Below are positions 1 to 64,000 of a stretch of 64,000 nt of DNA, one piece after another. The notes under the pieces were generated by a model that was not told the origin of the DNA, did not search any database, and saw only the letters and a list, made by a program, of their open reading frames with translations. Position 1 is the first letter of the stretch, and every line of letters begins with the position of its first letter. The stretch covers positions 1 through 64,000 of IMG/VR virus record IMGVR_UViG_3300024999_000030. One strand, given 5' to 3'. The position numbers and the translations under genes were made by a program.

Positions 1-1116
1 CCCTCTGCACCGCCTGAAAGCGAGCCAATTTCTGGAACGGATCCTTTGGCTGAGCCTGAAGCTCCTATCTCTCCTGAGCTTCCCGGTGAAGAGGGATCTG
101 AGGAAGATAAAGATAAGGTTACAACTAGCGAAGAGGCCGGCGAGGCTCTTGAGAAGGCTAAAGAATCTCTTACTAAAGTTAAAGACTTTGTAGTTGATGA
201 GCTAAGTTCTCCTGATTTCGATGCCTCTAGTGCAGATGCTGGCGTTGATATGGTTGAACAGGGTAAGGGCCTTGTTGAAAAGGCCGAAGGTGAGGGCCCC
301 GAAGCGCTTGCTTCCGAGTTGATGGAGTTCGTAAAACACGCAGAGCTTTTCTTAGAAGCAAAGAAGAAAGCTCCTAAGTGCAAAAAGTGTGGTAAAAATC
401 ACTTCCCCTTCCAGAAATGCCCCACCGGAAAAGAAGAGAAAGGTAAGGGTAAAGAGAAAGAAGAGAAGGGTGATAAATCCGAAGGCAAGAAAAAGGAAGC
501 CGCAGCCACTGGTAAGGAAGTAAAAGATATTTCCGCTCCCGCTAACAAAGGAACTGCTGCTAAGGATCCAACGGGTAAGGAAGTAAAGGATATTCCTGAT
601 GTTGTTTCTCCTCTTGCATCTGACTCAGTAGATAGTGATAATGTTGGCGGCCAAGATATGCGCATAGAATCTAAGCCCGAGCAGCACGCAAAGGATATGG
701 CCGCCGCAACATCCACCCCCTCTGGCAAGGTTGCTTCCGAGAGCTTTGCTGAGAAGGTTGGTGCTACCATTCAGGCCGAGCAGCTTCGTCGTGAAAAGGA
801 CCTTGCAGTTGCTAAGATGAAGAGGGCTTTTGATTTAGCTTCCATTCTTGCCAGCAAGGGCCATATTGCAGATACCGAGATTCGTAAAAAGGCTGATGAA
901 TTTTACGAGCTTTCTGATGATGCGTTCTCTTCTGTTAAGAGAATTGTTGAGGCGATGTCTAATGCTCAGGGTCGGGTTAAGGTAGCCAGTGCAATTGCTT
1001 CTATTGGCAATGTTAATGGCGAACGTACTTTAACTGGTGATACTCCTGCAGATGAGAAGTCTCTTACTGAGAAACTCTCTGGTATCTTCACTGGTCCCAA
1101 GATTCGCTTTAAGTAA
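1..1116 (+). CDS. Head scaffolding/prohead core-like protein (5' partial)
   Basis: Frame open from base 1. Acidic/Pro-rich low-complexity N-half, helical C-terminus, upstream of MCP. Function inferred from position and composition. Confidence 0.55.
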   Translation, partial: PSAPPESEPISGTDPLAEPEAPISPELPGEEGSEEDKDKVTTSEEAGEALEKAKESLTKVKDFVVDELSSPDFDASSADAGVDMVEQGKGLVEKAEGEGPEALASELMEFVKHAELFLEAKKKAPKCKKCGKNHFPFQKCPTGKEEKGKGKEKEEKGDKSEGKKKEAAATGKEVKDISAPANKGTAAKDPTGKEVKDIPDVVSPLASDSVDSDNVGGQDMRIESKPEQHAKDMAAATSTPSGKVASESFAEKVGATIQAEQLRREKDLAVAKMKRAFDLASILASKGHIADTEIRKKADEFYELSDDAFSSVKRIVEAMSNAQGRVKVASAIASIGNVNGERTLTGDTPADEKSLTEKLSGIFTGPKIRFK

Positions 1117-1127
1117 AATATTTAGTG

Positions 1128-1158
1128 GTGAGGGGGTCTATATGACCCCCTCACTTTT
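1128..1158 (+). terminator. Rho-independent terminator
   Basis: GTGAGGGGGTC/GACCCCCTCAC stem followed by TTTT. Confidence 0.75.
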
Positions 1159-1186
1159 CCTAATTTTTTAGGCGGAGGATGATATT

Positions 1187-1597
1187 ATGGATATCGGTAA
1201 AGAGCTTGTCAAGTTGGCAGACGAACTCGATAAAGAGGGTTATGTGGAAGCTTCTAATAAAATTGATGAAGTTCTTACACGCATTGCCGCCAAAAAAGAT
1301 GACAAAAAAGAAGAGAACTTTCTACCTGTTCTTAAAATGCGTTGCACAAAAGATGGCGATGATGGTTCTTATACTGTTATAATTGAAGCTCCAGCGGGTA
1401 TAGCCCCAAATGACCCAGTCGTATTAGAATACATGAAAAAGTATGGGCCATATGATGATATTGATGTTGACTATAGAGATATGATGGCTGATTCTGATCC
1501 ATCAAGACTTAATAAATTTACTTATACCATTCAAAATAGAGGTAAGAGTCAAAATCCCGAATTAGATATATCTGGAATTGTCCCCCCTAAGCCATAA
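1187..1597 (+). CDS. Hypothetical head-region protein with ADxLDxxG motif
   Basis: GGAGG RBS; N-terminal LADELDKEGYVEASNKID. Confidence 0.7.
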   Translation: MDIGKELVKLADELDKEGYVEASNKIDEVLTRIAAKKDDKKEENFLPVLKMRCTKDGDDGSYTVIIEAPAGIAPNDPVVLEYMKKYGPYDDIDVDYRDMMADSDPSRLNKFTYTIQNRGKSQNPELDISGIVPPKP

Positions 1598-1624
1598 AGT
1601 TAGACAGTAAAGGAGAAGCTTATT

Positions 1625-2326
1625 ATGATGAGGCCGTTAGACGTAGAAGGATTACCGACGGGTCTTTATAGTGTGGACCCAAATGCCACGTTTCAACCTG
1701 GAATGGTCGGCGGTCTGCAGGCTATTGGTGGTGAAATTTTTATGACTGTGTGTGATGGTGTAACAGTTCCTCCATATGGTATATTTGATGATGTTAAAAC
1801 TCATGCTTTTACTAAGCCAGTATATCATGAGCGCGTTCTTTTAACCCCAGATCCAACTTTTGTTAGTACTGATCAGGCTGGAATTTTATATATCAATCGG
1901 TCTTTAGATAAATCTTTAAGAACTGGAAATATTATTCCATATTCTTTTAAGGTGGACGTTGATGTGGTTTTGAATCCAATTAATGGTATCGTTACTTTTC
2001 CAGCAAATACCCCTCTTAATTATTCTGTGTCTGGAACGTTACCATACGACTCCATTCTTGCTGTGGCCTCTTATACATTTGAAATAGCTGGCACTCCTGG
2101 AGATGACACAACGAGGGGAAGTGGGAAGGTAACAGTGTGGAATAGACGTGGAGAGTATATTACTGATCAGTTTGACACTCTTGCCACCTATCCACTAAAC
2201 GCTCCATTATATGTGTGTGGGGGAAAGTTAACCACCACAGCCCCGTGCGATACAGCACCTATGGTGGGATTTGTTACTGGTCCGCCTTCTACTATTAATG
2301 CGACTTTACAATTCCTTTGGTGGTGA
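1625..2326 (+). CDS. Capsid decoration/cement-like protein, paralog A
   Basis: AAGGAG RBS; shares GM(V/I)G, DD and GSGKVT.W...G.Y.TD motifs with 5513-6217. Confidence 0.55.
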   Translation: MMRPLDVEGLPTGLYSVDPNATFQPGMVGGLQAIGGEIFMTVCDGVTVPPYGIFDDVKTHAFTKPVYHERVLLTPDPTFVSTDQAGILYINRSLDKSLRTGNIIPYSFKVDVDVVLNPINGIVTFPANTPLNYSVSGTLPYDSILAVASYTFEIAGTPGDDTTRGSGKVTVWNRRGEYITDQFDTLATYPLNAPLYVCGGKLTTTAPCDTAPMVGFVTGPPSTINATLQFLWW

Positions 2327-2329
2327 TAG

Positions 2330-3061
2330 ATGCCTAATGCGAACTTAAAAGAAAAGGTGACCGAACGTATCGCGGATACTTTACTTAACACTCCGTGGTG
2401 GACAGTATTCAAAGAAGAAAATTATAGACTGTCCTTAGCTAATAAGCTAATCAACGCTTACCTTATTAATAAAGGCAAGAACACACTTACGGAACCTGAA
2501 TTAAACGATTTACTTAAGCGTGTTGTTTCAGCGGTTACATACGCCGCAGCAAAACCCTCTGATTTATCTAGAGGTGATTTAGCTATGGCTCAAAAATTTA
2601 CACACGATGCATACTCAGCAATGATTACAGCACTAACCCCAGTAACACATATTCCAGAAAATATTCCAGAGACAATGTCTGTTCAACCTTATGCTGGAAA
2701 AAATGAATTTGATTTACCATTACCACGTATTGCATTGGGTAAAATGTTCAGGGGAACTGTGGCTGACATTTTTAGTATTCAATCTATTTCTAAAATGTTG
2801 GATGAGGCCCTTGGTGCACCAGATAAGGAAAATAGAAAAAACTTTTCGTTTACAGAAATAGAGGGACTTTTAAAGGCTTATTTTATAAATGGTGTTTCTG
2901 AAGCTTGGCGTAATGCTGTGAAGGAAACATATCATATTTCCGCTCCAACTATTTTTTCAATGATTAAAATCGCTGATGCTCTAGACGAAGCGGGTTATGA
3001 GCAAGAGGCTAATGAAATTGATTCCATTGTAAGGGGGCTCTTAGATGACCAGCAAAATTGA
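2330..3061 (+). CDS. Hypothetical head-region protein with C-terminal ADxLDxxG motif
   Basis: 243 aa ORF; IADALDEAGYEQEANEID near C-terminus. Confidence 0.7.
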   Translation: MPNANLKEKVTERIADTLLNTPWWTVFKEENYRLSLANKLINAYLINKGKNTLTEPELNDLLKRVVSAVTYAAAKPSDLSRGDLAMAQKFTHDAYSAMITALTPVTHIPENIPETMSVQPYAGKNEFDLPLPRIALGKMFRGTVADIFSIQSISKMLDEALGAPDKENRKNFSFTEIEGLLKAYFINGVSEAWRNAVKETYHISAPTIFSMIKIADALDEAGYEQEANEIDSIVRGLLDDQQN

Positions 3062-4925
3062 TTATTCTGGGGCGTTTGTCGCTCTTCACCGAATTGCAAC
3101 TGTACTAAAAGAGTACGACAAGAGTGTTGAGGCTGACGCTTTAAAGGCGGTTATGTGTAATGATATGGCCGCATTAGAGAAAACCAGTTTGTCTGGTGAA
3201 CAACTTTTGAATCTTCATAATGAGATTCAAGCTGCAATGGACGAAGAGAAAGCCCCCTCTGTAGTTCGCGCTGCAGTAACTGAAATTTTTAAAACCCCGC
3301 TTAAAGCCATGGGAGTGAAAATGTCTAATAAGAAAATAGTGAGTTCTAAGGTTAAGATAGCTGCTAAAGCGCCAGTCACCACTTATCTTAGATTGGAATC
3401 TGACCGCGCCTCTCGACCAAAAGAAATCACTCGTCCCTTGGTGTTGCGTAAGAATCTTAAAATTGACACCACTGGCTATAGTAACTTAGATCAGATTGGG
3501 AGTGGCGAAATACCCTCTATGGTTACAGATGCTTATGATAAAGCAGAGGAGAATTATAACTCTAATCCTAACTCTAATGTTAATAAGGGCCGATTTAAAG
3601 ATACCCAAGAGGCCCATGATAAATCTGGTGTGCTAATTGTTCCATCCTATATGAATTATGGTGTTATGTTTAGAGATGATGTATCTCATATGATTATGGA
3701 GCAAGTGGCTAATCGTGGAACTACGGGATTGTCCACTTATGTTGGTGGTGTTCCTTTAAATAATAATGATTTAAATACCATTGGTGATGTGGCCGTTCGC
3801 TTAGTTCTTAAAAATGAAACCAAACTTGCAAAGCGCGCCGCAGCAATTATTTATACTGAGTTGTTGAGACGAGCTGCGGGAAAACCAGAGGGACTTAATA
3901 AAGCCGCTTATGATAATACATCAATGGCATGGCGCTGGCCCATGGTTTCTAGAGAAGTGGTTTATCCTATTCGCCCAACATCTAATGCTATTCAGTATGC
4001 ACACCCAGATCAAGCCGTGAGTATTGACCCACGTTCTTTATTCGGTATTATAATGCGTATTGATATTAAAAATAAAGTAATGCAGAATGCAGCCACTAGT
4101 CGTCCTATCGGAAGATCAGCTGAAGATTTGAAAGTTCATTATCTTAAAATGTTAAATGCTGGCGAGTTTGCTGAAGCTTTGAAGTTTCGTAAATCAGCTG
4201 CTGATATTTATGATGTAAATTGTGGAGAGTATGACGATAAGATTGTTGAAAGGGCCCATAAAGAGCCTTACGTGAAAGTGGAAGATGGTATTTTCCCAAC
4301 AATCACCAAACAGCAGGATATAGATGAAGCAGCAGCTACAACTACTCCTACTGGAAAAGTAAGTGATGAACCTAAACACTTTGCTTTTATTGATTTGAAA
4401 GATCTAACGGATAAATTCATATCAGCTAAAAAAGAAGAAGATAAAAAAGATGAAAAAACTAAAGAAGAATCTGAACCAGTAGATTTATCTTTTGTTGTTC
4501 CCTCTCTTGAGGATGAGGGAGAGTATCCTTTTTCTCGGGACATTGAAACCAAGGACATGGAAGATGTTTTAAGTGGCCCTGAAGTAACAGAGATTGGAGA
4601 AGAGGTAGAGTCTCCTCTTGGGGAACAGATTCAGAATACTGGTATTAATTTTTCCATTAATCCAGATACTGGAATTGTAACACTTAACGTTAATATGACT
4701 GCTAATAAAACTTTTGATTCTACTGCAGAGGCTATGGACTGGGCAGTAAAATTAAGTGAGTTGCTTAATTCCAGAATGGCAGATATTAAAGCAGCTGGTT
4801 ATAAACTTCCTGCTATTATTAGAGCTGCACAGGTACATAATGAGTTTGTTAAGTTTTTAGCCTCTAGTGTTATTTTTTCTAGAAACATTAACACTCTACT
4901 TGATATGGTGGGTGATTTTGATTAA
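3045..4925 (+). CDS. Hypothetical 626 aa protein, probably virion/head associated
   Basis: Long ORF coupled to neighbours in the head operon. Confidence 0.7.
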   Translation: MTSKIDYSGAFVALHRIATVLKEYDKSVEADALKAVMCNDMAALEKTSLSGEQLLNLHNEIQAAMDEEKAPSVVRAAVTEIFKTPLKAMGVKMSNKKIVSSKVKIAAKAPVTTYLRLESDRASRPKEITRPLVLRKNLKIDTTGYSNLDQIGSGEIPSMVTDAYDKAEENYNSNPNSNVNKGRFKDTQEAHDKSGVLIVPSYMNYGVMFRDDVSHMIMEQVANRGTTGLSTYVGGVPLNNNDLNTIGDVAVRLVLKNETKLAKRAAAIIYTELLRRAAGKPEGLNKAAYDNTSMAWRWPMVSREVVYPIRPTSNAIQYAHPDQAVSIDPRSLFGIIMRIDIKNKVMQNAATSRPIGRSAEDLKVHYLKMLNAGEFAEALKFRKSAADIYDVNCGEYDDKIVERAHKEPYVKVEDGIFPTITKQQDIDEAAATTTPTGKVSDEPKHFAFIDLKDLTDKFISAKKEEDKKDEKTKEESEPVDLSFVVPSLEDEGEYPFSRDIETKDMEDVLSGPEVTEIGEEVESPLGEQIQNTGINFSINPDTGIVTLNVNMTANKTFDSTAEAMDWAVKLSELLNSRMADIKAAGYKLPAIIRAAQVHNEFVKFLASSVIFSRNINTLLDMVGDFD

Positions 4926-5433
4926 ACATAGTGATTCAAAAATTGAAATTATAGAAAAGGCCACTTCTTTTATTACTTCTTCTAAAAATAAACTAGAAGA
5001 GGGTGATAAGTTTGGAGAAGAAGTAGTTGCCACAAGCCAGGCTTTAATGAGTATGGAACTGTATTCTAAAGACGCCACTTTACTTACTCAGTTAATTGGA
5101 TCCGCATCTATAGTTCATGATATACAATTGAGAACTGGTCTTTTAGATACAATTGATGTAATTTTTCAAGAGTTTGGTATATATGCTGGTTACGTGATGG
5201 GCATAAATGATACCATTGCTATAGAGTTCACGTCATTAGTGGACGAAAAAGTATTAATTCCCACAGCCCAATTAAGAAAAGTAATTGCTGATCTCTATGA
5301 AAGTTCTGGAGATAAAAAATTATTAACAAGCCTTTCTATTTTAGATGGCATCAGGGCACAAGTAGAACAAAAACTTTTGGGTAAAAATACCGATGAGTTT
5401 TATGTTTGTAAAACAAAACAGGATTTAAATTGA
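4918..5433 (+). CDS. Hypothetical protein (probable TTG start)
   Basis: ORF track 4867-5433; GGTGGGTGA RBS-like sequence before TTG at 4918. Confidence 0.55.
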   Translation: MIKHSDSKIEIIEKATSFITSSKNKLEEGDKFGEEVVATSQALMSMELYSKDATLLTQLIGSASIVHDIQLRTGLLDTIDVIFQEFGIYAGYVMGINDTIAIEFTSLVDEKVLIPTAQLRKVIADLYESSGDKKLLTSLSILDGIRAQVEQKLLGKNTDEFYVCKTKQDLN

Positions 5434-5512
5434 TATCTATTAATATTTTCATTTGAAGGTGGCTTGCAAATGTATATAGTTTGCAAAGCTTATTACTAAA
5501 GGAGGATGCAAA

Positions 5513-6217
5513 ATGCTTTATTTATTTTACGAGGGTGGCAACCCGTTCGGATTTTTTGATTTTTACAACGATGCCACGTCCGTCGTAACCACAGCACCTC
5601 TCATTCAGGGCGGCATGATTGGCTTCTTTAAGTCTGTCAGCGGCGGTCCCTTGGGTGATGGGTACGGTCCAGTTATTCCTCTGGGCGATGGTCAGGACGA
5701 AGGCGCTGGTTCTCAAATTAAAACGGCGATTGCTCCCGCAACAACTCAGAACGGTTATGTTCACGAGTCATATACTCCGCTTGTGCTGATTGATGACGGC
5801 CACACGGGGTATGGTACTATGTTTGGTCATCAGTTTGGGTATGATAGTGGTTCCACTGCTTACAAATATTATCACGGTTGGCAGACTGGCGACCTAGTTG
5901 GTCCTAATACCATGGCGGGTTCTGGTAAAGTGACTGGCTGGTTCCAGAATGGGCTTTATGGTACGGACAATTATTTTGTTTATGATGAGGCTACCCCCGA
6001 GACACCTGGTACTGCTCTTGCGTGGGATGTCGTTGGTACTGCTGGTAACCACGGCGCTTCATTCTATAAGGGTGGCGGAGCCACCACTGGCACCGATTCT
6101 AAGACAACTGCTTATTTCGTGTCTTGGATGGGTGACCCATCTTACGTTTCGACGTCTTTCGCCGGCGTCGGTGGCGACACTGCAAAGAGCGTGATGCTCT
6201 TCGCGTGGGCGCAGTAA
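5513..6217 (+). CDS. Capsid decoration/cement-like protein, paralog B
   Basis: AAGGAGG RBS; directly upstream of MCP; paralog of 1625-2326. Confidence 0.65.
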   Translation: MLYLFYEGGNPFGFFDFYNDATSVVTTAPLIQGGMIGFFKSVSGGPLGDGYGPVIPLGDGQDEGAGSQIKTAIAPATTQNGYVHESYTPLVLIDDGHTGYGTMFGHQFGYDSGSTAYKYYHGWQTGDLVGPNTMAGSGKVTGWFQNGLYGTDNYFVYDEATPETPGTALAWDVVGTAGNHGASFYKGGGATTGTDSKTTAYFVSWMGDPSYVSTSFAGVGGDTAKSVMLFAWAQ

Positions 6218-6234
6218 GGGAATTTAAAGGAGAA

Positions 6235-7221
6235 ATGACGATGCCTAATATTAATTCTAACTCTCAAGTAGATGCCCTTAAGGAGCTGGTACGTTATGCT
6301 CAGCTTATTGCAGAAGGCGGCGAAAACCTTCCTAGCAATTTTGGACTTTCCAGCAACGAGTCCAGTTATTCCGAAACAGAAAAAGAGGCTCTTCTTAAAG
6401 AGGCTCTCGCTACTGATTCTGGCCGCGTAGCCCTCGGTCAGGCAATGGCAAATCCTATCCGCAGAAACCTTGACTACCAGGGTATTGGTCGCAAGGCCCT
6501 TATCGTAGATCCTCTCCCGCCCGGCGCCATTGCCGTATACGATAAGGATATCGACGTGGGTGCAACTGTTATTTCCTCTAACGGTGCTGCTCCTGAGTCG
6601 CGTGTGTTCGGTGACAGAGTATCTGTTCCCGAATTTGAAGTTGTTTCCTATCCTACAGTCCGTATTGCTGAAGTTCGTCGTCGTAGATTCAATGTAATCG
6701 ACCGTGCCCAGCAGAAGGCTCGTCAGGAAATTCAGGCTCAGGAAGATGCTAATATCTTCGCGGCTCTTGATTTTGCCGCTGGCCAAGAGAACACTGCTCA
6801 GTCGATTCCTGCTGACTTGACTGTTCCCGACCTGCTTGCTCTTAAGAAGCAGATTGACCGCTGGGACCTTGTTACGACCAAGTTCATGCTTAATATTGAA
6901 GAATTCACCGACATCATGGGGTGGTATGCATTAAACTCTTCTGGTTATGGCGTGGATATGGTTACACAGCGTGAGATTCTACAGACTGGTCTCTACGCTC
7001 GTATCTGGGGTGCTGATATTATTGTTAGCAAGATGGTTCCTCGTGGCACCATTTACGCCCTTACGGACCCAGAGTTTGTGGGTGTAATGCCCGTGCGTCA
7101 AGATATCGAGGTATTGCCCGCTGATGAGCCACGACAGCTCAAATTGGGTTGGGTTGTTAATGAAATCATCGGTATCGCGGTTGTAAACGGTCGCGGCGTA
7201 GCCAAAGGAACAAAGGTTTAA
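6235..7221 (+). CDS. Major capsid protein (HK97-fold)
   Basis: AAGGAG RBS before ATG 6235; ~328 aa; ARIWGADIIVSKMVPRGTIYAL-type C-terminal pattern; strong terminator follows. Confidence 0.85.
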   Translation: MTMPNINSNSQVDALKELVRYAQLIAEGGENLPSNFGLSSNESSYSETEKEALLKEALATDSGRVALGQAMANPIRRNLDYQGIGRKALIVDPLPPGAIAVYDKDIDVGATVISSNGAAPESRVFGDRVSVPEFEVVSYPTVRIAEVRRRRFNVIDRAQQKARQEIQAQEDANIFAALDFAAGQENTAQSIPADLTVPDLLALKKQIDRWDLVTTKFMLNIEEFTDIMGWYALNSSGYGVDMVTQREILQTGLYARIWGADIIVSKMVPRGTIYALTDPEFVGVMPVRQDIEVLPADEPRQLKLGWVVNEIIGIAVVNGRGVAKGTKV

Positions 7222-7250
7222 GTTTTTAAATATCAATAGTTACGCTTAAT

Positions 7251-7284
7251 AGGGGGCCGGAGAAATCCGGCCCCCTTGATTTTT
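7251..7284 (+). terminator. Rho-independent terminator after MCP
   Basis: AGGGGGCCGG/CCGGCCCCCT stem plus T-rich tail. Confidence 0.75.
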
Positions 7285-7339
7285 GTCTATTAATGTATTA
7301 TATTTACAGTGTAAACCTAAAGACATGAAGGAGAGTAAG

Positions 7340-8281
7340 ATGGCGACTATGGGAGTATATGCAATTAAAAATAAAGTGAATGGTAAAATATATATAGGTT
7401 CCTCAAATGACCTTCATCGACGCAAGCTGGTCCATTTTAGGGAATTAACTAATAATAAACATTGCAATCGTTGGTTACAAAAAAGTTTTATCAAACATGG
7501 GATGGATAATTTTGAGTTTGAAATTATTGAAGAGGTTCAAGATGAATTAAAATTGATTGAGCGAGAGCAGTATTGGTTAGATTTTCACAAATCATATCAA
7601 TCTCGAAATGGTTATAATATTTGTAAAGTAGCTGGAGGAACAGACGGCATTACGTATACAGAAGAGTCCAAACAGAAAATTTCGGAATCCAGATTGGGTT
7701 GTCCTGGCACTGGTAAAAATACAAAAGGGGACCCAAATAATTTTAAAGCCAAAACATATTGTTTTAAAGACCAAGATGGAAATAACATCGAAATTAAAAA
7801 TCTAGAAGAATATTGTAGACAACATAGTCTCGATGAATCTCATATGAGAAAAGTCTTTTATGGTCGAGCTAAAACTCATGCGGGTTATTCTCTACCAGAC
7901 TATAATCCTCCTCCAGTTAAAGAATACGATTTCAAGGACCCGCAGGGGAATATTCATCACGTAGTTGGGAATCTCAAGAAATGGTGCAGAGAAAACAATC
8001 TTCGATACAGTTCTGTTCAGTATCTAGTCTCTGGCAAAGTCTACCAAGTCCAAGGCTGGTCCCGCCCCCTTACCGAGCTGAAGTCAGCTTATTACAAAAT
8101 CCAACATCCAGACAATAGTATTTCAGAAACCAATAACCTTGCAGAGTTTTGTAGGCAAAATAATTTGGACGGAGGCGCCATGGCTTTAGTTGTTCAAGGC
8201 AAACTCAAACAGCATAAAGGATTTAAGGTTTTAGAATCTTATGTTCCGCCTAATAAATCTCGGCGTAAGAATGTTAATTAA
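7340..8281 (+). CDS. GIY-YIG homing endonuclease with repeated C-terminal DNA-binding modules
   Basis: GVYAIKNKVNGKIYIGSS, R and ELKLIEREQ motifs; three repeats of the Y.F.D..G.......NL..(W/Y/F)CR...L module. Confidence 0.85.
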   Translation: MATMGVYAIKNKVNGKIYIGSSNDLHRRKLVHFRELTNNKHCNRWLQKSFIKHGMDNFEFEIIEEVQDELKLIEREQYWLDFHKSYQSRNGYNICKVAGGTDGITYTEESKQKISESRLGCPGTGKNTKGDPNNFKAKTYCFKDQDGNNIEIKNLEEYCRQHSLDESHMRKVFYGRAKTHAGYSLPDYNPPPVKEYDFKDPQGNIHHVVGNLKKWCRENNLRYSSVQYLVSGKVYQVQGWSRPLTELKSAYYKIQHPDNSISETNNLAEFCRQNNLDGGAMALVVQGKLKQHKGFKVLESYVPPNKSRRKNVN

Positions 8282-8507
8282 CATGAGTCGTCGAGGCTTA
8301 AGAAATTGGGTATGGTTTAGCCGATATCGAACCGCAGTATTGGCCCCATGTTATATTTGTGGTTGGTTGCTCTCTTTTGATGAAGCCACATTGGATCATG
8401 TTGTGCCTAAATCCCTTGGGGGAAAAAACGAATTAAATAATTTAGAAATTTGTTGTGCGAAATGTAATCATAAAAAAGCTGACAGGCTTTTAAAAAATAA
8501 CGGTTGA
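8271..8507 (+). CDS. Small HNH endonuclease
   Basis: CYICG...TLDHVVPKSLGGKNELNNLEICCAKCNHKK. Confidence 0.8.
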   Translation: MLINMSRRGLRNWVWFSRYRTAVLAPCYICGWLLSFDEATLDHVVPKSLGGKNELNNLEICCAKCNHKKADRLLKNNG

Positions 8508-8532
8508 CATTCCCTCTCTTTTAAATTATATT
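8504..8532 (+). promoter_or_regulatory. sigma70-type promoter TTGACA-N17-TATATT (one of 12 copies)
   Basis: TTGAC(A/T)-17 nt-TATATT with -35 at 8504, 9713, 10881, 12239, 12610, 14366, 15503, 16156, 17340, 28443, 30744, 33628. Confidence 0.85.
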
Positions 8533-8582
8533 TCTATTGCACAACATATATATTAATAAAATAAAAATAGCGTGATATCACA

Positions 8583-9716
8583 ATGGAGGGTGACCATAAG
8601 GTGAACGACGATTCGTCGCTAAAAAATAACTACTTCCCTGAAATTTCTATTGAAGACTGGAGCGATTGGAAGTGGCAATATCGTAATAGAATCAAGACAG
8701 TCTCAGGACTGTCTAAATTTTTACCTGTAGACTCTGAATTGTTTAAACGTAGCAACCATGAGCTTCACATGGCTATTACTCCTTATTACCTTAGTCTTAT
8801 TGATAAGAAAAATTATCACGATGATCCAATTTACAAACAGGCAGTACCATCATTAGAAGAATTTAATGATGCAGGGTTAATCGATCCTCTTCATGAATCT
8901 GAGCAGTCTCCAGTAGACGGCATCGTTCATCGCTATCCAGATCGTTGTTTGTTTATTAGTACATCTTGGTGTGCGATGTACTGTAGATTTTGTACGCGAA
9001 AAATTCAATGGGAACACGGCGAGATGCCTAAGTCTCGTCGTCAATTAGAGGCGATGCTGGACTACATTCGTAAGACACCAGCAATTAGAGATGTTATTCT
9101 ATCTGGTGGAGATCCATTATCTCTTCCAATGGATACCTTGGAATTTATTCTATCTTCTCTTCGGAGCATTTCTCATGTTGAGATTATTCGAATCGGAACG
9201 CGTTTTCCAGTAGTATTGCCCCAAAGAATAACAGAAGATTTAACAAACATATTAAAAAAATATAGACCATTATATATCAATACTCATTTTAATCATGTAA
9301 ATGAAATTACAATAGAATCTTCAGCTGCATGTGATAAATTACTTTGTGTTGGTATCCCCGTAAATAATCAATCTGTACTTTTACGTGGAGTTAATAATAC
9401 CACTCAGGACATGCTAAACCTTTGTCATGGTTTATTGAAAATTGGAGTTCGGCCCTATTATTTGTTTGCTTGTGATGCTGTCAAAGGGGCTGAGCATTTT
9501 AGAACTACAATAGAAACGGGTATAAATATTATTGCTGGTATGCGTGGTTTTACTTCTGGTTTAGCTATTCCTCAATTTGTAGTTGACACAGAGGGGGGTG
9601 GAAAGGTTCCAGTAAATCCACATTACGTTGCTCGTAATGAAAATAATGAAATTGTATTGTATAACTATGAAGGTAAAGCTTTTAAATATAAAAATCCAGA
9701 AAAAAACAATAATTGA
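8583..9716 (+). CDS. kamA: KamA-family radical SAM protein (lysine 2,3-aminomutase/EpmB-like)
   Basis: W.DW.WQ N-terminus, HRYPDR, CAMYCRFC (CxxxCxxC), SGGDPL, RIGTR, NQSVLLRGVN, GGGKVP. Confidence 0.9.
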   Translation: MEGDHKVNDDSSLKNNYFPEISIEDWSDWKWQYRNRIKTVSGLSKFLPVDSELFKRSNHELHMAITPYYLSLIDKKNYHDDPIYKQAVPSLEEFNDAGLIDPLHESEQSPVDGIVHRYPDRCLFISTSWCAMYCRFCTRKIQWEHGEMPKSRRQLEAMLDYIRKTPAIRDVILSGGDPLSLPMDTLEFILSSLRSISHVEIIRIGTRFPVVLPQRITEDLTNILKKYRPLYINTHFNHVNEITIESSAACDKLLCVGIPVNNQSVLLRGVNNTTQDMLNLCHGLLKIGVRPYYLFACDAVKGAEHFRTTIETGINIIAGMRGFTSGLAIPQFVVDTEGGGKVPVNPHYVARNENNEIVLYNYEGKAFKYKNPEKNNN

Positions 9717-9758
9717 CTTTTCTAGTTCTCTGTCTTATATTTCGATAGGAGAATAAAA

Positions 9759-10313
9759 ATGAAAGATATTAACGTGGTGTTGTCGTGGTCAGAATTGTCT
9801 GTTGCCGCAGATGTTGGAAAATATAGACACATTCGCTCTCTTCAAAAAAATCTAAAAGATAAACATGGTTTTAACGGCGATGATGGATGGACAATTCATG
9901 TTGAAGGTGCGGCAGGAGAGATGGCTTTTGCTAAAGCAATGAATGTCTATTGGAGTATGGCCTGTGACGTGTTTAAAGCCCCCGACATTGGTGGTAACGT
10001 ACAGATTAGAACTAGGAGTAAGGATGACTATGAACTCATTGTACGACCCGGTGACAGCGATACAGACGCTTTTGTATTGATGACTGGGAAAGCTCCACAT
10101 TTTTGTATTAAGGGTTGGGTTACTGGGAAAGAAGCAAAGCAAAAAGAATGGAGCAAGGCTTATGCTAATCGCCCTGCCGCCTTTTTTGTTCCTCAGTCAG
10201 CCCTACATGATTTATCTACATTAGTAATCCAATCAGAAGTTGGTGACATTTATAATAGTGTTACTGATAAAAATGCTATCGTAAAGGACGACACTCCTCG
10301 GTTTAATCTATAA
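9759..10313 (+). CDS. Hypothetical phage protein
   Basis: AGGAG RBS; own promoter at 9713. Confidence 0.7.
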   Translation: MKDINVVLSWSELSVAADVGKYRHIRSLQKNLKDKHGFNGDDGWTIHVEGAAGEMAFAKAMNVYWSMACDVFKAPDIGGNVQIRTRSKDDYELIVRPGDSDTDAFVLMTGKAPHFCIKGWVTGKEAKQKEWSKAYANRPAAFFVPQSALHDLSTLVIQSEVGDIYNSVTDKNAIVKDDTPRFNL

Positions 10314-10891
10314 TGTATGTAGAAATATCTCCTAGACAAACTGGTAAAACTACTAGACTTATAGCGGCTATTAAGGCTCATTTAGCAGCTCATCCGTCAA
10401 ATGAAGCTATACTGTATGCCGTTAATTATAATTATATTTATAATTCTATGCCTCTTGTGGATCAAGGCCGCATTAATCGTTTCAGTCGCTGTAGCTATGC
10501 CGGTCGCAATAAAATTAAACTATTTGTAGATGAATTCGATTACTTATTATCAATGGAAGATTTTAATGAAATTCGTTGTAGATATAATTTAAATAATTCA
10601 TATTGGAGCACAACACCAAGGTTTATAAGGAATTCAATTAAGAAAGACGATGATGTTTTATTATCTATCTTATTTCTTAATGGAGGAAAGTGGTTTAGTA
10701 TGAATAAGGCTAACGTTAGACATGTTTGGAGGAATCGTTTTTATCTTAAAACTATTTCAAAAGAAGTTATGAAAATAGAATATTTTGGTTACTGGTTTCC
10801 GCCGGGAATGCTTCCGGTGTTATCTAAAGATGTTTATAGTCCAGCCGGATTTATAGAACATTTTATTCCACCTAAATGGCTTGACTTTTGA
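10313..10891 (+). CDS. P-loop NTPase-like protein (terminase/helicase-like Walker motifs)
   Basis: SPRQTGKTT Walker A; LFVDEF Walker B-like. Confidence 0.55.
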   Translation: MYVEISPRQTGKTTRLIAAIKAHLAAHPSNEAILYAVNYNYIYNSMPLVDQGRINRFSRCSYAGRNKIKLFVDEFDYLLSMEDFNEIRCRYNLNNSYWSTTPRFIRNSIKKDDDVLLSILFLNGGKWFSMNKANVRHVWRNRFYLKTISKEVMKIEYFGYWFPPGMLPVLSKDVYSPAGFIEHFIPPKWLDF

Positions 10892-10909
10892 CTATTAATA
10901 TTTTATATT
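10881..10909 (+). promoter_or_regulatory. Promoter of tRNA operon 1
   Basis: TTGACT-N17-TATATT, with CTATTAAT inside the spacer. Confidence 0.85.
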
Positions 10910-10929
10910 ATTAATGAAAGAGAAATGAA

Positions 10930-10998
10930 ATGAATATAGTAAATAGTTCACTCCTGTTATCGTTGTCTAGTCTTCCTAGCGCCCGAGGGGTGTTCTAA
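10930..10998 (+). CDS. Attenuator leader peptide 1 (Leu/Ser-sensing) MNIVNSSLLLSLSSLPSARGVF
   Basis: 11 of codons 6-17 are Leu/Ser, using five different Leu and five different Ser codons; the 3' end is the antiterminator strand. Confidence 0.85.
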   Translation: MNIVNSSLLLSLSSLPSARGVF

Positions 10999-11023
10999 GT
11001 CTATCTCCCTTTAGACTTTTGAC

Positions 11024-11058
11024 AAGCCCCTCGGAAATCGGGGGGCTTTTGGTTTTTT
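11024..11058 (+). terminator. Attenuator terminator 1
   Basis: AAGCCCCTCGG-AAA-TCGGGGGGCTT plus U-tract; its 5' strand also pairs with CGAGGGG at 10984. Confidence 0.85.
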
Positions 11059-11060
11059 AT

Positions 11061-11147
11061 GCGGATATGGTGGAACTTGGTAGACACAGAAGTCTTAAAA
11101 ATTTCTGGCCCATGGCCGTCCCAGTTCAAATCTGGGTATCCGCACCA
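11061..11147 (+). tRNA. tRNA-Leu(TAA)
   Basis: Cloverleaf, loop CT-TAA-AA, long V-arm, encoded CCA. Confidence 0.92.
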
Positions 11148-11150
11148 AAT

Positions 11151-11237
11151 GCGGTGGTGATGTAATTGGTAGCCATGTCAGCCTTAGAAGCTGATGGAAG
11201 AAATTCCGTATCGGTTCGAGTCCGATTCACCGCACCA
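11151..11237 (+). tRNA. tRNA-Leu(TAG)
   Basis: TCAGC-CTTAGAA-GCTGA arm, long V-arm, CCA. Confidence 0.92.
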
Positions 11238-11280
11238 AAAAGGGGATACTGGACGAAGATTAAATATGGTAAATTATAAT

Positions 11281-11358
11281 GGGCCGGTGATGCAATTCGG
11301 TAGACATCAATCTCTCAAAAAGATTGTTTTAAGGTTTCGAACACCTTCCGGCCTACCA
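11281..11358 (+). tRNA. tRNA-Leu(CAA), short variable region
   Basis: CAATCT-CTCAAAA-AGATTG; only ~4 nt before T-stem; CCA. Confidence 0.85.
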
Positions 11359-11365
11359 AAATAAT

Positions 11366-11453
11366 GGAGGGTGGGGCCACTTGTCTAGTGGACACCGCCT
11401 TGAAAGCGGTTGAGACTTTAGGGTTTTCGGTTGAATTCCGACACCCTCCTCCA
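11366..11453 (+). tRNA. tRNA-Ser(TGA), 8/4 acceptor/T-stem type
   Basis: GGAGGGTG/CACCCTCC 8 bp, TCGG/CCGA 4 bp, 5 bp D-stem with 5 nt loop, U73. Confidence 0.8.
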
Positions 11454-11456
11454 AAT

Positions 11457-11544
11457 GGAAGATTGGCCGAGTGATTTAAGGCTCCGGTTTGCTAAACCGG
11501 CGAGTCGAAAGGCTCCAAAGGTTTGAATCCTTTATCTTCCGCCA
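11457..11544 (+). tRNA. tRNA-Ser(GCT), canonical 7/5
   Basis: CCGGT-TTGCTAA-ACCGG, long V-arm, G73-CCA. Confidence 0.92.
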
Positions 11545-11547
11545 AAC

Positions 11548-11635
11548 GGAGAGTGAATCGGTCGGGGACCGAACACGCTCGGAAAGCGTTGTGTATCCGC
11601 AAGGATATAGGAATCGTGCTCTTCGCTCTCCGCCA
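11548..11635 (+). tRNA. tRNA-Ser(GGA), 8/4 (or 9/3) type, C33
   Basis: GGAGAGTG(A)/(T)CGCTCTCC, long D-stem TCGGT/ACCGA, loop TC-GGA-AA, V-arm with GCAA loop. Confidence 0.78.
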
Positions 11636-11641
11636 ATTTAT

Positions 11642-11728
11642 GGGAAGTGATCTGAACCGTTGTTCAGCATCGTCTCGAAAACGAATGGGACCTTCGGGTT
11701 TAGGGTTGAACTCCTTCGCTTCCCGCCA
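11642..11728 (+). tRNA. tRNA-Ser(CGA), 8/4 (or 9/3) type
   Basis: GGGAAGTG(A)/(T)CGCTTCCC; 6 bp D-stem CTGAAC/GTTCAG with 4 nt loop; loop CT-CGA-AA. Confidence 0.8.
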
Positions 11729-11731
11729 AAC

Positions 11732-11763
11732 AAAAAAGCCCAGGTATAAATACCTGGGCTTTT
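11732..11763. terminator. Bidirectional terminator ending tRNA operon 1
   Basis: AAAAAAGCCCAGGTA-TAAA-TACCTGGGCTTTT between convergent units. Confidence 0.8.
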
Positions 11764-11782
11764 ATTAATATGTTATTGGATT

Positions 11783-12202
11783 TTATTTCTTGTTATACAA
11801 TTTCAAATTTGATCTTTTATTAAATTTACTTATTGATAAATCTGAGCCCTCAATCCATGCAAAAAACTCGGCTCTAGATAATGGTACAGCTTCTCCTGTT
11901 GCATAATTTTCTATATATATACCAGCTGGGGTATATGATCCCCGCACATATTCTTTAATAAGATTTTTTTGTGCACTAGTTATGTTTCCATCTAATCTTA
12001 TGGCCATTCCGCTACCAGGAAAAACATGTATCTCAATGGCATTCTTTCCTTTAACTCCTAAAGCCTCTTTAGTACTACGATGTTTACCATTTAAAGTTGG
12101 AACAAAAGAACCATTTTCTAAAACTATTAAATGTTGTCCTTTATATTCTTCTATATTGTTAGCTGGTTCTATTTTTAAAGCTTGAGCTATAAAAAGACGC
12201 AT
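11783..12202 (-). CDS. Hypothetical protein (only convincing minus-strand gene)
   Basis: GGGAG RBS and CTATTAAT motif on the minus strand upstream; ends at the bidirectional terminator. Confidence 0.7.
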   Translation of the reverse strand: MRLFIAQALKIEPANNIEEYKGQHLIVLENGSFVPTLNGKHRSTKEALGVKGKNAIEIHVFPGSGMAIRLDGNITSAQKNLIKEYVRGSYTPAGIYIENYATGEAVPLSRAEFFAWIEGSDLSISKFNKRSNLKLYNKK

Positions 12203-12272
12203 AGATAGTCTCCCAATCAGGCTATAATTATTAATAGCTTGACTTGAACCCTAATGAGTATTATATTATTAT

Positions 12273-12620
12273 ATGTTACATAAGTTTGAATGTTTATTAG
12301 TTAAACTTAAATTATATGATTTTTGGTGGAGCCTACAGAGGCGGTGGTGGCAAACACATGTTATCAAAAATAAGACTCTTATTCCATGTGGATCATATTG
12401 TTATTGTTATTTAGATGACTTGATTCCAAACAAATATAAGCTAATTACAAAAAAGAGGTGGAAAGCTTGTCCCTATCTTAGAAATAAAATTAATGCTCCT
12501 GATCAAAATTACGGTTATTGTATTTATTTAGATTTGGGAGATTTTGACGACACTCCTTATATTTCTTTATTGTGGGATCAATGTAAAGAATGTGGAATAA
12601 ACAATGATCTTGACTTTTAA
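12273..12620 (+). CDS. Hypothetical Cys-rich protein
   Basis: Promoter at 12239; IPCGSYCY...ACPY...YCIY...QCKECGIN. Confidence 0.65.
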   Translation: MLHKFECLLVKLKLYDFWWSLQRRWWQTHVIKNKTLIPCGSYCYCYLDDLIPNKYKLITKKRWKACPYLRNKINAPDQNYGYCIYLDLGDFDDTPYISLLWDQCKECGINNDLDF

Positions 12621-12653
12621 ATGTATTTATATTATATTTATATAGAGGGTAAT

Positions 12654-12842
12654 ATGAAGAATGCAGCAGAAACTTGGAAAAAGCTATGGAACGTTAATTA
12701 TAATATTAACTTTAAAGGTTTGAATACGTTTGGTAGAATTGTCTTTTTTCCTGTTTTTATTGCTGGTGCTTTTTGTATTGTTTTAGAATATCCTGTATTT
12801 TTATTTCAAGGGCTATGCGAAAATTGGAGAAGATTATGGTAG
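12654..12842 (+). CDS. Small membrane protein
   Basis: GAGGG RBS; one hydrophobic segment; promoter at 12610. Confidence 0.55.
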   Translation: MKNAAETWKKLWNVNYNINFKGLNTFGRIVFFPVFIAGAFCIVLEYPVFLFQGLCENWRRLW

Positions 12843-13015
12843 AAATGAAAGAAATCCCTATTTCCGAGTGGCCCGAAGAAGATCGAGAACAAGTTCTAAA
12901 TCTTTTACAGTGGTCAGCAAATAGATGTGTTCAAGCGGCCAAAGAGGCTATGGAACAATCAGATATTAAATTTACAGAAGAAGAATTAGAGGAAATGGGT
13001 AAAATAGATGTCTAA
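12836..13015 (+). CDS. Small acidic hypothetical protein
   Basis: GGAG RBS; overlaps neighbours. Confidence 0.55.
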   Translation: MVEMKEIPISEWPEEDREQVLNLLQWSANRCVQAAKEAMEQSDIKFTEEELEEMGKIDV

Positions 13016-13484
13016 GATAGGATTATTTAAAACAGCCATATATCCATTGCCCGTTATTATATCTGATAGTAAATCATCTATAGATGGGCTTTGGGCGAAG
13101 ATTAAAAATACACCAGATTACAAACGTTTAATCCAGCATCCAAATAAATATAAGTTTAATCAATTAGATATGTTGGTTAATAGAACTTTATTCTTTGCTG
13201 TGATATTAGCTGATAGTTTAATCTTATTGAGACGGGACTATGTTGAATGGAAGGCGGCTGGTAGTAAGGACCTAGACAAACAACGCCTCATGGAAATAGA
13301 TTTAAATAAGTTGAATAGCCTTTCTAAGGCTGGGGGATTATTTGGAGTTGGTATGGAAAAGCCAGAAATTTCAGATATAGCTTCAGAAGTTGCTAGTCGA
13401 ATCTCGTATTGGAAAGACTATAGATATATTCATGAATTACTATCTCAATTTTATAGAGATACTTTTGGAGGAACTATGTCTTAG
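13008..13484 (+). CDS. Hypothetical protein
   Basis: 158 aa ORF, TAG stop. Confidence 0.65.
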   Translation: MSKIGLFKTAIYPLPVIISDSKSSIDGLWAKIKNTPDYKRLIQHPNKYKFNQLDMLVNRTLFFAVILADSLILLRRDYVEWKAAGSKDLDKQRLMEIDLNKLNSLSKAGGLFGVGMEKPEISDIASEVASRISYWKDYRYIHELLSQFYRDTFGGTMS

Positions 13485-13565
13485 AATTCTTCGGTTGGTC
13501 CTCGCGCACCTCCTTATTAAATTAGTGTAAAAACATCTATCACGCTAATATAATTGGAGGACACA

Positions 13566-13985
13566 ATGGATACGTTCAAAACTGAATTTAAAAAACTTGC
13601 ACACGAAAAGAAATTAACCCGCTACGACATGGCATTATATTGTTTGTCAAAGGCGATTCTGAAAGATAATAGTTACGAAAGAGCGAGTATCTTTCTTAAT
13701 AAAAGTTTCACCCCTGTTACTAAATCCATAAAATTAAAAAATGGAGCACGTCCCTGGTTTTCATTGTGGGACGCTCTTCATTCTCTAGATAAGGCCCTCT
13801 TAACTATAAGAAAGCAATCAGAATTATTTAATTATAATTTCTCTGGTCCTTGGGCTGAAAACATCAAATTGTTAACTAGTACAATGACAGAAGATGATTT
13901 AGTTAAGATATCATCTTTATTAATTCAGTTTAAATCTACTTATGGTGAGATTAGATTCTATGAGAAAGTTGAGGTGGTATCATGA
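13566..13985 (+). CDS. Hypothetical protein
   Basis: GGAGG RBS before ATG 13566. Confidence 0.65.
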   Translation: MDTFKTEFKKLAHEKKLTRYDMALYCLSKAILKDNSYERASIFLNKSFTPVTKSIKLKNGARPWFSLWDALHSLDKALLTIRKQSELFNYNFSGPWAENIKLLTSTMTEDDLVKISSLLIQFKSTYGEIRFYEKVEVVS

Positions 13986-14189
13986 GCCTCAAATCTCTCA
14001 GAGAGGTACAGAGACTTATAGAATTGGTCATAGCACATGTCTGGTAAATCTGAAGATGAACAAGATGTCATCAGAGATAATATGGGTTTTCTCTTTCGTG
14101 ATATGACAGATGAAGAGAATAAGATTGTAGAAGAGCTATCAGCTAATCTGTATAGGCTGGAAGATGTGTTGGGAGGAAGTCATGAGTGA
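13982..14189 (+). pseudogene. Small gene, possibly frameshifted (13982 frame into 14037-14189 frame)
   Basis: RBS-led ATG 13982 stops after 21 codons; protein-like frame MSGKSEDEQDVIRDNM... runs to TGA 14189. Confidence 0.35.
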
Positions 14190-14514
14190 TACTCCTTATA
14201 CTTACATCATAGTCCGTAAAGACATCTCTCCAGAGCAACAGACAGTACAAGCTTGTCATGCTGCATTGGAGGTTGGGTTTAGATTTGAGAAACCAGAAAA
14301 AACATCTTTCTTGATTTTATTGGAGGTGGTTAATCAAGCAGAATTGTTAGCCGCTTCTTAGGAACTTGACAAAAGATGCATTGCTAGTTATATTTTCTTT
14401 GAGCCGGATAATAATATGGGGTATTCGGCTCTATGTACTAAACCTATTTATGAAAGGAAGGAAAGAAATGTCTTTAACAGATGGAAGCTCTTCACGGGAT
14501 CTAGTAAATTATGA
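14182..14514 (+). CDS. Peptidyl-tRNA hydrolase type 2 (Pth2)-like protein with in-frame TAG at 14359-14361
   Basis: YIIVRKD...Q.CHA N-half; after TAG the same frame gives ELDKRCIASYIFFEPDNNMGYSALCTKP..., completing a ~110 aa Pth2-like domain. Confidence 0.7.
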
Positions 14515-14689
14515 GATTGTGCTGCGTGGTCCCAATGGAATGTTTCAAGTGGCCGAGCAAGATAGTGCTGTGGTTTTAGTTAATGAAGAAGGTAAGGTTA
14601 TTGAGAGCAGATTGTATGACGATAGAGACTTTAGAATTATTCAAATGTTCAAAGCTGGTTTACGTCATACTGGGATCGGAAGTTTCTAA
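14468..14689 (+). CDS. Hypothetical protein
   Basis: AAGGA RBS before ATG 14468. Confidence 0.5.
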   Translation: MSLTDGSSSRDLVNYEIVLRGPNGMFQVAEQDSAVVLVNEEGKVIESRLYDDRDFRIIQMFKAGLRHTGIGSF

Positions 14690-14707
14690 ATTAAGTTATT
14701 TTTAAGG

Positions 14708-14783
14708 GTCCAGTTAGCTCAATTGGCTAGAGCAGTATTCTCTAAAAACACTGACATCCGTTCGATCCGGATACTGGACACCA
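14708..14783 (+). tRNA. Amber suppressor tRNA (CTA)
   Basis: 76 nt cloverleaf GTCCAGT/ACTGGAC; loop CT-CTA-AA; one A.C mismatch in anticodon stem; TTCGATC T-loop; CCA. Confidence 0.85.
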
Positions 14784-14797
14784 AAAGGAAATAAATT

Positions 14798-15046
14798 ATG
14801 CCATACATACCAGAATCAGATAGAGACAGATTACGTCCTCATTGTGGACCGGAAAACGTTGGTGAATTGAATTATGTTATTACATCAATTATTGATAATT
14901 ATATCGGTCCATCTATGAGATATTCAGATATTAATGCAGTAATAGGTGCTCTGGAGTGTGCTAAACTTGAATTATATCGACGTTTAGCGGCTCCATATGA
15001 AGACGAAAAAAAGGAAATAAACGGAGACGTTTATCAAAATAGATAG
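14798..15046 (+). CDS. Conserved small phage protein (DUF6899-like)
   Basis: MPYI...GELNYVIT...Y..INAVIGALECAKLELYRR..APYED.K...NGDV. Confidence 0.65.
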   Translation: MPYIPESDRDRLRPHCGPENVGELNYVITSIIDNYIGPSMRYSDINAVIGALECAKLELYRRLAAPYEDEKKEINGDVYQNR

Positions 15047-15051
15047 GAGAT

Positions 15052-15501
15052 ATGGAAATGCAGAAAAAGAAAGTTCATCGAATCCTTGCTCCCCGCCCTA
15101 AAGTTTATTTGGCGGGACCTATTAAGGATTGTACTGATGCAGAGGCAGGTGATTGGCGTAAAGAAGCTACGGAAAAACTAGCTGAAATTGGATATGACGT
15201 ATTAGATCCATTCAAGCGAGACTATCGTGGTGTCGAAGATAATCATTGGCAAGAGATTGTCGAGGGTGATAAACACGACATTGAAGCGGCAGATTATATA
15301 ATTGCTAATTGCCCAAAAGCCAGTGCAGGGACTAGTATGGAAATTTATCTATCTTGGGAAATGGGAAAGGCTCCAATTGTTATTGCTCCTAAACCTGTAA
15401 GCCCATGGGTTAGATATCATGCTGCGGACGTGGTTGATAGTTTAGATGAAGCTATTATGATGTTGAAAATTTTTGGGTCTCGAAAAATAGCAAACAAATA
15501 A
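15052..15501 (+). CDS. Nucleoside 2-deoxyribosyltransferase-like protein
   Basis: VYLAGPI...DWR...LDP...D..DI..AD.IIA.....SAGTSME. Confidence 0.8.
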   Translation: MEMQKKKVHRILAPRPKVYLAGPIKDCTDAEAGDWRKEATEKLAEIGYDVLDPFKRDYRGVEDNHWQEIVEGDKHDIEAADYIIANCPKASAGTSMEIYLSWEMGKAPIVIAPKPVSPWVRYHAADVVDSLDEAIMMLKIFGSRKIANK

Positions 15502-15567
15502 CTTGACTTTTTTATAGATCTGAGTTATATTATCAATGCACGCTAATCTTGAGGAGGATATTTAAAA

Positions 15568-16173
15568 ATGAAGAAATTTATTTGCACAATGTTGGCAGCG
15601 GCTCTTGTGGGGCTCTCGGCCTTTGCGGCTGCACCTGAACGTAAGTATGAGCTAACTTTTGGGCCTGCTTATACTTGGTCTGAATCAGCTCATATGCAGA
15701 GTTTGAATGGTCTTTCGTCCGCAACTAATATTAAGCTTTCGTTTCAAGATGATATGGGTCTTTATGTCGGGTTTTTCTTGCCTATTAGCAAGAATTTAGG
15801 ATTTTATCCTGGCCTTACGGCAAATTGGGACGGAAAGTTTTGGAGAGATGGTCAGTCTTATAATCAAATTACCTTTAAGACTTATGCTCTTGATCTAGAC
15901 GCACGATACAATTTTAATTTTAACAGTGGCACTTTTTATTTGATGGGTGGACCTACTATCACTTTCCTTCCCGAAGGGCAGCGACTTTCCGCGAATGTGG
16001 GTGTTGGTCTTAACTTTAAGTTGTTTTCATCTGACGCGTTTCGTCTTACCTTTGAGGGTAAGTATCGCGTCAACCCTAGCACTTTTTCCTACACTGATGT
16101 TAAGGGTGGGGATTATGAGTCTGCTCGTCCTGAGACTTGGACGGCTTTTACTGGCTTGACTTTTAAGTTCTAA
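15568..16173 (+). CDS. Outer-membrane beta-barrel protein with signal peptide
   Basis: MKK + hydrophobic + AFA signal; alternating beta strands; C-terminal GLTFKF. Confidence 0.8.
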   Translation: MKKFICTMLAAALVGLSAFAAAPERKYELTFGPAYTWSESAHMQSLNGLSSATNIKLSFQDDMGLYVGFFLPISKNLGFYPGLTANWDGKFWRDGQSYNQITFKTYALDLDARYNFNFNSGTFYLMGGPTITFLPEGQRLSANVGVGLNFKLFSSDAFRLTFEGKYRVNPSTFSYTDVKGGDYESARPETWTAFTGLTFKF

Positions 16174-16184
16174 GGTTGTATATT
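16156..16184 (+). promoter_or_regulatory. Promoter of tRNA operon 2
   Basis: TTGACT-N17-TATATT overlapping the OMP gene end; TATTAAT at 16181. Confidence 0.85.
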
Positions 16185-16218
16185 AATATTTATTGTAATA
16201 AATAGAAAAGAGGAGAAA

Positions 16219-16308
16219 ATGCTTTCTACTTGGTCTCACATCGAATTTGCCGAACGCCATAACGTGATGTTTAATGATATCGCGGGCGTTGGGAGCATTT
16301 GTTTGTAA
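16219..16308 (+). CDS. Attenuator leader peptide 2 MLSTWSHIEFAERHNVMFNDIAGVGSICL
   Basis: AGGAG RBS; codons 5-22 contain all of W,H,I,E,F,A,N,V,M,D, matching the downstream tRNAs. Confidence 0.88.
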   Translation: MLSTWSHIEFAERHNVMFNDIAGVGSICL

Positions 16309-16332
16309 GGCCAAATTAAAAGGCGTGCAAAC

Positions 16333-16366
16333 AAAGGCTCCCGGGAAACTGGGAGCCTTTTACTTT
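16333..16366 (+). terminator. Attenuator terminator 2
   Basis: AAAGGCTCCCGG-GAAA-CTGGGAGCCTTT plus U-tract; alternative pairing with GGGAGCATTTGTTTG at 16291. Confidence 0.88.
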
Positions 16367-16373
16367 ATGTGTG

Positions 16374-16451
16374 GTGACGGAACGCGAAGCGGACGAGCGG
16401 ACTGTCTGTGAAACAGTTGATTAGAGGTTTCGAGGACCTTCCGTCACACCA
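16374..16451 (+). tRNA. tRNA-His(GTG), A73, possible 8/4 fold
   Basis: ACTGT-CTGTGAA-ACAGT; GTGACGGA/TCCGTCAC can form 8 bp with AGGT/ACCT T-stem. Confidence 0.82.
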
Positions 16452-16456
16452 AATAT

Positions 16457-16532
16457 GCGTCTGTGGTGTAAAGCCTAAGCATGATGGACTCCAAACCCAT
16501 CGGATTCAGCTGGCAACTGAGCGGACGTGCCA
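16457..16532 (+). tRNA. tRNA-Trp(CCA)
   Basis: Loop CT-CCA-AA; atypical T-loop CTGGCAA; G73-CCA. Confidence 0.8.
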
Positions 16533-16538
16533 AAATAT

Positions 16539-16620
16539 TCAGGAGAGCGCATATGGGTTGCGACCTGGCTGTTAACCAGATGCGAAAGCACACAGAGTTC
16601 GATTCTCTGCTCCTGAGCCA
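16539..16620 (+). tRNA. tRNA-Asn(GTT) with extended variable arm
   Basis: Loop CT-GTT-AA; V-region TGC-GAAA-GCA hairpin. Confidence 0.85.
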
Positions 16621-16627
16621 AATATAT

Positions 16628-16705
16628 GCCCTGGTAGCTCAGGTGGTTTAGAGCAATCGCTTGATAAGCGATAGGTCGTAAGTTCAAGTCTTACTCGGGG
16701 CACCA
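16628..16705 (+). tRNA. tRNA-Ile(GAT)
   Basis: Canonical cloverleaf, ATCGC-TTGATAA-GCGAT. Confidence 0.93.
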
Positions 16706-16708
16706 AAT

Positions 16709-16783
16709 GCCGCTTTAGCTCAGATGTAGAGCGCTGGCCTGAAGAGCCAGGCGTCGGAGGCTCAAGATCTCCAGGCGGCACCA
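16709..16783 (+). tRNA. tRNA-Phe(GAA)
   Basis: CTGGC-CTGAAGA-GCCAG. Confidence 0.9.
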
Positions 16784-16791
16784 AAAATTGA

Positions 16792-16885
16792 TGCGGGGTA
16801 GACTAGCGGTTCAGTCACTTGGTTCATACCCAAGCCGCACGGTAGCCAATCCGTCAGGTGGGTTCGACTCCCATCCCCGCCACCA
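16792..16885 (+). tRNA. tRNA-Met(CAT), initiator-like, with ~23 nt variable arm
   Basis: 1.72 mismatch (T.C), A11-U24 pair, loop TT-CAT-AC, ACGG/CCGT hairpin in V-region. Confidence 0.78.
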
Positions 16886-16894
16886 AAAATTTAT

Positions 16895-16971
16895 ACCTTG
16901 GTCACCAAGACGGTAAGGTGTAGTCCTCATAAGACTATTATACGGCAGTTCGAGTCTGCCCCAAGGTACCA
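16895..16971 (+). tRNA. tRNA(CAT): elongator Met or Ile2
   Basis: TAGTC-CTCATAA-GACTA; identity not resolvable by eye. Confidence 0.8.
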
Positions 16972-16973
16972 CT

Positions 16974-17050
16974 GCCGTTAAAGAGGAAGGACACGACTCA
17001 CCTGCCTGTCACGCAGGGGAAAGCCAGTGGAAGTCTGGTTGGCGGCGCCA
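16974..17050 (+). tRNA. tRNA-Asp(GTC)
   Basis: CCTGC-CTGTCAC-GCAGG, G73-CCA. Confidence 0.87.
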
Positions 17051-17055
17051 CTTAT

Positions 17056-17176
17056 GGGTCTATCATCTAATAGGGCCATCCGTGATACTAGAGGTATTTA
17101 GTACATGCAAGGGCGAAAATTAAGATGCTCCCGCAGAAAGGGAGTCATGTGGGTGCAAGTCCCGACGGATCCACCA
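17056..17176 (+). ncRNA. tRNA-like RNA with ~45 nt D-loop insertion and non-canonical anticodon loop
   Basis: D-stem ATCT/AGAT encloses a long hairpin; CTCCC-GCAGAAA-GGGAG; imperfect T/acceptor stems; ends ACCA. Confidence 0.6.
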
Positions 17177-17183
17177 AGTTTAT

Positions 17184-17257
17184 GGGGTAATCGTTTAGTG
17201 CTAGGACGAACGGCTCTCTACCGTTAAACCGGAGTTGAATTCTCCGTTACCCTACCA
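17184..17257 (+). tRNA. tRNA-Glu(CTC)
   Basis: AACGG-CTCTCTA-CCGTT, CCA. Confidence 0.82.
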
Positions 17258-17259
17258 AT

Positions 17260-17338
17260 GGCGTAATCGAATAATATGGACTAATTCGCCAGGCCTTCAC
17301 CCTGGATGATACGGGTTCGATCCCCGTTTACGCTACCA
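17260..17338 (+). tRNA. tRNA-Glu(TTC), C33
   Basis: CCAGG-CCTTCAC-CCTGG; canonical T-loop; CCA. Confidence 0.75.
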
Positions 17339-17339
17339 A

Positions 17340-17368
17340 TTGACAATTCCTATTAATGGAATTATATT
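17340..17368 (+). promoter_or_regulatory. Internal promoter for Val/Ala tRNAs
   Basis: TTGACA-N17-TATATT with CTATTAAT in the spacer. Confidence 0.8.
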
Positions 17369-17387
17369 TATTTCTTAAAAGATTTAT

Positions 17388-17463
17388 GCGCCCTTGGCCT
17401 AGTGGCGAAGGCATCTGGTCTACACCCAGAATATCGGGAGTTCGAGTCTCTCAGGGCGCACCA
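17388..17463 (+). tRNA. tRNA-Val(TAC), C33
   Basis: TCTGG-TCTACAC-CCAGA. Confidence 0.85.
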
Positions 17464-17468
17464 ATTTT

Positions 17469-17542
17469 GGGCCGTGGAGTGTGACGCGAGCACGTTTCCC
17501 TTGCACGGAAATAGAGGGGTTGAACTCCCACACGGTCCACCA
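17469..17542 (+). tRNA. tRNA-Ala(TGC)
   Basis: TTTCC-CTTGCAC-GGAAA; G3.U70 present. Confidence 0.9.
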
Positions 17543-17565
17543 AAATCCTTAATCATCTGATAATT

Positions 17566-17590
17566 GCGGGGCTTCGGCCCCGCTTTTATT
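17566..17590 (+). terminator. Terminator of tRNA operon 2
   Basis: GCGGGGC-TTCG-GCCCCGC-TTTT. Confidence 0.88.
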
Positions 17591-17662
17591 ATATTTAAAG
17601 TCTATTAATTATAGATCATCTTTCTGATGGTAGTTCTCATCTCCCCGAACATAGGAGTTTAA

Positions 17663-20600
17663 GTGTCTAGATTTCTAAATCGTGTGGCTTGGCCACCCCC
17701 ACCCCTATCTATTGAACATGGCGGAACCGGCGCCTCCACTCAACCTGGCGCCGCTAATAATATCTTACCCCCACAGGCTGGCCATAACGGTGACATACTT
17801 TTTACGGATGGTTCTAATGTATCCTGGATTTCCCCTGGTTCTGGAGGAATAGTTACCTCTGTTATAAACTCGGATAGTTCGTTAACTATTTACCCCACCA
17901 TTGGAGACGTTACAGCTAGTATTAATTTAGCCCACTCCAATGTTTGGTCCGCCTCTCAATCTATTGTTCTTGCAGATAGTTCTGCAGCTACTGATTTTTT
18001 AATTAATCCTGCAATTAAAACAAGTGGTAGTTTATTTAAATTACAGGTTAATGATGTAAATAAATTTGTTGTTGATTATGAAGGTAAAATCACATCTGCA
18101 ACATGGAATGGAACTACCATTGAGACCCTTTATGGTGGTACGGGACTTACATCATATTCCAAGGGAGATTTAATATATGCCTCTGCGATCAACACGCTAT
18201 CTCAATTAACTAGTGCGGGCCATTTAGAGGGGCAGGTGTTAAAATTAATAAATTCTGGTGGATCTTTACTCCCAGAATGGTCAACACATAAAGCTTCTGT
18301 GGGCGTGGTGTCTACTCCTTCTCCTAAGTACACTGAGAATTCTGATGGTACCATTACAGTAGATTGCTCCGCAGCGCCTGTGTCAGTAGCATTAAGATCC
18401 ACATCAGACTTCTCAACCCCGATTGTGAGTTACTCTTTAACTGGAAGCTATGGCCCATTCACAATTGTTCCCACGGCGAGGAACTATATATACATCGCCT
18501 ATAATGGTGGGTCTCCGGCTATTTTACATACTACAGATGTTAGTCTCATTAATGAATCTGACTCAACACCCTATATCACAGTGGGTAGAATTGATAAATC
18601 AGGCACGGCAAATATAACCGATGGAGGCGCTGGCACTATTTTAGTGACAGTTACTCCAGCCTTAACCCAGCATGGTTTAGTATCCACTTGGGATGAGGTA
18701 ACGATAGCAGGAGCTGTAGATCTCACATACAATGGAACTTTCACAGTTACCAGGATAGACGCCTATTCTTTTAAGATAACACCACCTTCAGGGTATACTG
18801 CTGATGATACTTGCACCTGGTCCAGCATCGAACTTGACGTATTGGATTGGGACGAGCCTGGCAGTGGTCTTCAAAATAAATTACATCGTAGGTTTGTAAA
18901 AACACAACGATTTGCTAGGGAATCTGGACTTGAATTATCTGAAGACACCGGTAGAGTCGTCGTAGTTCCTACAGGTGTTGCTTGGTATGGTGGCAAAGCC
19001 ATTACGATGGCCGCTACGAGATCTGACACAACTACCTCCCGAACTTACCAGTGGCATCACGTTGGGGGTGTCTGGACAAAAACAATTACCACACAATACA
19101 ACAACAGTCAATTTGATGACGGCACGGACACACAGTCGCTAAGTCCAGGAAGATTTGTAGCTAACTGGATTTACCGGGATGTCAGCGATACGGATAGATG
19201 TCTGCACATCATTTTAGGTCACGGCACAGGCACCGGACACACCGTACTAGAAACAATAGGTGAGGTAGCCCCCACTTCAGCGGAACTTCCACCTGAGATG
19301 AGTGTCACCGCGATGCTGCTTGGAAGGATAATCGCTCGCCAAGGATCAGAGACGGCTGAACAGATAGATAGCGTTTTTGATCTGATAGCCTATCCCTCTG
19401 AGCACATTGTCAAAACCGCTCTTGACACCGTTACAGGCTATGGTGTCGTGTCTGGAATGAGCCTTGCCTCCGATAATGAATCTTGGACTGATTTGGAGAT
19501 AGACGCAGCGGACAACACCAAAATCAAATCCACAGGAAGTACACCCAGAGCGTTCGCCGCAGGAGATATAGGGAAAATCATTACTGTCACCGCAGGAGTA
19601 GGCTTTACCACAGGAGCTTACACCATCACTGCTGGACCAGATCTCAATGGGTTTATGACTCTATCGGGAGCGGTGGGAATAGTTGGTTCGGTGAATGGCT
19701 CAGCCACTATTGCAGCTTTCAAAATCAACTCTGGAGCATATTACACCCCGTCTACTGGAGAAAGATATTACACCACAGAGACCAAAATTGCTCTTCCCAA
19801 TATCTTAACCCACCTCGTTACCTATGTAGCCCTGGATGTCGATGAGACCGTTATACAACATACGAGTCCTTTCACAGATGCTGAGCGCAGATCCCAATTG
19901 TTCTTGGGGGTTGTGGTTCACAGTAATCATATCTCTGTTAATGCGGTCAACAACCTTCCAGATGTTGGCCTCGCCGCACTTTCGCAATATAACGACTTGT
20001 TGGACGCGCTCAAAGGTTTCAATGACAGTGGGAACGATTTTGAGGCTAATGGTGCCAATTTACAAATCAATAAAACAGCCGGTACTCTTTTTAAGCGTGG
20101 TGTCAACTTCGCTAATGATACTACCACCCCTCATGTTATTACTACTGGAGCACTAACTGCCCCAGCTAATCTTCGTTTCCGAACTCAAACTGGTGTAGAG
20201 ACAGCAGATTTAAACTACATAGACAGCGGTTTCTATGATCTCGCTGGTGTGAGGACTGCGGTGTCTCCCGCAGGGCGTTTCCAGATAATGCGGATTGCTC
20301 TATTCCCCTCTAACTTAGTGCGCATCCAATATGGTCAGCAACTTTATGTGAAGATGTCGGATGCTTTCGCAGGTCTTGCAACTGAGCCCTTTGTAGTGGA
20401 ACAGAACATTAATGAGAATGGTCTCTTCAGAGCAATTCTAGTTGTACAAGGGAATGCGACAGCTCTAAATGATTCTACACAAGCCCAGTTTATTATGCTC
20501 AATCGTTTTGGGGACGTTCCTCAAGCTGCGGGAGTAACTGGTGGTGTAGATCTTCAGAGAGCCTATGAAAATTCCTTACCCAATCCTGAGATTCTCACAA

Positions 20601-23600
20601 ATCTCATTAACGGCGCTCTTAATATTCGCAGAGGAACAGCAGCGGATACCGACTCCGTGTGGACCGTGCAGAACAACGCAGGAGATAGTGTAGCGATATT
20701 CGATGCTAACGGTCTTCTCACTTTAGGTGCTGATTTAGCCACCAATGTTCCAGGCTCAATAAAGATGTGGGGGGCAGGAGCTAATTCTTGGTTTACCTCA
20801 TTTATTACTGGAACCCAAACGGCTAATGTTACATATACTTTACCCACAGCAATGCCAACACTAACGGGACAAGCTCTTGTATCTACGGACGCTGGAGTGA
20901 TGAGTTGGGCCACTGTTACAACTCCACCAGCAGGACTAGATACCTACATACAATATAATAATAGTGGAGTTTTTGGCGCTGAAGCAGAATTTACTTATAA
21001 TTATTCTACTAATCTTCTCGCTGTTGGTGAAACTTCTATTTCTTCTAATGTCATTACTATGTTGACATCGGATCCTAAAATTTTCTTACGACATGGTCAA
21101 GGCAATCTTAGTGTTTATTTTAGTGGCTTAGGCTTAAATGATCTTACCGCAAACGGCCCATATATAGGAGCCGAAGGAAGATTAAACACTTATGATTTTA
21201 TTATAGCTATTGACAGTGTCTCTGGTCCAGTGGACACTTTCCAGTGGACAAGTCCCACCAATATTCAGACTTTTGGTGTGGCAATTACTGGTGCCGCCCA
21301 GTACTTAACTGATGGAGTGTCAATTACTTTTGCTTCAACAACTGGACATACACTTGGAGAATATTGGACGATTATTGTAGATAATACTGATCTTTTTCAA
21401 TTAGTAAATGCCGCTGGAACTGTAGCTTTTAATGTGCAAAATGATGGCCGGATTGGTTCTAGTTTACTAAATGCCAGCGGCTTGCCTAGAATTCCTATTT
21501 TAGCTGAGCAAGGATTTGGTTTTACTTGTGCGGGAATGATTCCTGGTGGTGGTTTCCCTGAATATTTTTTATTCGCTACTGTTGGTGATGGCCTAGACAC
21601 AACGCCAGTTTTTAGACTTATGGCCCCGACGAGTTTATCTGATGGCACGCTTATAGACTCTACTTGGTGGACACCAACGGGCGTTCATTTTGCTAATGAT
21701 ATATATTATTCACCTGCTGGTCCGTGGGGCGTAGGAGGAAACACTCCTAAACCCTATGCTACGCAATTTTGGGTGACTTCGCAGGGGTATTTAACTGGCG
21801 CAGGTGGATCAGATACATATGTACAATATAATGCTTCAGGGGTATTAACTGGTGATTCTGGCCTCACTTACCAAGCAGGTACCAGTGATTTGTATGTGGC
21901 CGGATCAATCAGCATAGCAACTTCTGCTGTAATGACACCCAATGTGGCCGATGGAGCTTTGGCAGTAGCTTATTTGTTTGATTCTCTTACTGAATTAACT
22001 AATGCCGCAGGGGCAAAGAACCTTGTCGTAGCTAATGGCACGGTAGAAAAATTTAGTGTCAATCCTCGTCAAACGGTATTAAATACTGAATTAGTTATCC
22101 ATCCTCCTACCTCCACAACAGAGATCTTTGCGGCTCCCTTTTATAATATAGACTCACGAGATTCTAGCGATGTGTCGCGTTTCAAAGTAGATTCCGATGG
22201 CAACGTTACCATGTCCTATGACATAGCCATAGGACCAACCACGTTACTATTAGATGCCCCGCCAGCTAATGGTTTAATTGTCGACACAGATGCTTGGTCT
22301 CCAATTATAGAATTTGAATCCAAATTAGGCGATCAAAGTGCTGTTATGGAATTTGAATCTAAAGTAGGAATGCAAAGTTCGGTAACTGAATTAGAAACTG
22401 CATCCACTAGAACAGTTGTTGTTGGAAGAGATCGAGTTAGATACAATTATGATTATTCAAATAAGATATACACTACTGATAGCACCGATGCTAAAATATA
22501 TGCTACTAATGGAACTATAGCAAAAGTGCAAAGTCAATCTGCACCTAGTAATTCATTACATTTTCTTATAGATAACACGTATGACACACTGATAGATGGA
22601 ACGGGTTATTGGTGGGCAGGTGGGTATCGGGATATTGGTGGTGGACTTGGCAATCCAGGCTTTGTTGTTGACACAACAGCTATAACTTGGTGGGCCGGCA
22701 CAATCTATAATTATATGGATTCTAGTGGTGTTTGGACAACCAACGATGCTGAAACCACATACGCTTGGTTAGATCCAGCGCAGGGACTAAATCTTTATTC
22801 AGATACAATGACTCTTTTAATGGGAGCCACAACTCCATATTTGAAGTTTAATCCTGGAGTAGCCTCTTCTGGTACATCTATTGCTTACTTATTTGACACA
22901 GTAAATAATCTTAATACACCAGGTGATAGACTAGTATCAATACAAAATCAAACGGTAGAAAAATTTAGTATATCAGATACAGATGTGACTAGTTTAGTAC
23001 TTTTCACAGCACCAGATGTATTTGTTGGTGACCTTAATCGCTCAGATGTCACTTATTTTTCAGATCTCAAGATGGCCACTGGTGTGCCCTTCAGCGAACG
23101 CCAGAAGTTTAAAATAGCTGTCACTTATAGTGGTGGAAATGTTACAGCCACTATTTCTTTTGTGGGTGCTTATACAGATTTCAGTTACTATATCAGCGGT
23201 AAGAAGTTTACAGTTACTAGCACTGAATTAGCTGCTTATACAGCCACGACGGCTTCGGCAGAAGGTGTGTGGTTCTTTTATATCAATAATACAACGGTAG
23301 ATGTCGCCGCCCCCGTTATGATTCTCTCTCTCACTCCATGGGTGATTTATGATCCAGATGTTCTGTTGTGGGATTTCTATTTCAACGCATCTGATAATAG
23401 TATTACTTGGGTGGGTGAAGAGCGCCATACGGCAGGCCGAGACATTTTCAATCACGCCAGAAATCATGCTCAAGGTGCACAGTATAAAAATGGATTATTG
23501 ATTAACCACTATAATAATCTGACCACACTTTCTGCAAACACAGATGATAACTTCGGTAGAGCATTAGTGGGAGTATCGAATGGTAGTTTCTATGATGAAG

Positions 23601-25243
23601 ATATTTTCGATTCCATCGCTCATGCGGACACTGCATATACATCTACAGTAGCTGCCCCGGCCACCAACTGGAATCTCATCGTATCTCAATTCTTAGGTTT
23701 TACAGATACAAACAGTTCAGTGGTAGCCGGAACCCTTACCTTTCCCGCTTCTCATACTTTAGTCACAGGACAACCGCTTACAGTGTTTCAGGGTAACACT
23801 ACCACTGTTCGTGGAACGTTTACTGTAACTCTTGGAGGTACTGGTGCCTCATTCTCCGTAACTACAGTTACTGGATCTAACGCTTTTGCTAATAATGATG
23901 TGGTAGTTGTGGGTAGTCGCATTCCCATCTACTATATTTCCTCAGTGGCGGGATCCACATACACTTGGAGGAAGTTAGCCACCACGGAGTTCTTAGGTGT
24001 CTCGGGTGGTGCGGCTTACACTACAGCAAACATAGCTTCCGGCGCAGCACAATATAATGACCCCTCTGTTGGTGGATGGCTCGGAATAACTGCCAATAGG
24101 TACTATCCAGTCTATCTCGCGGCGACCAATAGCACTTCTGAACCAGTCATTGCCATTATGGGCCAGTCATCCTCCACAAGCTCTATTCTAACTACTGTGT
24201 TGACAGAGAACGCATGGAATTATTCGAGTTTAGTGGGCTTGGCTGGTCTTAGTATTCAAGAGGTCGTGCCTTTTTACAGATTGACCTTTTACTATAACAC
24301 CACCGGACTTTTTTCAAACACTCGCATTAAATTAGTGGACGCTATGTTCATCAATATCCGCGTTTCCACTGTTAGCGGTTCAATAGTCGCTCCTGCCTCG
24401 ATCTCTAACCACGCATTACTTACCAACTTAGAATACCCCACATCGGAACACACCTACTTCTTGGGGCAAGATGCGACGTGGACGGCGCCCGTTGTGGGAC
24501 AGATTCCATACGCCTATGATGTGACCGCTCCCACTAAGCCTTTATTCTTAGGTAGTTCTGATTTCATGTGGGCCACAGAGTTGTCGATTACTAAGAACAA
24601 TATCACCACTACATCCACTGACGCCCTCCGATTGAAGAACACTACAGTATCTTTAGTAGGAACTCAAGTACAGCAATCTCCCAATTTAATGTTTGAAAAT
24701 CATGTTTGGGATTTGGATGGGGCAGTAGATGATAAGTGGGAGTGGTTTGTCTACACTAAGGGAACCGCAACTAATATCACAACTAATACAATGTACTTCG
24801 ATGTTAGTAAGAATGATGCAGCAGCTACCACTCCCGCATCTCTCACCTCTGATGGTGCTCTCTATATTAGTAAAGTCATCGGCCCAGTATTTGAGAAAAC
24901 CTTTGGATTTGATGGCGTTCTAGTCACATTCACAGGGGCCCGCAGATGGTATCCGTCAACGGCAATTACAGTAATATCATGCACTGCCTCTGTCAACACA
25001 GCTCCTACTGGTGCCACTGTTTTAGTGGATGTTGATAAAAATATCAATGATGGAGGCGCCACTATATTTACCACTCAAGCTAATAGACCAGAGATAGCGA
25101 TAAGTGGATACGTATCCGCAGCAGAAGTACCAGATATAACATCATTCTTATCTTCAGATTATATGACAGTGGACGTGGATCAGATAGGCTCTACAATAGC
25201 AGGATCTGATATCACCGTCACTATTAGATACACTTATGCGTAA
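17663..25243 (+). CDS. Very large tail fibre/receptor-binding protein (2526 aa)
   Basis: G/T/S-rich beta repeats, repeated GSDTY(I/V)QYN.SG and (I/V)AYLFD...L modules, fibre-type C-terminal domain; AGGAG RBS and CTATTAAT upstream. Confidence 0.75.
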   Translation: MSRFLNRVAWPPPPLSIEHGGTGASTQPGAANNILPPQAGHNGDILFTDGSNVSWISPGSGGIVTSVINSDSSLTIYPTIGDVTASINLAHSNVWSASQSIVLADSSAATDFLINPAIKTSGSLFKLQVNDVNKFVVDYEGKITSATWNGTTIETLYGGTGLTSYSKGDLIYASAINTLSQLTSAGHLEGQVLKLINSGGSLLPEWSTHKASVGVVSTPSPKYTENSDGTITVDCSAAPVSVALRSTSDFSTPIVSYSLTGSYGPFTIVPTARNYIYIAYNGGSPAILHTTDVSLINESDSTPYITVGRIDKSGTANITDGGAGTILVTVTPALTQHGLVSTWDEVTIAGAVDLTYNGTFTVTRIDAYSFKITPPSGYTADDTCTWSSIELDVLDWDEPGSGLQNKLHRRFVKTQRFARESGLELSEDTGRVVVVPTGVAWYGGKAITMAATRSDTTTSRTYQWHHVGGVWTKTITTQYNNSQFDDGTDTQSLSPGRFVANWIYRDVSDTDRCLHIILGHGTGTGHTVLETIGEVAPTSAELPPEMSVTAMLLGRIIARQGSETAEQIDSVFDLIAYPSEHIVKTALDTVTGYGVVSGMSLASDNESWTDLEIDAADNTKIKSTGSTPRAFAAGDIGKIITVTAGVGFTTGAYTITAGPDLNGFMTLSGAVGIVGSVNGSATIAAFKINSGAYYTPSTGERYYTTETKIALPNILTHLVTYVALDVDETVIQHTSPFTDAERRSQLFLGVVVHSNHISVNAVNNLPDVGLAALSQYNDLLDALKGFNDSGNDFEANGANLQINKTAGTLFKRGVNFANDTTTPHVITTGALTAPANLRFRTQTGVETADLNYIDSGFYDLAGVRTAVSPAGRFQIMRIALFPSNLVRIQYGQQLYVKMSDAFAGLATEPFVVEQNINENGLFRAILVVQGNATALNDSTQAQFIMLNRFGDVPQAAGVTGGVDLQRAYENSLPNPEILTNLINGALNIRRGTAADTDSVWTVQNNAGDSVAIFDANGLLTLGADLATNVPGSIKMWGAGANSWFTSFITGTQTANVTYTLPTAMPTLTGQALVSTDAGVMSWATVTTPPAGLDTYIQYNNSGVFGAEAEFTYNYSTNLLAVGETSISSNVITMLTSDPKIFLRHGQGNLSVYFSGLGLNDLTANGPYIGAEGRLNTYDFIIAIDSVSGPVDTFQWTSPTNIQTFGVAITGAAQYLTDGVSITFASTTGHTLGEYWTIIVDNTDLFQLVNAAGTVAFNVQNDGRIGSSLLNASGLPRIPILAEQGFGFTCAGMIPGGGFPEYFLFATVGDGLDTTPVFRLMAPTSLSDGTLIDSTWWTPTGVHFANDIYYSPAGPWGVGGNTPKPYATQFWVTSQGYLTGAGGSDTYVQYNASGVLTGDSGLTYQAGTSDLYVAGSISIATSAVMTPNVADGALAVAYLFDSLTELTNAAGAKNLVVANGTVEKFSVNPRQTVLNTELVIHPPTSTTEIFAAPFYNIDSRDSSDVSRFKVDSDGNVTMSYDIAIGPTTLLLDAPPANGLIVDTDAWSPIIEFESKLGDQSAVMEFESKVGMQSSVTELETASTRTVVVGRDRVRYNYDYSNKIYTTDSTDAKIYATNGTIAKVQSQSAPSNSLHFLIDNTYDTLIDGTGYWWAGGYRDIGGGLGNPGFVVDTTAITWWAGTIYNYMDSSGVWTTNDAETTYAWLDPAQGLNLYSDTMTLLMGATTPYLKFNPGVASSGTSIAYLFDTVNNLNTPGDRLVSIQNQTVEKFSISDTDVTSLVLFTAPDVFVGDLNRSDVTYFSDLKMATGVPFSERQKFKIAVTYSGGNVTATISFVGAYTDFSYYISGKKFTVTSTELAAYTATTASAEGVWFFYINNTTVDVAAPVMILSLTPWVIYDPDVLLWDFYFNASDNSITWVGEERHTAGRDIFNHARNHAQGAQYKNGLLINHYNNLTTLSANTDDNFGRALVGVSNGSFYDEDIFDSIAHADTAYTSTVAAPATNWNLIVSQFLGFTDTNSSVVAGTLTFPASHTLVTGQPLTVFQGNTTTVRGTFTVTLGGTGASFSVTTVTGSNAFANNDVVVVGSRIPIYYISSVAGSTYTWRKLATTEFLGVSGGAAYTTANIASGAAQYNDPSVGGWLGITANRYYPVYLAATNSTSEPVIAIMGQSSSTSSILTTVLTENAWNYSSLVGLAGLSIQEVVPFYRLTFYYNTTGLFSNTRIKLVDAMFINIRVSTVSGSIVAPASISNHALLTNLEYPTSEHTYFLGQDATWTAPVVGQIPYAYDVTAPTKPLFLGSSDFMWATELSITKNNITTTSTDALRLKNTTVSLVGTQVQQSPNLMFENHVWDLDGAVDDKWEWFVYTKGTATNITTNTMYFDVSKNDAAATTPASLTSDGALYISKVIGPVFEKTFGFDGVLVTFTGARRWYPSTAITVISCTASVNTAPTGATVLVDVDKNINDGGATIFTTQANRPEIAISGYVSAAEVPDITSFLSSDYMTVDVDQIGSTIAGSDITVTIRYTYA

Positions 25244-25253
25244 GGAGTAATTG

Positions 25254-25454
25254 ATGTCAGAAATAATAATAGGCACATCATATTTGGAACCCACTCAATG
25301 GTGTGTTGATGTTTTTATAGATGGGGCGAAGACTCAGCTCACTTGGAGTTTAATGCCCAGAGAATGCCCAACACAGGAAGAGATAAATATAGCAGTTGCT
25401 CATCTTTTAGAAATATTAAATACCCCAATTATTATACCTGAGGATGTGACATAA
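25254..25454 (+). CDS. Small fibre-associated protein
   Basis: AAGGAG RBS; between two fibre genes. Confidence 0.55.
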   Translation: MSEIIIGTSYLEPTQWCVDVFIDGAKTQLTWSLMPRECPTQEEINIAVAHLLEILNTPIIIPEDVT

Positions 25455-27314
25455 ATGGCAGCAAGAACTAGTGCAAACAATGGTAAATGGAGTGACCCAG
25501 CATCTTGGAATGGTGGCGCAACTATCCCAGCAAACGGCGACACGACTACCATCACACATGCTATAGAATTCAATGTTGACCAAAATGCCATGGCAACGGG
25601 AGTTACGATAACAATTAACTCTCCCGGCGCTCTAACTGCGTCTGAAATATATGGGACCTACGCCTCTTGTAACGATGGTACAGATACTATTACTGTGAAC
25701 GAAACTCATTTGTTTCAAACAGACCAAAGAGTTGTTTACAGAAAGAATACTTCAGCTGCAGTCATTACAAATTTAGTAGATGGAACGACATATTATATAA
25801 GGACTCCTTCTGGAGCTACATTCCAGTTAGCTGCGTCTGCTGGAGGAGCAGCTATAGATATCACAGGCACTGCTGGCGACCATACCTTTGAGCCTATCTA
25901 TAATTTTAAGTGTGGTGCAGCGCACATTACCGTAGCTTCTGGAGGAACTTTCTCGGCTGGCAGTTCTGGTACGCCTTATGATAGTCATTGCCAATTTGTT
26001 GTTAATCTTAATGGTGCCCGATATTTTACGGGTGCCGGATCTTTGAATCTCTATGCTACCCATCCAACTACTCTTAGTACCACCCTTACCACAGCAGCTT
26101 TAACCACAGATACACATCTCCACGTAAACACTATCGATTTGGATAAATGGATACCTGGAACATTAATTGTAGCAGGCTCGAAAAACTCTCCAACTCAAGC
26201 AACATTGGGTAGCGGTTCCACAACCACTCAACTAGAATTATCTGGAGCGATAGGAGTAGCTAAACCTATAGGTAGTATAGTGGTAATAGCGACCAGAAAC
26301 GTACGAATTACGGGATCGACGGGATATGCGGTTACGAATTTTACAGGACTAATTAACTTCAGTGCTGAAGTGTCTGGATGCACCAATTTTATGAATACAG
26401 CTACAAACGCTGTGATTTCTGGAGGAGCTGTCGTAGGGGTAGCCCAGATTGGAAACTCATGCTATGGCGTTCAGGTAACTGGTGGGGCAATATGTGCTAC
26501 ACAATACTGTTTCATATATTGCTATGGGGCTACAATAACTGGTGGCATCATATTTTCCAGTCCTTACGTGTTTTTTGCGGGCACTGCGGTGAGGCTACTT
26601 GGTGGTACTTATTTCGGTAATAACATTACCACAATTAACTCTGCTGATGTATGTGCTCAAAACATTACTATTGATAATAGTACCTACAGTTTTGCTAACT
26701 CCACAGGGGTACTGGATTCTGTGGTTTTTGCTAACACTTCTAATTATAATTTATTTAAGTGTCCTTTTTTCACTATGCAGAACACTTTTATGGATGCAGC
26801 AAATGAGGTTACCGGCTACTCTGAGACAAACAGTGGTTCCGTTCCTATAAATAATTATGCATCGAGCAGAGATCACGATCAAGTTGCTGGAGCGTACAAA
26901 GCCTGGAGTCGTGGAGGGATTATTGTTAAACAGGCAGTAACATACCCGACAGGATACTCGTTTGCATATCAGTTAACTTGTGAAACAGCATCATACTGGG
27001 GATACTATCAAGAAAAAGCCACTGTGGCACCGGGACAAACATTGAAATATCTGGTTTATAGATATCAGACTGCCGACACCTCCAGCAAGACTGAGATAGT
27101 GGCTCTAGGTAATGATCCTCTAATAGGTTCAGGTACGGCTTTAGCTACTACTACATTCACGACGGGGACAGCCGCTTGGGAAGCCAAACAAATAGAGTGG
27201 AAAAACACAGATACGATACCTAGAGAAGTAATGCTTAGGGTATCTGGTAAACATGCTTCTGGCGTATTAACATTTTTGCCCGTGCTAATCCAGGGCAGAG
27301 AAAGCTGGGGCTAA
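25455..27314 (+). CDS. Tail spike/fibre-like protein with probable beta-helix
   Basis: G.WSDPASW.GG..P N-terminus; repetitive small-residue beta rungs. Confidence 0.65.
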   Translation: MAARTSANNGKWSDPASWNGGATIPANGDTTTITHAIEFNVDQNAMATGVTITINSPGALTASEIYGTYASCNDGTDTITVNETHLFQTDQRVVYRKNTSAAVITNLVDGTTYYIRTPSGATFQLAASAGGAAIDITGTAGDHTFEPIYNFKCGAAHITVASGGTFSAGSSGTPYDSHCQFVVNLNGARYFTGAGSLNLYATHPTTLSTTLTTAALTTDTHLHVNTIDLDKWIPGTLIVAGSKNSPTQATLGSGSTTTQLELSGAIGVAKPIGSIVVIATRNVRITGSTGYAVTNFTGLINFSAEVSGCTNFMNTATNAVISGGAVVGVAQIGNSCYGVQVTGGAICATQYCFIYCYGATITGGIIFSSPYVFFAGTAVRLLGGTYFGNNITTINSADVCAQNITIDNSTYSFANSTGVLDSVVFANTSNYNLFKCPFFTMQNTFMDAANEVTGYSETNSGSVPINNYASSRDHDQVAGAYKAWSRGGIIVKQAVTYPTGYSFAYQLTCETASYWGYYQEKATVAPGQTLKYLVYRYQTADTSSKTEIVALGNDPLIGSGTALATTTFTTGTAAWEAKQIEWKNTDTIPREVMLRVSGKHASGVLTFLPVLIQGRESWG

Positions 27315-27315
27315 T

Positions 27316-28041
27316 TTGAACAGAGAGCAATTAGAGTCTCTCCATAAATATCGCTTAGATATCCCAGAAGGGCAATCAGGTAGTTGGATTATTGAACGAT
27401 ATTCTTATATCGATACAGATGTGCTGGATCCTAAGAGAAATTATCCTTATGATCCTACTTATGTTCCCTTTGTGGATGTTACTTATACTCGTTTAAGAGT
27501 GCACCCACCCTTACAATTGTCCCCTCCTGAACAACTTATTAAGCCTTTTCCATCTAAATGTAAACAACAGTCTCAATTTGTAGCCGAACACTCACACGCA
27601 CATTCTATAACAATACATCCAGTATCTGTAGTCATGTCGGACGAACCTTATGAAGTAGCCGCTGCATTACCCTTTGTAGATAAAGCATATGGTAGTGTAC
27701 TTATGTTGGGATTAGGATTAGGTGTTGTATTAAATATGTTAGAAAATAAAACTGAAGTGATTAAAATTACAGTGGTTGAAAATAGTCCTGATGTTATTAA
27801 ACTTGTGGGTGGGTATTGGAAGAGTCGTTTAGGGAATAAATTACAGATTATAGAATATGACGCATGCACTTGGGAACCTACTGAAAAATTTGATTGTATT
27901 TTTCATGATATGATTTCTTCATCGGATTGGGATGCTTTATCTGCACGTTACCCAGCTAGTGTTAATGAATCTTTTTGGGCTGATGGTTGGAATAGAGTTT
28001 TTAAAAACACTGAAGGAAAATATGTTTTAAAAAATATATAA
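27316..28041 (+). CDS. Class I SAM-methyltransferase-like (spermidine synthase-like) protein
   Basis: GSVLMLGLGLG, ITVVENSPDVI, IEYDA, FDCIFHD. Confidence 0.75.
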   Translation: MNREQLESLHKYRLDIPEGQSGSWIIERYSYIDTDVLDPKRNYPYDPTYVPFVDVTYTRLRVHPPLQLSPPEQLIKPFPSKCKQQSQFVAEHSHAHSITIHPVSVVMSDEPYEVAAALPFVDKAYGSVLMLGLGLGVVLNMLENKTEVIKITVVENSPDVIKLVGGYWKSRLGNKLQIIEYDACTWEPTEKFDCIFHDMISSSDWDALSARYPASVNESFWADGWNRVFKNTEGKYVLKNI

Positions 28042-28060
28042 ATCTATTAATGATAATGGT

Positions 28061-28258
28061 TTGTATTATGGTGGGTCTATACCAATAGATAATTTAATTA
28101 TTGGACCATGTGATGCTACCGTGGGGGCTATTGGTATTTGGCAAACTGATGATGCTAATAATAATCCAAATCCAAATACAGATGAAATAATTACATTTAT
28201 GAAAGAGGTGGGCGCTCGTCGCGGATATACCCCCATTATTCCACCTTTCACACTTTAA
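28061..28258 (+). CDS. Small hypothetical protein
   Basis: 65 aa ORF after CTATTAAT; weak RBS. Confidence 0.35.
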   Translation: MYYGGSIPIDNLIIGPCDATVGAIGIWQTDDANNNPNPNTDEIITFMKEVGARRGYTPIIPPFTL

Positions 28259-28273
28259 GGAATGGAGGATAAA

Positions 28274-28441
28274 ATGATTTGGTCTTTAGCTAGTTTTATA
28301 TTAGGTGTTTTAGTAACTATTATAGCTTTATCTATAATTGCACCAGGCACTTCCGCTCATTTTTTAGTTCGGGTGGGTGAGAGGAAAGCACAACTTTGGA
28401 GATGGATTAAAGCTAAGGTTTCTGGGTTGTTTCATAAGTAA
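28274..28441 (+). CDS. Small membrane protein (55 aa)
   Basis: GGAGG RBS; N-terminal hydrophobic helix, basic C-terminus. Confidence 0.6.
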   Translation: MIWSLASFILGVLVTIIALSIIAPGTSAHFLVRVGERKAQLWRWIKAKVSGLFHK

Positions 28442-28481
28442 CTTGACTTTTTTAAATTATTGTGTTATATTTACAGTGAAT

Positions 28482-28553
28482 GAGAGATTGTGACAGAAAC
28501 GGTTACTTCCCTTTGAATGGATCTAATGTACCGTTTCGAATGCTTCTTCTCTT
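28482..28553 (+). ncRNA. Y RNA-like 1 (minimal)
   Basis: Starts just after promoter 28443-28471; shares GATTGTG..CGGTTACTTC and CCGT..CG..TTCTTC with the next two RNAs; ends pair. Confidence 0.7.
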
Positions 28554-28569
28554 GTTCCACAATTAAAAT

Positions 28570-28722
28570 GCTCCGGCGATTGTGCTAGAGTTCGGTTACT
28601 TCTCCTATTAAGAGAGCGGTCGTGGGTTCGAGTCCCACGGGGTCCATCAAAAACAACACGGGCCCCTAGCTCAGTTGGTAGAGCGCTAAAAAATACCGTA
28701 CTCGACTGTTTCTTCGCTGGGC
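28570..28722 (+). ncRNA. YrlA-type Y RNA with tRNA-mimic module
   Basis: T-arm GTGGG-TTCGAGT-CCCAC, closed acceptor-like helix GGGGTCC/GGGCCCC, then D-arm GCTC-AGTTGGTA-GAGC; upstream of Ro60. Confidence 0.85.
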
Positions 28723-28737
28723 TTAAAAATTAAGCTC

Positions 28738-28812
28738 GGCTCCGATTGTGCTTGAAAACGGTTACTTCTATCATAAGGAATAAACACCGTTTTCGTTAGT
28801 TTCTTCGGGGCC
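28738..28812 (+). ncRNA. Y RNA-like 3 (minimal)
   Basis: GGCTCCG/CGGGGCC terminal stem, same conserved motifs, GAAAACGGT/ACCGTTTTC helix. Confidence 0.72.
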
Positions 28813-28835
28813 TATTTTAATCTAAGGAGAGAAAG

Positions 28836-30221
28836 ATGAAAACTAATAAGAAAACTCATACTGTTGTTCATACCGCTGAAGGCGCCGTTGCAGCTAATAT
28901 TAACGCCAAGCAACAGCTCCGTAGGTCCGTTATGAGCTGCCTCCTTTGGGAGGATTCCTTCTATGAGGAAGGTGTGTCCATTGCTAAGCGTATTACCGAT
29001 TTAGTTAAAAAGGTTGATCCTGAAGATGTAGCTTCGCTCGCTATTGAAGCTCGTGAGGATTTCAAGCTTCGCCATGTTCCATTGCTCTTAGTTCGTGAGC
29101 TTGCTCGTGTGCATAAGGGAGATTCGCTTGTTTCTGATACTTTGGCACGAGTAATTCAGCGTCCAGATGAAATGGGTGAATTTGTAAGCCTTTATTGGAA
29201 AGAGGGAAGACAGCCTTTGTCTATGCAGGTTAGAAAGGGTATTGCTAAGGCCATGGGTAAGTTTAATGAATACTCCTTAGCTAAATATAATTCTTCTAAA
29301 TCTAATATTAAGCTTCGTGATATTCTCCGTTTGGTTCATCCTTCTCCAGTTGGTGATGAACAGACTCGTTTATGGAAGCGTATTTTAACCGATGAATTGG
29401 CTACTCCCGATACTTGGGAAGTTGCTTTGTCTGCTGGTAAGGATAAAAAGGAAACTTGGACTCGCCTTATTGATGAAAATAAGCTTGGTGGATTAGCTTT
29501 TTTACGTAATCTTCGTAACATGGAAACAGCTAAAGTAGATAAGGATATTGTACGTAGGGGCTTTGACCAAATTAATGTTTCTAGGGTTCTGCCTTTCCGT
29601 TTCCTTTCGGCTGCAAATGCTGCTCCTAAGTTTGAAGTTGAACTTGAGAAAGTAATGCTTAAGAGTTTTGAGGGTCGTGAAAAACTTCCTGGCAAGACAT
29701 TGTTTATTGTAGACGTGTCTGGAAGTATGGGCGGTTCGTTATCTCATAAGAGTGAAATGAATCGTCATGATGCAGCGGCAGCTCTTGCCATCGTTGCTCG
29801 TGAGATGTGTGAAGACCCAGTTATTTATGCTACAGCAGGAAACGATATGACTCGCATTCACAAAACTTCTATCGTTCCAGCTCGTCATGGGTTTGCCCTT
29901 AAGGATGCTATTCGTACTCAAGCTAACCAACTTGGTGGTGGAGGCATCTTTCTTAAGCAAGTTATGGACTATGTAAAGAACGCAGAGGGTGAGGCCGATA
30001 GAATTATCGTCATCACTGACGAGCAGGATTGCGACATCAAGCATAAGCCATCTACGGCTCAGCCATTCGGTAGGTATAATTATATGCTTAACGTTTCAGT
30101 AGAGAAGAACGGTATCGGCTACGGGCAGTGGACTCACATCGACGGTTTCTCTGAGGCTGTATTAGATTTCATTCTTCTTAGTGAGAAGGAAAACGAGCAG
30201 GAGATATGTCAGACTAACTAA
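28836..30221 (+). CDS. rsr: Ro60/Rsr TROVE-vWA RNA-binding protein
   Basis: L+R.VMSCLLWE..FYE, AREDFKLRHVPL, PDTWEV.LS, LRNLRNM, VDVSGSM MIDAS, ITDEQ. Confidence 0.92.
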   Translation: MKTNKKTHTVVHTAEGAVAANINAKQQLRRSVMSCLLWEDSFYEEGVSIAKRITDLVKKVDPEDVASLAIEAREDFKLRHVPLLLVRELARVHKGDSLVSDTLARVIQRPDEMGEFVSLYWKEGRQPLSMQVRKGIAKAMGKFNEYSLAKYNSSKSNIKLRDILRLVHPSPVGDEQTRLWKRILTDELATPDTWEVALSAGKDKKETWTRLIDENKLGGLAFLRNLRNMETAKVDKDIVRRGFDQINVSRVLPFRFLSAANAAPKFEVELEKVMLKSFEGREKLPGKTLFIVDVSGSMGGSLSHKSEMNRHDAAAALAIVAREMCEDPVIYATAGNDMTRIHKTSIVPARHGFALKDAIRTQANQLGGGGIFLKQVMDYVKNAEGEADRIIVITDEQDCDIKHKPSTAQPFGRYNYMLNVSVEKNGIGYGQWTHIDGFSEAVLDFILLSEKENEQEICQTN

Positions 30222-30243
30222 GACTGTCACTTGCTCGGTATTT

Positions 30244-30276
30244 AAGGCCCCGGGTAAGTTTTCCCGGGGCTTTTTT
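30244..30276 (+). terminator. Terminator after Ro60
   Basis: GCCCCGGG/CCCGGGGC plus TTTTTT. Confidence 0.85.
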
Positions 30277-30280
30277 ACTT

Positions 30281-30374
30281 GCGGGAGTCGTCCAGCGGCC
30301 AGGACAGCGGTCTTATAAGCCGCCTCGCTCCAGATTAGAGCAAAACGGGGGTTCGAGTCCCTCCTCCCGCACCA
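30281..30374 (+). tRNA. tRNA-Ile(TAT) with ~23 nt variable arm
   Basis: GCGGT-CTTATAA-GCCGC; GCTC/GAGC hairpin in V-region; CCA. Confidence 0.82.
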
Positions 30375-30428
30375 AATACGGCCCTCCGATTCTATATCAA
30401 TACTCAACCATAGAATCGGAGGGCCATT

Positions 30429-30731
30429 ATGTCTACTAAGAAACCAGGTCCAGGCACTTTCCCAATGTGGGAAAACAGGATTGTCATTAAGAGGAAGATT
30501 TTTTGTTGGACATGGAATGTCTCAATTCCAGGCGCAACTGATACAGTTTTCTCTCAATTCGCTCTAGCTATGAAGGCTCTTGAGGACCATGGATATAAAG
30601 TATATGATATAGACACTTTTCCGTATCGCAAGGATGAAATTGGTCAAGTTACTGTGGTCGGAACGTTTAAAGTGAAGCGTCATTTTCTTTGGAGAGGCGA
30701 AATCCTAGCGACATATGTTGGGGAGGGCTGA
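30429..30731 (+). CDS. Hypothetical protein; RBS sequestered in a 16 bp hairpin
   Basis: 100 aa ORF; GGAGGG inside inverted repeat 30380-30425. Confidence 0.6.
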   Translation: MSTKKPGPGTFPMWENRIVIKRKIFCWTWNVSIPGATDTVFSQFALAMKALEDHGYKVYDIDTFPYRKDEIGQVTVVGTFKVKRHFLWRGEILATYVGEG

Positions 30732-30743
30732 ATTTAATTTGAC

Positions 30744-30772
30744 TTGACTTTCTTCTATTAATATATTATATT
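30744..30772 (+). promoter_or_regulatory. Promoter of tRNA operon 3
   Basis: TTGACT-N17-TATATT with CTATTAAT in the spacer. Confidence 0.85.
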
Positions 30773-30787
30773 ATTTGAGAGAGGACG

Positions 30788-30883
30788 ATGAATATGTTTA
30801 CCCAAGGAACCCCTAAACCACAGACAAGAACATACCAACGCTATTGCGGTAGGTATGTGCAAAATTTGGGGGCTTTGTCCTAA
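30788..30883 (+). CDS. Attenuator leader peptide 3 MNMFTQGTPKPQTRTYQRYCGRYVQNLGALS
   Basis: GAGG RBS; codons 5-23 consist only of T,Q,G,P,K,R,Y,C, matching the downstream tRNAs. Confidence 0.9.
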   Translation: MNMFTQGTPKPQTRTYQRYCGRYVQNLGALS

Positions 30884-30907
30884 GTATCTGTATCGCGGTT
30901 CAAAGAC

Positions 30908-30934
30908 AAGCCCCCGAGAAATCGGGGGCTTTTT
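30908..30934 (+). terminator. Attenuator terminator 3
   Basis: AAGCCCCCGA-GAAA-TCGGGGGCTT plus U-tract; alternative pairing GGGGGCTTTGTC (30868) with GACAAGCCCCC. Confidence 0.88.
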
Positions 30935-30948
30935 ATTTAAAGAAAAAC

Positions 30949-31038
30949 GGGTCCGTCACCTAGTGGCCGAGGGTTCCAGCCTTTTAAGCTGGCGAGGTTT
31001 TACCTCCACCGTTGGTTCAAATCCAACCGGTCCCACCA
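30949..31038 (+). tRNA. tRNA-Lys(TTT) with long variable arm
   Basis: CCAGC-CTTTTAA-GCTGG; GAGG/CCTC V-arm. Confidence 0.85.
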
Positions 31039-31049
31039 AATATAATTTT

Positions 31050-31130
31050 GCCTCCGTAGCTCAGTCGCGTTAAGTAGCATCCGGCTCTTACCCGGAAGGT
31101 CGCAGTCATCGCAAGCTGCCGAGGGCACCA
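31050..31130 (+). tRNA. tRNA-Lys(CTT)
   Basis: TCCGG-CTCTTAC-CCGGA; atypical T-loop. Confidence 0.8.
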
Positions 31131-31137
31131 AAAAAGT

Positions 31138-31215
31138 CTGGGTGTAGCTCAGTCTGGCCAGAGCATCGCGTTTGGGACGCGAGGGTCGGGGGTCCGAATC
31201 CCTCCACCCAGACCA
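31138..31215 (+). tRNA. tRNA-Pro(TGG)
   Basis: C1-G72, A73, TCGCG-TTTGGGA-CGCGA. Confidence 0.92.
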
Positions 31216-31226
31216 AAGGAGATAAA

Positions 31227-31925
31227 ATGCCAGTGTGCGTTCTTTGTCATGCGGAGTTTCCAAATAGGCAGCGAATAGACGATAAGATTAGAAATTTAAA
31301 AAATAGGAAGCTTTGTTTAAAATGCTCTCCGTTTGGAGAACACACTCAGGCTCATAATTTATTGCCCAGAAAGAGAAATTTTACAGACGATCAGTTTATG
31401 GAGGCGGTAAAAAATAATATCACTATTAAGGCTGTGTTGTTGCAGCTTAAATTAAGCCCGAGAGGAAATAATTATAAATTAGTACATAGGCTAGTGGAAC
31501 AATTTAATTTAGACGTATCTCATTGGAGTGTGGAGTTATCAAACTCTAATACTATGAAGAAGAAGTACTTAAGTATTAAAAGGGATGCGTCAAAAATCTT
31601 ATGTTTGGGGAGCACAACCGGTCGGCGAGCGGTTAAGGCGTGTCTCTTGAGAACTGGAGTCAAAAACGAATGTGCAATGTGCCATTTATCTGTGTGGCAA
31701 GGCCAGCCACTGTCTTTGCAGCTACACCATATTAATGGTCAATGGGATGACAACAGAGAAAATAATTTGCTGTTACTATGCCCAAATTGTCACTCTTTGA
31801 CAGATACGTTTTGTGGCAAGAAGAACGAAACAATTAATAAAGCTTGTGCTTGTGGTGCTCGCATAAAAAGTAAAAGTACACAGTGTGTGAAGTGTTACAA
31901 GGGGAGTCGTAAATTAGGTAAATAA
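31227..31925 (+). CDS. HNH homing endonuclease within tRNA operon 3
   Basis: CAMC....WQGQPLSLQLHHING...DNRENNL.LLCPNCHSLT. Confidence 0.88.
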   Translation: MPVCVLCHAEFPNRQRIDDKIRNLKNRKLCLKCSPFGEHTQAHNLLPRKRNFTDDQFMEAVKNNITIKAVLLQLKLSPRGNNYKLVHRLVEQFNLDVSHWSVELSNSNTMKKKYLSIKRDASKILCLGSTTGRRAVKACLLRTGVKNECAMCHLSVWQGQPLSLQLHHINGQWDDNRENNLLLLCPNCHSLTDTFCGKKNETINKACACGARIKSKSTQCVKCYKGSRKLGK

Positions 31926-31926
31926 T

Positions 31927-32002
31927 GTCCTTATAGCTCAATGTATAGAGCGTCTGGCTACGGACCAGAAGGTTGGGGGTTAGAGTCCTCCTAGGGACAC
32001 CA
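31927..32002 (+). tRNA. tRNA-Arg(ACG)
   Basis: TCTGG-CTACGGA-CCAGA; A20. Confidence 0.9.
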
Positions 32003-32005
32003 AAT

Positions 32006-32093
32006 GGTGGGGCGGCAGCGACGGTGAGCTGCAAGTGGCTGTAACCCACTCGCCTTAATGGCTTAGGGAGTTCGAATCTCTCCCCCACCACCA
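32006..32093 (+). tRNA. tRNA-Tyr(GTA)
   Basis: AGTGG-CTGTAAC-CCACT, long V-arm. Confidence 0.9.
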
Positions 32094-32102
32094 ATAATAT
32101 AC

Positions 32103-32188
32103 TGAGGAGTGGCCCAATTGGCAGGGCACGGGGCTTTGGACCCCGCGTGGTCTCCACATTGAAGGTTCGAGTCCTTCCTCCTCAGCCA
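32103..32188 (+). tRNA. tRNA-Gln(TTG) with long variable arm
   Basis: U1-A72, CGGGG-CTTTGGA-CCCCG, GTGG/CCAC V-arm. Confidence 0.85.
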
Positions 32189-32194
32189 AAATAT

Positions 32195-32280
32195 GCAGGA
32201 GTCCCCTAGTGCTCGATGGGACCGCACTTGTAATGCGGCGGCGAAAGCCCACGTGGGTTGAAATCCCACCTCCTGCTCCA
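32195..32280 (+). tRNA. tRNA-Thr(TGT) with extended variable arm
   Basis: CCGCA-CTTGTAA-TGCGG; GGC-GAAA-GCC. Confidence 0.85.
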
Positions 32281-32288
32281 GCGCTTAT

Positions 32289-32364
32289 GGATCAGTGGCG
32301 AAGTGTTAAACGCGACCGCCTGCAGAGCGGTTTATCGGGGGTTAAAATCCCTCCTGGTCCTCCA
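32289..32364 (+). tRNA. tRNA-Cys(GCA)
   Basis: ACCGC-CTGCAGA-GCGGT, U73. Confidence 0.9.
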
Positions 32365-32374
32365 AAAAATTTGA

Positions 32375-32462
32375 TGGGGAGTCGCGTAGCGGCCTAGCGC
32401 ATCGGTCTCTGGAACCGACAGAGGAAACTCTAACGAAGGTTCGAATCCTTCCTCCCCTGCCA
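32375..32462 (+). tRNA. tRNA-Gln(CTG) with long variable arm
   Basis: TCGGT-CTCTGGA-ACCGA; AGAG-GAAA-CTCT. Confidence 0.85.
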
Positions 32463-32464
32463 AT

Positions 32465-32538
32465 GAGGATTTGGTATAGTGCTCGTGCCCTCGGTTGCCT
32501 GCCGAGAGAGGCGGGTTGGATTCCCGCAATCCTCTCCA
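32465..32538 (+). tRNA. tRNA-Gly(GCC)
   Basis: CTCGG-TTGCCTG-CCGAG, U73. Confidence 0.85.
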
Positions 32539-32551
32539 ATTGGAGAATATA

Positions 32552-33223
32552 ATGATTAAAATAAAATTCACGTGTGAATATTGTGGAGTTGAAGGCGAAA
32601 GGCGAAAATCAGATTACAATCGAGCTAAACATCATTATTGCTCTCATAAGTGCAGTGTAAAGGCTTCGGATTCTATTGTCTACACAGAATGTGCTTTTTG
32701 TAGAAAGCAATTAATATTAAAAAGAAATAAGGTTAGGGCAAAAGCTAGAGTGTTTTGTTCTCATTCTTGTGCCTCTAAAATGATAAATGTGGAGCGAGGT
32801 GGAAAACTAAGGAAGGGAGAAATTAACTGTAGCTATTGTGGAAAAAAATTGGCCGGGGAGCAATTCAAATATTGCTCTATTTCTTGCCAACACCAACATA
32901 TCTATTCAAATTTTATTAAAGCCTGGCAAGATGGAATAGTTTCTGGTTCCACGGCAAATGGAGGTGTCGCCTCGACCATTAGAAAGTATTTACATGATAA
33001 ATATGGATGTAGGTGCGCCATATGTGGATGGAATAAAATTAATCCACATACACATAAAATCCCACTGCAAGTCCATCATATTGATGGAAATTCTCATAAT
33101 GCCAGTGAAGATAATCTTATTTTGATTTGTCCGAATTGTCACAGTTTAACTGATAAATTTGGCGCCAGAAACAAGGGGAACGGTAGAGACTCAAGAAGAA
33201 TACGAAGAGCTAATCAAAAATAA
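32552..33223 (+). CDS. HNH homing endonuclease with Zn-ribbon repeats, within tRNA operon 3
   Basis: GGAG RBS; repeated CxxC...YCS..C; CAICGW...LQVHHIDGN..NA..DNL.LICPNCHSLT. Confidence 0.88.
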   Translation: MIKIKFTCEYCGVEGERRKSDYNRAKHHYCSHKCSVKASDSIVYTECAFCRKQLILKRNKVRAKARVFCSHSCASKMINVERGGKLRKGEINCSYCGKKLAGEQFKYCSISCQHQHIYSNFIKAWQDGIVSGSTANGGVASTIRKYLHDKYGCRCAICGWNKINPHTHKIPLQVHHIDGNSHNASEDNLILICPNCHSLTDKFGARNKGNGRDSRRIRRANQK

Positions 33224-33297
33224 GCTTCCATAGTGTAGCACCAACACGACAGTCTTCCAAACTGTAATCGCGGGTGGGACTCCCGCTGGAAGCTCCA
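33224..33297 (+). tRNA. tRNA-Gly(TCC)
   Basis: ACAGT-CTTCCAA-ACTGT, U73. Confidence 0.88.
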
Positions 33298-33300
33298 AAT

Positions 33301-33379
33301 GTCCTCATGGCGCAAATGTATAGCGCGAGAGTTTCTCCTAAACTCTAGGCTGGGGGTTAGAGTCCCTCTGAGGACACCA
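33301..33379 (+). tRNA. tRNA-Arg(CCT)-like with 9 nt anticodon loop
   Basis: Body resembles Arg(ACG) at 31927 (A20); AGAGT-TTCTCCTAA-ACTCT. Confidence 0.72.
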
Positions 33380-33382
33380 AAT

Positions 33383-33465
33383 GTCAGTGTAGACGAGGTG
33401 GTCTTCTAAACCACTATTCGTAATTGGATCTGAAAATGTGGGTTCAAGTCCCACCGCTGACACCA
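33383..33465 (+). tRNA. tRNA-Arg(TCT) with rearranged D-domain
   Basis: Intact acceptor, anticodon (GTGGT-CTTCTAA-ACCAC) and T arms; only 8 nt before the anticodon stem; D-loop-like AATTGGAT lies 3' of it. Confidence 0.75.
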
Positions 33466-33472
33466 AATTTTT

Positions 33473-33549
33473 GCAGGCTTCGTATAGTCGTACTAGTACG
33501 CTAGTTTCGTAAACTAGAAACGGTGGATAATAGCCGCCAGCCTGCTCCA
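33473..33549 (+). tRNA. tRNA-Thr(CGT)
   Basis: CTAGT-TTCGTAA-ACTAG; atypical T-loop ATAATAG. Confidence 0.8.
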
Positions 33550-33672
33550 TCGGGCCTGAATGATGAGGGTGAATCAAACCTGAATCATCCCAGATGTCCC
33601 ATAAATGCACGGTGATGAACCGTGCATTTGACTTTTATAATCTTATATCTTATATTGTTTTGTGGAGGAAAT

Positions 33673-33945
33673 ATGACCTGGAACTATAGAGTTTTTAAAA
33701 AAAATTCAGTTAGCCCATCAGGCGAAAAGTCTTTTTATTATGAAATTCATGAAGTGTATTATAAAAAACACATAGACGACATTCCTAGTTTTGACGATAT
33801 TGATTATATTTCAGTAGATAGTATATCCCCTCAAGGTGAAACAGAAGAAGAATTACGTTTGGACTTAGATATAATGCAAAAAGCATTTAATTTACCTACA
33901 GTAGATTTTGATGAATTATATAAAAATAAAGGATGGGAAAAATGA
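33673..33945 (+). CDS. Small conserved phage protein
   Basis: GGAGG RBS; MTWNYRV...IHEVYY motif; promoter at 33628. Confidence 0.7.
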   Translation: MTWNYRVFKKNSVSPSGEKSFYYEIHEVYYKKHIDDIPSFDDIDYISVDSISPQGETEEELRLDLDIMQKAFNLPTVDFDELYKNKGWEK

Positions 33946-35585
33946 AAGATAAAGGTTCACAATTAGCAAAAATGCTAGAGGACTTGGAGATGGCAGAGGA
34001 AGCTGAAGCTAACGACGAGTCTTCATATCCTGCTATAGCATCCAATCCAAAATCTAGACCAGCAGCACCCGATATGGCAACCTCGACTCTTCAACGTGGA
34101 ACAGTAACAAACTCTAACAATAAACATATCGCTATGGTTGATTGGATTCCAACTGTACTAGGTATTACCAGAGAAGAGCAGTTTCATAGTTATCTAAACG
34201 ATATTAATGATACTACTGATGTTTCTAATTTTACGAGTATTGATTCTCGTATTGCCTTTTGGTATACTTTATTGACCGCTAATAGATTGAAATTAGTTTC
34301 TTTTGAAACTATTAAAGATGGTAATAAAATTATCTTGAGATATAAAATCAATACCAGTGATTTTGATGATGCATGTGGCTTTTCCGACATCACAATTGAT
34401 GTATATTCTACTAATATTACTACCACTGCTAATATTAGTAACTTTATTTTAGATGAAAATGATGAAGATGATAAAAAATTAGTATTGAATAAAGTGGCCA
34501 TTAATAGTTCTGGAGTGGATGACTGTTCCGCTATCGACTTGGGCATGGCTAAAATTACTACATCTAAGGGTGATGTAGTTTATATGTGTCGTCACGTTGC
34601 TCGGGCTATGGATAGAGCAGTGTCTACTGATTGTTTTTGGTTTGAAGACCTTGAAATTGTTCGCAATGTGGGAGATATTATTTGCGGACTTTATAAGGCA
34701 TGTAGAAATAAAGAACGCACTGTCTATATTGTTGAAGGCGAAAATGAAGTTGTGCGAGACCAAGAAGGGTTTTTTATGCGAAATATTTACAAAGACATTG
34801 TGAATGATATTAAAACATTTTTGGATTCCAAATCTTTATTTAGAGAGGCGGGTATTGCTTATCGTCGTGGTTATTTAATGTATGGTCCTCCTGGTAATGG
34901 TAAAAGTCAATTAGCAAGATATCTTTTTAATGAATTTAAGGATTTTAATTTGTATGCGTATTATCATACTGAGCGTCGTAGGGGTGGATCGGTAGACGAA
35001 CGTCTTGAGAGAACTTTTGCCCTGGCAAGAGACAACGCTCCTAGCTTTTTACTTTTAGAGGATTTGGATCGTATCGTTAGTCATGGATCTGCGTCTAAAG
35101 AAGTTATTACTATTGATAGATTGTTTAATATGATGGATGGTGTTTGTTCTCCCGAAGGAATTGTTTTGTTAGCTACCTGCAACCACCCAGAAAATCTTGA
35201 TATGGCTTTACTTGGTCGTCCAGGAAGATTTGACAGGGTAATTGAAGTCGGACATCCAGATAGGGCAGAACGAGAATCTCTTATCGGATATTTATGTTCT
35301 TGTGGTGAAAAAAGTAAACTTAATGCTAAAGAAATTAAAGCTGTAGCTCAATTAGCAGATTCCACTGAAAGCTTGAGCATGGCTTATATTAAAGAATTGT
35401 ATTCTAGAGCTTTTCTTAAACAACTTAATGCGGGTAATAGAAAACTTCCTATTAGTCCTTTTGTTCTTTTGGATTTAGTCCATGAAGTTGTTGATGAAAG
35501 CAGAAATGTAGATGTAATTGCTCGCCGCACGGGATTTCGTACTAATTATGAAAACTCTGCTAGGGGCGAGGATCATACGTCGTAA
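33942..35585 (+). CDS. AAA+ ATPase (BCS1/FtsH-like ATPase domain)
   Basis: RRGYLMYGPPGNGKS, LLLEDLD, LATCNHPENLDMALLGRPGRFDR. Confidence 0.9.
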   Translation: MKDKGSQLAKMLEDLEMAEEAEANDESSYPAIASNPKSRPAAPDMATSTLQRGTVTNSNNKHIAMVDWIPTVLGITREEQFHSYLNDINDTTDVSNFTSIDSRIAFWYTLLTANRLKLVSFETIKDGNKIILRYKINTSDFDDACGFSDITIDVYSTNITTTANISNFILDENDEDDKKLVLNKVAINSSGVDDCSAIDLGMAKITTSKGDVVYMCRHVARAMDRAVSTDCFWFEDLEIVRNVGDIICGLYKACRNKERTVYIVEGENEVVRDQEGFFMRNIYKDIVNDIKTFLDSKSLFREAGIAYRRGYLMYGPPGNGKSQLARYLFNEFKDFNLYAYYHTERRRGGSVDERLERTFALARDNAPSFLLLEDLDRIVSHGSASKEVITIDRLFNMMDGVCSPEGIVLLATCNHPENLDMALLGRPGRFDRVIEVGHPDRAERESLIGYLCSCGEKSKLNAKEIKAVAQLADSTESLSMAYIKELYSRAFLKQLNAGNRKLPISPFVLLDLVHEVVDESRNVDVIARRTGFRTNYENSARGEDHTS

Positions 35586-35597
35586 TGAGGAAAGATA

Positions 35598-37157
35598 ATG
35601 ACTATTTTAATTATATTATTATCCCTATGGTGCATAGGGGACTTATCACTGTTTGTTTATTTCTTTAAATCTGGAAAAGCTGAACGAGAAGAAATATTAG
35701 CTCAAAGAGAACGATTATTTCAAGAAGAATCAAATCAACGCGCCAAGCTCAGTGAAGAAAGAGGGACCTTTTATGATGAGCAAGAGAAGTTTCATGCTCA
35801 ACTTGCACAATTAACGCTTACTGCTTCATCTATATCCGAAAGAGAAGATAATCTTAAGGAATATGGCTCTCAACTTGATAATGCTAAGTCAGAGTTAATT
35901 GATAAGTCTGGAATACTCAATATTAAAGAATTAGCTATAAGTGCTAGGGAAAAAGATTTATCAATTAAAGAAGCTTCTCTTGAGCATTTAGCAGAGGAAT
36001 ATAGAGCTAGGGTCGAACGCGCAGCGGAAATGTCTCTTTCTGAGGGCAAAGCTATTGTTTTAGCTAGTGCTAAAAAAGAAACTGAACGAGAAGTGGCAAT
36101 CCTCTTTCGTGAAGCTAAAGAAGAAACACAGCGTCTTGCAGATATTGAAGCACAGCGGATTATGACTTTAGCAATTGAACGGGTAGCTATTTCACAGGCT
36201 CCACTTAAACTTACGTCTCAAATTATTATTGCGGATGAAAACTTTCGTGGAAAGCTAATTGGACATGAGGGTAAAAATATTAAGTTATTGGAGGAGTTGG
36301 CAGGAGTTCAAGTCCTCACTAATAATGAAGACACTAAACTGCTAACTGTGTCTGCCTTTAACCCAATTTCAAGAGAATTATGTAAAAGAACTATTGAAGA
36401 ATTAATGACTACTAATTTTGTTAATCCCAAAAAAATTAAAGAGATATATGAAAAACATTCCAGCGAGTTGGAGAAGGAAATTTTGAAAACTGGTAGAGAT
36501 GCTTGTCGTGGTTTGGGACTTTCTATGCCCCATACAGAAATAGCTAAGCTTTTAGGAAAATTAAAATATCGCACTTCCTATGGTCAAAACGTACTCAATC
36601 ATTCAATTGAGGTAGCTCAATTATGTGGGGCTTTAGCTGGTGAACTTAAACTCGACATTCGGTTAGCAAAACGCGCTGGCCTACTACATGATATTGGTAA
36701 AGCTATAGATATTGAAAAAGAAGGCACTCATCCTGAATTAGGTGGGATTGCTGCTAGGAGATATGGGGAACATGAAATAGTTATTAATGCAATAGAAAGC
36801 CACCATGAAGACATAGAAGTGATTAATCTCATCTCCATCTTAGTTGCAGTTTGTGATGGTATTTCTGGTTCTCGTCCTGGAGCTAGAAGAAACAATCTTG
36901 CTGATTACGTGAAGAGAATAGAAACATTGGAAGGTATAGCATTGTCTTTCCAAGGGGTTACTCAGGCAACCGCCCTTCAAAGTGGCAGAGATTTAAGGGT
37001 TGCTGTGAATGCAGATATAGTGGATGATGCCATGTCTTCTCAATTAGCTAGTTTAATTGCTAAGCAAATTCATGATCAAATGGATTATCCAGGTAAAATT
37101 AAAGTTACAATTATTAGAGAAAAAAGAATGATTGCTTCTGCGGGTCATTCCTATTAA
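35598..37157 (+). CDS. rny: Ribonuclease Y
   Basis: N-terminal TM helix, coiled coil, KH (GKLIGHEGKNIK), HD domain (RTSYGQNVLNHS, AGLLHDIGK, IESHH, D.ISGSRPGAR), C-terminal GRDLRV...YPGKIKVTIIRE. Confidence 0.93.
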   Translation: MTILIILLSLWCIGDLSLFVYFFKSGKAEREEILAQRERLFQEESNQRAKLSEERGTFYDEQEKFHAQLAQLTLTASSISEREDNLKEYGSQLDNAKSELIDKSGILNIKELAISAREKDLSIKEASLEHLAEEYRARVERAAEMSLSEGKAIVLASAKKETEREVAILFREAKEETQRLADIEAQRIMTLAIERVAISQAPLKLTSQIIIADENFRGKLIGHEGKNIKLLEELAGVQVLTNNEDTKLLTVSAFNPISRELCKRTIEELMTTNFVNPKKIKEIYEKHSSELEKEILKTGRDACRGLGLSMPHTEIAKLLGKLKYRTSYGQNVLNHSIEVAQLCGALAGELKLDIRLAKRAGLLHDIGKAIDIEKEGTHPELGGIAARRYGEHEIVINAIESHHEDIEVINLISILVAVCDGISGSRPGARRNNLADYVKRIETLEGIALSFQGVTQATALQSGRDLRVAVNADIVDDAMSSQLASLIAKQIHDQMDYPGKIKVTIIREKRMIASAGHSY

Positions 37158-37212
37158 TATTTTACAATTCTACGGAGACTTGTGTCTCCGAGCCAGATAG
37201 AAGGAGGATACT

Positions 37213-37725
37213 ATGGCTTTATATAAGAATGTTTCAAAAATGGCGTTGAATATCAGGACTCCCAAGGCAAAATCTTTCTCGCCGGGTGAAGTATTTGATT
37301 TAGACGCTATGTTTGCAGGGATGAAAATGGCAGGTTCCGATTTGGAGCGCTACATGCACAAGGGATTAATTGTATCTGTCTCCCCCGCAGCTCAGGTCAT
37401 TAAAACGGCAGATGGAGCGGTAGTGGTGACTCCCACTAAACCTGAAGAGGGCCCATACATTCCCAAATCTGTTATGGGGACGGTAGAAAAGAGAGCAGGA
37501 GCCGCAGCCACTGTAGTCCCCCCTGAAGACATTCCTGAGGTTATTGGTCAAGATGCCGAAGGGGATGGCTTTACACCTACTTCCAATCTTAATCTCTCAG
37601 CGGATGTTTTAGCTAAGATTGAACAGGTTAAAAAAGTAATCTCCGGTGAGGTTGCAGCTCCGAAAAGTGAAATTAAAAAAAGCAAGAGCGCCCCGAAGAC
37701 AGCTAAAAAGAATAGCAAGAAATAA
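37213..37725 (+). CDS. Hypothetical virion-operon protein
   Basis: AAGGAGG RBS; CTATTAAT at 37151. Confidence 0.7.
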   Translation: MALYKNVSKMALNIRTPKAKSFSPGEVFDLDAMFAGMKMAGSDLERYMHKGLIVSVSPAAQVIKTADGAVVVTPTKPEEGPYIPKSVMGTVEKRAGAAATVVPPEDIPEVIGQDAEGDGFTPTSNLNLSADVLAKIEQVKKVISGEVAAPKSEIKKSKSAPKTAKKNSKK

Positions 37726-37749
37726 AGGCCGCGCCTCTAGGAGGTTGTA

Positions 37750-38619
37750 GTGGCAATTATAATTGAAGCTAAAGACCCCATTACAATGGAGTCTACCCCA
37801 GTAAAAACCGCAGTTTTGGGGAGTAATTGTGATTTATCTAATGATAATGTAACTATTACGCAGTCTGGCGGGTGTTGTCCAGGTTCGTCTGGTAATAATC
37901 ATCAGATTCCTGGTACTGCCCGTCAGACTGTGTGTTCTTCCTGTGGAACTTCATACCCAGTTGAAAGATCTAGAACTACTGGTGGTTTTAGTACAATTTC
38001 TTGTCCAACCTGTGGAACCGCTGCAGGGTATGTCGGCGATGGGGGAACCTGTCAATGGTATACCTGTAGTGGTTCTAGTTGTAGTTCTTGTGGCACTTGC
38101 CCAACTAAACGTATTATAGATGAGTGTGAATTAGAAATTCTCAATGATTTAATTTGTCAGATGAGGGCGGAATTGAAAGATTCCAATACTTCTTGTTATG
38201 CTTTTTCTGCTGCCGAATTGTCTGCCTTTTTAGATGCAGCTTTGTCTGAATTTAATGGTACTCCCACTTTTACTAATTTTACCTGGAAAAGTATTGACCT
38301 GAGAAGATTCAGGTTTATTATAGTTGAGGGAGCTGTATTATTAGCTCTTGGTGCTCAAGTTCTTATTGAAGCTGGTAGAGAATTCACTATTACTGAGAAT
38401 GGTATTAATTTTAATCCAGCTCAAGTTTCTGCCGCTTTGCAGAATCAATTCACGGCGAGATTTACTCAATACAAGAATGATTTACTTTTTATTAAAGATC
38501 ATTTCCGCGCTTCGCCTGCGGCTGTCCTTAATTACCAGAGTTTACTGGTTAATGATGGTATCCTTGGCAATCCCGCGATCGCGCGCCTGAGACACCTACG
38601 TCAGAGACGTATCTTTTGA
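37750..38619 (+). CDS. Putative head-tail connector/neck protein with Cys-rich N-terminal insert
   Basis: GTG start after GGAGG; C-terminal helical adaptor-like region; multiple CxxC pairs. Confidence 0.55.
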   Translation: MAIIIEAKDPITMESTPVKTAVLGSNCDLSNDNVTITQSGGCCPGSSGNNHQIPGTARQTVCSSCGTSYPVERSRTTGGFSTISCPTCGTAAGYVGDGGTCQWYTCSGSSCSSCGTCPTKRIIDECELEILNDLICQMRAELKDSNTSCYAFSAAELSAFLDAALSEFNGTPTFTNFTWKSIDLRRFRFIIVEGAVLLALGAQVLIEAGREFTITENGINFNPAQVSAALQNQFTARFTQYKNDLLFIKDHFRASPAAVLNYQSLLVNDGILGNPAIARLRHLRQRRIF

Positions 38620-38739
38620 CAACAAAGGAGATATAGGCGTATGAACAGTGTGGCAAACGCGGCAATGCCTGGAGACCATCGTGAACACAAGGTTTGTTCA
38701 GTGTGTAAAATAAAAAAGCGACACTTAAGACCGAGGAGA

Positions 38740-39387
38740 ATGAAAATGTCAATTAAGGTTATTGCAAAAAAACTTACCGGGAAGGCGAGAAAAAAACTGC
38801 CTGAATCTTCATTCGCAATTCCAGCTTCTCACCCACAAAACAAAGGCAAGAAGGACAAATTCCCGATTAATGATGAATCTCATGCCCGGAATGCAATTAG
38901 CCGAGCCAATCAGTTTTCCACTTCGCCTGATTGGTGGAGCGGCTCGGCTCAAGAGTTAGTCAATACCGTAACTAGGGCGGTTAAAAGTAAATTTCCTAAA
39001 ATTGAGATTTCTGATAAAGCCAAGAAAAAGAAAGCTAATTTATCTGAAATTTTAGATTTAATAGTAACTGCAGCCGACGAGCTTGATAACCTGGGACTAA
39101 CCAAAGAAAGTACTATACTAGATAATATCTCTCGTCTTCTGATCGCTACTGAACCTCTTAAAGTTCAGCAACCTCCCCCACCTTCTACAAATCAAGCTAA
39201 ACCAGGAACTGGAGATGTTAATCCACCACCTATTCAACAACCTGAAACAACCGATGGGAAAACTCCGATAAATGTGAAAGATTCTAAAAAAACACCATCG
39301 CTAACTACCAAACCTGGGGAGGCAGCTAAACCTGTGGAAGGACAAACTATTTCTACAACACCTCCCGCAGAAACGCCAAAGGTATAA
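38740..39387 (+). CDS. DUF6582-like head-associated protein with ADxLDxxG motif
   Basis: GAGGAG RBS; ARKKLPESSFAIP...KFPINDESHARNA; AADELDNLGLTKES. Confidence 0.6.
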   Translation: MKMSIKVIAKKLTGKARKKLPESSFAIPASHPQNKGKKDKFPINDESHARNAISRANQFSTSPDWWSGSAQELVNTVTRAVKSKFPKIEISDKAKKKKANLSEILDLIVTAADELDNLGLTKESTILDNISRLLIATEPLKVQQPPPPSTNQAKPGTGDVNPPPIQQPETTDGKTPINVKDSKKTPSLTTKPGEAAKPVEGQTISTTPPAETPKV

Positions 39388-39875
39388 TGGATAAGCGTAG
39401 GGGAGCTAGAATTATATCTCCCGCTTACGTTGGTTCTTATAGTAAGAAAGCTATAATTCAATCGATACCGACTGATGTTGAACCTAAAAATAAAAAAGAA
39501 ACACGTTCATCTAAAAAGAAATATAAAACTCAAGATAAGCTTAAGAAAATTTTAGAACAAATTTTAAAACAAAAAGCTAAAGAAGAACAAACTTTTTCGT
39601 GGTTACTGAGTCCAAGGGGCGCAAAATTACGTGTAGATATTTATTTTCCAGATATTAAATTAGCAATAGAATATCATGGTAAACAACATTCTTATTTTCC
39701 AAATGCGTTTCATAAAACTGCTGAGGACTTTAGATATGCTAATATGTGTGATGTGTGGAAAAAATCTCAACTTCAATATCACGACATTCAATTGATAGAA
39801 TTCTCATATAAAGATAAAATATCTATAGATCTGGTTCGTCGTCGACTTATCGGGTCGGGCGTGGTGATTAAATGA
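39387..39875 (+). CDS. PD-(D/E)XK/Vsr-like endonuclease
   Basis: LRVDIYFPDIKLAIEYHGKQH. Confidence 0.75.
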   Translation: MDKRRGARIISPAYVGSYSKKAIIQSIPTDVEPKNKKETRSSKKKYKTQDKLKKILEQILKQKAKEEQTFSWLLSPRGAKLRVDIYFPDIKLAIEYHGKQHSYFPNAFHKTAEDFRYANMCDVWKKSQLQYHDIQLIEFSYKDKISIDLVRRRLIGSGVVIK

Positions 39876-40051
39876 TAAAAATAAATACAATTAACGTAAA
39901 TGAAGTTCAAGATTGTGTGCAACAAGATTCTACTGTTCCTCCATCGCCCCATCGCCCCACTCCACCTTTTGTTGGAAATGTAGGTGGAATTCATATTGAT
40001 ACAATTAAACATATCACAATTCCTGAGTGTCAACATTCGTCTCAAAATTAA
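39872..40051 (+). CDS. Small hypothetical protein (59 aa)
   Basis: ATGA overlap with previous stop; below the ORF-track cutoff. Confidence 0.35.
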   Translation: MIKINTINVNEVQDCVQQDSTVPPSPHRPTPPFVGNVGGIHIDTIKHITIPECQHSSQN

Positions 40052-40113
40052 GCTATTAATAGTTTTAGTTAATTTTAAGCCGTATTGTAGTATAGTAAAT
40101 ATAGGGGAGAACA

Positions 40114-40596
40114 ATGGCGACTATAGACGATGTTTATGATCTTTTACAGAGAATAGCGGACACCGTTGGTGTTAATGATGGTTATGGTGAGGGGTACGGT
40201 GATTCAGACGCTGACGGCTATGCGGATGGTTATGGTACTTATGGAGAGGGAGCTGGATTCTCTCTATATAAAGAAGTTCTCCGTATTCAGCAAATGCTTC
40301 AATTAAATTTAGATGCGCCCATTAGTTCTCGTGAGCCAGCTCTTAAAGAGCCAGGTCGCGGCCCATATTTCATTGCTAGATATATTAAAGATGACACTTC
40401 ATCTCATAATCCAATTTACAATGCGCTAGTAGAGGCCACTTATAGTGGAACAGCTGATATTATCAGATCTACTAAAACTAATCAGAGTGGAAAATTTGTT
40501 TTATTTTTTGATGCGCAGGATCCAGTAGATGTTATAATTACATCTGATATTTATCAGGGCACTAAGTTATATGGCGTAATTCCACAACCATATTAA
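40114..40596 (+). CDS. Virion structural protein with DGYG repeats
   Basis: GGGGAG RBS; DGYGEGYG..DGYADGYG; C-terminal beta domain. Confidence 0.6.
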   Translation: MATIDDVYDLLQRIADTVGVNDGYGEGYGDSDADGYADGYGTYGEGAGFSLYKEVLRIQQMLQLNLDAPISSREPALKEPGRGPYFIARYIKDDTSSHNPIYNALVEATYSGTADIIRSTKTNQSGKFVLFFDAQDPVDVIITSDIYQGTKLYGVIPQPY

Positions 40597-40622
40597 GTGA
40601 GACTGGATTAATAGGAGTTAAT

Positions 40623-41090
40623 ATGTTTTTTTTTGCTGCTGATAATTTAGATATCGTTTTTACATTAACTTCTAATGGACAAACCATCACACCAGACCCA
40701 TATAATGTAGTAGTTTCTATATATTTAGATGGAATTTTACAAATAATGGGAAAACCGGTTTTATCTGGTCAAGTGTATCATTATGCTTTTAGTGTAGTGG
40801 ACGCAGATATTTCACCTCAATTATATAATGTATATTCTTTTGTGGTGGAAACGTTTGATGCGGGACTATCGCTTATAGCTAATGGTTCTTTTATAGTTCA
40901 TATTTCGGAGTATGACAATCTAGATTCCACTGAACTATATTTATCAAATGACTCTTCAGAAATATTTCTCGCTCCAACCATTAAAACTTACGAGGAGTGT
41001 TTAGTTGCTCAGCCTGCAAAACCCAAGATTATTGCACTGGAAACATTTAAGCAAACGGGGACAGGCTGTGACTGTCTAACTAGGTCGTAA
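40623..41090 (+). CDS. Putative structural protein
   Basis: AGGAG RBS; beta-rich. Confidence 0.6.
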   Translation: MFFFAADNLDIVFTLTSNGQTITPDPYNVVVSIYLDGILQIMGKPVLSGQVYHYAFSVVDADISPQLYNVYSFVVETFDAGLSLIANGSFIVHISEYDNLDSTELYLSNDSSEIFLAPTIKTYEECLVAQPAKPKIIALETFKQTGTGCDCLTRS

Positions 41091-43195
41091 TGTCTATTCT
41101 TTTAACATTAGATCCACCAATCAGTCCAGAAGTCATTGATCGTATTCGCATTTATAAAAGTTTATTTGTAGATGGATCATATTCGTTAGTAGCTGATTTA
41201 AATGCGAGAGATGGTAATGGTGCTTTCATAACAACATATGAGGACAGTTGTGGTCATAGGGGCTATTGGTATAAAGTTGGTTATCTTAGTAGTGATTCGA
41301 CTATAGTAGCTGGTTTTAAAATTTATAAAGAATTTAGTAATAGAGTAAATCTTTTTACTTTTCCTTCGTTGGCAACGGTCAATAATGGTCAAGCGGTTTA
41401 TTTTGGCCAAGAAGGAAGTAGAGATGAATTTGAAGCAAAACATGGCACTTTACCATCTACCGCTTTATATTATTCTGTTCCATCTTTTTTTAATACACCA
41501 AATGATCAAGCTAAATTTAATCTTAAAACTGATACCAATACCGTTATATCTGGTGTAGAAATAAATGTTTCTGATCAATCATATATTTTGTTTAATTGGA
41601 AGCCGTGCGAAGTAATATCCGACCCAGTAAGATCCTGTGCTGTCACTCCAGTCAAATTAGAATATGCATTACCAGATGTCCCCAAAGACTGGCGAGTAAC
41701 CGCTGTACACATTAAAAGAGCTGACGCAATAGATTCTACATATGAACTTATTGCAAAATTAAATGCTAAGATTTCTTATCATAATTGGCAAACATCATTT
41801 GTTGATATGGGCGGCTCAGATCAATTTTTTTATAAAGTAGCTTTTGAACTTTCTAAATGGGACGATAACAATTGTCAATCTCAAATTGTAATGAGTCAAG
41901 ATTCAGATCCAATGTCACCAATTGTTGTTGATGGTGAACATTTAGTTAAAATTGTATATAATTCTCCAATTATTAATGACCAAAGAACATCTGAAAGTAT
42001 TCCATTTAATACCTATCCTTATTGTGGATATCATAGATTTTCTCCTCACGATGTATTTTTAGGTAGAAGTGCCTCTCCATATTCTAGACCAAATGATTTA
42101 GCGCGAGGCAGTGATTGCGGTAGCCCAAATATGTTTGGTGGTCCATTAAGTATTTATGATCAAAACATTCAAAGGCAACTTATGCTTTTACAGGTCACAG
42201 GGGAAGCTGTTATTCTTTTAAGAAGAAAATGGACAGGACCTGTGTGTAAGTGTGTCGGCAAAACCGAAGAACACCCAATTAAGCAATGTGCATCTTGTTT
42301 TGGGACGGGTTTTACTGGGGGATTCGATAGGATTTACTTTAATGAAGATGCCTCTAATCCAGAAGGACGTATTTTACTTCGTTTTAATCCAACTGTTGAT
42401 GATTTAAATTTAGGTAAACAAACTGGTCTTACTGTTATTAATCAACCGACAGCATGGACAATAGCCCAACCTATTGTTAGAGATAGGGACATTTTAGTTC
42501 AATTTGATCCAATAGATAAGAATAGAGAAATTTGGAGATACGAAGTCTTAGATGTGACTAGAAACGCTTTTATGGGTGGTGTTGGTGGGGCCCAAGTTAT
42601 AAGATTGCAACGATTAGATAGATATAATAATATTGCCTATAGCGTGCCCCTTTCTGGTATTATGTTTACTGAAAAATGGGACATGGAATCTAATTTGCAT
42701 AATTCATACGGAAATAGAACCGGAGAAAAAGATCAAGCAATTAATTTAGATGCTGCGACCCCCGTTTCTAAAACCTCCACAGAAATTACTGCCCTTTTAC
42801 ATAGTTATAGTTTAAAAATTTGGGCATTTTTAAGAGCCGGAATTATTCCAGGTTCCACCATGGTATCTCAATTTGTAAAAAATGATAACACAATTATTTA
42901 TGCTAGCCTTGGAGATAAACTAACTCTTGTCCCTATAACATATGCGACTATTAATAACTATAGTTCATTACGACATGTCAGTGTGGAAATAGAGTCCGCA
43001 CTTAATAAAGATTTAACTGTGACGGCTCGATATGTTTCAGTTCCCGTTCCACCCGACTCCACTATGTATTTTAATTTGGCAGCCGGGGAAACAGATACGA
43101 TTTTAACAGATAATCGTATGTTGGTACGCGGCGGTGAATTAAGTCTTACACAATCCAGTTTAGTTAAGTCTTTAGTAATGATTTATTTAGATTAA
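41090..43195 (+). CDS. Neck/head-closure-like structural protein
   Basis: Duplicated N-terminal Ig-like module; central Q..LL..TGE.V.LL.R..TG..CxC...CxxC.GTGF.GGF. Confidence 0.6.
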   Translation: MSILLTLDPPISPEVIDRIRIYKSLFVDGSYSLVADLNARDGNGAFITTYEDSCGHRGYWYKVGYLSSDSTIVAGFKIYKEFSNRVNLFTFPSLATVNNGQAVYFGQEGSRDEFEAKHGTLPSTALYYSVPSFFNTPNDQAKFNLKTDTNTVISGVEINVSDQSYILFNWKPCEVISDPVRSCAVTPVKLEYALPDVPKDWRVTAVHIKRADAIDSTYELIAKLNAKISYHNWQTSFVDMGGSDQFFYKVAFELSKWDDNNCQSQIVMSQDSDPMSPIVVDGEHLVKIVYNSPIINDQRTSESIPFNTYPYCGYHRFSPHDVFLGRSASPYSRPNDLARGSDCGSPNMFGGPLSIYDQNIQRQLMLLQVTGEAVILLRRKWTGPVCKCVGKTEEHPIKQCASCFGTGFTGGFDRIYFNEDASNPEGRILLRFNPTVDDLNLGKQTGLTVINQPTAWTIAQPIVRDRDILVQFDPIDKNREIWRYEVLDVTRNAFMGGVGGAQVIRLQRLDRYNNIAYSVPLSGIMFTEKWDMESNLHNSYGNRTGEKDQAINLDAATPVSKTSTEITALLHSYSLKIWAFLRAGIIPGSTMVSQFVKNDNTIIYASLGDKLTLVPITYATINNYSSLRHVSVEIESALNKDLTVTARYVSVPVPPDSTMYFNLAAGETDTILTDNRMLVRGGELSLTQSSLVKSLVMIYLD

Positions 43196-43206
43196 CGGAG
43201 AGAACA

Positions 43207-45711
43207 GTGGCCACTACTGATGTCCGTTCCACAAGATACCCCTTAAATCTTGACGATGATTCATCACTTCCTTATTTAATACCACAGGTTAGTGATGTTT
43301 CAGCAACAGACTACCTATCTCTTAAGAGTTCTATTCTCGCTCTGGAGCGTACGGTGGGTGTTTTTGAAGATCCGATTTCCGATCCCGAAAGTTATGAAAA
43401 TGGTGAATTGATTTCGGTTTCAGATAGGCTCAAGAATTTTTCCACTACTGAATTTGTTCCTAGAGCGGGTAATGTTTTAATTACGGGTCCATTAACAATG
43501 GACAAACTTCAACGTATTAGTTTTGGTTTAAATTGTGAAACATATGTAGTTTTTGCTGGAGAAAATACTAATATTTCTACAACAGTGCCGGCCATTTCTG
43601 GTACTGTTGGCCTTTTTCCAAGTGATAGTGCTCAAAATACAACTGCTGTTGTTCCATTAGCAATTGTTGGTAATGATGCAAGTCCTAATTTTGCTCTATA
43701 TCATCGTCGAGTTAAAATTTTTGATGATTTAGAAGTTAATGAAGATTTAAGAGTTAATAGAGATTTAGTTGTTTTAGGAACAGCTTATTTATCTGCAGAT
43801 ACTCTTATTGATAATCAAACGCTAGATCAGAGATACATTATGAAGGCTGGCGGTAATCCTGGTGGTTATATTACTGGCGATTTAAGCCAGTTTTCTGGTT
43901 CTTATAAAGTTTTAAATCCAAATAGTACAGTATCCCTTTCCACAACCGGCGTGTCGGGCTCACCATTATTGGTAATTGAAGACATTGCCTCTACATGGAA
44001 AATGGGGACTCAGTCTGGAACTTTACGTATTTATAGTTCTAATGCTGGCGGTACAAATGTAAGTATTTTTAATTCTTTAAATATTGCTGTCGGATTAACA
44101 ATTAGTGGAAATGTTACAGCGGCTGGCCTTTATCTTGATGATGGCACTGGCCGAGGTATGTTTAGAGGGGTAATTAACAATACACCATTTGCTGGCTCCA
44201 CCACGTCCCCCAATCATTATATGTTGGGGCCATCTCAGGCTTCACAGGGGTTTAATGGTGAAGCGAATTTAATTGATCATTTGAACAATATCAATGCTCA
44301 CCACGAGGAATTACATTCCTTTGAATCTCATGTTGTTCAGGTGGGATACAATAGTGGTGTCTACAGGTCTTTCATTCAACCTGCTGGTAAAATTAAATCT
44401 TTGGGCGAAATGATTGAAGATTTGTTGTCAGGAACCAATGCTGATGGGTATCACACTCATAGTTCTCAACAATATTGGTGGACAATGAAGGCTACGGCTT
44501 CCGATTCTACCACTATTAGATCTTGGGTGGATGCTAATTATTGCTCTAAAACTGGTGGCTGTAATAGTTCTTCTTCTTTAGATGCCCATCGTACAGCCAC
44601 TATTATTGATCATCCAAATCGATCTATTACTGCTGAAAAAATTGATGAACGAATAATTGGAATAACTTATCTTCCTGGTGTAGACTTGAGCTTACAAACT
44701 GTTAGTGCGGATATTATTGCCGCTAGACAGGGTAAAGCCAGTCTATATGCAGTTTTGGGATCTTTATCTTCTCTCACCACTCCCGTTACAACTGATTTAG
44801 TCGCAGCCATTAACTCAGCATATGCCTCAGCCATGCCCACAGGAACAATTACCATGTGGGGAGGAACTGCTGCCCCGTCTGGTTTTGTAATGTGCGATGG
44901 AACAGCCTACACAAGGGCGGCTCAAACGTATTCTGCTTTATATAGTGTAATAGGAATTAGATATGGCTCTGGCGATGGATCTACTACATTCAACGTACCA
45001 AATTTGAGAAGTAAATTTCCAATGGGCGGTACAACGGCCACAGATTTAGGCCGCACAGGAGGGTCTATTTCTGGACACACCCACGGCTCATTTGGTGCAG
45101 CAACTACAGCTGGATATAATAGTGGTGGTGTTAATGGTAATATTGATGCTGGTGACGACTTCCCTAATTGGTTGCAACACACACATCTTCTGAGGCCCAA
45201 TGTGGCAAATTATAGTTCAGCTTCAGGTCAGGTGATGCGCTTTACTAGCGGTGGTTCAGGGATAACCAGAATTACAACACAGACTTCTGGAAGTATTTCT
45301 AGTTTTTCAGCTAGCTCTACAACTGGTTGGACGAACGTTACTTGTTCAGCCGCGCACAATCTCAAAGAGGGTAGTTCAATTACAATTTCAGGTACAACTG
45401 GTGGAGCATATGATGGGGATTATTTGATAGCCACATATGCCCTTGCTACTAATCAATTTTCAATTTATAGAACTTTTAGCTCGACCAGCACAGGTACATT
45501 TATCGGCGGATTTGCACATGGTTTATCTAATGGTAATACTATTAAAATTATGCAATCTACACATTATACTGGTTCTTTTATGATCTCAAATGTAACTAGT
45601 ACTACTTTTGATATTGCAAGAGCTTACGTTGGAGACGAGTTAGCCGTTTGGAGCGTTTCTGATGCAGCTCTTCCACCATATGTTACTGTTAATTATATTA
45701 TTAAATTGTAA
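43207..45711 (+). CDS. Tail fibre protein with phage tail collar domain
   Basis: PTGTITMWGGTAAPSGFVMCDG...YSALYSVIG.RYGSGDGSTTFNVPNLR..FPMG ... PPYVTVNYIIK. Confidence 0.85.
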   Translation: MATTDVRSTRYPLNLDDDSSLPYLIPQVSDVSATDYLSLKSSILALERTVGVFEDPISDPESYENGELISVSDRLKNFSTTEFVPRAGNVLITGPLTMDKLQRISFGLNCETYVVFAGENTNISTTVPAISGTVGLFPSDSAQNTTAVVPLAIVGNDASPNFALYHRRVKIFDDLEVNEDLRVNRDLVVLGTAYLSADTLIDNQTLDQRYIMKAGGNPGGYITGDLSQFSGSYKVLNPNSTVSLSTTGVSGSPLLVIEDIASTWKMGTQSGTLRIYSSNAGGTNVSIFNSLNIAVGLTISGNVTAAGLYLDDGTGRGMFRGVINNTPFAGSTTSPNHYMLGPSQASQGFNGEANLIDHLNNINAHHEELHSFESHVVQVGYNSGVYRSFIQPAGKIKSLGEMIEDLLSGTNADGYHTHSSQQYWWTMKATASDSTTIRSWVDANYCSKTGGCNSSSSLDAHRTATIIDHPNRSITAEKIDERIIGITYLPGVDLSLQTVSADIIAARQGKASLYAVLGSLSSLTTPVTTDLVAAINSAYASAMPTGTITMWGGTAAPSGFVMCDGTAYTRAAQTYSALYSVIGIRYGSGDGSTTFNVPNLRSKFPMGGTTATDLGRTGGSISGHTHGSFGAATTAGYNSGGVNGNIDAGDDFPNWLQHTHLLRPNVANYSSASGQVMRFTSGGSGITRITTQTSGSISSFSASSTTGWTNVTCSAAHNLKEGSSITISGTTGGAYDGDYLIATYALATNQFSIYRTFSSTSTGTFIGGFAHGLSNGNTIKIMQSTHYTGSFMISNVTSTTFDIARAYVGDELAVWSVSDAALPPYVTVNYIIKL

Positions 45712-45726
45712 GTAAGGCGGGGTAGA

Positions 45727-47667
45727 ATGATTACTGATATCAATTCATCTAAGTATCCTCTGAGTTATGACGATGACGCAAGTTTGGGTTATTTAACTCC
45801 TGGCCAGAGTGATATTTCTTCTACGAATATCAATCAAATTCGTAGCTCTATTTTCGCCATAGAAAGAGTGTTAGGATTAAATCCTGGCGCAGGTAGGACG
45901 GTAGCACAGCGTATCACACAATTGTCGGGCGACTTAGAGAGTGTTTTTAATGGTTCTTTATCTCATTCTTTAATTTTTGGATATGATTCTCAGCATTACA
46001 GCGCCAAGGCTATTTTCGGCACTAATTGTGATGCATTTATTACTTATGATGGCTTTCGTAAAAATCGTAGTGTTGCCCCATTAACTGGTGATACGTTTCT
46101 TCCATTTGATTGTGAATCCAATACCGCATCAGTGGTTCCACTTTCTATTGTCGGTGCTCAGGCGTCAAGTGGAGATGATAAACATTTTAGAATTAGATTA
46201 TTTGATGATGTGGAGATTACCGGTTCATTACGTATTATAGATAAAATGGTTGGTCCATGGGGCCTGTTAACTAAAGGTCAATATGATTATTCTAATGGTC
46301 AGTGTTCATATAATTTTTCGGATAGTGCCATGACCATTCCAGAGTGGGTCGATAGGGAAATAGAATTAATTGGCAATCCTCTGTGGGTAAATGTTTCGGG
46401 CGATTGCATGTATGGAGATTTAGCAATGTCTTTCTCTGTCCCAGATGGGTATGGAGACGGATATGGGGAAGGATATGGGGAAGGATATGGAGAGGGATAC
46501 GGTTCAATTTATCCCGCAGCTTTAACATTTGGAGCTTGTGCTGCCCCATCAGCTATGATTATGTTTGATTTATACGGAATGAGAACACTTCCAGAAATTA
46601 ACACGTTTGATTTATTTGTTCATGAAGCGGTAACTATTAGTGATGTTGCTCCACTCCTTATTTATGGTGTTCCAGCTATAGAACCTGGAATTGAACAAAT
46701 TCAACATCGTCGTATTAAACTTATTGACGATATAGAGGTTGTCGGAAGTATTAGAGCTAATCAATTTATTTATGCTGGCAATAATACAGCTATTAATGTT
46801 CCCCCAGAACTCAATTCGTCAAATGCTATTGTATATAACCAATATATAGATTATCCAAGTGCTAGTAAATTTAGAAGTAATTTTAGTGCTGGGTTTGTTG
46901 GTCCTGGTGTAACCATTGGACATCGTCCTGGCCACACACATTCTACTCAAGATATTTTAGATCTCGCTTTCTTATTACAGGGGCCCCAGATTATTAGTAT
47001 TTACGACACTTATGATACCGCAGGTGATCCGCCCCTTGGTCCCACAGAAAAAAGTGATGGCCTAGCTGGTAGAGCTGTGTGTAGACCAGATGTTGGAGCA
47101 GATGATGTGTTTTCCCAGAGCATGATTTTACGTGCTAATTATCTACCATTTATTGACGGCGAACCCCTGCCTCAAATTATTATTCGTGGACAAAACACTA
47201 GCACAGAAAAAACCATTGATGCTATTGCGGCTTGGACACTGTCCACGGGCGAAACGGAATTAAAATTTGATATTCCAAACACTTCACCCACAGATGATTA
47301 TGATGTAACGGTTATTGCAACCAATGGACTAATGGGACGCTCTACTCACCGTGCAACTGTAGGTGGTATAGAGTTGGTGGAGCCATTAGCGGCTACATTA
47401 ACAGGTGATGCCACTGGATTTACTAATGTAGATGCTTTGTTTTCAATTACCTCAGTGTCTGGTGGAAAACAACCATATGCTTATCAGTGGACCTTTGGTG
47501 ATGATACCGGAGAAGATGGTAGTGCAGACGTGGCTCATTCCTATACTGATGCTGGAGATTATACTGTTACGGCCACCGTTACTGATGTTAATGGGTTTAT
47601 TGTTGTAAATTCTCAGGTTGTCACTATATTAACCAATTGCAATGTATACGTAGGGTATACTATATAA
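45727..47667 (+). CDS. Structural protein paralogous to 43207 N-terminus, C-terminal PKD domain
   Basis: (T/K)YPL..DDD.SL.YL start; GYGE repeats; YQWTFGDD...HSYTDAGDYTV. Confidence 0.72.
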   Translation: MITDINSSKYPLSYDDDASLGYLTPGQSDISSTNINQIRSSIFAIERVLGLNPGAGRTVAQRITQLSGDLESVFNGSLSHSLIFGYDSQHYSAKAIFGTNCDAFITYDGFRKNRSVAPLTGDTFLPFDCESNTASVVPLSIVGAQASSGDDKHFRIRLFDDVEITGSLRIIDKMVGPWGLLTKGQYDYSNGQCSYNFSDSAMTIPEWVDREIELIGNPLWVNVSGDCMYGDLAMSFSVPDGYGDGYGEGYGEGYGEGYGSIYPAALTFGACAAPSAMIMFDLYGMRTLPEINTFDLFVHEAVTISDVAPLLIYGVPAIEPGIEQIQHRRIKLIDDIEVVGSIRANQFIYAGNNTAINVPPELNSSNAIVYNQYIDYPSASKFRSNFSAGFVGPGVTIGHRPGHTHSTQDILDLAFLLQGPQIISIYDTYDTAGDPPLGPTEKSDGLAGRAVCRPDVGADDVFSQSMILRANYLPFIDGEPLPQIIIRGQNTSTEKTIDAIAAWTLSTGETELKFDIPNTSPTDDYDVTVIATNGLMGRSTHRATVGGIELVEPLAATLTGDATGFTNVDALFSITSVSGGKQPYAYQWTFGDDTGEDGSADVAHSYTDAGDYTVTATVTDVNGFIVVNSQVVTILTNCNVYVGYTI

Positions 47668-47680
47668 AGAGAGGCTGATA

Positions 47681-50600
47681 ATGTCAACACTTGTTAATTT
47701 TACCGCTTATGGAGATGAGGATCAGACTCAGCCTTCTACGGCTGATCATTGGGTGTGGGATTTTGGTGATGGTAATACAGCAACAACTTATACCAATGCC
47801 ACCACTCATGTGTATAATCCAGATGGGGTGTTTCAAGTAACTGTATCAGCATATATATCAGCTGACCCATATGATCCATACGTTCAATGCGTAGCCACTA
47901 ATATTATTAACGTATGTACTTTGTTTTCTGGTAGCTTTACATATTCTGTAAGTGGTTTATCTGTAACTGTAACTGGTTCTACTGTTGGTGCTCCAGCTGC
48001 CTCTTATAGTTATTATTATTATGATTTTGATGATAGTGGTTATGCATATGCGGTGGAGAGTAATACTGGCACCGCCCCCGCCGTAGTTCATGGATATACC
48101 TCTACTTCTGCTACTCCATATACCCCTACGTTAGTTTGTAAGAATGGTGGTCGTGTTGTAGACTTTGGTCCTATGGCTGGCGGCGAAGTTGATTTTTCTA
48201 CTGGTGGCGCCCTAATAGAAAGCGGGACGGCTGTGGTTTTAATGGGAGCGAGTCTTAACCATTTAACTGTAGTAAGTCCCTCTGATTATACTGTTGGCAC
48301 TGATAAAATTACATTAGATACAGGTATCACGGCAGGATATTATCTACAATTACTTTATGTTGACAGTGGTTCGGGGTATAATCAAACTTCTTCTGTTTAT
48401 GCTGCAGACGTATTATTACCCGCAAATGGCTTAAGTGTAGGTTTAACTCCTTCCGGTATTGCAGAGTGTTTTAATGGCGGAATAACTTTTGTTAAATATG
48501 TATTTGGTGGTTCTGCCCCATATACCTATAGTTGGAATTTTGATTCTACTTCTGAGTTAGGAACTTCTTCTGCAGATGATACATGGGTGACCGTAGCTGG
48601 AACAGAAATTAAAACATCCACTAGTGCGTCCCCAGGTGAAATCATTTATAATGCAAATCCCACGGCTTCATTGCCGGTATCTACGATAATAACGGCAACA
48701 TTAACTGTAACTGATTCTGCATTAGTTTCTTCTACAGCTTCTGCTGTTTTAACGTTCGGTGAATTACCAGCCGTGTTTCCCAGTGGATATGAAAATTTTA
48801 GCCGTAGATATATCAGTAGCTCTAGTGTAGGTGCATTATTTACTAGGGTTTATTCTGTTCAATTGGGAACCTCCACTGAAGCAGATCACAATTATATATG
48901 GACACCAGAAGATGATTTAGATTCTACCGTTATTGCGCAGCCAACCTGTACCCCAACAGCATCTTCCAGAAGATATCTTGAAACCATAACTAAGGTAGAA
49001 AATGGATCCTCTTGTGTAGAATATGTTGGTTGTGAAAATTTTGCTGAATGCTATGTGAATATTCCTTCTGTCACTTTAGGAGCGGTAACATTAAGTAGTA
49101 GTCTTGGTACTTGCCTCAAGGCAGTTTCTATTAAAATCAATAGCGTCAGCCCAGCGGCGGAGGGCCTCGCATTAATAGTGGAACGGGTTCGCGGAGCAGC
49201 TGGAACGGTTGCTGATGTGGGAGTTAGCGGTGACTTACCTGAAGTAATAGACTATACAGCTTCTCCAACTTGTAATTTTATTACTGCGGGTTTGCCTGGT
49301 GGAATTTTAATGCTAGACACACCATATAGAACTTTCAATACTTCAAATAGGGTGGCATATAAAATTACACAATCGACTACATTCCCATTGTATATTACGG
49401 CGCTAGACCCGGTTTGCAGTTCCACCACAGCAACTACACATGACTATAGAGTCAGATTAATTGATGTTGCCGGCATATTAGATGCCTCTGTTACTGAAGC
49501 TATGATGGTTGATAATTCTAGAGCCTCATTAGCAATTTCAAATGATATAACTCTTCAGCACACTGGAGTGGAATCTTGTTTATCTAGTGCTACAATTAAC
49601 GTATCTCCATCTGGTCATCCAACTAATTATTATTATGGTGAAACTATTACATTCTCTACCACTGTTTCGGGTGGAGTCGCTCCCTTGTTTTATAATTGGA
49701 ATTTTGATGGTCTTGGTAATTTTACTGGTGGAGGTTATTCTTACGAATTTGTTGATGGAACGTCTGCAACTAGTGCCTCTCCACAAGTTAGATTTTTAAG
49801 TCCTGCTTCTGCTCCAAATAAAATTGCAAGAATTGGATTAACAGTACATGATTCTAGTAATGGCGGTGCAGGTGTTGATATTATAGCTCCGACAACAGAT
49901 CTAACTATGGAATACATCGCCCCCTGTGTGGTGTCGTGTTCAGCTTCGGTTCCAACCACGGCAGTAGTGAGCACCTCTGTTGCTTTCGCTGGATCAGCTC
50001 CAATTACTGGTTGTACTAGTAGCGTTACTTATGATTGGGATTTTGGCGATGGAACTGCTCATTCTAGTTCTCAAAATCCCTCACATACATATTCTACCCC
50101 AGATACCTACACTTGGGTGTTGATAGCCACGGCATCTGGTCCACTTGGAGTAACAACTTGCACACGCTCTGGGGCTATTGTAGTGAGTTCCGCTTGTGTA
50201 ATTACGGCGTGCGGCACGGCCACTGAAAGTCCAGCCCCACCCGAAGTAGGATGTTATTGTCCGTGGGACGAAAGTGTTCCATTCATAGCAACCTATAGCA
50301 CCACTGGCACTTGCGGCACGCCTACGTTTACTTGGAATTTTGGCGATGGTAATACTGGATCTGGTCAGAGTACAACTCACATTTATACCACTAGAAACAC
50401 TACGTTTAACTGGACATTAACGGTAAATATAAATGGAGTAACTTGTTCAACAAATGGACAAGTTAAAACTTGCACTTTAGCTCAATGTGATGGTAGTATT
50501 CCAGGTTGTTTTGTGGCTGGCACTTTAATCACAATGGCAGACGGCACTTTAAAACCAATTGAAAATATTCAATCTGGAGATAGAATTATTGGGGCTGACG

Positions 50601-50938
50601 CTAGTGGGCACGTTATAGCTGATGTTCTTGCTCCATTGGTTCATAATAATTATTCTGAGTTTATGTTATTGGGAGTTTCTGCTGGTCCAGCAACAATGAT
50701 AATGACTTCAGAACATAAAGTTTGGATTGAAGAGAAACAAGATTATATTGAAGTGAGCGAAGCTATTAGGGGTGGATTCACCGCCAAATTATTTACTGGT
50801 AAAACTTATCCCTGGGCTTTGGCTAGTACTGGTCATTTTGCTGATACTGTATACAATCTCACCACTTCTACTAGAAATTATTTTGCTAACGGTGTTTTAG
50901 TATCTAATATGAAAGCAGTTATAACGACCCCAAGTTAA
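47681..50938 (+). CDS. PKD-repeat virion protein with C-terminal Hint (intein-like) domain
   Basis: Several WDFGDG/WNFGDG PKD repeats; CFVAGTLITMADG...VYNL...NYFANGVLVSN at 50507-50908. Confidence 0.85.
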   Translation: MSTLVNFTAYGDEDQTQPSTADHWVWDFGDGNTATTYTNATTHVYNPDGVFQVTVSAYISADPYDPYVQCVATNIINVCTLFSGSFTYSVSGLSVTVTGSTVGAPAASYSYYYYDFDDSGYAYAVESNTGTAPAVVHGYTSTSATPYTPTLVCKNGGRVVDFGPMAGGEVDFSTGGALIESGTAVVLMGASLNHLTVVSPSDYTVGTDKITLDTGITAGYYLQLLYVDSGSGYNQTSSVYAADVLLPANGLSVGLTPSGIAECFNGGITFVKYVFGGSAPYTYSWNFDSTSELGTSSADDTWVTVAGTEIKTSTSASPGEIIYNANPTASLPVSTIITATLTVTDSALVSSTASAVLTFGELPAVFPSGYENFSRRYISSSSVGALFTRVYSVQLGTSTEADHNYIWTPEDDLDSTVIAQPTCTPTASSRRYLETITKVENGSSCVEYVGCENFAECYVNIPSVTLGAVTLSSSLGTCLKAVSIKINSVSPAAEGLALIVERVRGAAGTVADVGVSGDLPEVIDYTASPTCNFITAGLPGGILMLDTPYRTFNTSNRVAYKITQSTTFPLYITALDPVCSSTTATTHDYRVRLIDVAGILDASVTEAMMVDNSRASLAISNDITLQHTGVESCLSSATINVSPSGHPTNYYYGETITFSTTVSGGVAPLFYNWNFDGLGNFTGGGYSYEFVDGTSATSASPQVRFLSPASAPNKIARIGLTVHDSSNGGAGVDIIAPTTDLTMEYIAPCVVSCSASVPTTAVVSTSVAFAGSAPITGCTSSVTYDWDFGDGTAHSSSQNPSHTYSTPDTYTWVLIATASGPLGVTTCTRSGAIVVSSACVITACGTATESPAPPEVGCYCPWDESVPFIATYSTTGTCGTPTFTWNFGDGNTGSGQSTTHIYTTRNTTFNWTLTVNINGVTCSTNGQVKTCTLAQCDGSIPGCFVAGTLITMADGTLKPIENIQSGDRIIGADASGHVIADVLAPLVHNNYSEFMLLGVSAGPATMIMTSEHKVWIEEKQDYIEVSEAIRGGFTAKLFTGKTYPWALASTGHFADTVYNLTTSTRNYFANGVLVSNMKAVITTPS

Positions 50939-50954
50939 ACATAGGAGTGTTTAA

Positions 50955-51641
50955 ATGGCAATCTCAAATGATGATATTTCTGCTCAAGTAGCCACACTAA
51001 CCAGACAACTGAGCGATATGCGCACACAGGTAAATGAAACTAATCGTCTGGTAAGTCTGTTGTTTAATTCCATAAGTTCATTATCTGAGACCACTGCCAT
51101 TGTATCCAATCAGGTAGAGGAAGTGGCTACTACAACGACCGACATGAACGCTATAGTGGTAACTCTTCCCACTACAAGCTATACAGCTACTTTAGCGGCT
51201 ATATCTCAAACGCTTGGAACAATTAATACTAACTTAATGAATATTGAAGCTGCTGTTTTGGCGTTACCACATGATGCGGTTTTTGATGCCATGACTCAGT
51301 CTTTAGAAGACATTAAAATTATTCTAGGTGCCCCTCCACTGGGCCAAAATATTTGGTCTAGACTCTCCACTATTACAACAGTAACAACGGCTGATGAAAC
51401 GGCTAAGGTGAGAGTATATGGTAGATTAACGGGCGAGTTGGTATGCCCCATTACTGTCACCGTTTTTGATTGTATGACCAGTAATACTGTTACATCTACT
51501 TCGGTTAATTTGACAGACGGCACATTCCAGTTCTATGTTATTCCCGGGAGATATGTTGTGGAGTTCACTGGGTCGGCAGTTAAGACAGTAAATGTAACTA
51601 TCGACGTACCAGAAGTTACAGAGTTCAACATGACGCCCTAA
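50955..51641 (+). CDS. Coiled-coil structural protein with C-terminal beta domain
   Basis: AGGAG RBS; heptad-like N-half. Confidence 0.6.
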   Translation: MAISNDDISAQVATLTRQLSDMRTQVNETNRLVSLLFNSISSLSETTAIVSNQVEEVATTTTDMNAIVVTLPTTSYTATLAAISQTLGTINTNLMNIEAAVLALPHDAVFDAMTQSLEDIKIILGAPPLGQNIWSRLSTITTVTTADETAKVRVYGRLTGELVCPITVTVFDCMTSNTVTSTSVNLTDGTFQFYVIPGRYVVEFTGSAVKTVNVTIDVPEVTEFNMTP

Positions 51642-51655
51642 AAAATGAGGAACCT

Positions 51656-52273
51656 ATGATTTGTCCGCGTTGCAAGTTAGATAAAGATATTGATAGTTTT
51701 GATGGGTATAAGTCTTGTGACGCATGTCGTCGTCGCAGAGCTCAAATTCATAGAAACTATATTAATTCACATCAAGATAAAATGAAAAATTATAACAAGG
51801 AGTATTATCATAAAAATAAAGATAAAATGTTAGCTAATTATAAAGTATACTATGCCACGACAAATAGCAGAAGGCAATATAGACAAAAATATGAAAAAAA
51901 TCATAAGGTAGAATTGCAAGCAAAAAGAACGGAAAAATATCAAAACAATCTTAACTATAGGCTTACGGCATGTCTAAGAAGCAGAATTAATAAAGCAATT
52001 AAGGGAAATGACAAGGCTCATCGAACAGCAACTCTTTTGTGGTGCAGTGTTGATGAATTTAAACTTTATTTGCAGTCTCGATTTCTTGATGGTATGACGT
52101 GGGATAATTATGGCAATAAGGTAAATCAGTGGTCAGTTGATCATATCAAACCATGCGCCTCTTTTGATTTATCTGATCCAGAGCAACAAAAACAATGCTT
52201 TCATTATACTAATCTTCAGCCTTTGTGGCACGTAGATAATATAAAAAAGGGTGCGAAATATGAGCGACCTTAA
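51656..52273 (+). CDS. HNH homing endonuclease
   Basis: CPRCK..K; GMTWDNYG...WSVDHIKPCASFDL...CFHYTNLQPLW..DN.KK. Confidence 0.88.
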   Translation: MICPRCKLDKDIDSFDGYKSCDACRRRRAQIHRNYINSHQDKMKNYNKEYYHKNKDKMLANYKVYYATTNSRRQYRQKYEKNHKVELQAKRTEKYQNNLNYRLTACLRSRINKAIKGNDKAHRTATLLWCSVDEFKLYLQSRFLDGMTWDNYGNKVNQWSVDHIKPCASFDLSDPEQQKQCFHYTNLQPLWHVDNIKKGAKYERP

Positions 52274-53141
52274 GAGGCTAGAGACAAGAGAAGATTTACT
52301 TTATAATACTCTGGCTGTTGATGCTAAGGATATTATCATTGGTTCATTGAGAGAGTGGTTTAGTCATGATAACATATTTACATTTCGGCAGGATGAATTT
52401 GGATACCCCTTAATCCCACAAACTGACTTAAGGGGCGGCGGCTTAGCTGGCTCTCAGGATATAGTCTGGGGGGTTAATTCAACCAAAATCATCATTACGG
52501 ATGACTATCGTTTTAATAGCAGGTTCTTCCCAGCGATTACGGTGACAGATAACGGCGGCAATAATAGTGAAGTTTCCTTTAATCAGGAGATGGGTGGCGT
52601 TAAATATCAACTAGAGGAAGTAGTTATAGACGGGCAAATAGTACAAAGAAGGGTTCCATCTCACATTATTTTCGCCGGGGCATGGAAACAAAATTACGCT
52701 ATTAACGTAGTGGCCGAGGACCATCAAACTCGCAAAAGGCTCAAGGATATCGTATCAATGCTTTTTGTAAATGTCCTTCGTGAAACCCTTCTGAGTCGTG
52801 GCATTTTTATAGAAAAAGTTGGTCTTGGCGGAGATAGAGAGGACCAATTTGCCAATGACTACTATTATTCTTCTTCCATAAACCTTGACTTGTATTCAGA
52901 GTGGCGTAGAGAGGTGCCAGTAATAATGTTAGTCGAGGCTATCGTGTCTCAATCTAATTTGTTATCAGCGGCCCTTTCCCCACAAGATTTACGAATAGTT
53001 AGAGATTGTGTTTCTAAACATCCTATGGCGGCTTTTTATTCTTCCCAGCAAAACGACGGAGCAGTCAATAATATTGTTCCTGGACATGCTCATGCCGATT
53101 TTAAAATTTTCCCTAAACCTAACGACTGTAAGAAGAAATAA
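52260..53141 (+). CDS. Putative tail completion/terminator protein
   Basis: Directly upstream of the sheath gene; ATG 52260. Confidence 0.55.
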   Translation: MSDLKRLETREDLLYNTLAVDAKDIIIGSLREWFSHDNIFTFRQDEFGYPLIPQTDLRGGGLAGSQDIVWGVNSTKIIITDDYRFNSRFFPAITVTDNGGNNSEVSFNQEMGGVKYQLEEVVIDGQIVQRRVPSHIIFAGAWKQNYAINVVAEDHQTRKRLKDIVSMLFVNVLRETLLSRGIFIEKVGLGGDREDQFANDYYYSSSINLDLYSEWRREVPVIMLVEAIVSQSNLLSAALSPQDLRIVRDCVSKHPMAAFYSSQQNDGAVNNIVPGHAHADFKIFPKPNDCKKK

Positions 53142-53230
53142 CGTTCATATGGTCATTATCTTCTATTAATACTTCCTGCTTCAACAGAGAGGCTGTGTGT
53201 TATTAACAGCATTTGAATTAGGAGGGTCTA

Positions 53231-56200
53231 ATGTCTAATAATATTCCTGGTATCGTTGGGTATGTCCAACCTAACGCTTTCAGCCGTTTAATTTTTACGG
53301 CATCTGGTGTTGGAAATCCAGGAGGCGTACGAAACGTTGCTATCATTGGGCTTGGACAGCGCGAAGAGTATTTAGTCTATCGTGCGTCTGGCAATGGAAC
53401 TGATGGCATAAACGTAACGACTTCACTGGAAAATAACTACAATGCTTTGTCAATCGGCATTGGGGTAGAATCACCTAACGGTCTAGTCTACCAAACTTCT
53501 AAATTTCCTATTGTCACTAATCAATTTACGCTGTTTCAGAATGGCAGCGCTTTATTGCGTTCTCGCAGTACTGTGGTTAGCGACACCACTCCTGTATTTG
53601 AGAGTGGAACAAATTATGCAGTAGACTTTGAAACTGGTCAAGTTTTACTTGCCCCCGCTTCAGCTGTGGTTTCGACTAATCTCACGGACGGCTCTTTTGA
53701 GCATTTAGCGGTTCCCGCCAACGTTCCCTCTGAGGTATGGACATTAGCCGCAATCGCTCAACCTGAAACACGCGGTACTGTGTTTAGTGTTATCGGTTCG
53801 AAAAGTGGCCAGGTCTTCGGTGCTGAGACCTTTACCGAACAGAGAAATACCACTTATTCGGCTGGCCCAACGTTGGTTAATGGTGGTATATTCTACTACG
53901 ATAACAACGGCAATAGAAAAGCTGTTCCAGCCTCCTCTTATGTTACTTCTGAACCAGATATGTATTATGGTACAGTGGTTGTACCTCCTGCCACTGGAGC
54001 CGTGACACATGGCGGAAATATTATTCAGGACCCAACTAAAAATTTCCAAACCCTTGGTGTCCAGGTCGGACATTATATTGAATTTTTGGATAATGGTTGT
54101 CCTAATTTTGGACAATTTTATGAAATTTCTGCCGTTGGCGTTGACGAAGGTGGCGGCATGGATTATTCCAAGCTTCAGGTTTCTGGCTCCTCTTTGGTGA
54201 ATTACGGTTCTACCGCTTATTCAATTGTAACTTCTGGCGATGTTGGTCAAAATTATTACGCTCGCCCATTAACTATCTATGGTGCTAATAAACTATCTAC
54301 CTCTAGAAAACGTTATTTTGTTCGTGTTATCGGTTCATTACCTACTGATCTAACTGATCCAGACTATCCAAGGGTTTATCTTTCTCCTGGCCAAGCTCTT
54401 TATGCAACCTCCGATGACTATGCTTACAATCCCACCACACATGAATGGGGTGGAACTTGGTATGCTGGAGAAGATGGCACTGGATTAACCACCAATGAGG
54501 TTACCGGTAATATTCCCACTGCGGCCTATGGTCGGGCTGCATCGGTATCAGTTTATACTTCTGCTGGTGAAGATTCTGGTTTACTTGTAAACTTTGCAAT
54601 GCCAACAGGTATTGATGATTTTGATGATTTTACGGCATATTACGATGCATTGTATAACACTATTCCCACTTCTTCTGCAACTGACACTGCCACCACAGCG
54701 GATGGGTCTATCGTAGAGACTCCAGATTCTATCATTAAAACTTTTACTATTTCCCCTCTTGGTGGCTGGGGTACGGACCAGGGTTATATTCAGGGTTCTT
54801 TAACTGTCACAGTAAATGGTGTTGAAGTAGATATCGTCGAACCCGATCCTCCGTTTGCCCAATTCATAAATCAAACATTTACCTTAGCTGTTGCTCCATT
54901 GGTTGGAGATGTTGTTGTCGCTACCTATATCGTTGGAGATCTTGGTGTTGCTCGCCAAGTTGGTTTTAGACTTGGGGATGTTTGGATGATCGAGGCTGAC
55001 GGTAAATATGATAATGGTAAGATTTCATTCTCCCTCCTATCTGGTGAAAATCCATTTAGCGTTGGAGATGTTCTTTCTGTGACCGTAACGTCTGCAGCTT
55101 TAAGCACGGGAGACACGTTAGTTGCGGCTTATGTTTGTGAGTCGGATTTGAATGATCCAGAAGAATTTTTTGATCCGGTTTCACTGTATAAGAAACATGG
55201 ATATCCGAGCACAACCAACACTTTGGCTTTAGGCGCTCAGCTTTCATTTGCTAATGGTGCTAAATCTGTAGTGGCTTTACAAGCTAAACCAACTTCTCCG
55301 CTTCGTACCGCTGAAGACCTTTTAGCTTCTCGGGCTTCTGAATTATTTGTGGGCAATGGTGGTGTATATTACACTGCCCACACTCACGGTGGACAAAATC
55401 TTGGGAGTGACGATCAGGATCAGGGCGCTAATCGCTCTCACACGCTTATGCACGCTGGTGATTATGCTGATGCGATGACCACTTTACATCGTCATAATGA
55501 TGGTACTACTTATATTAATCCAAGCAAAGATAGCAATGCGCTTTATCTATTTTTGAGGGAAACTCCGTATCAGGACGAAATGCATTTCTTTATCACAACT
55601 GCGGCTTCTATCGTCCCTCGCCAAATTTTCCTCAATAAAGTTCCGCGCACGTTGGTAACGGATGTCATCTCCATGCCATGCTCTCGTAGTTTTGGTACTG
55701 AATGCAATACAGAAGCTGTAACAGCTAACCCATACTTTCTTGATTCCACTAGTATTTATTATTTGACCGTATTCCCAACCGGAAACACTTGGGATGTATA
55801 TGGGGACCCGTCAATGACAGCGGCGTTCACTTATCCTGACTCGATAAGAAATACTTATTCTAATGATGGTCTATTCCCTATTCCTGACGCGACTGCATAC
55901 GATTGGTCTACTAATTTAACATCTAAGAAACCTTGTGGTGGACTTTTCCGTTTACGCAATGGATATGACATCAATGGAACAGGTACTACAACCACAACGG
56001 TTGATGGCCTTCCTTTGTCTGCATATACCGACGCTGAATTAGCTTTTAGAGCTACTTGTTCTGATAGTTATGATGCTGTTCTTGGTACTTTCCTCAAGTT
56101 GCGCTATAACGGTGGCTCTTTGGATCCTAATGATCTTAACATTGAAGACGCTAAACTTTATATGCGCACTCAGCGAACAGACATGAGCTACATGGTTTGG

Positions 56201-57235
56201 ACATCTGGCGAAATCATCTTGTCTGACCGCGCCGGTCTCACGGCTGGTGAGGGTATTTCAGTTTCCTTTATCGCAGTTGATGATGCTCCATTTGTTGATG
56301 CGGAATGGGCTGAAGCAGCAGCAATATTAGAAGCTGCTGACGCTTATTGGATTGTTCCATTGCCGACTGATCACATTTCTGCGGTACAGCAAACATTTAG
56401 GGCTCACGTAGAAGTGATGTCTGATACGCCGAATAAAAAAGAGCGTCAATTAATCACGGGCGCTTTTTATGGAACCACAGATGCTGGAGTTGAAATTCCT
56501 CTTCTTCCTCAGAATTTATATTCTGGTTCAACTAACCAACTTGCCATTGAAGATGTTGGAGTTCTTGAGGGTATTCAGTCTGGTGCTCTTGGAGAAGATG
56601 TAGCCAACTATGGTGTTCCTGAAAACTTTGGTAGATCTTATAGGACTATGTACTTCTATCCCGATAAGATTGTTGTGGATATCGCTGGAGTAAATTATAA
56701 TATGCCGGGCTTTTACATGGCCGCAGCAGCCGCTGGTTTCTTATCTTCTCGCGGATATATTGCTGAGCCACTCACTTGGAAGCACCTTATCGGCTTTAAT
56801 ATTCCACGCGACCGTAACCTTTTAGTAACGAATTCAACAATTGCCAATAGACTTGGTGCAGCCGGTGTAGTGGTTGTACAAGGTCTTGCTGCTGGTGGTA
56901 AGGTTCTACACGCTAAGACCACTATCCAGGGCGGTTCGGCCTTCCAGGAAGAGCCTACGGCTATCGATGTTGCGGACTTGATTGCTAAAGAAGTCCGTGA
57001 TGACCTTGGTAATAGATTTATCGGAAAAGCACAAACGACAGAATTACCACATGAAATTCTTCGTACCGTAAAATCTAATCTTCAGGGTGCAATGTTCCGT
57101 AAGTTGATTAGTAATTTTGATTCAATTCAGGTAACGCAGGATTCCGTGGAACCTCGTCAGTTTAACATTAGTTTCCAGATTGCTCCAGTTTTACCGCTAC
57201 TCTGGATCTACTGCGAAGTGACAGTCGGAATATAG
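53231..57235 (+). CDS. Contractile tail sheath protein with large insertion domains (1334 aa)
   Basis: Sheath-type C-terminus (H...MS.....ER, AAAAAG.LS, L..AGV, I.VAD.IA..VR..L...FIG, QD..EP.Q.NI.F...PV.PL). Confidence 0.88.
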   Translation: MSNNIPGIVGYVQPNAFSRLIFTASGVGNPGGVRNVAIIGLGQREEYLVYRASGNGTDGINVTTSLENNYNALSIGIGVESPNGLVYQTSKFPIVTNQFTLFQNGSALLRSRSTVVSDTTPVFESGTNYAVDFETGQVLLAPASAVVSTNLTDGSFEHLAVPANVPSEVWTLAAIAQPETRGTVFSVIGSKSGQVFGAETFTEQRNTTYSAGPTLVNGGIFYYDNNGNRKAVPASSYVTSEPDMYYGTVVVPPATGAVTHGGNIIQDPTKNFQTLGVQVGHYIEFLDNGCPNFGQFYEISAVGVDEGGGMDYSKLQVSGSSLVNYGSTAYSIVTSGDVGQNYYARPLTIYGANKLSTSRKRYFVRVIGSLPTDLTDPDYPRVYLSPGQALYATSDDYAYNPTTHEWGGTWYAGEDGTGLTTNEVTGNIPTAAYGRAASVSVYTSAGEDSGLLVNFAMPTGIDDFDDFTAYYDALYNTIPTSSATDTATTADGSIVETPDSIIKTFTISPLGGWGTDQGYIQGSLTVTVNGVEVDIVEPDPPFAQFINQTFTLAVAPLVGDVVVATYIVGDLGVARQVGFRLGDVWMIEADGKYDNGKISFSLLSGENPFSVGDVLSVTVTSAALSTGDTLVAAYVCESDLNDPEEFFDPVSLYKKHGYPSTTNTLALGAQLSFANGAKSVVALQAKPTSPLRTAEDLLASRASELFVGNGGVYYTAHTHGGQNLGSDDQDQGANRSHTLMHAGDYADAMTTLHRHNDGTTYINPSKDSNALYLFLRETPYQDEMHFFITTAASIVPRQIFLNKVPRTLVTDVISMPCSRSFGTECNTEAVTANPYFLDSTSIYYLTVFPTGNTWDVYGDPSMTAAFTYPDSIRNTYSNDGLFPIPDATAYDWSTNLTSKKPCGGLFRLRNGYDINGTGTTTTTVDGLPLSAYTDAELAFRATCSDSYDAVLGTFLKLRYNGGSLDPNDLNIEDAKLYMRTQRTDMSYMVWTSGEIILSDRAGLTAGEGISVSFIAVDDAPFVDAEWAEAAAILEAADAYWIVPLPTDHISAVQQTFRAHVEVMSDTPNKKERQLITGAFYGTTDAGVEIPLLPQNLYSGSTNQLAIEDVGVLEGIQSGALGEDVANYGVPENFGRSYRTMYFYPDKIVVDIAGVNYNMPGFYMAAAAAGFLSSRGYIAEPLTWKHLIGFNIPRDRNLLVTNSTIANRLGAAGVVVVQGLAAGGKVLHAKTTIQGGSAFQEEPTAIDVADLIAKEVRDDLGNRFIGKAQTTELPHEILRTVKSNLQGAMFRKLISNFDSIQVTQDSVEPRQFNISFQIAPVLPLLWIYCEVTVGI

Positions 57236-57243
57236 TGTAAATT

Positions 57244-57282
57244 TCTCGGGTCAGCATTTATTGTGCTGGCCTGAGATTTTTT
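57244..57282 (+). terminator. Terminator after the sheath gene
   Basis: TCTCGGGTCAGCA/TGCTGGCCTGAGA plus T-tract. Confidence 0.75.
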
Positions 57283-57300
57283 CTTTATGGATAAGCTAAT

Positions 57301-57798
57301 ATGCAAAGCGGCGTTTATCTAATTCGTAATATTATCAATGGTAAAATATATATTGGAAGCTCTGTAAACATTTATAATCGGTGGAAGCAGCATAAAAGAG
57401 ATTTAATTAAAAAAGTGCATAAGAATACTCATCTGCAGACCGCATGGGAGAAGTTACGGGGAAAAATTATGTCAGGAGAGACTAAAGCTAAAATTTCGGC
57501 AGCTCTACGGGGTAGGACGCCCTCCGCGAAGGCCAGGGAGAATATGTCTTTAGCTCAACGTGGTAATAAAAATAAACTTGGTAAACATATTTCTGAGGAA
57601 GCAAAAGTAAAAATATCTCTTGCTCAACGTGGGAAGTCTGTATCTCAAGAGTCTAGAGCCAAAATGTCATTGGCTTTACGCGGCAACAAACATTTGCTAG
57701 GACATCGACACACAGAAGTAGCTAAAATGAAAATGTCATTATCTCGCAAAAAATATTTAGAGTCTCGACGGAACAGAATAGCAAAAAAATTCAACTAA
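57301..57798 (+). CDS. Internally deleted GIY-YIG endonuclease with NUMOD3-like repeats
   Basis: GVYLIRN..NGKIYIGSS then a jump from AWEK to repeated S.E.K.K.S.A.RG units; catalytic Glu helix absent. Confidence 0.7.
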   Translation: MQSGVYLIRNIINGKIYIGSSVNIYNRWKQHKRDLIKKVHKNTHLQTAWEKLRGKIMSGETKAKISAALRGRTPSAKARENMSLAQRGNKNKLGKHISEEAKVKISLAQRGKSVSQESRAKMSLALRGNKHLLGHRHTEVAKMKMSLSRKKYLESRRNRIAKKFN

Positions 57799-57807
57799 AG
57801 AATAAAA

Positions 57808-58527
57808 ATGACTGATCAAAACTTTGGCGAAGCCTACCCCATTACTGGGTCCACCATAACTCGCAGGATTACTGCGGGTTTGTCTACACATATAATTGTA
57901 TATGTGGAAACCGACTCTGGTTGGGAAGCAGTCGGTGCCATTCAAAATTTAACGGCCACAGAAACAAATGCCCTAAAGAGAATTGGGGAAACAAGAACTG
58001 GTCGGACTATAGAATTAATCCCACAAGGCCAAGATGTAGTAACGCTACAAGTTACTAGATTAGTATTTGACAATTTAAGACTTACTCATGCTTTAGGGGC
58101 CGGCTTTTCTCATATCAGAGCCCAAAGAATTCCATTTGATATTGTGGTATTTGACAGAACACACGATGAGGCAGCTAATGCCTTTAGGGGCCCATCTGCT
58201 CCAAAACCATATATAGTTATATATAAAAATTGTTGGCTTGGAAATCATACCACCACATATAATTCTAATTCATATATAATTACTGAATCGGCCACCTTAG
58301 AGGCTGAAGGTGTTGCGGATGAACATCCTATAATTCAAGCTTTAAACGAGCGTGGTATGAATACGAGACAAGATCAAATTGAAAGTGAATATGATATAAT
58401 GGTAGACAACAGAGGATCAATTAGGCCCCCAGGTCCTCCATCTCAAGCCGATATGGACGCTAATAAAATTAAAAATGCTCCATATCCAAAGACTGGTATG
58501 GGAGTACCTTTTCCAGGTGTTCAATAA
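57808..58527 (+). CDS. Tail tube protein, paralog 1
   Basis: After the sheath; VGAIQ.L...E...L.R..E......IEL.P, QRIPFDI.VFDR. Confidence 0.75.
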   Translation: MTDQNFGEAYPITGSTITRRITAGLSTHIIVYVETDSGWEAVGAIQNLTATETNALKRIGETRTGRTIELIPQGQDVVTLQVTRLVFDNLRLTHALGAGFSHIRAQRIPFDIVVFDRTHDEAANAFRGPSAPKPYIVIYKNCWLGNHTTTYNSNSYIITESATLEAEGVADEHPIIQALNERGMNTRQDQIESEYDIMVDNRGSIRPPGPPSQADMDANKIKNAPYPKTGMGVPFPGVQ

Positions 58528-58593
58528 ATATGTTAGTGCCCTATTAATATTTGTAGTTTAATTTGGAACAATAGTGTTTCTTAGGAGGAAGTA

Positions 58594-59313
58594 ATGGCCA
58601 GCAATGTAAATACCGACTATCCTTCTACTGGCTCTAATCTTGATCGTAGAATTCGTACGGGTTTATCCCCACTTATTCTAGTAAAAGTCAACGGTGAAGC
58701 AGTAGGGGCGATTCAGTCTTTAAATCCAACAGAGTCTAGAACTCTGGCTCGTGTGCAAGAGCTAGGTACGGACGGCTTTATTGAGCTGGTTCCTAACTCT
58801 CCCACCACTGTAACTTTGCAGGTGACTCGTATTGTTTTTGATAACCTGCGCCTTCCACCCGCTTTTAGGCGTGGATTTGCTCATATTCAGGCTCAGCGTC
58901 TTCCATTTGATATTGACGTGTTTGATCGTTCTCATGGTACAGCTAGCCCGAACGTTAATATGCAAGTAACCTCATATCGTAATTGTTACTTCTCTAACTA
59001 TTCAGCTACATATCAGGCTAATAACTATCAGATTAGTGAAACGGCCACAATTGAAGCTCAGTATGCTGAAGACTTGCTACCCGTTACCACCGCTTATAAT
59101 GAACGTGGTCTTGCACCGGATATGCATCCCATTGAAAATCTTGCAAACTTAGGTATTAGAATCGGCGCCCTCGATTTCCCAGATTTAATTGATGAGTTCT
59201 GGATTGGTGGCGCTACTCCAGAGGAAGCTCCACCGCCACGTATTTTAGTTACTTATAGTACCCAACCTCAACGCACCGTTGCGTATCTACATGGACGCAA
59301 TTCCCTCGGCTAA
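58594..59313 (+). CDS. Tail tube protein, paralog 2
   Basis: Same motifs and same length (239 aa); AGGAGG RBS; CTATTAAT at 58541. Confidence 0.8.
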   Translation: MASNVNTDYPSTGSNLDRRIRTGLSPLILVKVNGEAVGAIQSLNPTESRTLARVQELGTDGFIELVPNSPTTVTLQVTRIVFDNLRLPPAFRRGFAHIQAQRLPFDIDVFDRSHGTASPNVNMQVTSYRNCYFSNYSATYQANNYQISETATIEAQYAEDLLPVTTAYNERGLAPDMHPIENLANLGIRIGALDFPDLIDEFWIGGATPEEAPPPRILVTYSTQPQRTVAYLHGRNSLG

Positions 59314-59321
59314 ATTTCTTA

Positions 59322-59358
59322 ATGGCTGGCGTCCCTAAAAAAGACGCCAGCCATATTT
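59322..59358 (+). terminator. Terminator after tube 2
   Basis: ATGGCTGGCGTC/GACGCCAGCCAT plus ATTT. Confidence 0.65.
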
Positions 59359-59386
59359 CTAAAATTAAAAATTAAAGGAGAGATAG

Positions 59387-59899
59387 ATGAGTGATCTTAA
59401 AAATCCCATTCCAGATGAAATTTTACATGGACGGAGAGAGGACATCCCTAGGGTTACCGCTGCCAATACGGCCCCCACCACTCTGACCATTAATACCGGT
59501 AATTCAGTAAACACTATTGAAGATTTGCTTATGCTTGGATATCTGTCTAAAGCAGTTACAATTGGAAATTTTGTTTTTAAATTAAAAACATTAACCAATG
59601 AAGAAAAAGTTTCTGCATATACTTCCATTCCGAAGTTAGCTGAAAATACAGTAGAAACGGCATCTAAACTTCGAGATGTTTTGCTTGCAAGAGCTATTTC
59701 AAGTGTTAACGGTTCACCGTTGGAATATTATTATGCGGGCACCGTTACGAATCTTGCTGTTCATGATCAGCGTTTAGAGGTTATTAATAAGCTCTCTACA
59801 CCAGTTTTAGATAAGCTTTTTTCTTTGTATTCCAGCCTTGAGGATGAGGCCGCGAAAGTCGTTGAAAATGTAAAATTTGATGACGTAAAAAACTCCTAA
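59387..59899 (+). CDS. Tail assembly chaperone (G)
   Basis: Between tube and tape measure; ends at a slippery site. Confidence 0.75.
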   Translation: MSDLKNPIPDEILHGRREDIPRVTAANTAPTTLTINTGNSVNTIEDLLMLGYLSKAVTIGNFVFKLKTLTNEEKVSAYTSIPKLAENTVETASKLRDVLLARAISSVNGSPLEYYYAGTVTNLAVHDQRLEVINKLSTPVLDKLFSLYSSLEDEAAKVVENVKFDDVKNS

Positions 59900-60312
59900 A
59901 GGAGTCGGGGCAGCGACTCCTTTGGAAGATTTGTAAATCTCTCGGTAAAACAATCGACGATCCAGTTATTAAAAACATGACCCGTTTGCAATTTTTTTGG
60001 TATGCTGCCAACGTTAACGCAGATGACGAAGATACACTGGAATATGATCGCAATATAACAGAATATTTAGCTGCTTTGTCTAGCAATGAGGGAGCTGAGA
60101 GAGTTAAAAGCACTCAAGATTCCAGAGAAAATAAGATAGGAGAACATAGTTCAGCCCAAGATAATAGTTTTGATGATACGGTGCAGGGCCTTTTTGGTAG
60201 GTCCGCCGGACCAGATGGAGCAAGCCCCCCAGTTATTTCAAAAAATCCTCGGGGCTTATCTCCTAAGGACCTAGATGACATACGAATTATTAAAAAGGGC
60301 TCCCACAAATAA
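59387..60312 (+). CDS. Tail assembly chaperone GT via -1 frameshift at A-AAA-AAC (59887-59893)
   Basis: -1 frame open from the slip site through ORF 59977-60312; 10 bp hairpin at 59898-59923. Confidence 0.8.
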
Positions 60313-60372
60313 GGGAGCCCTTTTGGTATTAATATTTATTAATGTTTTAGATTCTTCTCTAGGTGAAATCTC

Positions 60373-62772
60373 ATGGCAGATGAAGTTACTGTAGATAGTA
60401 AAACTGGCGCAGATATAATATCTGCAGTTACCGCCCAACGTAAACTAGCAGAAGCTTCCGGTCAGGTAGCTGAAAATATTGCTCAATCTTTTGAACAAGT
60501 TACCGAAGTTTTTCAAAAAACCAATAAAGCTGTTTCAGAGTTGGGCGGTACTTTTACTAAATTATTTGGTGATATTAATTCTGTTAACGACATCCCGTTA
60601 ATAGGCACTATTGAAGATATTGCTATGTCAGTAGATAAACGTATTGGCGTAGCAGTAAAAGCTCTTTTAATAGCAGCTGAAACTATGAATAAAATAGATA
60701 GTGCTTTTGTGGATCTTAAACGTAGTAGTGTTATAACTGGCGCTGCATTTGGTCAATCATCCATGGAAGTGGAAAGATATGCCAAGAGCCAAATGGCTAC
60801 GCTGGGAAGATTAAGTCAAACGTTATCAGTTCACACTGAAGAATTTAATAAATATCAAGAAGTATTACGTAAAACAGCTTTTTCTTATAGAGATATGGAT
60901 ACTATGATTCAAGCTTGGGGACCAAAGAAAGCAATAGTTGACCATATGTTTGCAATGAGCAAAGGTTTGGGTATGGAATTTTCTACTGTTCTAAAGGATT
61001 TTGAAGATCTAACGTTACGAGCTGGTCATGCAACAGGAGATTTTGCAAAAAATGCCACAACAACCGCTCAAATTTATAGAGGATTTTCTTATTCAGCTAA
61101 TAGATTAGGAATAACCGTTCCATATCTTCGTGAAGAAATTATGAAATCTGTGTCCGGTCATTGGGCTTCTATTACTAATATTGAAAATAGAGCTATGGAT
61201 TTAAGATTGAATTATGAAAAATTTTATATGGGCCTACAGCAACGAGGTCAAGAAGGATTAGCTGGAGACTTTTTAGCAAAAGTGCAAACCGGCTTGACTG
61301 GCCTTAGCTCTGGAAACGCTGCGTGGTTATTGGGAGCATCCGGTGGCGGCACAATGGCCGACGTTCAAACTTTCTTTGCTCAAATCAGAGAAGCTTCTGG
61401 TCAAGGTAAAATGGCCCCAGCTTTATTAAAAATCAAAACTAGTATGCAAAAGTATTTTGGTAGTTTCGAGTCTGTCCCAGAGTTAATAGCTCAGGGCGTA
61501 GCTAAAAACGACCCACGGTGGAACGCATCATTTGTAGTTCAATCTAAAATTCAAGAAATGTTTCATGTTAACGAAGGAGAGGCCCAAAATCTTATTCAAT
61601 TAGTGAATTCAGTTTTATCTGGTAAATTAACGGCTGAAGAAAAATTAAGTGCAGAAGAAAAAATAAAAAATGTTTTTGATCAAGGACAGGGAATAGCTCA
61701 GCAACAACTTACCACTTTACAAAATATAGCGATTAATGTTAAGGGTCTGTTTTTACATTGGGTATATGGTAAAAACGCTGAAGATTTATTAGAGAAAAAT
61801 TTAAAAACTACTGCAGAGACATTTGAAAAACAACATTTAGCAGATAAAGAAGCGAAACTTAAAAGGCCTCTATCTGCAGTTGAAAAACAAAATGCATTAT
61901 CAGAAGCCCGCAGCCTTTGGGTTTCCCTCAGAGAAATGGTTGCGGTGGGAGCCATAGAGCCAGATAGGGGTTCCATTGAAGATGCATTGGCGGAATTAAT
62001 GGGGAAGGGAACTGTTTCTTCTACTGTAACTGGCGCTAGAGGCGCAGCTCGGGTTGGTTCTGGTGGCTCACCTCCAGGCACTATTAGAGGTCAATATGGG
62101 GAAACGAGAATAGACAGTAGAGGTCGTAGATATTTACATAGTGGAATTGATATTTCCGGTAAAGAAGGAACAGTATTTCCTTCTCCTGTGACGGGGATAG
62201 CCACCTATCACCCAGAGGGTTTTCCTGGATATAAAAATATGGGAAATACGGTTAGCGTAATTACTGGTAACGAGGAGCATGTGTTTGGTCATTTATCTGG
62301 TATTCCCGATGGGTTTAAAAACGGTCCAGTAAACATTGGTGAACCAATTGGTCTAGTTGGAAGTACGGGCCGCTCTACGGGCCCGCATATTCATTACGAA
62401 GTGAGGAGTTTAGACTCTTCTAATCGTTCACGCACGGCTGGTGGCAGAATAGTTACTATCGAACCACCTCAAAATAATGTTTTATCATTACGCGCAGCGG
62501 TAAGTAATCTTCCACCTCGTATTTCGCCCACTGTGCCTAAGTTACCCTCTTCATTGCCAACTAGTGACGTCACTTCATCGTCCAAGTTAATCGCTAGCAA
62601 TGAAATGGCAACCAACACTAAAGCCCCTTCTTCGCAGATGGATTCAAATCAAAATGAACCCAAATCAAAGGGGCCCGTTAATAAAACTACAACTGTTAAT
62701 GCCGCTCTCATTCAAACCAAAAATGCTCCTCTTGAAAATGAATCTACTGGCGGAACCCCAGGAAGCAAATGA
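60373..62772 (+). CDS. Tape-measure-like protein 1 with C-terminal M23 peptidase
   Basis: Helical A/G/K-rich body; HSGID..., GHLS, GLVGSTGRSTGPHIHYEV. Confidence 0.82.
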   Translation: MADEVTVDSKTGADIISAVTAQRKLAEASGQVAENIAQSFEQVTEVFQKTNKAVSELGGTFTKLFGDINSVNDIPLIGTIEDIAMSVDKRIGVAVKALLIAAETMNKIDSAFVDLKRSSVITGAAFGQSSMEVERYAKSQMATLGRLSQTLSVHTEEFNKYQEVLRKTAFSYRDMDTMIQAWGPKKAIVDHMFAMSKGLGMEFSTVLKDFEDLTLRAGHATGDFAKNATTTAQIYRGFSYSANRLGITVPYLREEIMKSVSGHWASITNIENRAMDLRLNYEKFYMGLQQRGQEGLAGDFLAKVQTGLTGLSSGNAAWLLGASGGGTMADVQTFFAQIREASGQGKMAPALLKIKTSMQKYFGSFESVPELIAQGVAKNDPRWNASFVVQSKIQEMFHVNEGEAQNLIQLVNSVLSGKLTAEEKLSAEEKIKNVFDQGQGIAQQQLTTLQNIAINVKGLFLHWVYGKNAEDLLEKNLKTTAETFEKQHLADKEAKLKRPLSAVEKQNALSEARSLWVSLREMVAVGAIEPDRGSIEDALAELMGKGTVSSTVTGARGAARVGSGGSPPGTIRGQYGETRIDSRGRRYLHSGIDISGKEGTVFPSPVTGIATYHPEGFPGYKNMGNTVSVITGNEEHVFGHLSGIPDGFKNGPVNIGEPIGLVGSTGRSTGPHIHYEVRSLDSSNRSRTAGGRIVTIEPPQNNVLSLRAAVSNLPPRISPTVPKLPSSLPTSDVTSSSKLIASNEMATNTKAPSSQMDSNQNEPKSKGPVNKTTTVNAALIQTKNAPLENESTGGTPGSK

Positions 62773-64000
62773 ACGAACAAGATAAAAATATTCAACGTGC
62801 GACTAAAGCAGCTATAGAATCTTCTAATGTTGCATATGAGTCATATTTACGCGTTCTTCAGCGATTAACGCGGTCCTTTAAGTTAATGGAAAATACTGCT
62901 GATGATATGAATAGTATTTTAAATGATCAAATTAAAACTTTATCAGATTCTGGTGTAATAAGAAATCTTACTTCCATGATGAAGAAAAGTGAAAATTTAA
63001 AAATTAAAACAGCTGGCAATTTATTAGAATCTGGAGCTAATCTTATAGACACAGTAACAACATTTGAACAAGCTATGATTAAAACCAAAACTAGTGCAAT
63101 TCAATTAGGAGCCTCTTTTGGGCAAACCACGGAAGAAGTTAGTCGATTTGCTAATGCCACACTTTCTCATATTGGTGAATTAAAATCAACACTACATGTT
63201 CAGCAAGACAGAATAGATCAATATCTTAATACTGTAAAAATGATGGCAGGTTCTTATGCCATGCTTAATGCTCAAATTATTGATTCTAGCGGTAATGTTG
63301 TTGATAATTTACAAAGCACTTTATTTAAATTTAGCAACGCCTTTCAATATGATATTATTCCCCTCACTAAGATGGTATATGGCGCCGCTGGTAGAATGGG
63401 CGCCTCCGATGATCCAAAAATTGCAGCATATAGAATGATGGAAGCTTGGGTAGATGCAACTAAAATGTTACGTATAGTTGGAATGTCTACCACTAAGGGC
63501 CTTGGAGATTTAGCTTCAATTGTGGCTGGGACAGAAGGTAGTATTGTAGATGGAACTAGGCGCATTGCGAATATTACATCTTTATATACTAGTGTTTTTA
63601 CTATTTTAAGAAATAAGGGACAAGAAGCTTTGACTGATGAATTTACGCGCATTATGGATGATGGAATGCGAAATTTATCTCCAGTTATATCTGGTCTTAT
63701 GGTGTCTGGTGGTTTCGCTAAAAATATTATTGGTGATGTTCAAGATCCATTAGTTGGCGGTATGATGTTGCGTGCTGCAGTTCGAGCTGGAAAGGATTTA
63801 AGAACTGGAAAAAATGTTTCCACAAATGATGTTATGGATATGATTATAAACACTCTTGAGGGTTCTGCTAAAACGCCCCTCTTTGTTTGGGGCCCAGAAT
63901 TTACTAAGGGCTTAACTCATTCACAAGCTAACACAGCGGCCAATCAATCTTTGTTGTTTGATCAATTACTGTCTAGTGTCTTTGGAGTTAAAGATAAAAA
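62769..64000 (+). CDS. Tape-measure-like protein 2 (3' partial)
   Basis: ATGA overlap; first ~130 codons read by hand and open, no stop noticed before the window end; K.S...GA.FGQ...EV.R(F/Y)A shared with protein 1. Confidence 0.7.
   Translation, partial: MNEQDKNIQRATKAAIESSNVAYESYLRVLQRLTRSFKLMENTADDMNSILNDQIKTLSDSGVIRNLTSMMKKSENLKIKTAGNLLESGANLIDTVTTFEQAMIKTKTSAIQLGASFGQTTEEVSRFANATLSHIGELKSTLHVQQDRIDQYLNTVKMMAGSYAMLNAQIIDSSGNVVDNLQSTLFKFSNAFQYDIIPLTKMVYGAAGRMGASDDPKIAAYRMMEAWVDATKMLRIVGMSTTKGLGDLASIVAGTEGSIVDGTRRIANITSLYTSVFTILRNKGQEALTDEFTRIMDDGMRNLSPVISGLMVSGGFAKNIIGDVQDPLVGGMMLRAAVRAGKDLRTGKNVSTNDVMDMIINTLEGSAKTPLFVWGPEFTKGLTHSQANTAANQSLLFDQLLSSVFGVKDK

Follow-up and report, generated by a model that had tools for sequence, protein, structure and literature searches.

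Predicted leader-peptide attenuators in front of three tRNA operons of an environmental phage

Amino-acid biosynthetic operons of enterobacteria, such as those preceded by trpL, hisL, leuL, thrL, ilvL/ivbL and pheL, are controlled by ribosome-mediated transcription attenuation, in which a promoter is followed by a short translated leader with regulatory codons, by a mutually exclusive antiterminator and intrinsic terminator, and by the regulated genes. The position of the ribosome decides the fold, and sensing of more than one amino acid has a precedent, since thr senses Thr and Ile and ilv senses Ile, Leu and Val. T-box riboswitches likewise tune the supply of translation-related genes to the charging state of a specific tRNA by choosing between a terminator and an antiterminator, however they bind the uncharged tRNA directly and have no leader ORF. 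The inducible long tRNA array (trn operon) of Anabaena sp. PCC 7120 is a supernumerary tRNA operon that is silent by default and is switched on when translation is impaired (PMC8421152; PMC10272220). It is controlled by a protein repressor, TrcR, at the promoter and is not amino-acid-class specific, and no mention of a leader, attenuation, uORF or stalling was found by a term search of PMC10272220. In phages such as T5, many tRNA genes are found in an early region together with repeated strong sigma-70 promoters, interspersed HNH endonuclease genes, small ORFs and stable tRNA-like RNAs, and phage tRNAs are known to replace host tRNAs attacked by defence nucleases (PMC12409363).

Here, a stretch of 64,000 nucleotides (the window; positions 1 to 64,000 of the IMG/VR record IMGVR_UViG_3300024999_000030) of a 333-kb environmental phage was analyzed. 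It was confirmed that three units of the window each consisted of a sigma-70-type promoter, a Shine-Dalgarno-like site, a short ORF, a GC-rich terminator with a T-tract and, 3-9 nt later, the first tRNA of an operon. The coordinates of the leader ORFs in the original prediction were corrected. The features of the three units were as follows:

10881..10909 (+), promoter of unit 1, TTGACT-N17-TATATT
10930..10998 (+), leader ORF 1, 22 aa, MNIVNSSLLLSLSSLPSARGVF
10979..10992 (+), region 2 of unit 1, the 5' strand of the antiterminator, inside codons 17-21
11024..11058 (+), terminator 1, stem-loop 11024-11048 (about -18 kcal/mol) plus T-tract
11061..11728 (+), tRNA operon 1: Leu taa, Leu tag, Leu caa, Ser tga (11366), Ser gct, Ser gga (11548-11635), Ser cga (11642-11728), closed by a bidirectional terminator at 11734-11763
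16156..16184 (+), promoter of unit 2, TTGACT-N17-TATATT
16219..16308 (+), leader ORF 2, 29 aa, MLSTWSHIEFAERHNVMFNDIAGVGSICL
16286..16305 (+), region 2 of unit 2, a 15-16 bp antiterminator with 16320-16344
16333..16368 (+), terminator 2, 12-bp stem (stem-loop 16333-16360), GAAA loop, about -21 kcal/mol, plus T-tract
16374..17542 (+), tRNA operon 2: His, Trp (16457-16532), Asn, Ile gat, Phe, Met, Met, Asp (16974-17050), an unidentified 128-nt CCA-ending RNA (17053-17180), Glu ctc, Glu ttc, an internal leaderless promoter (17340-17368), Val, Ala (17469-17542), with a terminator at 17566-17583
30744..30772 (+), promoter of unit 3, TTGACT-N17-TATATT
30788..30883 (+), leader ORF 3, 31 aa, MNMFTQGTPKPQTRTYQRYCGRYVQNLGALS
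30863..30880 (+), region 2 of unit 3, antiterminator with 30902-30917, about -22 kcal/mol
30908..30940 (+), terminator 3, 9-10 bp stem (stem-loop 30908-30933), GAAA loop, about -20 kcal/mol, plus T-tract
30949..33549 (+), tRNA operon 3: Lys ttt, Lys ctt (31050-31130), Pro, an HNH ORF (31227-31925), Arg acg, Tyr, Gln ttg, Thr tgt, Cys, Gln ctg, Gly gcc, an HNH ORF (32552-33223), Gly tcc, an Arg-like tRNA with a 9-nt anticodon loop (33301-33379), Arg tct (33383-33465), Thr cgt

The leader ORFs started 9-28 nt downstream of the inferred transcription start, and the gap from the stop codon to the terminator stem was 24-25 nt in all three units. The promoter sequence was not specific to the leaders. 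It was found to be a general promoter of the + strand early region of the phage, since 13 + strand sites were recorded between 7276 and 33656 at up to 1 mismatch, when 0.77 were expected.

About 9 odd tRNAs were missed by ARAGORN with default settings and by Rfam. These were recovered by using relaxed ARAGORN together with folding, resulting in Leu x3 and Ser x4 for operon 1, in His, Trp, Asn, Ile, Phe, Met x2, Asp, Glu x2, Val and Ala for operon 2, and in Lys x2, Pro, Arg x3 (one with an aberrant anticodon loop), Tyr, Gln x2, Thr x2, Cys and Gly x2 for operon 3. Hence, the claim of the original prediction that the three operons serve 2+10+8 = 20 amino acids with no overlap was correct.

Further, the composition of the leaders was compared with a background taken from the window's own ORFs. 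Codons 6-17 of leader 1 were Leu or Ser except for one Pro, and used 5 different Leu and 5 different Ser codons. The pure run of 10 Leu/Ser residues had a probability of about 1e-7. In leader 3, codons 5-23 were 19 consecutive residues drawn from the 8 amino acids of operon 3, all 8 of which were present, and the probability of this run was also about 1e-7. Leader 2 had 18 of 28 residues in its set, and all ten amino acids of operon 2 were found within codons 5-22 (16 of 18 in-set), with a joint P of 0.0015. The confusion matrix of leaders against tRNA sets had a diagonal of 11/18/21 and off-diagonal values of 3-7.

The last 4-6 sense codons of each leader (region 2) were complementary to the 5' strand of the terminator (region 3), as had been proposed for the last 4-5 codons, and formed an antiterminator with it. 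When compared with dinucleotide shuffles, a complementarity as strong as that observed was reached in 4/1000 cases for leader 2 (z -3.7), 24/1000 for leader 3 and 73/1000 for leader 1. Folding was then performed with a ribosome mask of 29 nt, extending 15 nt 5' and 11 nt 3' of the A-site codon. The antiterminator was available when the A site was placed on any codon up to the end of the in-set run, and it was lost when the ribosome moved further or was placed at the stop codon. This was true for all 8 leader copies examined. However, the equilibrium fold of the full-length leaders 2 and 3 favored the terminator at every ribosome position, and therefore the model depends on co-transcriptional kinetics, as it does for trp. 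A trp-like 1:2 protector or pause helix appeared in the full-length MFE folds of the window, but by our reading of the alignment the variable third positions inside it, including that of the Pro codon, were not compensated in two of the related lineages (B and D, below), and the kinetic fold without a ribosome gave the antiterminator. Such a helix was not clearly supported, and an untranslated leader probably defaults to read-through.

Relatives were first found through flanking proteins rather than through the leaders themselves. Three further metagenomic lineages carried the leaders, here named B (contigs L022, L024, L028 and L032), C/C' (contigs L026 and L047, respectively) and D (contig L027). 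The promoter of unit 1 was conserved in L024 and L047. The leaders were 81-88% identical in nucleotides, when the flanking genes were 58-73% identical. At in-set codons at least 9 synonymous changes were observed, and 9 replacements stayed in the set against 2 that left it (P 0.0008 pooled, or about 0.004 by our arithmetic using the 0.38 expectation of leaders 2 and 3 only). Additionally, Pro16 of leader 1 was replaced by Leu in B and C', which moved this position into the set. In leader 2, regions 2, 3 and 4 changed together (GGGAGC/GCTCCC became CTAGGGG/CCCCTAG). The helix had 15 pairs with 97.8% of cells paired and 2 compensatory pairs, and at most 66% pairing was reached when it was slid, although only 3 lineages were available per leader, the counts were small, and the shuffle control reached the observed value in 38-54 of 500 shuffles.

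The match between the leaders and the tRNA sets was kept in lineages B, C/C' and D. Lineage B had lost the Asp tRNA from operon 2, and its leader 2 had Asp20 changed to Asn with no Asp codon left. The match was not perfect, however. His7 was replaced by Tyr in B and C without a Tyr tRNA in that operon, and Thr5 was replaced by Ala in D. Contig L026 of lineage C lacked the Asn, Phe and Ile tRNAs and had a gutted Met tRNA, and contig L047 of C' lacked three Ser tRNAs and had a Phe/Ile hybrid, when both kept unchanged leaders.

Based on these analyses, it was proposed that the three units are ribosome-mediated transcription attenuators that gate the three phage tRNA operons. Every part of the originally predicted mechanism that could be tested held up in silico and in related genomes, and we assign this reading a probability of roughly 0.78; translation of the leaders, transcription-translation coupling and a read-through responding to aminoacyl-tRNA levels were inferred from sequence. 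In the proposed sequence of events, host RNA polymerase starts at a strong sigma-70-type promoter and a ribosome loads on the leader and translates the run of codons listing the amino acids served by the downstream tRNAs. If every listed codon is decoded promptly, the ribosome is on region 2 or at the stop codon when region 3 emerges, the terminator forms and the transcript ends 3-15 nt before the first tRNA. If the ribosome is held at any listed codon because that aminoacyl-tRNA is scarce, or if it never loads, region 2 stays free and pairs with region 3, the terminator cannot form and the whole operon is transcribed. New charged phage tRNAs would relieve the stall, which closes a negative-feedback loop. 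Because the three lists are disjoint and together cover all 20 amino acids, the phage could top up only the class of tRNAs that is limiting. The purpose suggested in the original prediction, countering anticodon nucleases or starvation, remains speculation.

It was considered whether the leaders could instead be general translation-capacity sensors, so that any slowdown of ribosomes (too few ribosomes, an initiation block, antibiotics or host shut-off) would open all three operons and the amino-acid lists would be historical or only loosely relevant. The default formation of the antiterminator without a ribosome in the kinetic model is in line with this, out-of-set codons at positions 2-5 would also trigger read-through, and the Anabaena array is induced by general translational stress (PMC8421152, PMC10272220). 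Nevertheless, we regard this as unlikely, since it explains neither the three disjoint lists that equal their own operons, nor the replacements that stay inside the set, nor the joint loss of the Asp codon and the Asp tRNA in lineage B.

It is less likely still that the short terminated transcripts or the peptides are the real products, acting as a trans-acting sRNA or a micropeptide, with an incidental position in front of tRNA genes. Attenuator-derived products with functions of their own exist (rnTrpL and peTrpL), and the leaders were conserved more strongly than neighboring genes. However, a fixed peptide function would not tolerate Tyr, Cys or Arg at one position while keeping set membership, and the competition between the 2:3 and 3:4 helices and the 3-9 nt distance to the first tRNA indicate action in cis, although this reading does not exclude attenuation. 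The absence of any regulation, with ordinary terminators or processing signals and chance reading frames, is very unlikely. ORF lists are purely mechanical and promoter-like and terminator-like sites are common in this region, but a strong promoter followed 130-180 nt later by a strong terminator makes little sense unless it is regulatory, the composition match has P below 1e-10 when the three leaders are combined, SD sites are present, and the pattern of synonymous changes and the conservation of leaders above flanking genes in four lineages also argue against chance.

In comparison with the enterobacterial attenuators, the regulated genes are tRNAs rather than enzymes and the element is found in a phage. 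The lists cover 2, 8 and 10 amino acids, mostly with 1-4 codons each and with varied synonymous codons, instead of tandem runs of one amino acid, and region 2 lies inside the 3' end of the ORF rather than after the stop codon. No Rfam leader family (Trp_leader, His_leader, Leu_leader, Thr_leader and others) and no T-box model matched here. At E values up to 5 only a weak rnk_pseudo match of 28 bits was recorded, against a gathering score of 55. The phage leaders are analogues and not members of the Rfam leader families. In our literature searches no such control of tRNA genes was found, and in the scanned tRNA regions of T5 and of Xanthomonas phage X1 there was no terminator directly upstream of tRNAs and no matching leader ORF.

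Some details of the original prediction were corrected. Leader 2, which had been described by its ten in-set amino acids, also contains L, S, T, S and R outside its set, with S and R inside the run, and leaders 1 and 3 start with 4 out-of-set residues. Two tRNAs, a suppressor-type CTA at 14708 and an Ile-TAT at 30281, lie outside the leader-controlled operons, and Val and Ala of operon 2 also have the leaderless promoter at 17340-17368. The two HNH ORFs interrupting operon 3, together with the clustered tRNA genes and the repeated host-type promoters, correspond to the organization of the early-region tRNA island in the T5 annotation.

The 332.7-kb viral contig IMGVR_UViG_3300024999_000030, the first 64 kb of which were analyzed, was found as identical copies in two sister samples. 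It is a tailed phage, as it encodes an HK97-fold major capsid protein at 6205-7221 and tail-fibre-like proteins. No close cultured relative was detected: a blastn search of the 10800-17700 region against 50,697 phage records resulted in generic tRNA hits only, and tblastn searches with leaders 2 and 3 and with a 1334-aa protein gave nothing. A 201-aa protein encoded just upstream of leader 2 (15568-16173) ends in a Phe-terminal motif like those of outer-membrane beta-barrel proteins, which hints at a Gram-negative host, although no Pfam hit was obtained for it.

Between about 7 and 34 kb, nearly all genes are located on the + strand behind a repeated strong promoter, TTGACT-N17-TATATT, for which 13 + strand sites were found at up to one mismatch against 0.77 expected. 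The promoter is therefore a general feature of this region and is not special to the leaders. The motif CTATTAATR, present in the spacers of the leader 1, leader 3 and Val/Ala promoters, looked like a tRNA-specific operator. However, it turned out to be a genome-wide motif occurring 17 times in the window against 2.4 expected, mostly in intergenic regions (sites include 10892, 17350, 30755, 2292, 5437, 28044, 37151, 53163 and 58541), and it may be a phage-specific promoter or operator.

Default ARAGORN detected 26 tRNAs and Rfam detected 22-24, whereas about nine tRNAs escaped both default ARAGORN and the Rfam tRNA model. Many of the tRNAs are odd, having long variable arms or unusual D arms. 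Many tRNAs for Met, Ile, Lys, Gln, Thr and Asn (16792-16885, 30281-30374, 30949-31038, 32103-32462 and others) are 82-94 nt long with long variable arms, a feature normally limited to Leu, Ser and Tyr tRNAs in bacteria. The remaining tRNAs were recovered by relaxed ARAGORN combined with folding, and three operons were thus delineated:

11061-11728, operon 1: Leu taa, tag, caa and Ser tga, gct, gga, cga.
16374-17542, operon 2: His, Trp, Asn, Ile gat, Phe, Met, Met, Asp, an unidentified 128-nt CCA-ending RNA, Glu ctc, Glu ttc, then an internal promoter (17340) followed by Val and Ala.
30949-33549, operon 3: Lys ttt, Lys ctt, Pro, Arg acg, Tyr, Gln ttg, Thr tgt, Cys, Gln ctg, Gly gcc, Gly tcc, an Arg-like tRNA with an aberrant loop, Arg tct and Thr cgt.

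The amino-acid sets of the three operons are disjoint and sum to 20. Two tRNAs lie outside these operons, namely a suppressor type with anticodon CTA (14708-14783), located inside an ordinary operon with no leader, and Ile tat at 30281. The latter is preceded by a YrlA-like (Y RNA-like) element at 28592-28708 (41 bits, below the gathering score of 69), a Ro60/TROVE ORF at 28836-30221 and a strong terminator, the 94-nt tRNA-Ile(tat) starting 8 nt later. The 128-nt RNA of operon 2 (17053-17180), located between the Asp and Glu tRNAs, has a tRNA-like acceptor and T arm and no Rfam match, and it resembles the tRNA-like stable RNAs annotated in T5. Operon 3 is interrupted by two HNH-type endonuclease ORFs (31227-31925 and 32552-33223). 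The Arg-like tRNA at 33301-33379 is a paralogue of Arg-acg, in which a 2-nt insertion gives either a 9-nt loop or a UCC reading.

Each operon is preceded by the promoter, an SD-like site, a short ORF, a 24-25 nt spacer and a GC-rich hairpin with a T-tract, followed by the first tRNA. The leader ORFs were as follows:

10930-10998, leader 1: MNIVNSSLLLSLSSLPSARGVF
16219-16308, leader 2: MLSTWSHIEFAERHNVMFNDIAGVGSICL
30788-30883, leader 3: MNMFTQGTPKPQTRTYQRYCGRYVQNLGALS

The match between the leaders and their operons was tested against random peptides drawn from the protein composition of the window, in which the three sets make up 0.158, 0.468 and 0.374 of residues, respectively. A pure run of 10 Leu/Ser in leader 1 and a pure run of 19 in-set residues in leader 3 each had a P of about 1e-7, while 18 of 28 in-set residues together with the presence of all ten set members in leader 2 had a P of 0.0015. 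The leader-by-set count matrix was 11/7/3, 5/18/5 and 3/6/21. Leader 1 uses five different Leu codons and five different Ser codons, and leader 3 uses AGA, CGC and AGG for Arg as well as both Gln and both Tyr codons, which looks like sampling of isoacceptors rather than ordinary codon bias.

The last sense codons of each ORF (region 2) are complementary to the 5' strand of the terminator (region 3), forming duplexes of about -16, -25 and -22 kcal/mol for leaders 1, 2 and 3, respectively. These values were reached by dinucleotide shuffles in 73, 4 and 24 of 1000 trials. At equilibrium with the full terminator present, only leader 1 switched, whereas leaders 2 and 3 always preferred the terminator, so that ribosome positions were not discriminated. 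This is also true of classical attenuators, which work kinetically. Therefore, the transcript was folded as it exists before the 3' strand of the terminator (region 4) is made, with a 29-nt ribosome footprint masked at each codon in turn. The 5' strand of the terminator was sequestered by region 2 whenever the A site was on codons 1-14 (leader 1), 1-20 (leader 2) or 1-23 (leader 3), and it was released once the ribosome moved further or sat at the stop. In every case the change-over coincided with the end of the in-set run.

In the absence of any ribosome the antiterminator formed. A trp-like 1:2 helix appeared in the MFE folds of the window, although by our reading of the alignment it is not maintained in relatives. 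It was therefore proposed that termination likely requires complete, timely translation of the list, which is an AND gate over the listed aminoacyl-tRNAs.

Further, searches with flanking proteins, which do not depend on the leaders, revealed three lineages in addition to that of the window (lineage A). Lineage B was represented by JGI 3300036715/3300037010/3300035180 and Logan SRR11727740 (loci L022, L024, L028 and L032), lineage C/C' by ENA ERZ27293393 and ERZ27293349 (loci L026, L047 and L049), and lineage D by JGI 3300005259 (locus L027). The neighbouring 192-aa, 201-aa and 100-aa proteins returned only the same phage or distant loci without tRNAs from IMG/VR, and a separate search with the 192-aa protein found only itself. 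Searches of viral, metagenome and genome collections with DNA patterns of the leaders found only lineages A and B, as did an alignment-based search. The locus L041, encoding a 61% homologue of the protein upstream of leader 2, has no leader or tRNAs after it.

All three additional lineages keep the promoter-leader-terminator-tRNA units with the same amino-acid sets. The leaders are 81-88% identical in nucleotides, while the flanking genes are 58-73% identical. In leader 1 the Leu/Ser run is invariant as protein across A, B and C' and carries five synonymous differences, and Pro16 becomes Leu in B and C'. In leaders 2 and 3 the replacements at in-set positions are Ala/Val, Asn/His, Asp/Asn, Gln/Lys, Tyr/Cys and Tyr/Cys/Arg. 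Nine events stay in the set and two leave it (His7 to Tyr in B and C; Thr5 to Ala in D). The probability of at least 9 of 11 staying was 0.0008 with the pooled neighbour expectation of 0.31, and about 0.004 by our arithmetic when the 0.38 expectation of leaders 2 and 3 was used. Leader 2 of lineage C/C' ends in TAG instead of TAA (L026 3003-3005; L047).

Regions 2, 3 and 4 of leader 2 change together between A and B/C. The antiterminator of leader 2 has 15 pairs with 97.8% of cells paired and two compensatory pairs, and pairing fell to 66% or less when the partner strand was slid. Pair counting was run only for this helix. The MAFFT alignments of the terminators and of leader 3 in lineage B were shifted by indels, so those helices were judged by folding each copy separately.

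Lineage B has lost the Asp and Glu-ctc tRNAs from operon 2, and its leader has Asp20 to Asn, leaving no Asp codon. However, counter-examples to such a correspondence also exist. Contig C lacks the Asn, Phe and Ile tRNAs and has a gutted Met tRNA, and C' lacks three Ser tRNAs and has a Phe/Ile hybrid, when both keep unchanged leaders. C' shows that the larger deletion in C is a variant and not the normal state of the lineage.

Other parts of the tRNA region also differ between the lineages. The 128-nt RNA of operon 2 is absent from B and C. In B, C and C' the internal promoter of operon 2 is followed by a structured RNA of about 220 nt before the Val tRNA, with two copies in B (L028 975-1350; L026 3670-3900; L047 10430-10570), which matched no Rfam family and is absent from the window. 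Lineage B has the empty sites of the two HNH-type ORFs. The homologues of the Arg-like tRNA in B (L022 5209-5284) and D (L027 2533-2608) have a normal 7-nt loop with anticodon CCT. The homologue of the Thr(tgt) tRNA in L049 (246-331) carries anticodon TAT, which may be a change of decoding identity.

Based on these analyses, the original prediction that leader-peptide attenuators sense the amino acids of their own tRNA operons and together cover all 20 was supported as far as sequence analysis can go, with the underlying sequence features confirmed and the regulation itself inferred, while the suggested role against anticodon nucleases or starvation is only plausible. Mechanistically, the arrangement belongs to the trp/his/leu/thr class of ribosome-mediated attenuation, the structural criteria being fulfilled apart from the 1:2 helix, for which the evidence was mixed. 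It is not a homologue of any Rfam leader family and it is not a T-box, and no other known cis-regulator was matched in Rfam. It differs from the classical cases in that the regulated genes are tRNAs, the lists cover 2, 8 and 10 amino acids, region 2 lies inside the ORF, and the carrier is a phage. The nearest functional analogue is the stress-inducible tRNA array of Anabaena, which is controlled by a protein repressor (PMC10272220). A scan for terminator-proximal tRNAs with small upstream ORFs, which recovered units 1 and 3 in the window as a positive control, found nothing in T5 or Xanthomonas phage X1, the only two phages tried.

It is possible, with a probability of roughly 0.6, that the virus carries a complete, self-regulating tRNA supply, in which three leader peptides together interrogate decoding of all 20 amino acids, each switching on only the tRNA operon that serves the amino acids on its own list and being switched off again by charged product tRNAs. 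No earlier case of leader-peptide attenuation acting on tRNA genes, nor of a single attenuator that senses 8-10 different amino acids, was found in the literature, although most subscription journals were not covered and this absence is not proof. Such a system would also give phages an inducible answer to loss of host tRNAs, whether from host-genome shut-off or from tRNA-cleaving defence systems.

Usually, tRNA genes are treated as constitutively or growth-rate controlled, and phage tRNAs as passive codon-usage or counter-defence cargo. A leader-peptide attenuator in front of tRNA operons would show that tRNA supply itself can be feedback-controlled by decoding speed, that attenuators can be built as multi-amino-acid AND gates in which termination needs every listed aminoacyl-tRNA, and that a phage can monitor the whole decoding capacity of the host in three channels. 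The question of when and why phages deploy their own tRNAs against host shut-off or tRNA-targeting immunity is thereby made directly testable, and the three leaders would be compact natural reporters of aminoacyl-tRNA availability for defined sets of amino acids.

Upstream of leader 1, a KamA-family radical SAM enzyme (8583-9716), similar to lysine 2,3-aminomutase and more weakly to EpmB, is conserved in B and C'. A 2526-aa ORF directly after operon 2 (17663-25243) has no Pfam match, and glycosyltransferase genes occupy this position in lineage B. The order of Ro60, terminator and Ile(tat) tRNA is kept in lineage B (L022 1818-3386). Additionally, the phage encodes a full-length RNase Y homologue (TIGR03319, 449.6 bits) next to an AAA ATPase (35598-37157 and 33933-35585), and this pair is conserved in B, D and L049.

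Follow-up and report, generated by a model that had tools for sequence, protein, structure and literature searches.

Predicted leader-peptide attenuators in front of the tRNA operons of a huge groundwater phage

In the leader-peptide attenuators of amino acid biosynthetic operons of Enterobacteria (trp, his, leu, thr, pheA and the multivalent ilvGMEDA and ilvBN) a promoter-proximal short open reading frame carries a block of regulatory codons, and an intrinsic terminator lies before the first structural gene. The antiterminator (helix 2:3) and the terminator (helix 3:4) are mutually exclusive, and region 2 is located at the end of the ORF. The ilv and thr leaders respond to several amino acids at once. 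A component of the translation apparatus can apparently be controlled in this way as well, since the pheM leader of E. coli seems to regulate pheST, which encodes phenylalanyl-tRNA synthetase; there the target is a synthetase gene on a bacterial chromosome and a single amino acid is involved. T-box riboswitches also report the state of a particular tRNA through a terminator/antiterminator switch and control translation-related genes, but they bind the tRNA directly through a specifier codon and the T-box bulge and have no translated ORF. The reason why phages carry tRNA genes is a long-standing question, and the usual answers are codon-usage compensation, replacement of decaying host tRNA or escape from tRNA-cleaving defences. 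We found no description of leader peptides or attenuators upstream of phage tRNA genes in full-text literature searches, although these did not cover most subscription journals and an older report cannot be excluded.

The window analysed here comprises the first 64 kb (64,000 nucleotides) of the 332.7-kb viral contig IMGVR_UViG_3300024999_000030. The same sequence occurs in a groundwater metagenome assembly of project PRJNA268031. An earlier note, made from the sequence alone, had proposed that a Leu/Ser leader at 10930-11058 forms an attenuator in front of Leu and Ser tRNA genes. The sequence reads as the note described, and every structural element that it named is present. Moreover, the unit is one of three with the same order of promoter, short ORF, a spacer of about 25 nt, terminator and tRNA array. 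The features of the three units, A, B and C, are as follows:

10881-10909, plus strand: promoter of unit A, TTGACT-17 nt-TATATT
10930-10998, plus strand: leader ORF A, ATG at 10930, 22 codons plus TAA (10996-10998), with a partial Shine-Dalgarno sequence, AAGAG, at 10918-10922, 7 nt before the ATG
10945-10980, plus strand: regulatory core of leader A, codons 6-17, with 5 Leu, 6 Ser and 1 Pro codon, containing region 1 (CACTCCT, 10949-10955)
10983-10994, plus strand: region 2, the 5' strand of the antiterminator, in the last codons of the leader and ending 1 nt before the stop codon
10997-11018, plus strand: inner hairpin AAGTCTA (10997-11003)/TAGACTT (11012-11018), nested inside the antiterminator helix
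11021-11058, plus strand: region 3/4, intrinsic terminator with stem 11024-11033/11039-11048, loop GAAAT and tail TTGGTTTTTT; its 5' arm also pairs with region 2
11061-11728, plus strand: tRNA array A, Leu(TAA), Leu(TAG), Leu(CAA), Ser(TGA), Ser(GCT) and two divergent class-II tRNA-like genes read as Ser(GGA) (11548-11635) and Ser(CGA) (11642-11728)
11734-11763: bidirectional terminator that closes array A
16156-16184, plus strand: promoter of unit B, TTGACT-17-TATATT
16219-16308, plus strand: leader ORF B, 29 codons plus TAA, with the Shine-Dalgarno sequence GAGGAG at 16210-16215, core codons 5-22 and an antiterminator strand (16290-16306) that overlaps the stop codon
16327-16370, plus strand: region 3 and terminator of unit B, stem 16333-16344/16349-16360
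16374-17542, plus strand: tRNA array B, His, Trp-like (16457-16535), Asn, Ile, Phe, Met, Met, Asp, an unassigned tRNA-like element (17057-17177), Glu, Glu, an internal promoter (17340-17368), Val and Ala
30739-30772, plus strand: promoter of unit C, two overlapping TTGACT-17-TATATT matches
30788-30883, plus strand: leader ORF C, 31 codons plus TAA, with a Shine-Dalgarno sequence within 30777-30785 (GAGAGAGGA), core codons 5-23, region 1 at 30810-30817 and region 2 at 30866-30879
30905-30940, plus strand: region 3 and terminator of unit C, stem 30908-30917/30922-30931
30949-33549, plus strand: tRNA array C, Lys(TTT), Lys(CTT), Pro, an ORF (31227-31925), Arg(ACG), Tyr, Gln(TTG), Thr(TGT), Cys, Gln(CTG), Gly(GCC), an HNH ORF ending at 33223, Gly(TCC) twice, Arg(TCT) and Thr(CGT)

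Codons 6-17 of leader A are AGT TCA CTC CTG TTA TCG TTG TCT AGT CTT CCT AGC, i.e. five of the six Leu codons and five of the six Ser codons, of which only AGT is repeated, plus one Pro codon. The promoter belongs to a sigma-70 type that is repeated at least ten times in the window; the same hexamers occur at 9713, 12239, 12610, 15503, 16156, 28443, 30739/30744 and 33628. Only 12 nt separate the terminator stem from the first tRNA gene, which leaves no room for a separate promoter, so the tRNAs can only be made by reading through the hairpin. In array A, Leu(TAA), Leu(TAG), Leu(CAA) and Ser(GCT) were called by ARAGORN, and Ser(TGA) was supported by ARAGORN with relaxed settings and by an Rfam tRNA-clan hit. 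The two genes read as Ser(GGA) and Ser(CGA), which end in CCA, rest on reading by eye and on folding only, since no tRNA tool called either of them as such on this strand. The Trp-like gene of array B was likewise read by eye.

In leader A, 11 of 12 core codons are Leu or Ser; in leader B, 16 of 18 core codons belong to the set of array B and all 10 amino acids of the array are present; in leader C, 19 of 19 core codons are in the set and all 8 amino acids are present. The off-set codons are Pro in A and Ser and Arg in B. The three amino acid sets ({L,S}, {H,W,N,I,F,M,D,E,V,A} and {K,P,R,Y,Q,T,C,G}) do not overlap and together make up all 20 amino acids. Among the 982 ORFs of 15-60 codons in the six frames of the window, each leader was the best match to the set of its own array, with scores of 25.1, 11.9 and 23.9 bits for A, B and C against next-best scores of 15.0, 10.9 and 14.9 bits. 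Random 30-mers reached these scores in 0, 204 and 0 of 200,000 trials. Two other tRNA genes in the window, the suppressor tRNA at 14708 and tRNA-Ile(TAT) at 30281, have no leader ORF of this type.

In each unit the last codons of the leader are complementary to the 5' arm of the terminator. In unit A the pairing involves CGAGGGG (10984-10990) and CCCCTCG (11027-11033), and the antiterminator (10983-10994 with 11021-11034) encloses the inner hairpin that the earlier note had recognised. The 2:3 helices of A, B and C have energies of -29.1, -28.9 and -22.3 kcal/mol (z -6.1, -6.4 and -3.6 against dinucleotide shuffles) and the 3:4 helices -18.2, -22.2 and -20.1 kcal/mol (z -4.3, -6.2 and -5.6). 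A 1:2 helix, which in the classical systems gives termination when the leader is not translated, is better supported in B and C (z -3.4 and -2.0) than in A, where the pairing of 10949-10955 with 10986-10992 is weak (-11.5 kcal/mol, z -1.1). Region 2 ends 0-2 nt before the stop codon, and the stop codon lies about 25 nt before the terminator stem in all three units. A ribosome paused at the stop codon would therefore cover region 2 but not the terminator.

To examine this geometry we modelled the nascent transcript up to the terminator loop with a 27-nt ribosome mask. The 5' arm of the terminator stayed sequestered while the A site was at codons up to 15 (A), 22 (B) or 23 (C) and was released once the ribosome entered the last 7-8 codons. 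This boundary coincides with the end of the regulatory core in all three units; in other words the regulatory codons occupy exactly the positions where a stall would favour read-through. Without a ribosome the nascent RNA preferred the antiterminator, so that the element may be "on" by default and depend on tight coupling of transcription and translation. Equilibrium folding of the complete leaders with a ribosome mask separated the two states only for unit A, in which the pair probability of the terminator was about 0 for stalls at codons 5-10 and above 0.9 from codon 12. The full-length leaders of B and C always folded the terminator at equilibrium. The switch must therefore be kinetic, as in the trp operon, which cannot be shown by folding.

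The earlier note had suggested that sampling nearly every synonymous codon suits sensing the loss of any single isoacceptor, and this idea has moderate support. The presence of 11 distinct codons among the 12 of leader A has P=0.004 under synonymous recoding with the codon usage of the phage, and the leader includes the rarest Leu and Ser codons of the phage (CTG, CTC, TCG, AGC). All seven isoacceptors of array A have a decodable codon in the leader (P=0.07). Over the three units 30 of 33 tRNAs have a decodable codon in their own leader against 26.4 expected (P=0.057), but the codon-level signal is not significant for B or C alone. The contrast which the note drew with codon-repeating biosynthetic attenuators is not a rule, however, because leaders of this type in other phages do repeat codons (see below).

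No relative of the phage itself was found, and hence the helices of unit A have no covariation support of their own. Searches of GenBank phages by DNA in near and distant modes gave only isolated tRNA hits, and searches of IMG/VR with three flanking proteins gave only the same phage. The 192-aa upstream protein found only itself, in 25 contigs, in a set of 5.8 billion proteins; the groundwater contig retrieved was identical over 5.6 kb. A Ro60-like gene has many relatives in IMG/VR, but none with a syntenic array. We therefore sampled phage tRNA arrays at random from IMG/VR with a three-fold T-arm pattern and scored the best small ORF in the 400 nt upstream against the amino acid set of each array. 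Among 165 non-redundant clusters of other phages 9 reached a corrected p<0.01 and 5 reached p<0.001, whereas antisense ORFs gave 0 and 0 and sets shuffled among clusters gave 1.45 and 0.2. In a second census, anchored on terminators, we found 50 ORFs ending 8-50 nt before a terminator that lies at most 150 nt before a tRNA. Eighteen of these scored at least 10 bits, against 1.6 expected.

The design is not confined to the phage described here but recurs in unrelated phages. In L129, a 424-kb contig, a leader with a core of Phe, Glu and Ala codons precedes Glu, Ala and Phe tRNAs, and other leaders in the same contig match Asn/Pro/Thr/Tyr and Asp/Arg/Lys/Gly arrays. In L134 a run of 19 Asn/Ile/Val/Cys/Thr codons precedes exactly those tRNAs, in L150 a Glu/Tyr leader precedes Glu and Tyr tRNAs, and in L133 a 16-codon core lists all eight amino acids of its array. 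L134 is a relative of the published uncultured huge-phage genomes LR745206.1 and LR756502.1 (62% and 59% protein identity). In these two genomes leaders with runs of six and seven Gln codons precede three and four tRNA-Gln genes; the run of seven before four tRNA-Gln genes (L293) is from LR756502.1. In each example checked the 3' end of the leader pairs with the 5' arm of the terminator, and the distance from stop codon to stem is about 22-35 nt, typically 22-29 nt. Three homologous units (L068, L106 and L090) share terminator sequence, C-terminal tail and first tRNA, yet their cores differ in step with their tRNA sets: Cys appears only where tRNA-Cys is present, and Ile is written ATA where the array carries tRNA-Ile(TAT). 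Leader content also covaries with tRNA content in L134, L292 and L293. Since the leader sequences are not conserved but track the tRNA sets, we rejected the possibility that they are micropeptide genes. Over 19 units, 219 of 257 in-set degenerate codons are readable by the anticodons of the same operon under strict wobble, against 200.2 expected (P=0.0002).

A like sample of 72 bacterial and archaeal tRNA clusters gave nothing convincing. Phage T5 has many small ORFs among its tRNAs, but in the region examined none matches the tRNAs that follow, and a Cys-rich ORF before tRNA-Cys looks like a zinc ribbon. Aeromonas phage AerS_266 has only three tRNAs in the stretch retrieved, and no cultured relative of L129, L134 or L068 was found. 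The leader of unit A could not be assigned to any curated RNA family. At gathering score Rfam found only tRNAs in the window, and in a permissive scan of 10880-11065 the best scores were 28.2 for rnk_pseudo (cut-off 55), 14.8 for Phe_leader (cut-off 55) and 13.9 for His_leader (cut-off 49); Thr_leader, Leu_leader and other leader families did not reach their cut-offs either. The T-box family RF00230 gave no hit at gathering score in the window and none at E up to 5 in 10880-11065. The element is not a T-box.

The explanation we consider quite likely, although it is inferred from the sequence without expression data and the Shine-Dalgarno sequence of leader A is only partial, is that these elements are ribosome-mediated transcription attenuators which gate phage tRNA operons. 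If every Leu and Ser codon of leader A is decoded promptly, the ribosome would follow RNA polymerase to the stop codon and cover region 2, so that the terminator hairpin forms and the tRNA genes are not transcribed. If any one cognate tRNA is scarce, the ribosome would stall inside the core, leaving region 2 free to pair with region 3, and polymerase would read into the array. Units B and C would do the same for 10 and 8 other amino acids. Because the sensed molecules are of the same kinds as the products, the circuit would work as product feedback and should be self-limiting, and each leader would act as an OR gate over its group of tRNAs. Possible causes of a shortage are codon-usage mismatch with the host, decay of host tRNA during infection or cleavage by host anticodon nucleases. 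In contrast to the biosynthetic attenuators mentioned above, the regulated genes are tRNAs rather than enzymes, up to ten amino acids are listed in one leader, the element is viral, and leader A spreads over nearly all synonymous codons instead of repeating one.

It might be argued that an attenuator of the same build reports amino acid starvation, as the biosynthetic attenuators do, and that the match to the downstream tRNAs is a by-product of grouping. A stalled ribosome cannot distinguish a missing tRNA from an uncharged one, as is established for the trp, his, leu and ilv attenuators, and the match at the amino acid level is much stronger than that at the codon level. On the other hand, making more tRNA does not relieve amino acid starvation, so this logic would bring no benefit, and the preference for codons read by the operon's own anticodons, the ATA codons in front of tRNA-Ile(TAT) and the rare codons of leader A speak against it. 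We regard this alternative as unlikely. Two others appear very doubtful. The hairpin might be a constitutive or leaky terminator that merely insulates the array from upstream transcription, or an RNA-processing or stability element, with a short ORF that is not translated or has no regulatory role. Arrangements of promoter, small ORF and terminator are common in phage early regions, our promoter and terminator scans rely on consensus matches only, and the small ORFs of T5 show no visible codon match. However, this view does not explain why each ORF is the best match in 64 kb to its own tRNA set, why the ORF ends are complementary to the terminator arms, why the core ends where a ribosome would begin to mask region 2, or why unrelated phages repeat the pattern far above shuffled controls. 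Finally the logic could be inverted, with efficient translation of the leader needed for read-through, for example by blocking Rho or melting the terminator, so that the array is made only when translation is healthy. Translation-dependent antitermination exists (tna operon, Rho polarity), and since the model favours the antiterminator without a ribosome it is the off state that needs explaining. But the stop codon lies too far from the terminator stem for a terminating ribosome to melt it, while the same ribosome covers region 2 exactly; the regulatory codons lie upstream of region 2 as in classical attenuators, and the terminators are intrinsic, with T tracts.

A wider interpretation, which we put forward only tentatively, is that phages with large tRNA sets carry a widespread class of decoding-capacity sensors. 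The virus would measure in real time which host tRNAs are failing, whether from codon mismatch, host shut-off or anticodon-nuclease defence, and switch on only the matching replacement set. Phage tRNA arrays would then be an inducible counter-defence and homeostatic system rather than constitutive cargo. If the leaders do stall on the codons served by the downstream tRNAs, the conditions that trigger stalling would reveal the selective reason for carrying tRNA genes. The compact parts could also be used to report the supply of individual tRNAs in cells. It is also interesting to note that the leaders give an independent read-out of operon boundaries and of the identity of divergent tRNA-like genes that tRNA finders miss, one example being the Trp codon in leader B and the Trp-like gene at 16457-16535.

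A highly uniform promoter motif, TTGAC(T/A)-17 nt-TATATT, is repeated before most of the short gene blocks of this region, with copies at 9713, 10881, 12239, 12610, 14366, 15503, 16156, 17340, 28443, 30739 and 33628, all on the + strand. It looks like the early promoter class of the phage and suggests a host with a standard sigma-70-type polymerase. At the start of leader A a three-codon mini-ORF (ATG AAA TGA, 10925-10933) overlaps the start codon of the leader out of frame, in an ATGA-type overlap, and may influence initiation on the leader.

Many of the tRNAs of the phage (30949-31038, 32103-32280, 32375-32462, 16792-16885 and 33301-33379) are oddly long. Lys (90 nt), Gln (86 and 88 nt) and Thr (86 nt) have long variable arms like class-II tRNAs, one Met is 94 nt and one Gly(TCC) appears to have a 9-nt anticodon loop. 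A 120-nt tRNA-like element lies inside array B (17057-17177) and is called neither by ARAGORN nor by Rfam. It has a 6-bp acceptor stem, a T-arm-like hairpin and an encoded ACCA end. A 5-bp stem carries the 7-nt loop GCAGAAA (central triplet AGA, with C at position 33), and about 65 nt are inserted where the D arm should be. Leader B has two TCT (Ser) codons that lie outside the amino acid set of its array, and these would be read by an AGA anticodon. The Ser(GGA)-like gene of array A also has C at position 33.

An amber-suppressor-type tRNA (anticodon CTA; 14708-14783) was labelled 'Pyl' by ARAGORN and scored 55.5 bits as Rfam tRNA. It is located after an ORF of roughly 73 codons and has no leader or terminator of the attenuator type. 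A similar CTA tRNA heads a Gly/Ala array in L150, and a TTA 'stop' tRNA lies in L090, both of these being sequences of other phages sampled for their tRNA arrays. This hints at stop codon reassignment in these phages.

Another tRNA-like gene lies after a Ro60/TROVE-vWA protein gene (Pfam TROVE 6.9e-23; phrog_850 'RNA-binding protein') in the region 28836-30430. The protein gene ends at 30221 and is followed, in this order, by:
30244-30273, a terminator-like hairpin
30281-30374, a 94-nt tRNA-Ile(TAT)-like gene with an insertion
30381-30427, a perfect 16-bp hairpin
Because bacterial Ro60 partners with Y RNAs that have tRNA-like domains, this may be a phage Ro60 with a Y-RNA-like partner. Several IMG/VR relatives of the protein also have a single tRNA-like gene or a tmRNA next to it.

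Among the protein-coding genes of the region, 8583-9716 encodes a radical-SAM protein with a lysine-2,3-aminomutase C-terminal domain (Pfam LAM_C 3.5e-15, Radical_SAM 7.1e-11). It is of the EpmB/YjeK type that modifies elongation factor P in bacteria, which would be another translation-related gene next to the tRNA units. Directly after array B there is an ORF of 2526 codons (17663-25243) that has no Pfam hit, and its first 600 residues have no relative in IMG/VR other than the same phage.

HNH-type endonuclease-like ORFs sit inside tRNA array C at 31227-31925 and 32495-33223, although only the second gave a Pfam HNH match, which was weak, and the first gave none. According to precomputed Pfam annotation, GIY-YIG and HNH genes also lie upstream of unit A (7283-8507). 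Phage T5 shows the same habit of homing endonuclease genes among its tRNAs. The small T5 ORF just upstream of tRNA-Cys (NC_005859, about 34,627-34,773; our locus L170) is Cys-rich, with paired CxxC motifs; it looks like a zinc-ribbon protein rather than a leader, but the coincidence may be of interest.

What the first reader, a model, noticed from the sequence alone, without database searches (positions are those of the whole stretch)
11366..11728. Three of four Ser tRNAs (and probably His) have non-canonical 8/4 or 9/3 acceptor branches with tRNA-Sec-like D-arms
Ser(TGA), Ser(GGA) and Ser(CGA) each form 8 bp acceptor stems (9 bp possible in GGA and CGA), 3-4 bp T-stems and 5-6 bp D-stems with 4-5 nt loops; Ser(GCT) is a normal 7/5 tRNA. 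His (16374) has A8 pairing to give 8/4, and A73. Established: 8/4 Ser and His tRNAs and 8/4 or 9/3 allo-tRNAs were reported in some bacteria and phages (Mukai et al. 2017, NAR). Here a full UCN set uses this fold and sits under a Ser-sensing leader, which implies real decoding.
Basis: partly seen in the sequence, partly recalled or inferred. Interest (0 to 1): 0.6.

Follow-up and report, generated by a model that had tools for sequence, protein, structure and literature searches.

The report
Phage serine tRNAs with 8/4 fold
A 333-kb groundwater phage encodes its three UCN-reading serine tRNAs in the rare "8/4" cloverleaf (8-bp acceptor stem, 4-bp T stem), a shape already reported for phage serine tRNAs, so this is a new and unusually complete example, not a new kind of molecule.

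Summary
Window 11366-11728 holds four CCA-ended serine tRNA genes. Ser(GCT) is an ordinary 7/5 tRNA. Ser(TGA), Ser(GGA) and Ser(CGA) are missed by ARAGORN and by the Rfam tRNA model.

Each of the three has G8 paired to C65, a T49/C65 clash that blocks a 5-bp T stem, no U8, a 5-6 bp D stem with a 3-5 nt loop, and a long variable arm. Folding favours 8/4 (or 9/3) by 3.5-6 kcal/mol. Twelve canonical tRNAs of the same phage favour 7/5. Only 3 of 115 well-formed tRNAs in this and related phages show the same signature.

Similar UCN serine tRNAs in two other phage contigs carry A-U or U-A at 8:65, so that pair covaries. Pair 50:64 also covaries and 9:64 does not, which favours 8/4 over 9/3. The tRNA-His is undecidable (7/5 and 8/4 are isoenergetic). 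A tRNA-Ala also has an 8-bp acceptor stem.

Mukai et al. 2017 already described (8/4) tRNA-Ser together with (8/4) tRNA-His in phage tRNA clusters, so this is a new member of a known kind.

The "leader" is a 22-codon Leu/Ser-rich open reading frame with a terminator and an antiterminator. Two other tRNA operons have matching leaders, and that looks more novel than the tRNAs. Expression and charging were not tested.

The parts
10881..10909 (+). Promoter-like site TTGACT-17-TATATT ahead of the leader
   Evidence: The same hexamer pair recurs ahead of the leaders of the two other tRNA operons (16156-16184; 30739-30772).
10930..10998 (+). Leader ORF of 22 codons. Codons 6-17 are 11 Leu/Ser codons out of 12 (Ser AGT, TCA, TCG, TCT, AGT, AGC; Leu CTC, CTG, TTA, TTG, CTT).
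   Evidence: Read from the sequence. Leu/Ser enrichment P = 1.6e-4 against the phage proteome composition.
10979..11058 (+). Attenuator. The antiterminator 5' arm lies in the last codons of the leader ORF (CCGAGGGG, 10983-10990) and pairs with the terminator 5' arm (CCCCTCGG, 11027-11034). The terminator hairpin at 11024-11048 plus its T run ends 2 nt before the first tRNA.
   Evidence: Terminator scan. Folds with and without the terminator 3' arm, and with the ribosome-covered stretch masked.
11061..11358 (+). tRNA-Leu(TAA), tRNA-Leu(TAG) and tRNA-Leu(CAA), all 7/5
11366..11453 (+). tRNA-Ser(TGA), 8/4. Acceptor 8 bp (G8-C65), T stem 4 bp, D stem 5 bp with a 5-nt loop, variable arm 5 bp with a 4-nt loop, U73, CCA. 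9/3 is impossible (G9 clashes with A64).
   Evidence: tRNA-Sec 34.1 bits; 107.6 bits to the 8/4 model.
11457..11544 (+). tRNA-Ser(GCT), canonical 7/5 with T8, an A49-T65 pair and G73
   Evidence: (53.3 bits).
11548..11635 (+). tRNA-Ser(GGA), 8/4 (9/3 also possible). G8-C65, D stem 5-6 bp, variable arm 6-7 bp with a GCAA loop, T loop ATCGTGC, anticodon loop TCGGAAA (C33), G73, CCA.
   Evidence: (40.6 bits, the third-best match to a model built from the other two).
11642..11728 (+). tRNA-Ser(CGA), 8/4 (9/3 also possible). G8-C65, D stem 6 bp with a 4-nt loop, variable arm 5 bp with a TTCG loop, G73, CCA.
11734..11763 (.). Hairpin flanked by A and T runs that closes the Leu/Ser operon
   Evidence: One search lists it on the - strand. 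The hairpin is palindromic and is followed by TTTTATTAAT on the + strand.
16374..16451 (+). tRNA-His(GTG) with A8 and A73; the gene has G at -1. 7/5 (G49.T65) and 8/4 (A8-T65) are isoenergetic. The D and T loops are canonical.
17469..17542 (+). tRNA-Ala(TGC) with G3.T70, A73, an 8-bp acceptor stem (G8-C65) and only 3 T-stem pairs plus a G/A mismatch
   Evidence: -25.9 vs -22.5 kcal/mol; 31 bits to the 8/4 model. A 7/5 homologue occurs in other phage contigs.

Best explanation
Ser(TGA), Ser(GGA) and Ser(CGA) are working phage serine isoacceptors built on the 8/4 cloverleaf.

Shown from sequence and comparison:
- The acceptor stem has 8 bp and the T stem 4 bp, so the stacked acceptor/T helix keeps the standard 12 bp.
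- The D arm is compact (5-6 bp stem, 3-5 nt loop).
- There is a long variable arm, a G73 or U73 discriminator and an encoded CCA.

Inferred:
- The three are transcribed with three tRNA-Leu and the 7/5 Ser(GCT) as one unit (promoter-like site 10881, closing hairpin about 11734-11763).
- They are cut out by host RNase P and 3' nucleases.
- They are charged by the host SerRS through the variable arm, the discriminator and a GGA/GGG-started acceptor stem. The phage has no class II synthetase core.
- EF-Tu accepts them because the branch is 12 bp and not the 13 bp of tRNA-Sec.
- They read UCN codons, which are 72% of the phage's serine codons.
- Output of the operon appears to be set by a ribosome-mediated attenuator whose leader is full of Leu and Ser codons, including TCA, TCG and TCT.
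For: 1. All three have G8-C65 with a T49/C65 clash, and they lack U8.
2. 8/4 or 9/3 is 3.5-6 kcal/mol better than 7/5. Twelve canonical tRNAs of the same genome prefer 7/5.
3. The signature is rare: 3 of 115 tRNAs in this and related phages.
4. A covariance model built from two of them finds the third as the next-best match (40.6 bits). Canonical tRNAs score 29 bits or less.
5. The same model finds UCN Ser tRNAs in two other phage contigs. On the 8-row alignment, pair 8:65 is GC in 3 rows, AU in 2 and UA in 2; the only non-pair is a 7/5 Ser(GCT) control. The rival pair 49:65 forms in 2 of 6 rows. All 6 D-stem pairs show changes on both sides.
6. A metagenomic 7/5 Ser(TGA) with the same first seven acceptor pairs and the same T loop has T8 and G49-C65. 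The partner of C65 therefore moved from position 49 to position 8.
7. UCN codons are 72% of Ser codons, and no other UCN tRNA is found in the genome.
8. The operon and leader architecture fit this reading.
9. Mukai et al. showed that 8/4 and 9/3 tRNAs of this type are serylated and used by E. coli ribosomes (PMC5389517 abstract; PMC7609411).
Against: - There is no RNA evidence. No sequencing run holding this phage is an RNA run.
- Charging was not tested.
- Within this phage the 8th pair is G-C in all three tRNAs, so the covariation rests on distant phages. One contig shares no detectable protein with this phage. The other has 34% terminase identity.
- In the first of those contigs 7/5 is also possible.
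- The alignment used for the pair counts was fitted to the 8/4 model.
- Ser(GGA) has C33 instead of the near-universal U33.
- The T loops depart from the TTCRA consensus (G56 in two, A54/T58 in one).
- Two of the anticodon stems have a 27:43 mismatch.
Confidence: 0.72

Rival explanations
1. They fold as ordinary 7/5 tRNAs. G8 stays unpaired and there is a T49/C65 mismatch at the base of the T stem. The apparent 8th pair is coincidence.
For: A 7/5 cloverleaf can be drawn for each with one mismatch. In the two UCN Ser tRNAs of the other phage contig L115, both partners are possible.
Against: - It costs 3.5-6 kcal/mol in all three.
- U8 is absent, and the spacing between the acceptor and D stems fits 8+2+6.
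- 8:65 covaries (GC, AU, UA), while 49:65 fails in 4 of 6 rows.
- The signature occurs in only 3 of 115 tRNAs.
- The Rfam tRNA model does not score two of them at all.
Confidence: 0.07
2. They are tRNA-like RNAs that do not decode. They could be decayed gene copies, decoys for tRNA-directed nucleases, or regulatory RNAs, as proposed for many acidobacterial allo-tRNAs.
For: - Odd T loops, C33 in Ser(GGA) and 27:43 mismatches.
- Mukai et al. found allo-tRNA(UAU) variants inactive in E. coli.
- The phage carries RNA repair and surveillance genes: a Ro60 homologue, RNase Y and RtcB.
Against: - All helices are intact, and each has CCA, a serine anticodon and a serine-type discriminator.
- They are the phage's only UCN tRNAs, while UCN is 72% of its Ser codons.
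- They sit inside a tight operon of otherwise normal tRNAs, behind a leader that contains the very codons they read.
- Many other tRNAs of this phage are also irregular, so irregularity here is the rule and not a sign of decay.
Confidence: 0.14
3. Ser(GGA) and Ser(CGA) adopt the 9/3 form (9-bp acceptor stem, 3-bp T stem) and not 8/4.
For: A9-T64 can pair in both, and 9/3 is 0.8-2 kcal/mol better in the nearest-neighbour model.
Against: - Across the phages compared, 50:64 always pairs and changes on both sides (TA, AT, GC).
- 9:64 pairs only where position 9 is A and position 64 is T. It cannot pair in Ser(TGA) here or in the two Ser(TGA) of other phages.
- 9/3 would leave a single nucleotide between the acceptor and D stems.
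Confidence: 0.07

Closest known systems
(8/4) tRNA-Ser of bacteriophages, proteobacteria and rumen Clostridia (Mukai et al. 2017, NAR 45:2776; PMC5389517)
   Same: 8-bp acceptor stem with a 4-bp T stem, a long variable arm, a long D stem with a short loop, G73 or U73, serine anticodons, location in phage tRNA clusters, and company of a tRNA-His with A73.
   Different: - All three UCN isoacceptors use the fold while the AGY isoacceptor stays 7/5.
- The anticodon stems are not lengthened.
- The T loops carry G56 or A54/T58.
- The genes sit behind a leader-peptide attenuator.
- The paper's supplementary sequences are not held, so sequence relatedness could not be checked.
Allo-tRNAs (8/4 and 9/3) of Acidobacteria, Clostridia and Proteobacteria
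   Same: The same 12-bp branch geometry and the same serine identity elements.
   Different: Most allo-tRNAs carry non-serine anticodons and are thought to be suppressors or non-translational RNAs. Here the anticodons are cognate. The distant phage G004 does carry one 8/4, long-arm, U73 tRNA with a TCC anticodon.
Bacterial tRNA-Sec (Rfam RF01852)
   Same: 8-bp acceptor stem, 6-bp D stem with a short loop, and a long variable arm. Ser(TGA) scores 34 bits against the model.
   Different: tRNA-Sec has a 13-bp branch (8/5), a UCA anticodon and a 6-bp anticodon stem, and it is rejected by EF-Tu. Here the branch is 12 bp, the anticodons read sense serine codons, and the score is below the gathering score of 47.
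Ribosome-mediated attenuators of amino-acid operons (his, leu, thr, pheA, ilv leaders)
   Same: Promoter, a short ORF rich in the sensed codons, and a terminator with a competing antiterminator that a ribosome at the stop codon would mask.
   Different: The controlled genes are the tRNAs for the sensed codons, not biosynthetic enzymes. A full-text search found no paper that mentions both "tRNA gene cluster" and "leader peptide".

Membership tests
(8/4) tRNA-Ser (Mukai 2017) | 12-bp acceptor branch split 8 + 4 | tested here: met
   G8-C65 pairs and 49:65 clashes in all three. Supported by energies, the background rate and covariation.
(8/4) tRNA-Ser (Mukai 2017) | Serine anticodon with serine identity elements (long variable arm, G73 or U73) | tested here: met
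   Anticodons TGA, GGA and CGA. Variable-arm stems of 5-7 bp. Discriminators U73, G73 and G73.
(8/4) tRNA-Ser (Mukai 2017) | tRNA-Sec-like D arm (long stem, tetraloop) | tested here: met
   5 bp with a 5-nt loop, 5-6 bp with a 5- or 3-nt loop, and 6 bp with a 4-nt loop. All 6 D-stem pairs change on both sides in the alignment.
Allo-tRNA group as described (not a defining feature) | Anticodon stem longer than 5 bp | tested here: not met
   The stems are 5 bp (TGA) or 4 bp plus a 27:43 mismatch (GGA, CGA). No 6th pair is possible.
(8/4) tRNA-Ser (Mukai 2017) | Serylation by SerRS and use on the ribosome | not testable with these tools
   No RNA runs exist, and the phage has no synthetase of its own of this class.
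(9/3) allo-tRNA | 9-bp acceptor stem with a 3-bp T stem | tested here: inconclusive
   It is possible and slightly better in energy for GGA and CGA. The comparison favours 50:64 over 9:64.
tRNA-Sec | 13-bp branch (8/5), UCA anticodon, score at or above the Rfam gathering score | tested here: not met
   The branch is 12 bp and the anticodons are sense. The best score is 34.1 bits against 47.
Canonical class II tRNA-Ser (7/5) | 7-bp acceptor stem, U8, 5-bp T stem, G18G19 and T54-Psi55-C56 loops | tested here: not met
   G8 and a 49:65 clash. The D loops are 3-5 nt without the GG motif. ARAGORN and the Rfam tRNA model miss them.
(8/4) tRNA-His (Mukai 2017) | 8/4 branch | tested here: inconclusive
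   A8-T65 and G49.T65 are both possible. Energies are -23.0 vs -22.9 kcal/mol.
(8/4) tRNA-His (Mukai 2017) | A73 and no G-1 | tested here: inconclusive
   A73 is present. The gene has G at -1, and whether it is kept after processing cannot be told.
Leader-peptide transcription attenuator | Short ORF enriched in the sensed codons, an intrinsic terminator, and a mutually exclusive antiterminator overlapping the ORF end | tested here: met
   This is an in-silico result only.

The most novel reading that the evidence does not exclude
The 8/4 scaffold is selected and not drift. It would make the phage's own UCN serine tRNAs (and its tRNA-Ala; tRNA-Asp in relatives) invisible to a tRNA-directed nuclease or modification enzyme that disables the host's 7/5 tRNAs during infection. 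The leader-peptide attenuators would then read the resulting codon hunger and switch on exactly the tRNA operon that relieves it. Together this would be a self-regulated, partly orthogonal decoding system carried by a phage.
Probability: 0.12. Interest if true: 0.85.

Novelty: new member of a known kind. Interest (0 to 1): 0.45.

Why it matters
- Standard tRNA finders miss these genes. The phage would be annotated as lacking any tRNA for 72% of its serine codons, and tRNA counts for huge phages are probably too low.
- This is a natural case in which the whole UCN box is served by 8/4 tRNAs beside a 7/5 AGY tRNA, in one operon. That gives a clean system for asking what the 8/4 fold buys: charging, EF-Tu binding, modification, or resistance to nucleases.
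- 8/4 and 9/3 scaffolds are already used as chassis for genetic-code expansion, so new natural variants are useful parts.
- The operon context may be the first case of ribosome-mediated attenuation controlling tRNA genes. It also offers an in vivo read-out of whether these tRNAs decode.

Tried and rejected
- **T-box or other known leader RNA.** No Rfam match in 10700-11800, even at E = 10.
- **Another genetic code.** Reading TAG, TGA or TAA as sense gives no specific gain in open frames.
- **A phage SerRS or HisRS.** No class II core domain (PF00587) in the genome.
- **Close relatives for orthologue covariation.**
  - Neighbouring proteins find only identical fragments of the same phage.
  - Contigs with 83% and 56-57% terminase identity carry no tRNAs.
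  - A 344-kb ENA relative has no DNA on file.
- **Strain variants or expression in public runs.** Only DNA runs of the same groundwater studies hold this DNA, with no differences.
- **Search of the related records with my own model through the genome search.** Its first-look filter lost even Ser(GGA). I therefore fetched the DNA and searched it with filters off.
- **Pattern scans for the T arm plus 3' acceptor strand.**
  - In viral contigs: a few 7/5 homologues, and the contig L115 that turned out to hold two more candidates.
  - In bacterial genomes: no 8/4 serine tRNA and no host clue.
  - In metagenomes: no further 8/4 copies, but one 7/5 Ser(TGA) with the same acceptor stem and T loop.
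- **Protein similarity between L115 and this phage.** None.
- **Leaders in distant relatives.** None.
- **Y RNA family near the Ro60 gene.** No match.
- **Supplementary figures of Mukai et al.** Not held.

Full report
**Context.** The window is the first 64 kb of a 332,730-bp virus record rated complete. Public runs that hold it are groundwater metagenomes. About 40 tRNA genes lie on the + strand. Every one I inspected has an encoded CCA. They stand in three tight operons plus a few solitary genes. Table 11 reads the genome well.

**The observation.** Positions 11366-11728 hold four genes.
- Ser(TGA): 11366-11453
- Ser(GCT): 11457-11544
- Ser(GGA): 11548-11635
- Ser(CGA): 11642-11728

ARAGORN and the Rfam tRNA model report only Ser(GCT). 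In a permissive Rfam scan, Ser(TGA) matches tRNA-Sec at 34.1 bits, below the gathering score of 47. The other two match nothing.

By hand and by script, each of the three has these features:
- seven acceptor pairs plus an eighth pair, G8-C65
- a T at position 49 that cannot pair with C65
- a 4-bp T stem with a 7-nt loop
- a 5-6 bp D stem with a 3-5 nt loop and no GG motif
- a variable arm with a 5-7 bp stem
- a G73 or U73 discriminator

Ser(GCT) has T8, an A49-T65 pair and a normal D loop.

**More than chance.** With the anticodon arm and T loop fixed, I forced each of the three possible splits of the branch.

| tRNA | 7/5 (kcal/mol) | 8/4 | 9/3 |
|---|---|---|---|
| Ser(TGA) | -30.2 | -34.2 | -34.2 |
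| Ser(GGA) | -27.2 | -31.4 | -33.4 |
| Ser(CGA) | -23.5 | -27.0 | -27.8 |

Twelve canonical tRNAs of the same phage all prefer 7/5. Among 115 well-formed tRNAs that ARAGORN finds in this and related phages, 100 of 114 have T8. Only 3 combine a pairable 8:65 with an unpairable 49:65. A covariance model built from Ser(TGA) and Ser(CGA) with the 8/4 structure finds Ser(GGA) as the next-best match in 23.5 kb, at 40.6 bits. A tRNA-Ala follows at 31 bits, and all canonical tRNAs score 29 bits or less.

**Comparison with other phages.** Close relatives were of no use. Fragments with 83% and 56-57% terminase identity hold no tRNAs, and a 344-kb relative has no DNA on file. The model did find UCN serine tRNAs elsewhere.
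- One 17-kb viral contig (L115) has Ser(GGA) at 11924-12013 and Ser(TGA) at 12195-12286.
- A 332-kb phage (G004, 34% terminase identity) has Ser(TGA) at L151 14139-14226.

The table of key positions gives:

| Source | 8:65 | 49:65 | Fold |
|---|---|---|---|
| This phage, 3 UCN Ser | G-C | T/C clash | 8/4 |
| G004 Ser(TGA) | A-T | C/T clash | 8/4 |
| L115, 2 UCN Ser | T-A | T-A also possible | 8/4 or 7/5 |
| G014, 2 UCN Ser | no pair | pairs | 7/5 |
| Ser(GCT) in all four phages | no pair | pairs | 7/5 |

On the model-guided alignment of eight rows, pair 8:65 is GC in 3, AU in 2 and UA in 2. The one non-pair is a 7/5 control. Pair 49:65 forms in 2 of 6 rows. All six D-stem pairs change on both sides. 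That alignment is fitted to the model, so it leans towards 8/4.

A metagenomic 7/5 Ser(TGA) has the same first seven acceptor pairs and the same T loop as the one here, but it has T8 and G49-C65. The partner of C65 has therefore moved from position 49 to position 8.

**8/4 or 9/3.** A9-T64 could add a ninth pair in Ser(GGA) and Ser(CGA). Across the set, 50:64 always pairs and covaries (TA, AT, GC). Pair 9:64 forms only where position 9 happens to be A and position 64 T, and it cannot form in any of the three Ser(TGA). I take 8/4 as the conserved form.

**His and Ala.** The tRNA-His (16374-16451) has A8 and A73, and the gene has G at -1. A8-T65 and G49.T65 are both possible, and the energies are equal (-23.0 vs -22.9). 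Its D and T loops are canonical. This part cannot be decided from sequence. The tRNA-Ala(TGC) at 17469-17542 has G3.T70, an 8-bp acceptor stem and only three good T-stem pairs. Its homologue in other contigs is 7/5.

**Likely function.** The anticodons TGA, GGA and CGA cover the UCN box.
- UCN codons are 72% of serine codons in 160 long ORFs. Serine is 7.9% of all codons.
- No other UCN tRNA turned up in the genome.
- The phage has no class II synthetase core, so the host SerRS must charge these tRNAs. The long variable arm, G73/U73 and the GGA/GGG acceptor start fit serine identity (established knowledge, and Mukai et al.).
- The branch is 12 bp as in normal tRNAs, so EF-Tu should accept them. 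Mukai et al. showed this for 8/4 and 9/3 tRNAs in E. coli.

The genes form one unit: a promoter-like TTGACT-17-TATATT site (10881-10909), a leader ORF (10930-10998), a terminator that ends 2 nt before the first tRNA, seven tRNAs, and a closing hairpin. Codons 6-17 of the leader are 11 Leu/Ser codons out of 12, including TCA, TCG and TCT. The last codons of the ORF are complementary to the 5' arm of the terminator. A ribosome at the stop codon would therefore favour termination, and a ribosome stalled upstream would favour read-through. This is inference from sequence. It fits feedback control only if the operon's tRNAs really decode.

**Relation to what is known.** Mukai et al. 2017 report (8/4) tRNA-Ser in bacteriophages, proteobacteria and rumen Clostridia. 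They also report (8/4) tRNA-His with A73 in the same phage tRNA clusters. The present genes meet the defining features of that class. They do not meet those of tRNA-Sec or of canonical tRNA-Ser. The lengthened anticodon stem described for the wider allo-tRNA group is absent. The finding is a new member of a known kind. Its new points are these:
- the whole UCN set uses the fold while the AGY tRNA stays 7/5
- the same split is seen for Ser(TGA) against Ser(GCT) in a distant 332-kb phage
- the fold extends to class I tRNAs
- the genes sit in an attenuator-controlled operon

**Limits.**
- There is no RNA, charging or probing evidence.
- The covariation comes from distant phages.
- Ser(GGA) has C33.
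- The T loops are unusual.

**Rivals.** A 7/5 fold with a mismatch, a non-decoding tRNA-like RNA, and a 9/3 fold are each given low weight, for the reasons in the Rival explanations section.

**In passing.** Two more tRNA operons have leaders that list exactly the amino acids of their tRNAs. The joint probability of the three matches is about 2e-11 under proteome composition. I found no precedent in the paper library.

Noticed in passing
window 10881-11058; 16156-16373; 30739-30945: Each of the three tRNA operons is preceded by the same arrangement: a TTGACT-17-TATATT promoter-like site, a short ORF, and a terminator abutting the first tRNA, with an antiterminator overlapping the ORF end.

The ORFs list the amino acids of the tRNAs downstream.
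- Leader 1 (10930-10998): 11 of its 21 residues after the start Met are Leu or Ser, ahead of 3 Leu and 4 Ser tRNAs.
- Leader 2 (16219-16308) contains every one of H, W, N, I, F, M, D, E, V and A, ahead of exactly those tRNAs.
- Leader 3 (30788-30883) has a run of 19 residues drawn only from T, Q, G, P, K, R, Y and C, ahead of exactly those tRNAs.

The three amino-acid sets are disjoint and together make all 20. The joint probability is about 2e-11. Three distant relatives lack such leaders. No paper in the library mentions both "tRNA gene cluster" and "leader peptide". This is probably ribosome-mediated attenuation of tRNA operons.
   Followed up: partly
window 17469-17542: tRNA-Ala(TGC) with G3.T70 and A73 has an 8-bp acceptor stem and a T stem of 3 pairs plus a G/A mismatch. 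It is a class I tRNA on an 8/4-like scaffold.
   Followed up: partly
L149 17992-18067 (G004); L156 4817-4893 (G014); L151 19235-19317 (G004): In distant huge phages, tRNA-Asp(GTC) genes show the 8/4 signature (G8-C65, with a clash at 49:65). G004 also has an 8/4, long-arm, U73 tRNA with anticodon TCC, which is allo-tRNA-like with a glycine anticodon.
   Followed up: no
window 30281-30374, 16792-16885, 30949-31038, 32103-32188, 32195-32280, 32375-32462, 33383-33465: Many tRNAs that are normally class I carry long variable arms and are 82-94 nt long: Ile(TAT), Met, Lys, Gln (two), Thr and Arg(TCT).
   Followed up: no
window 11281-11358: A tRNA with the leucine anticodon CAA has only a 5-nt variable loop (78 nt, A73). 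ARAGORN calls it, but it is not listed by Rfam even at E = 10.
   Followed up: no
window 16457-16535, 16974-17050, 17056-17176: Irregular CCA-ended units that ARAGORN misses. One is a likely tRNA-Trp(CCA) with T loop CTGGCAA. One is a tRNA-Asp(GTC) with T loop TGGAAGT. One is a 121-nt element of unknown identity.
   Followed up: partly
window 14708-14783: A tRNA with the amber anticodon CTA is present (ARAGORN labels it Pyl), although TAG does not look recoded in this genome.
   Followed up: partly
window 11579-11585: The anticodon loop of Ser(GGA) reads TCGGAAA, so position 33 is C instead of the near-universal U. The Ser(GGA) in L115 has the usual CT at positions 32-33.
   Followed up: no
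window 11431-11437, 11706-11712, 17520-17526; L337 5609-5695: T loops of the form TTGAAYT have G at position 56 instead of C. The matching D loops contain C where GG is usual. Ser(GGA) has C56 and a G-only D loop. This suggests that the tertiary 19:56 pair is inverted in these tRNAs.
   Followed up: no
window 28836-30425; 35598-37157; genome 264121-265227: The phage encodes a Ro60/TROVE homologue directly upstream of tRNA-Ile(TAT) and a perfect 16-bp hairpin (30378-30425). It also encodes RNase Y and RtcB. Together these form an RNA surveillance and repair set. No Y RNA family matched.
   Followed up: partly
window 7283-8281; 32552-33223; 8583-9716: A GIY-YIG endonuclease lies near the tRNA operons. 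An ORF with a weak HNH match, below the Pfam cut-off, lies inside the third operon. A radical-SAM protein with a lysine-2,3-aminomutase C-terminal domain lies 1.3 kb upstream of the Leu/Ser operon.
   Followed up: no
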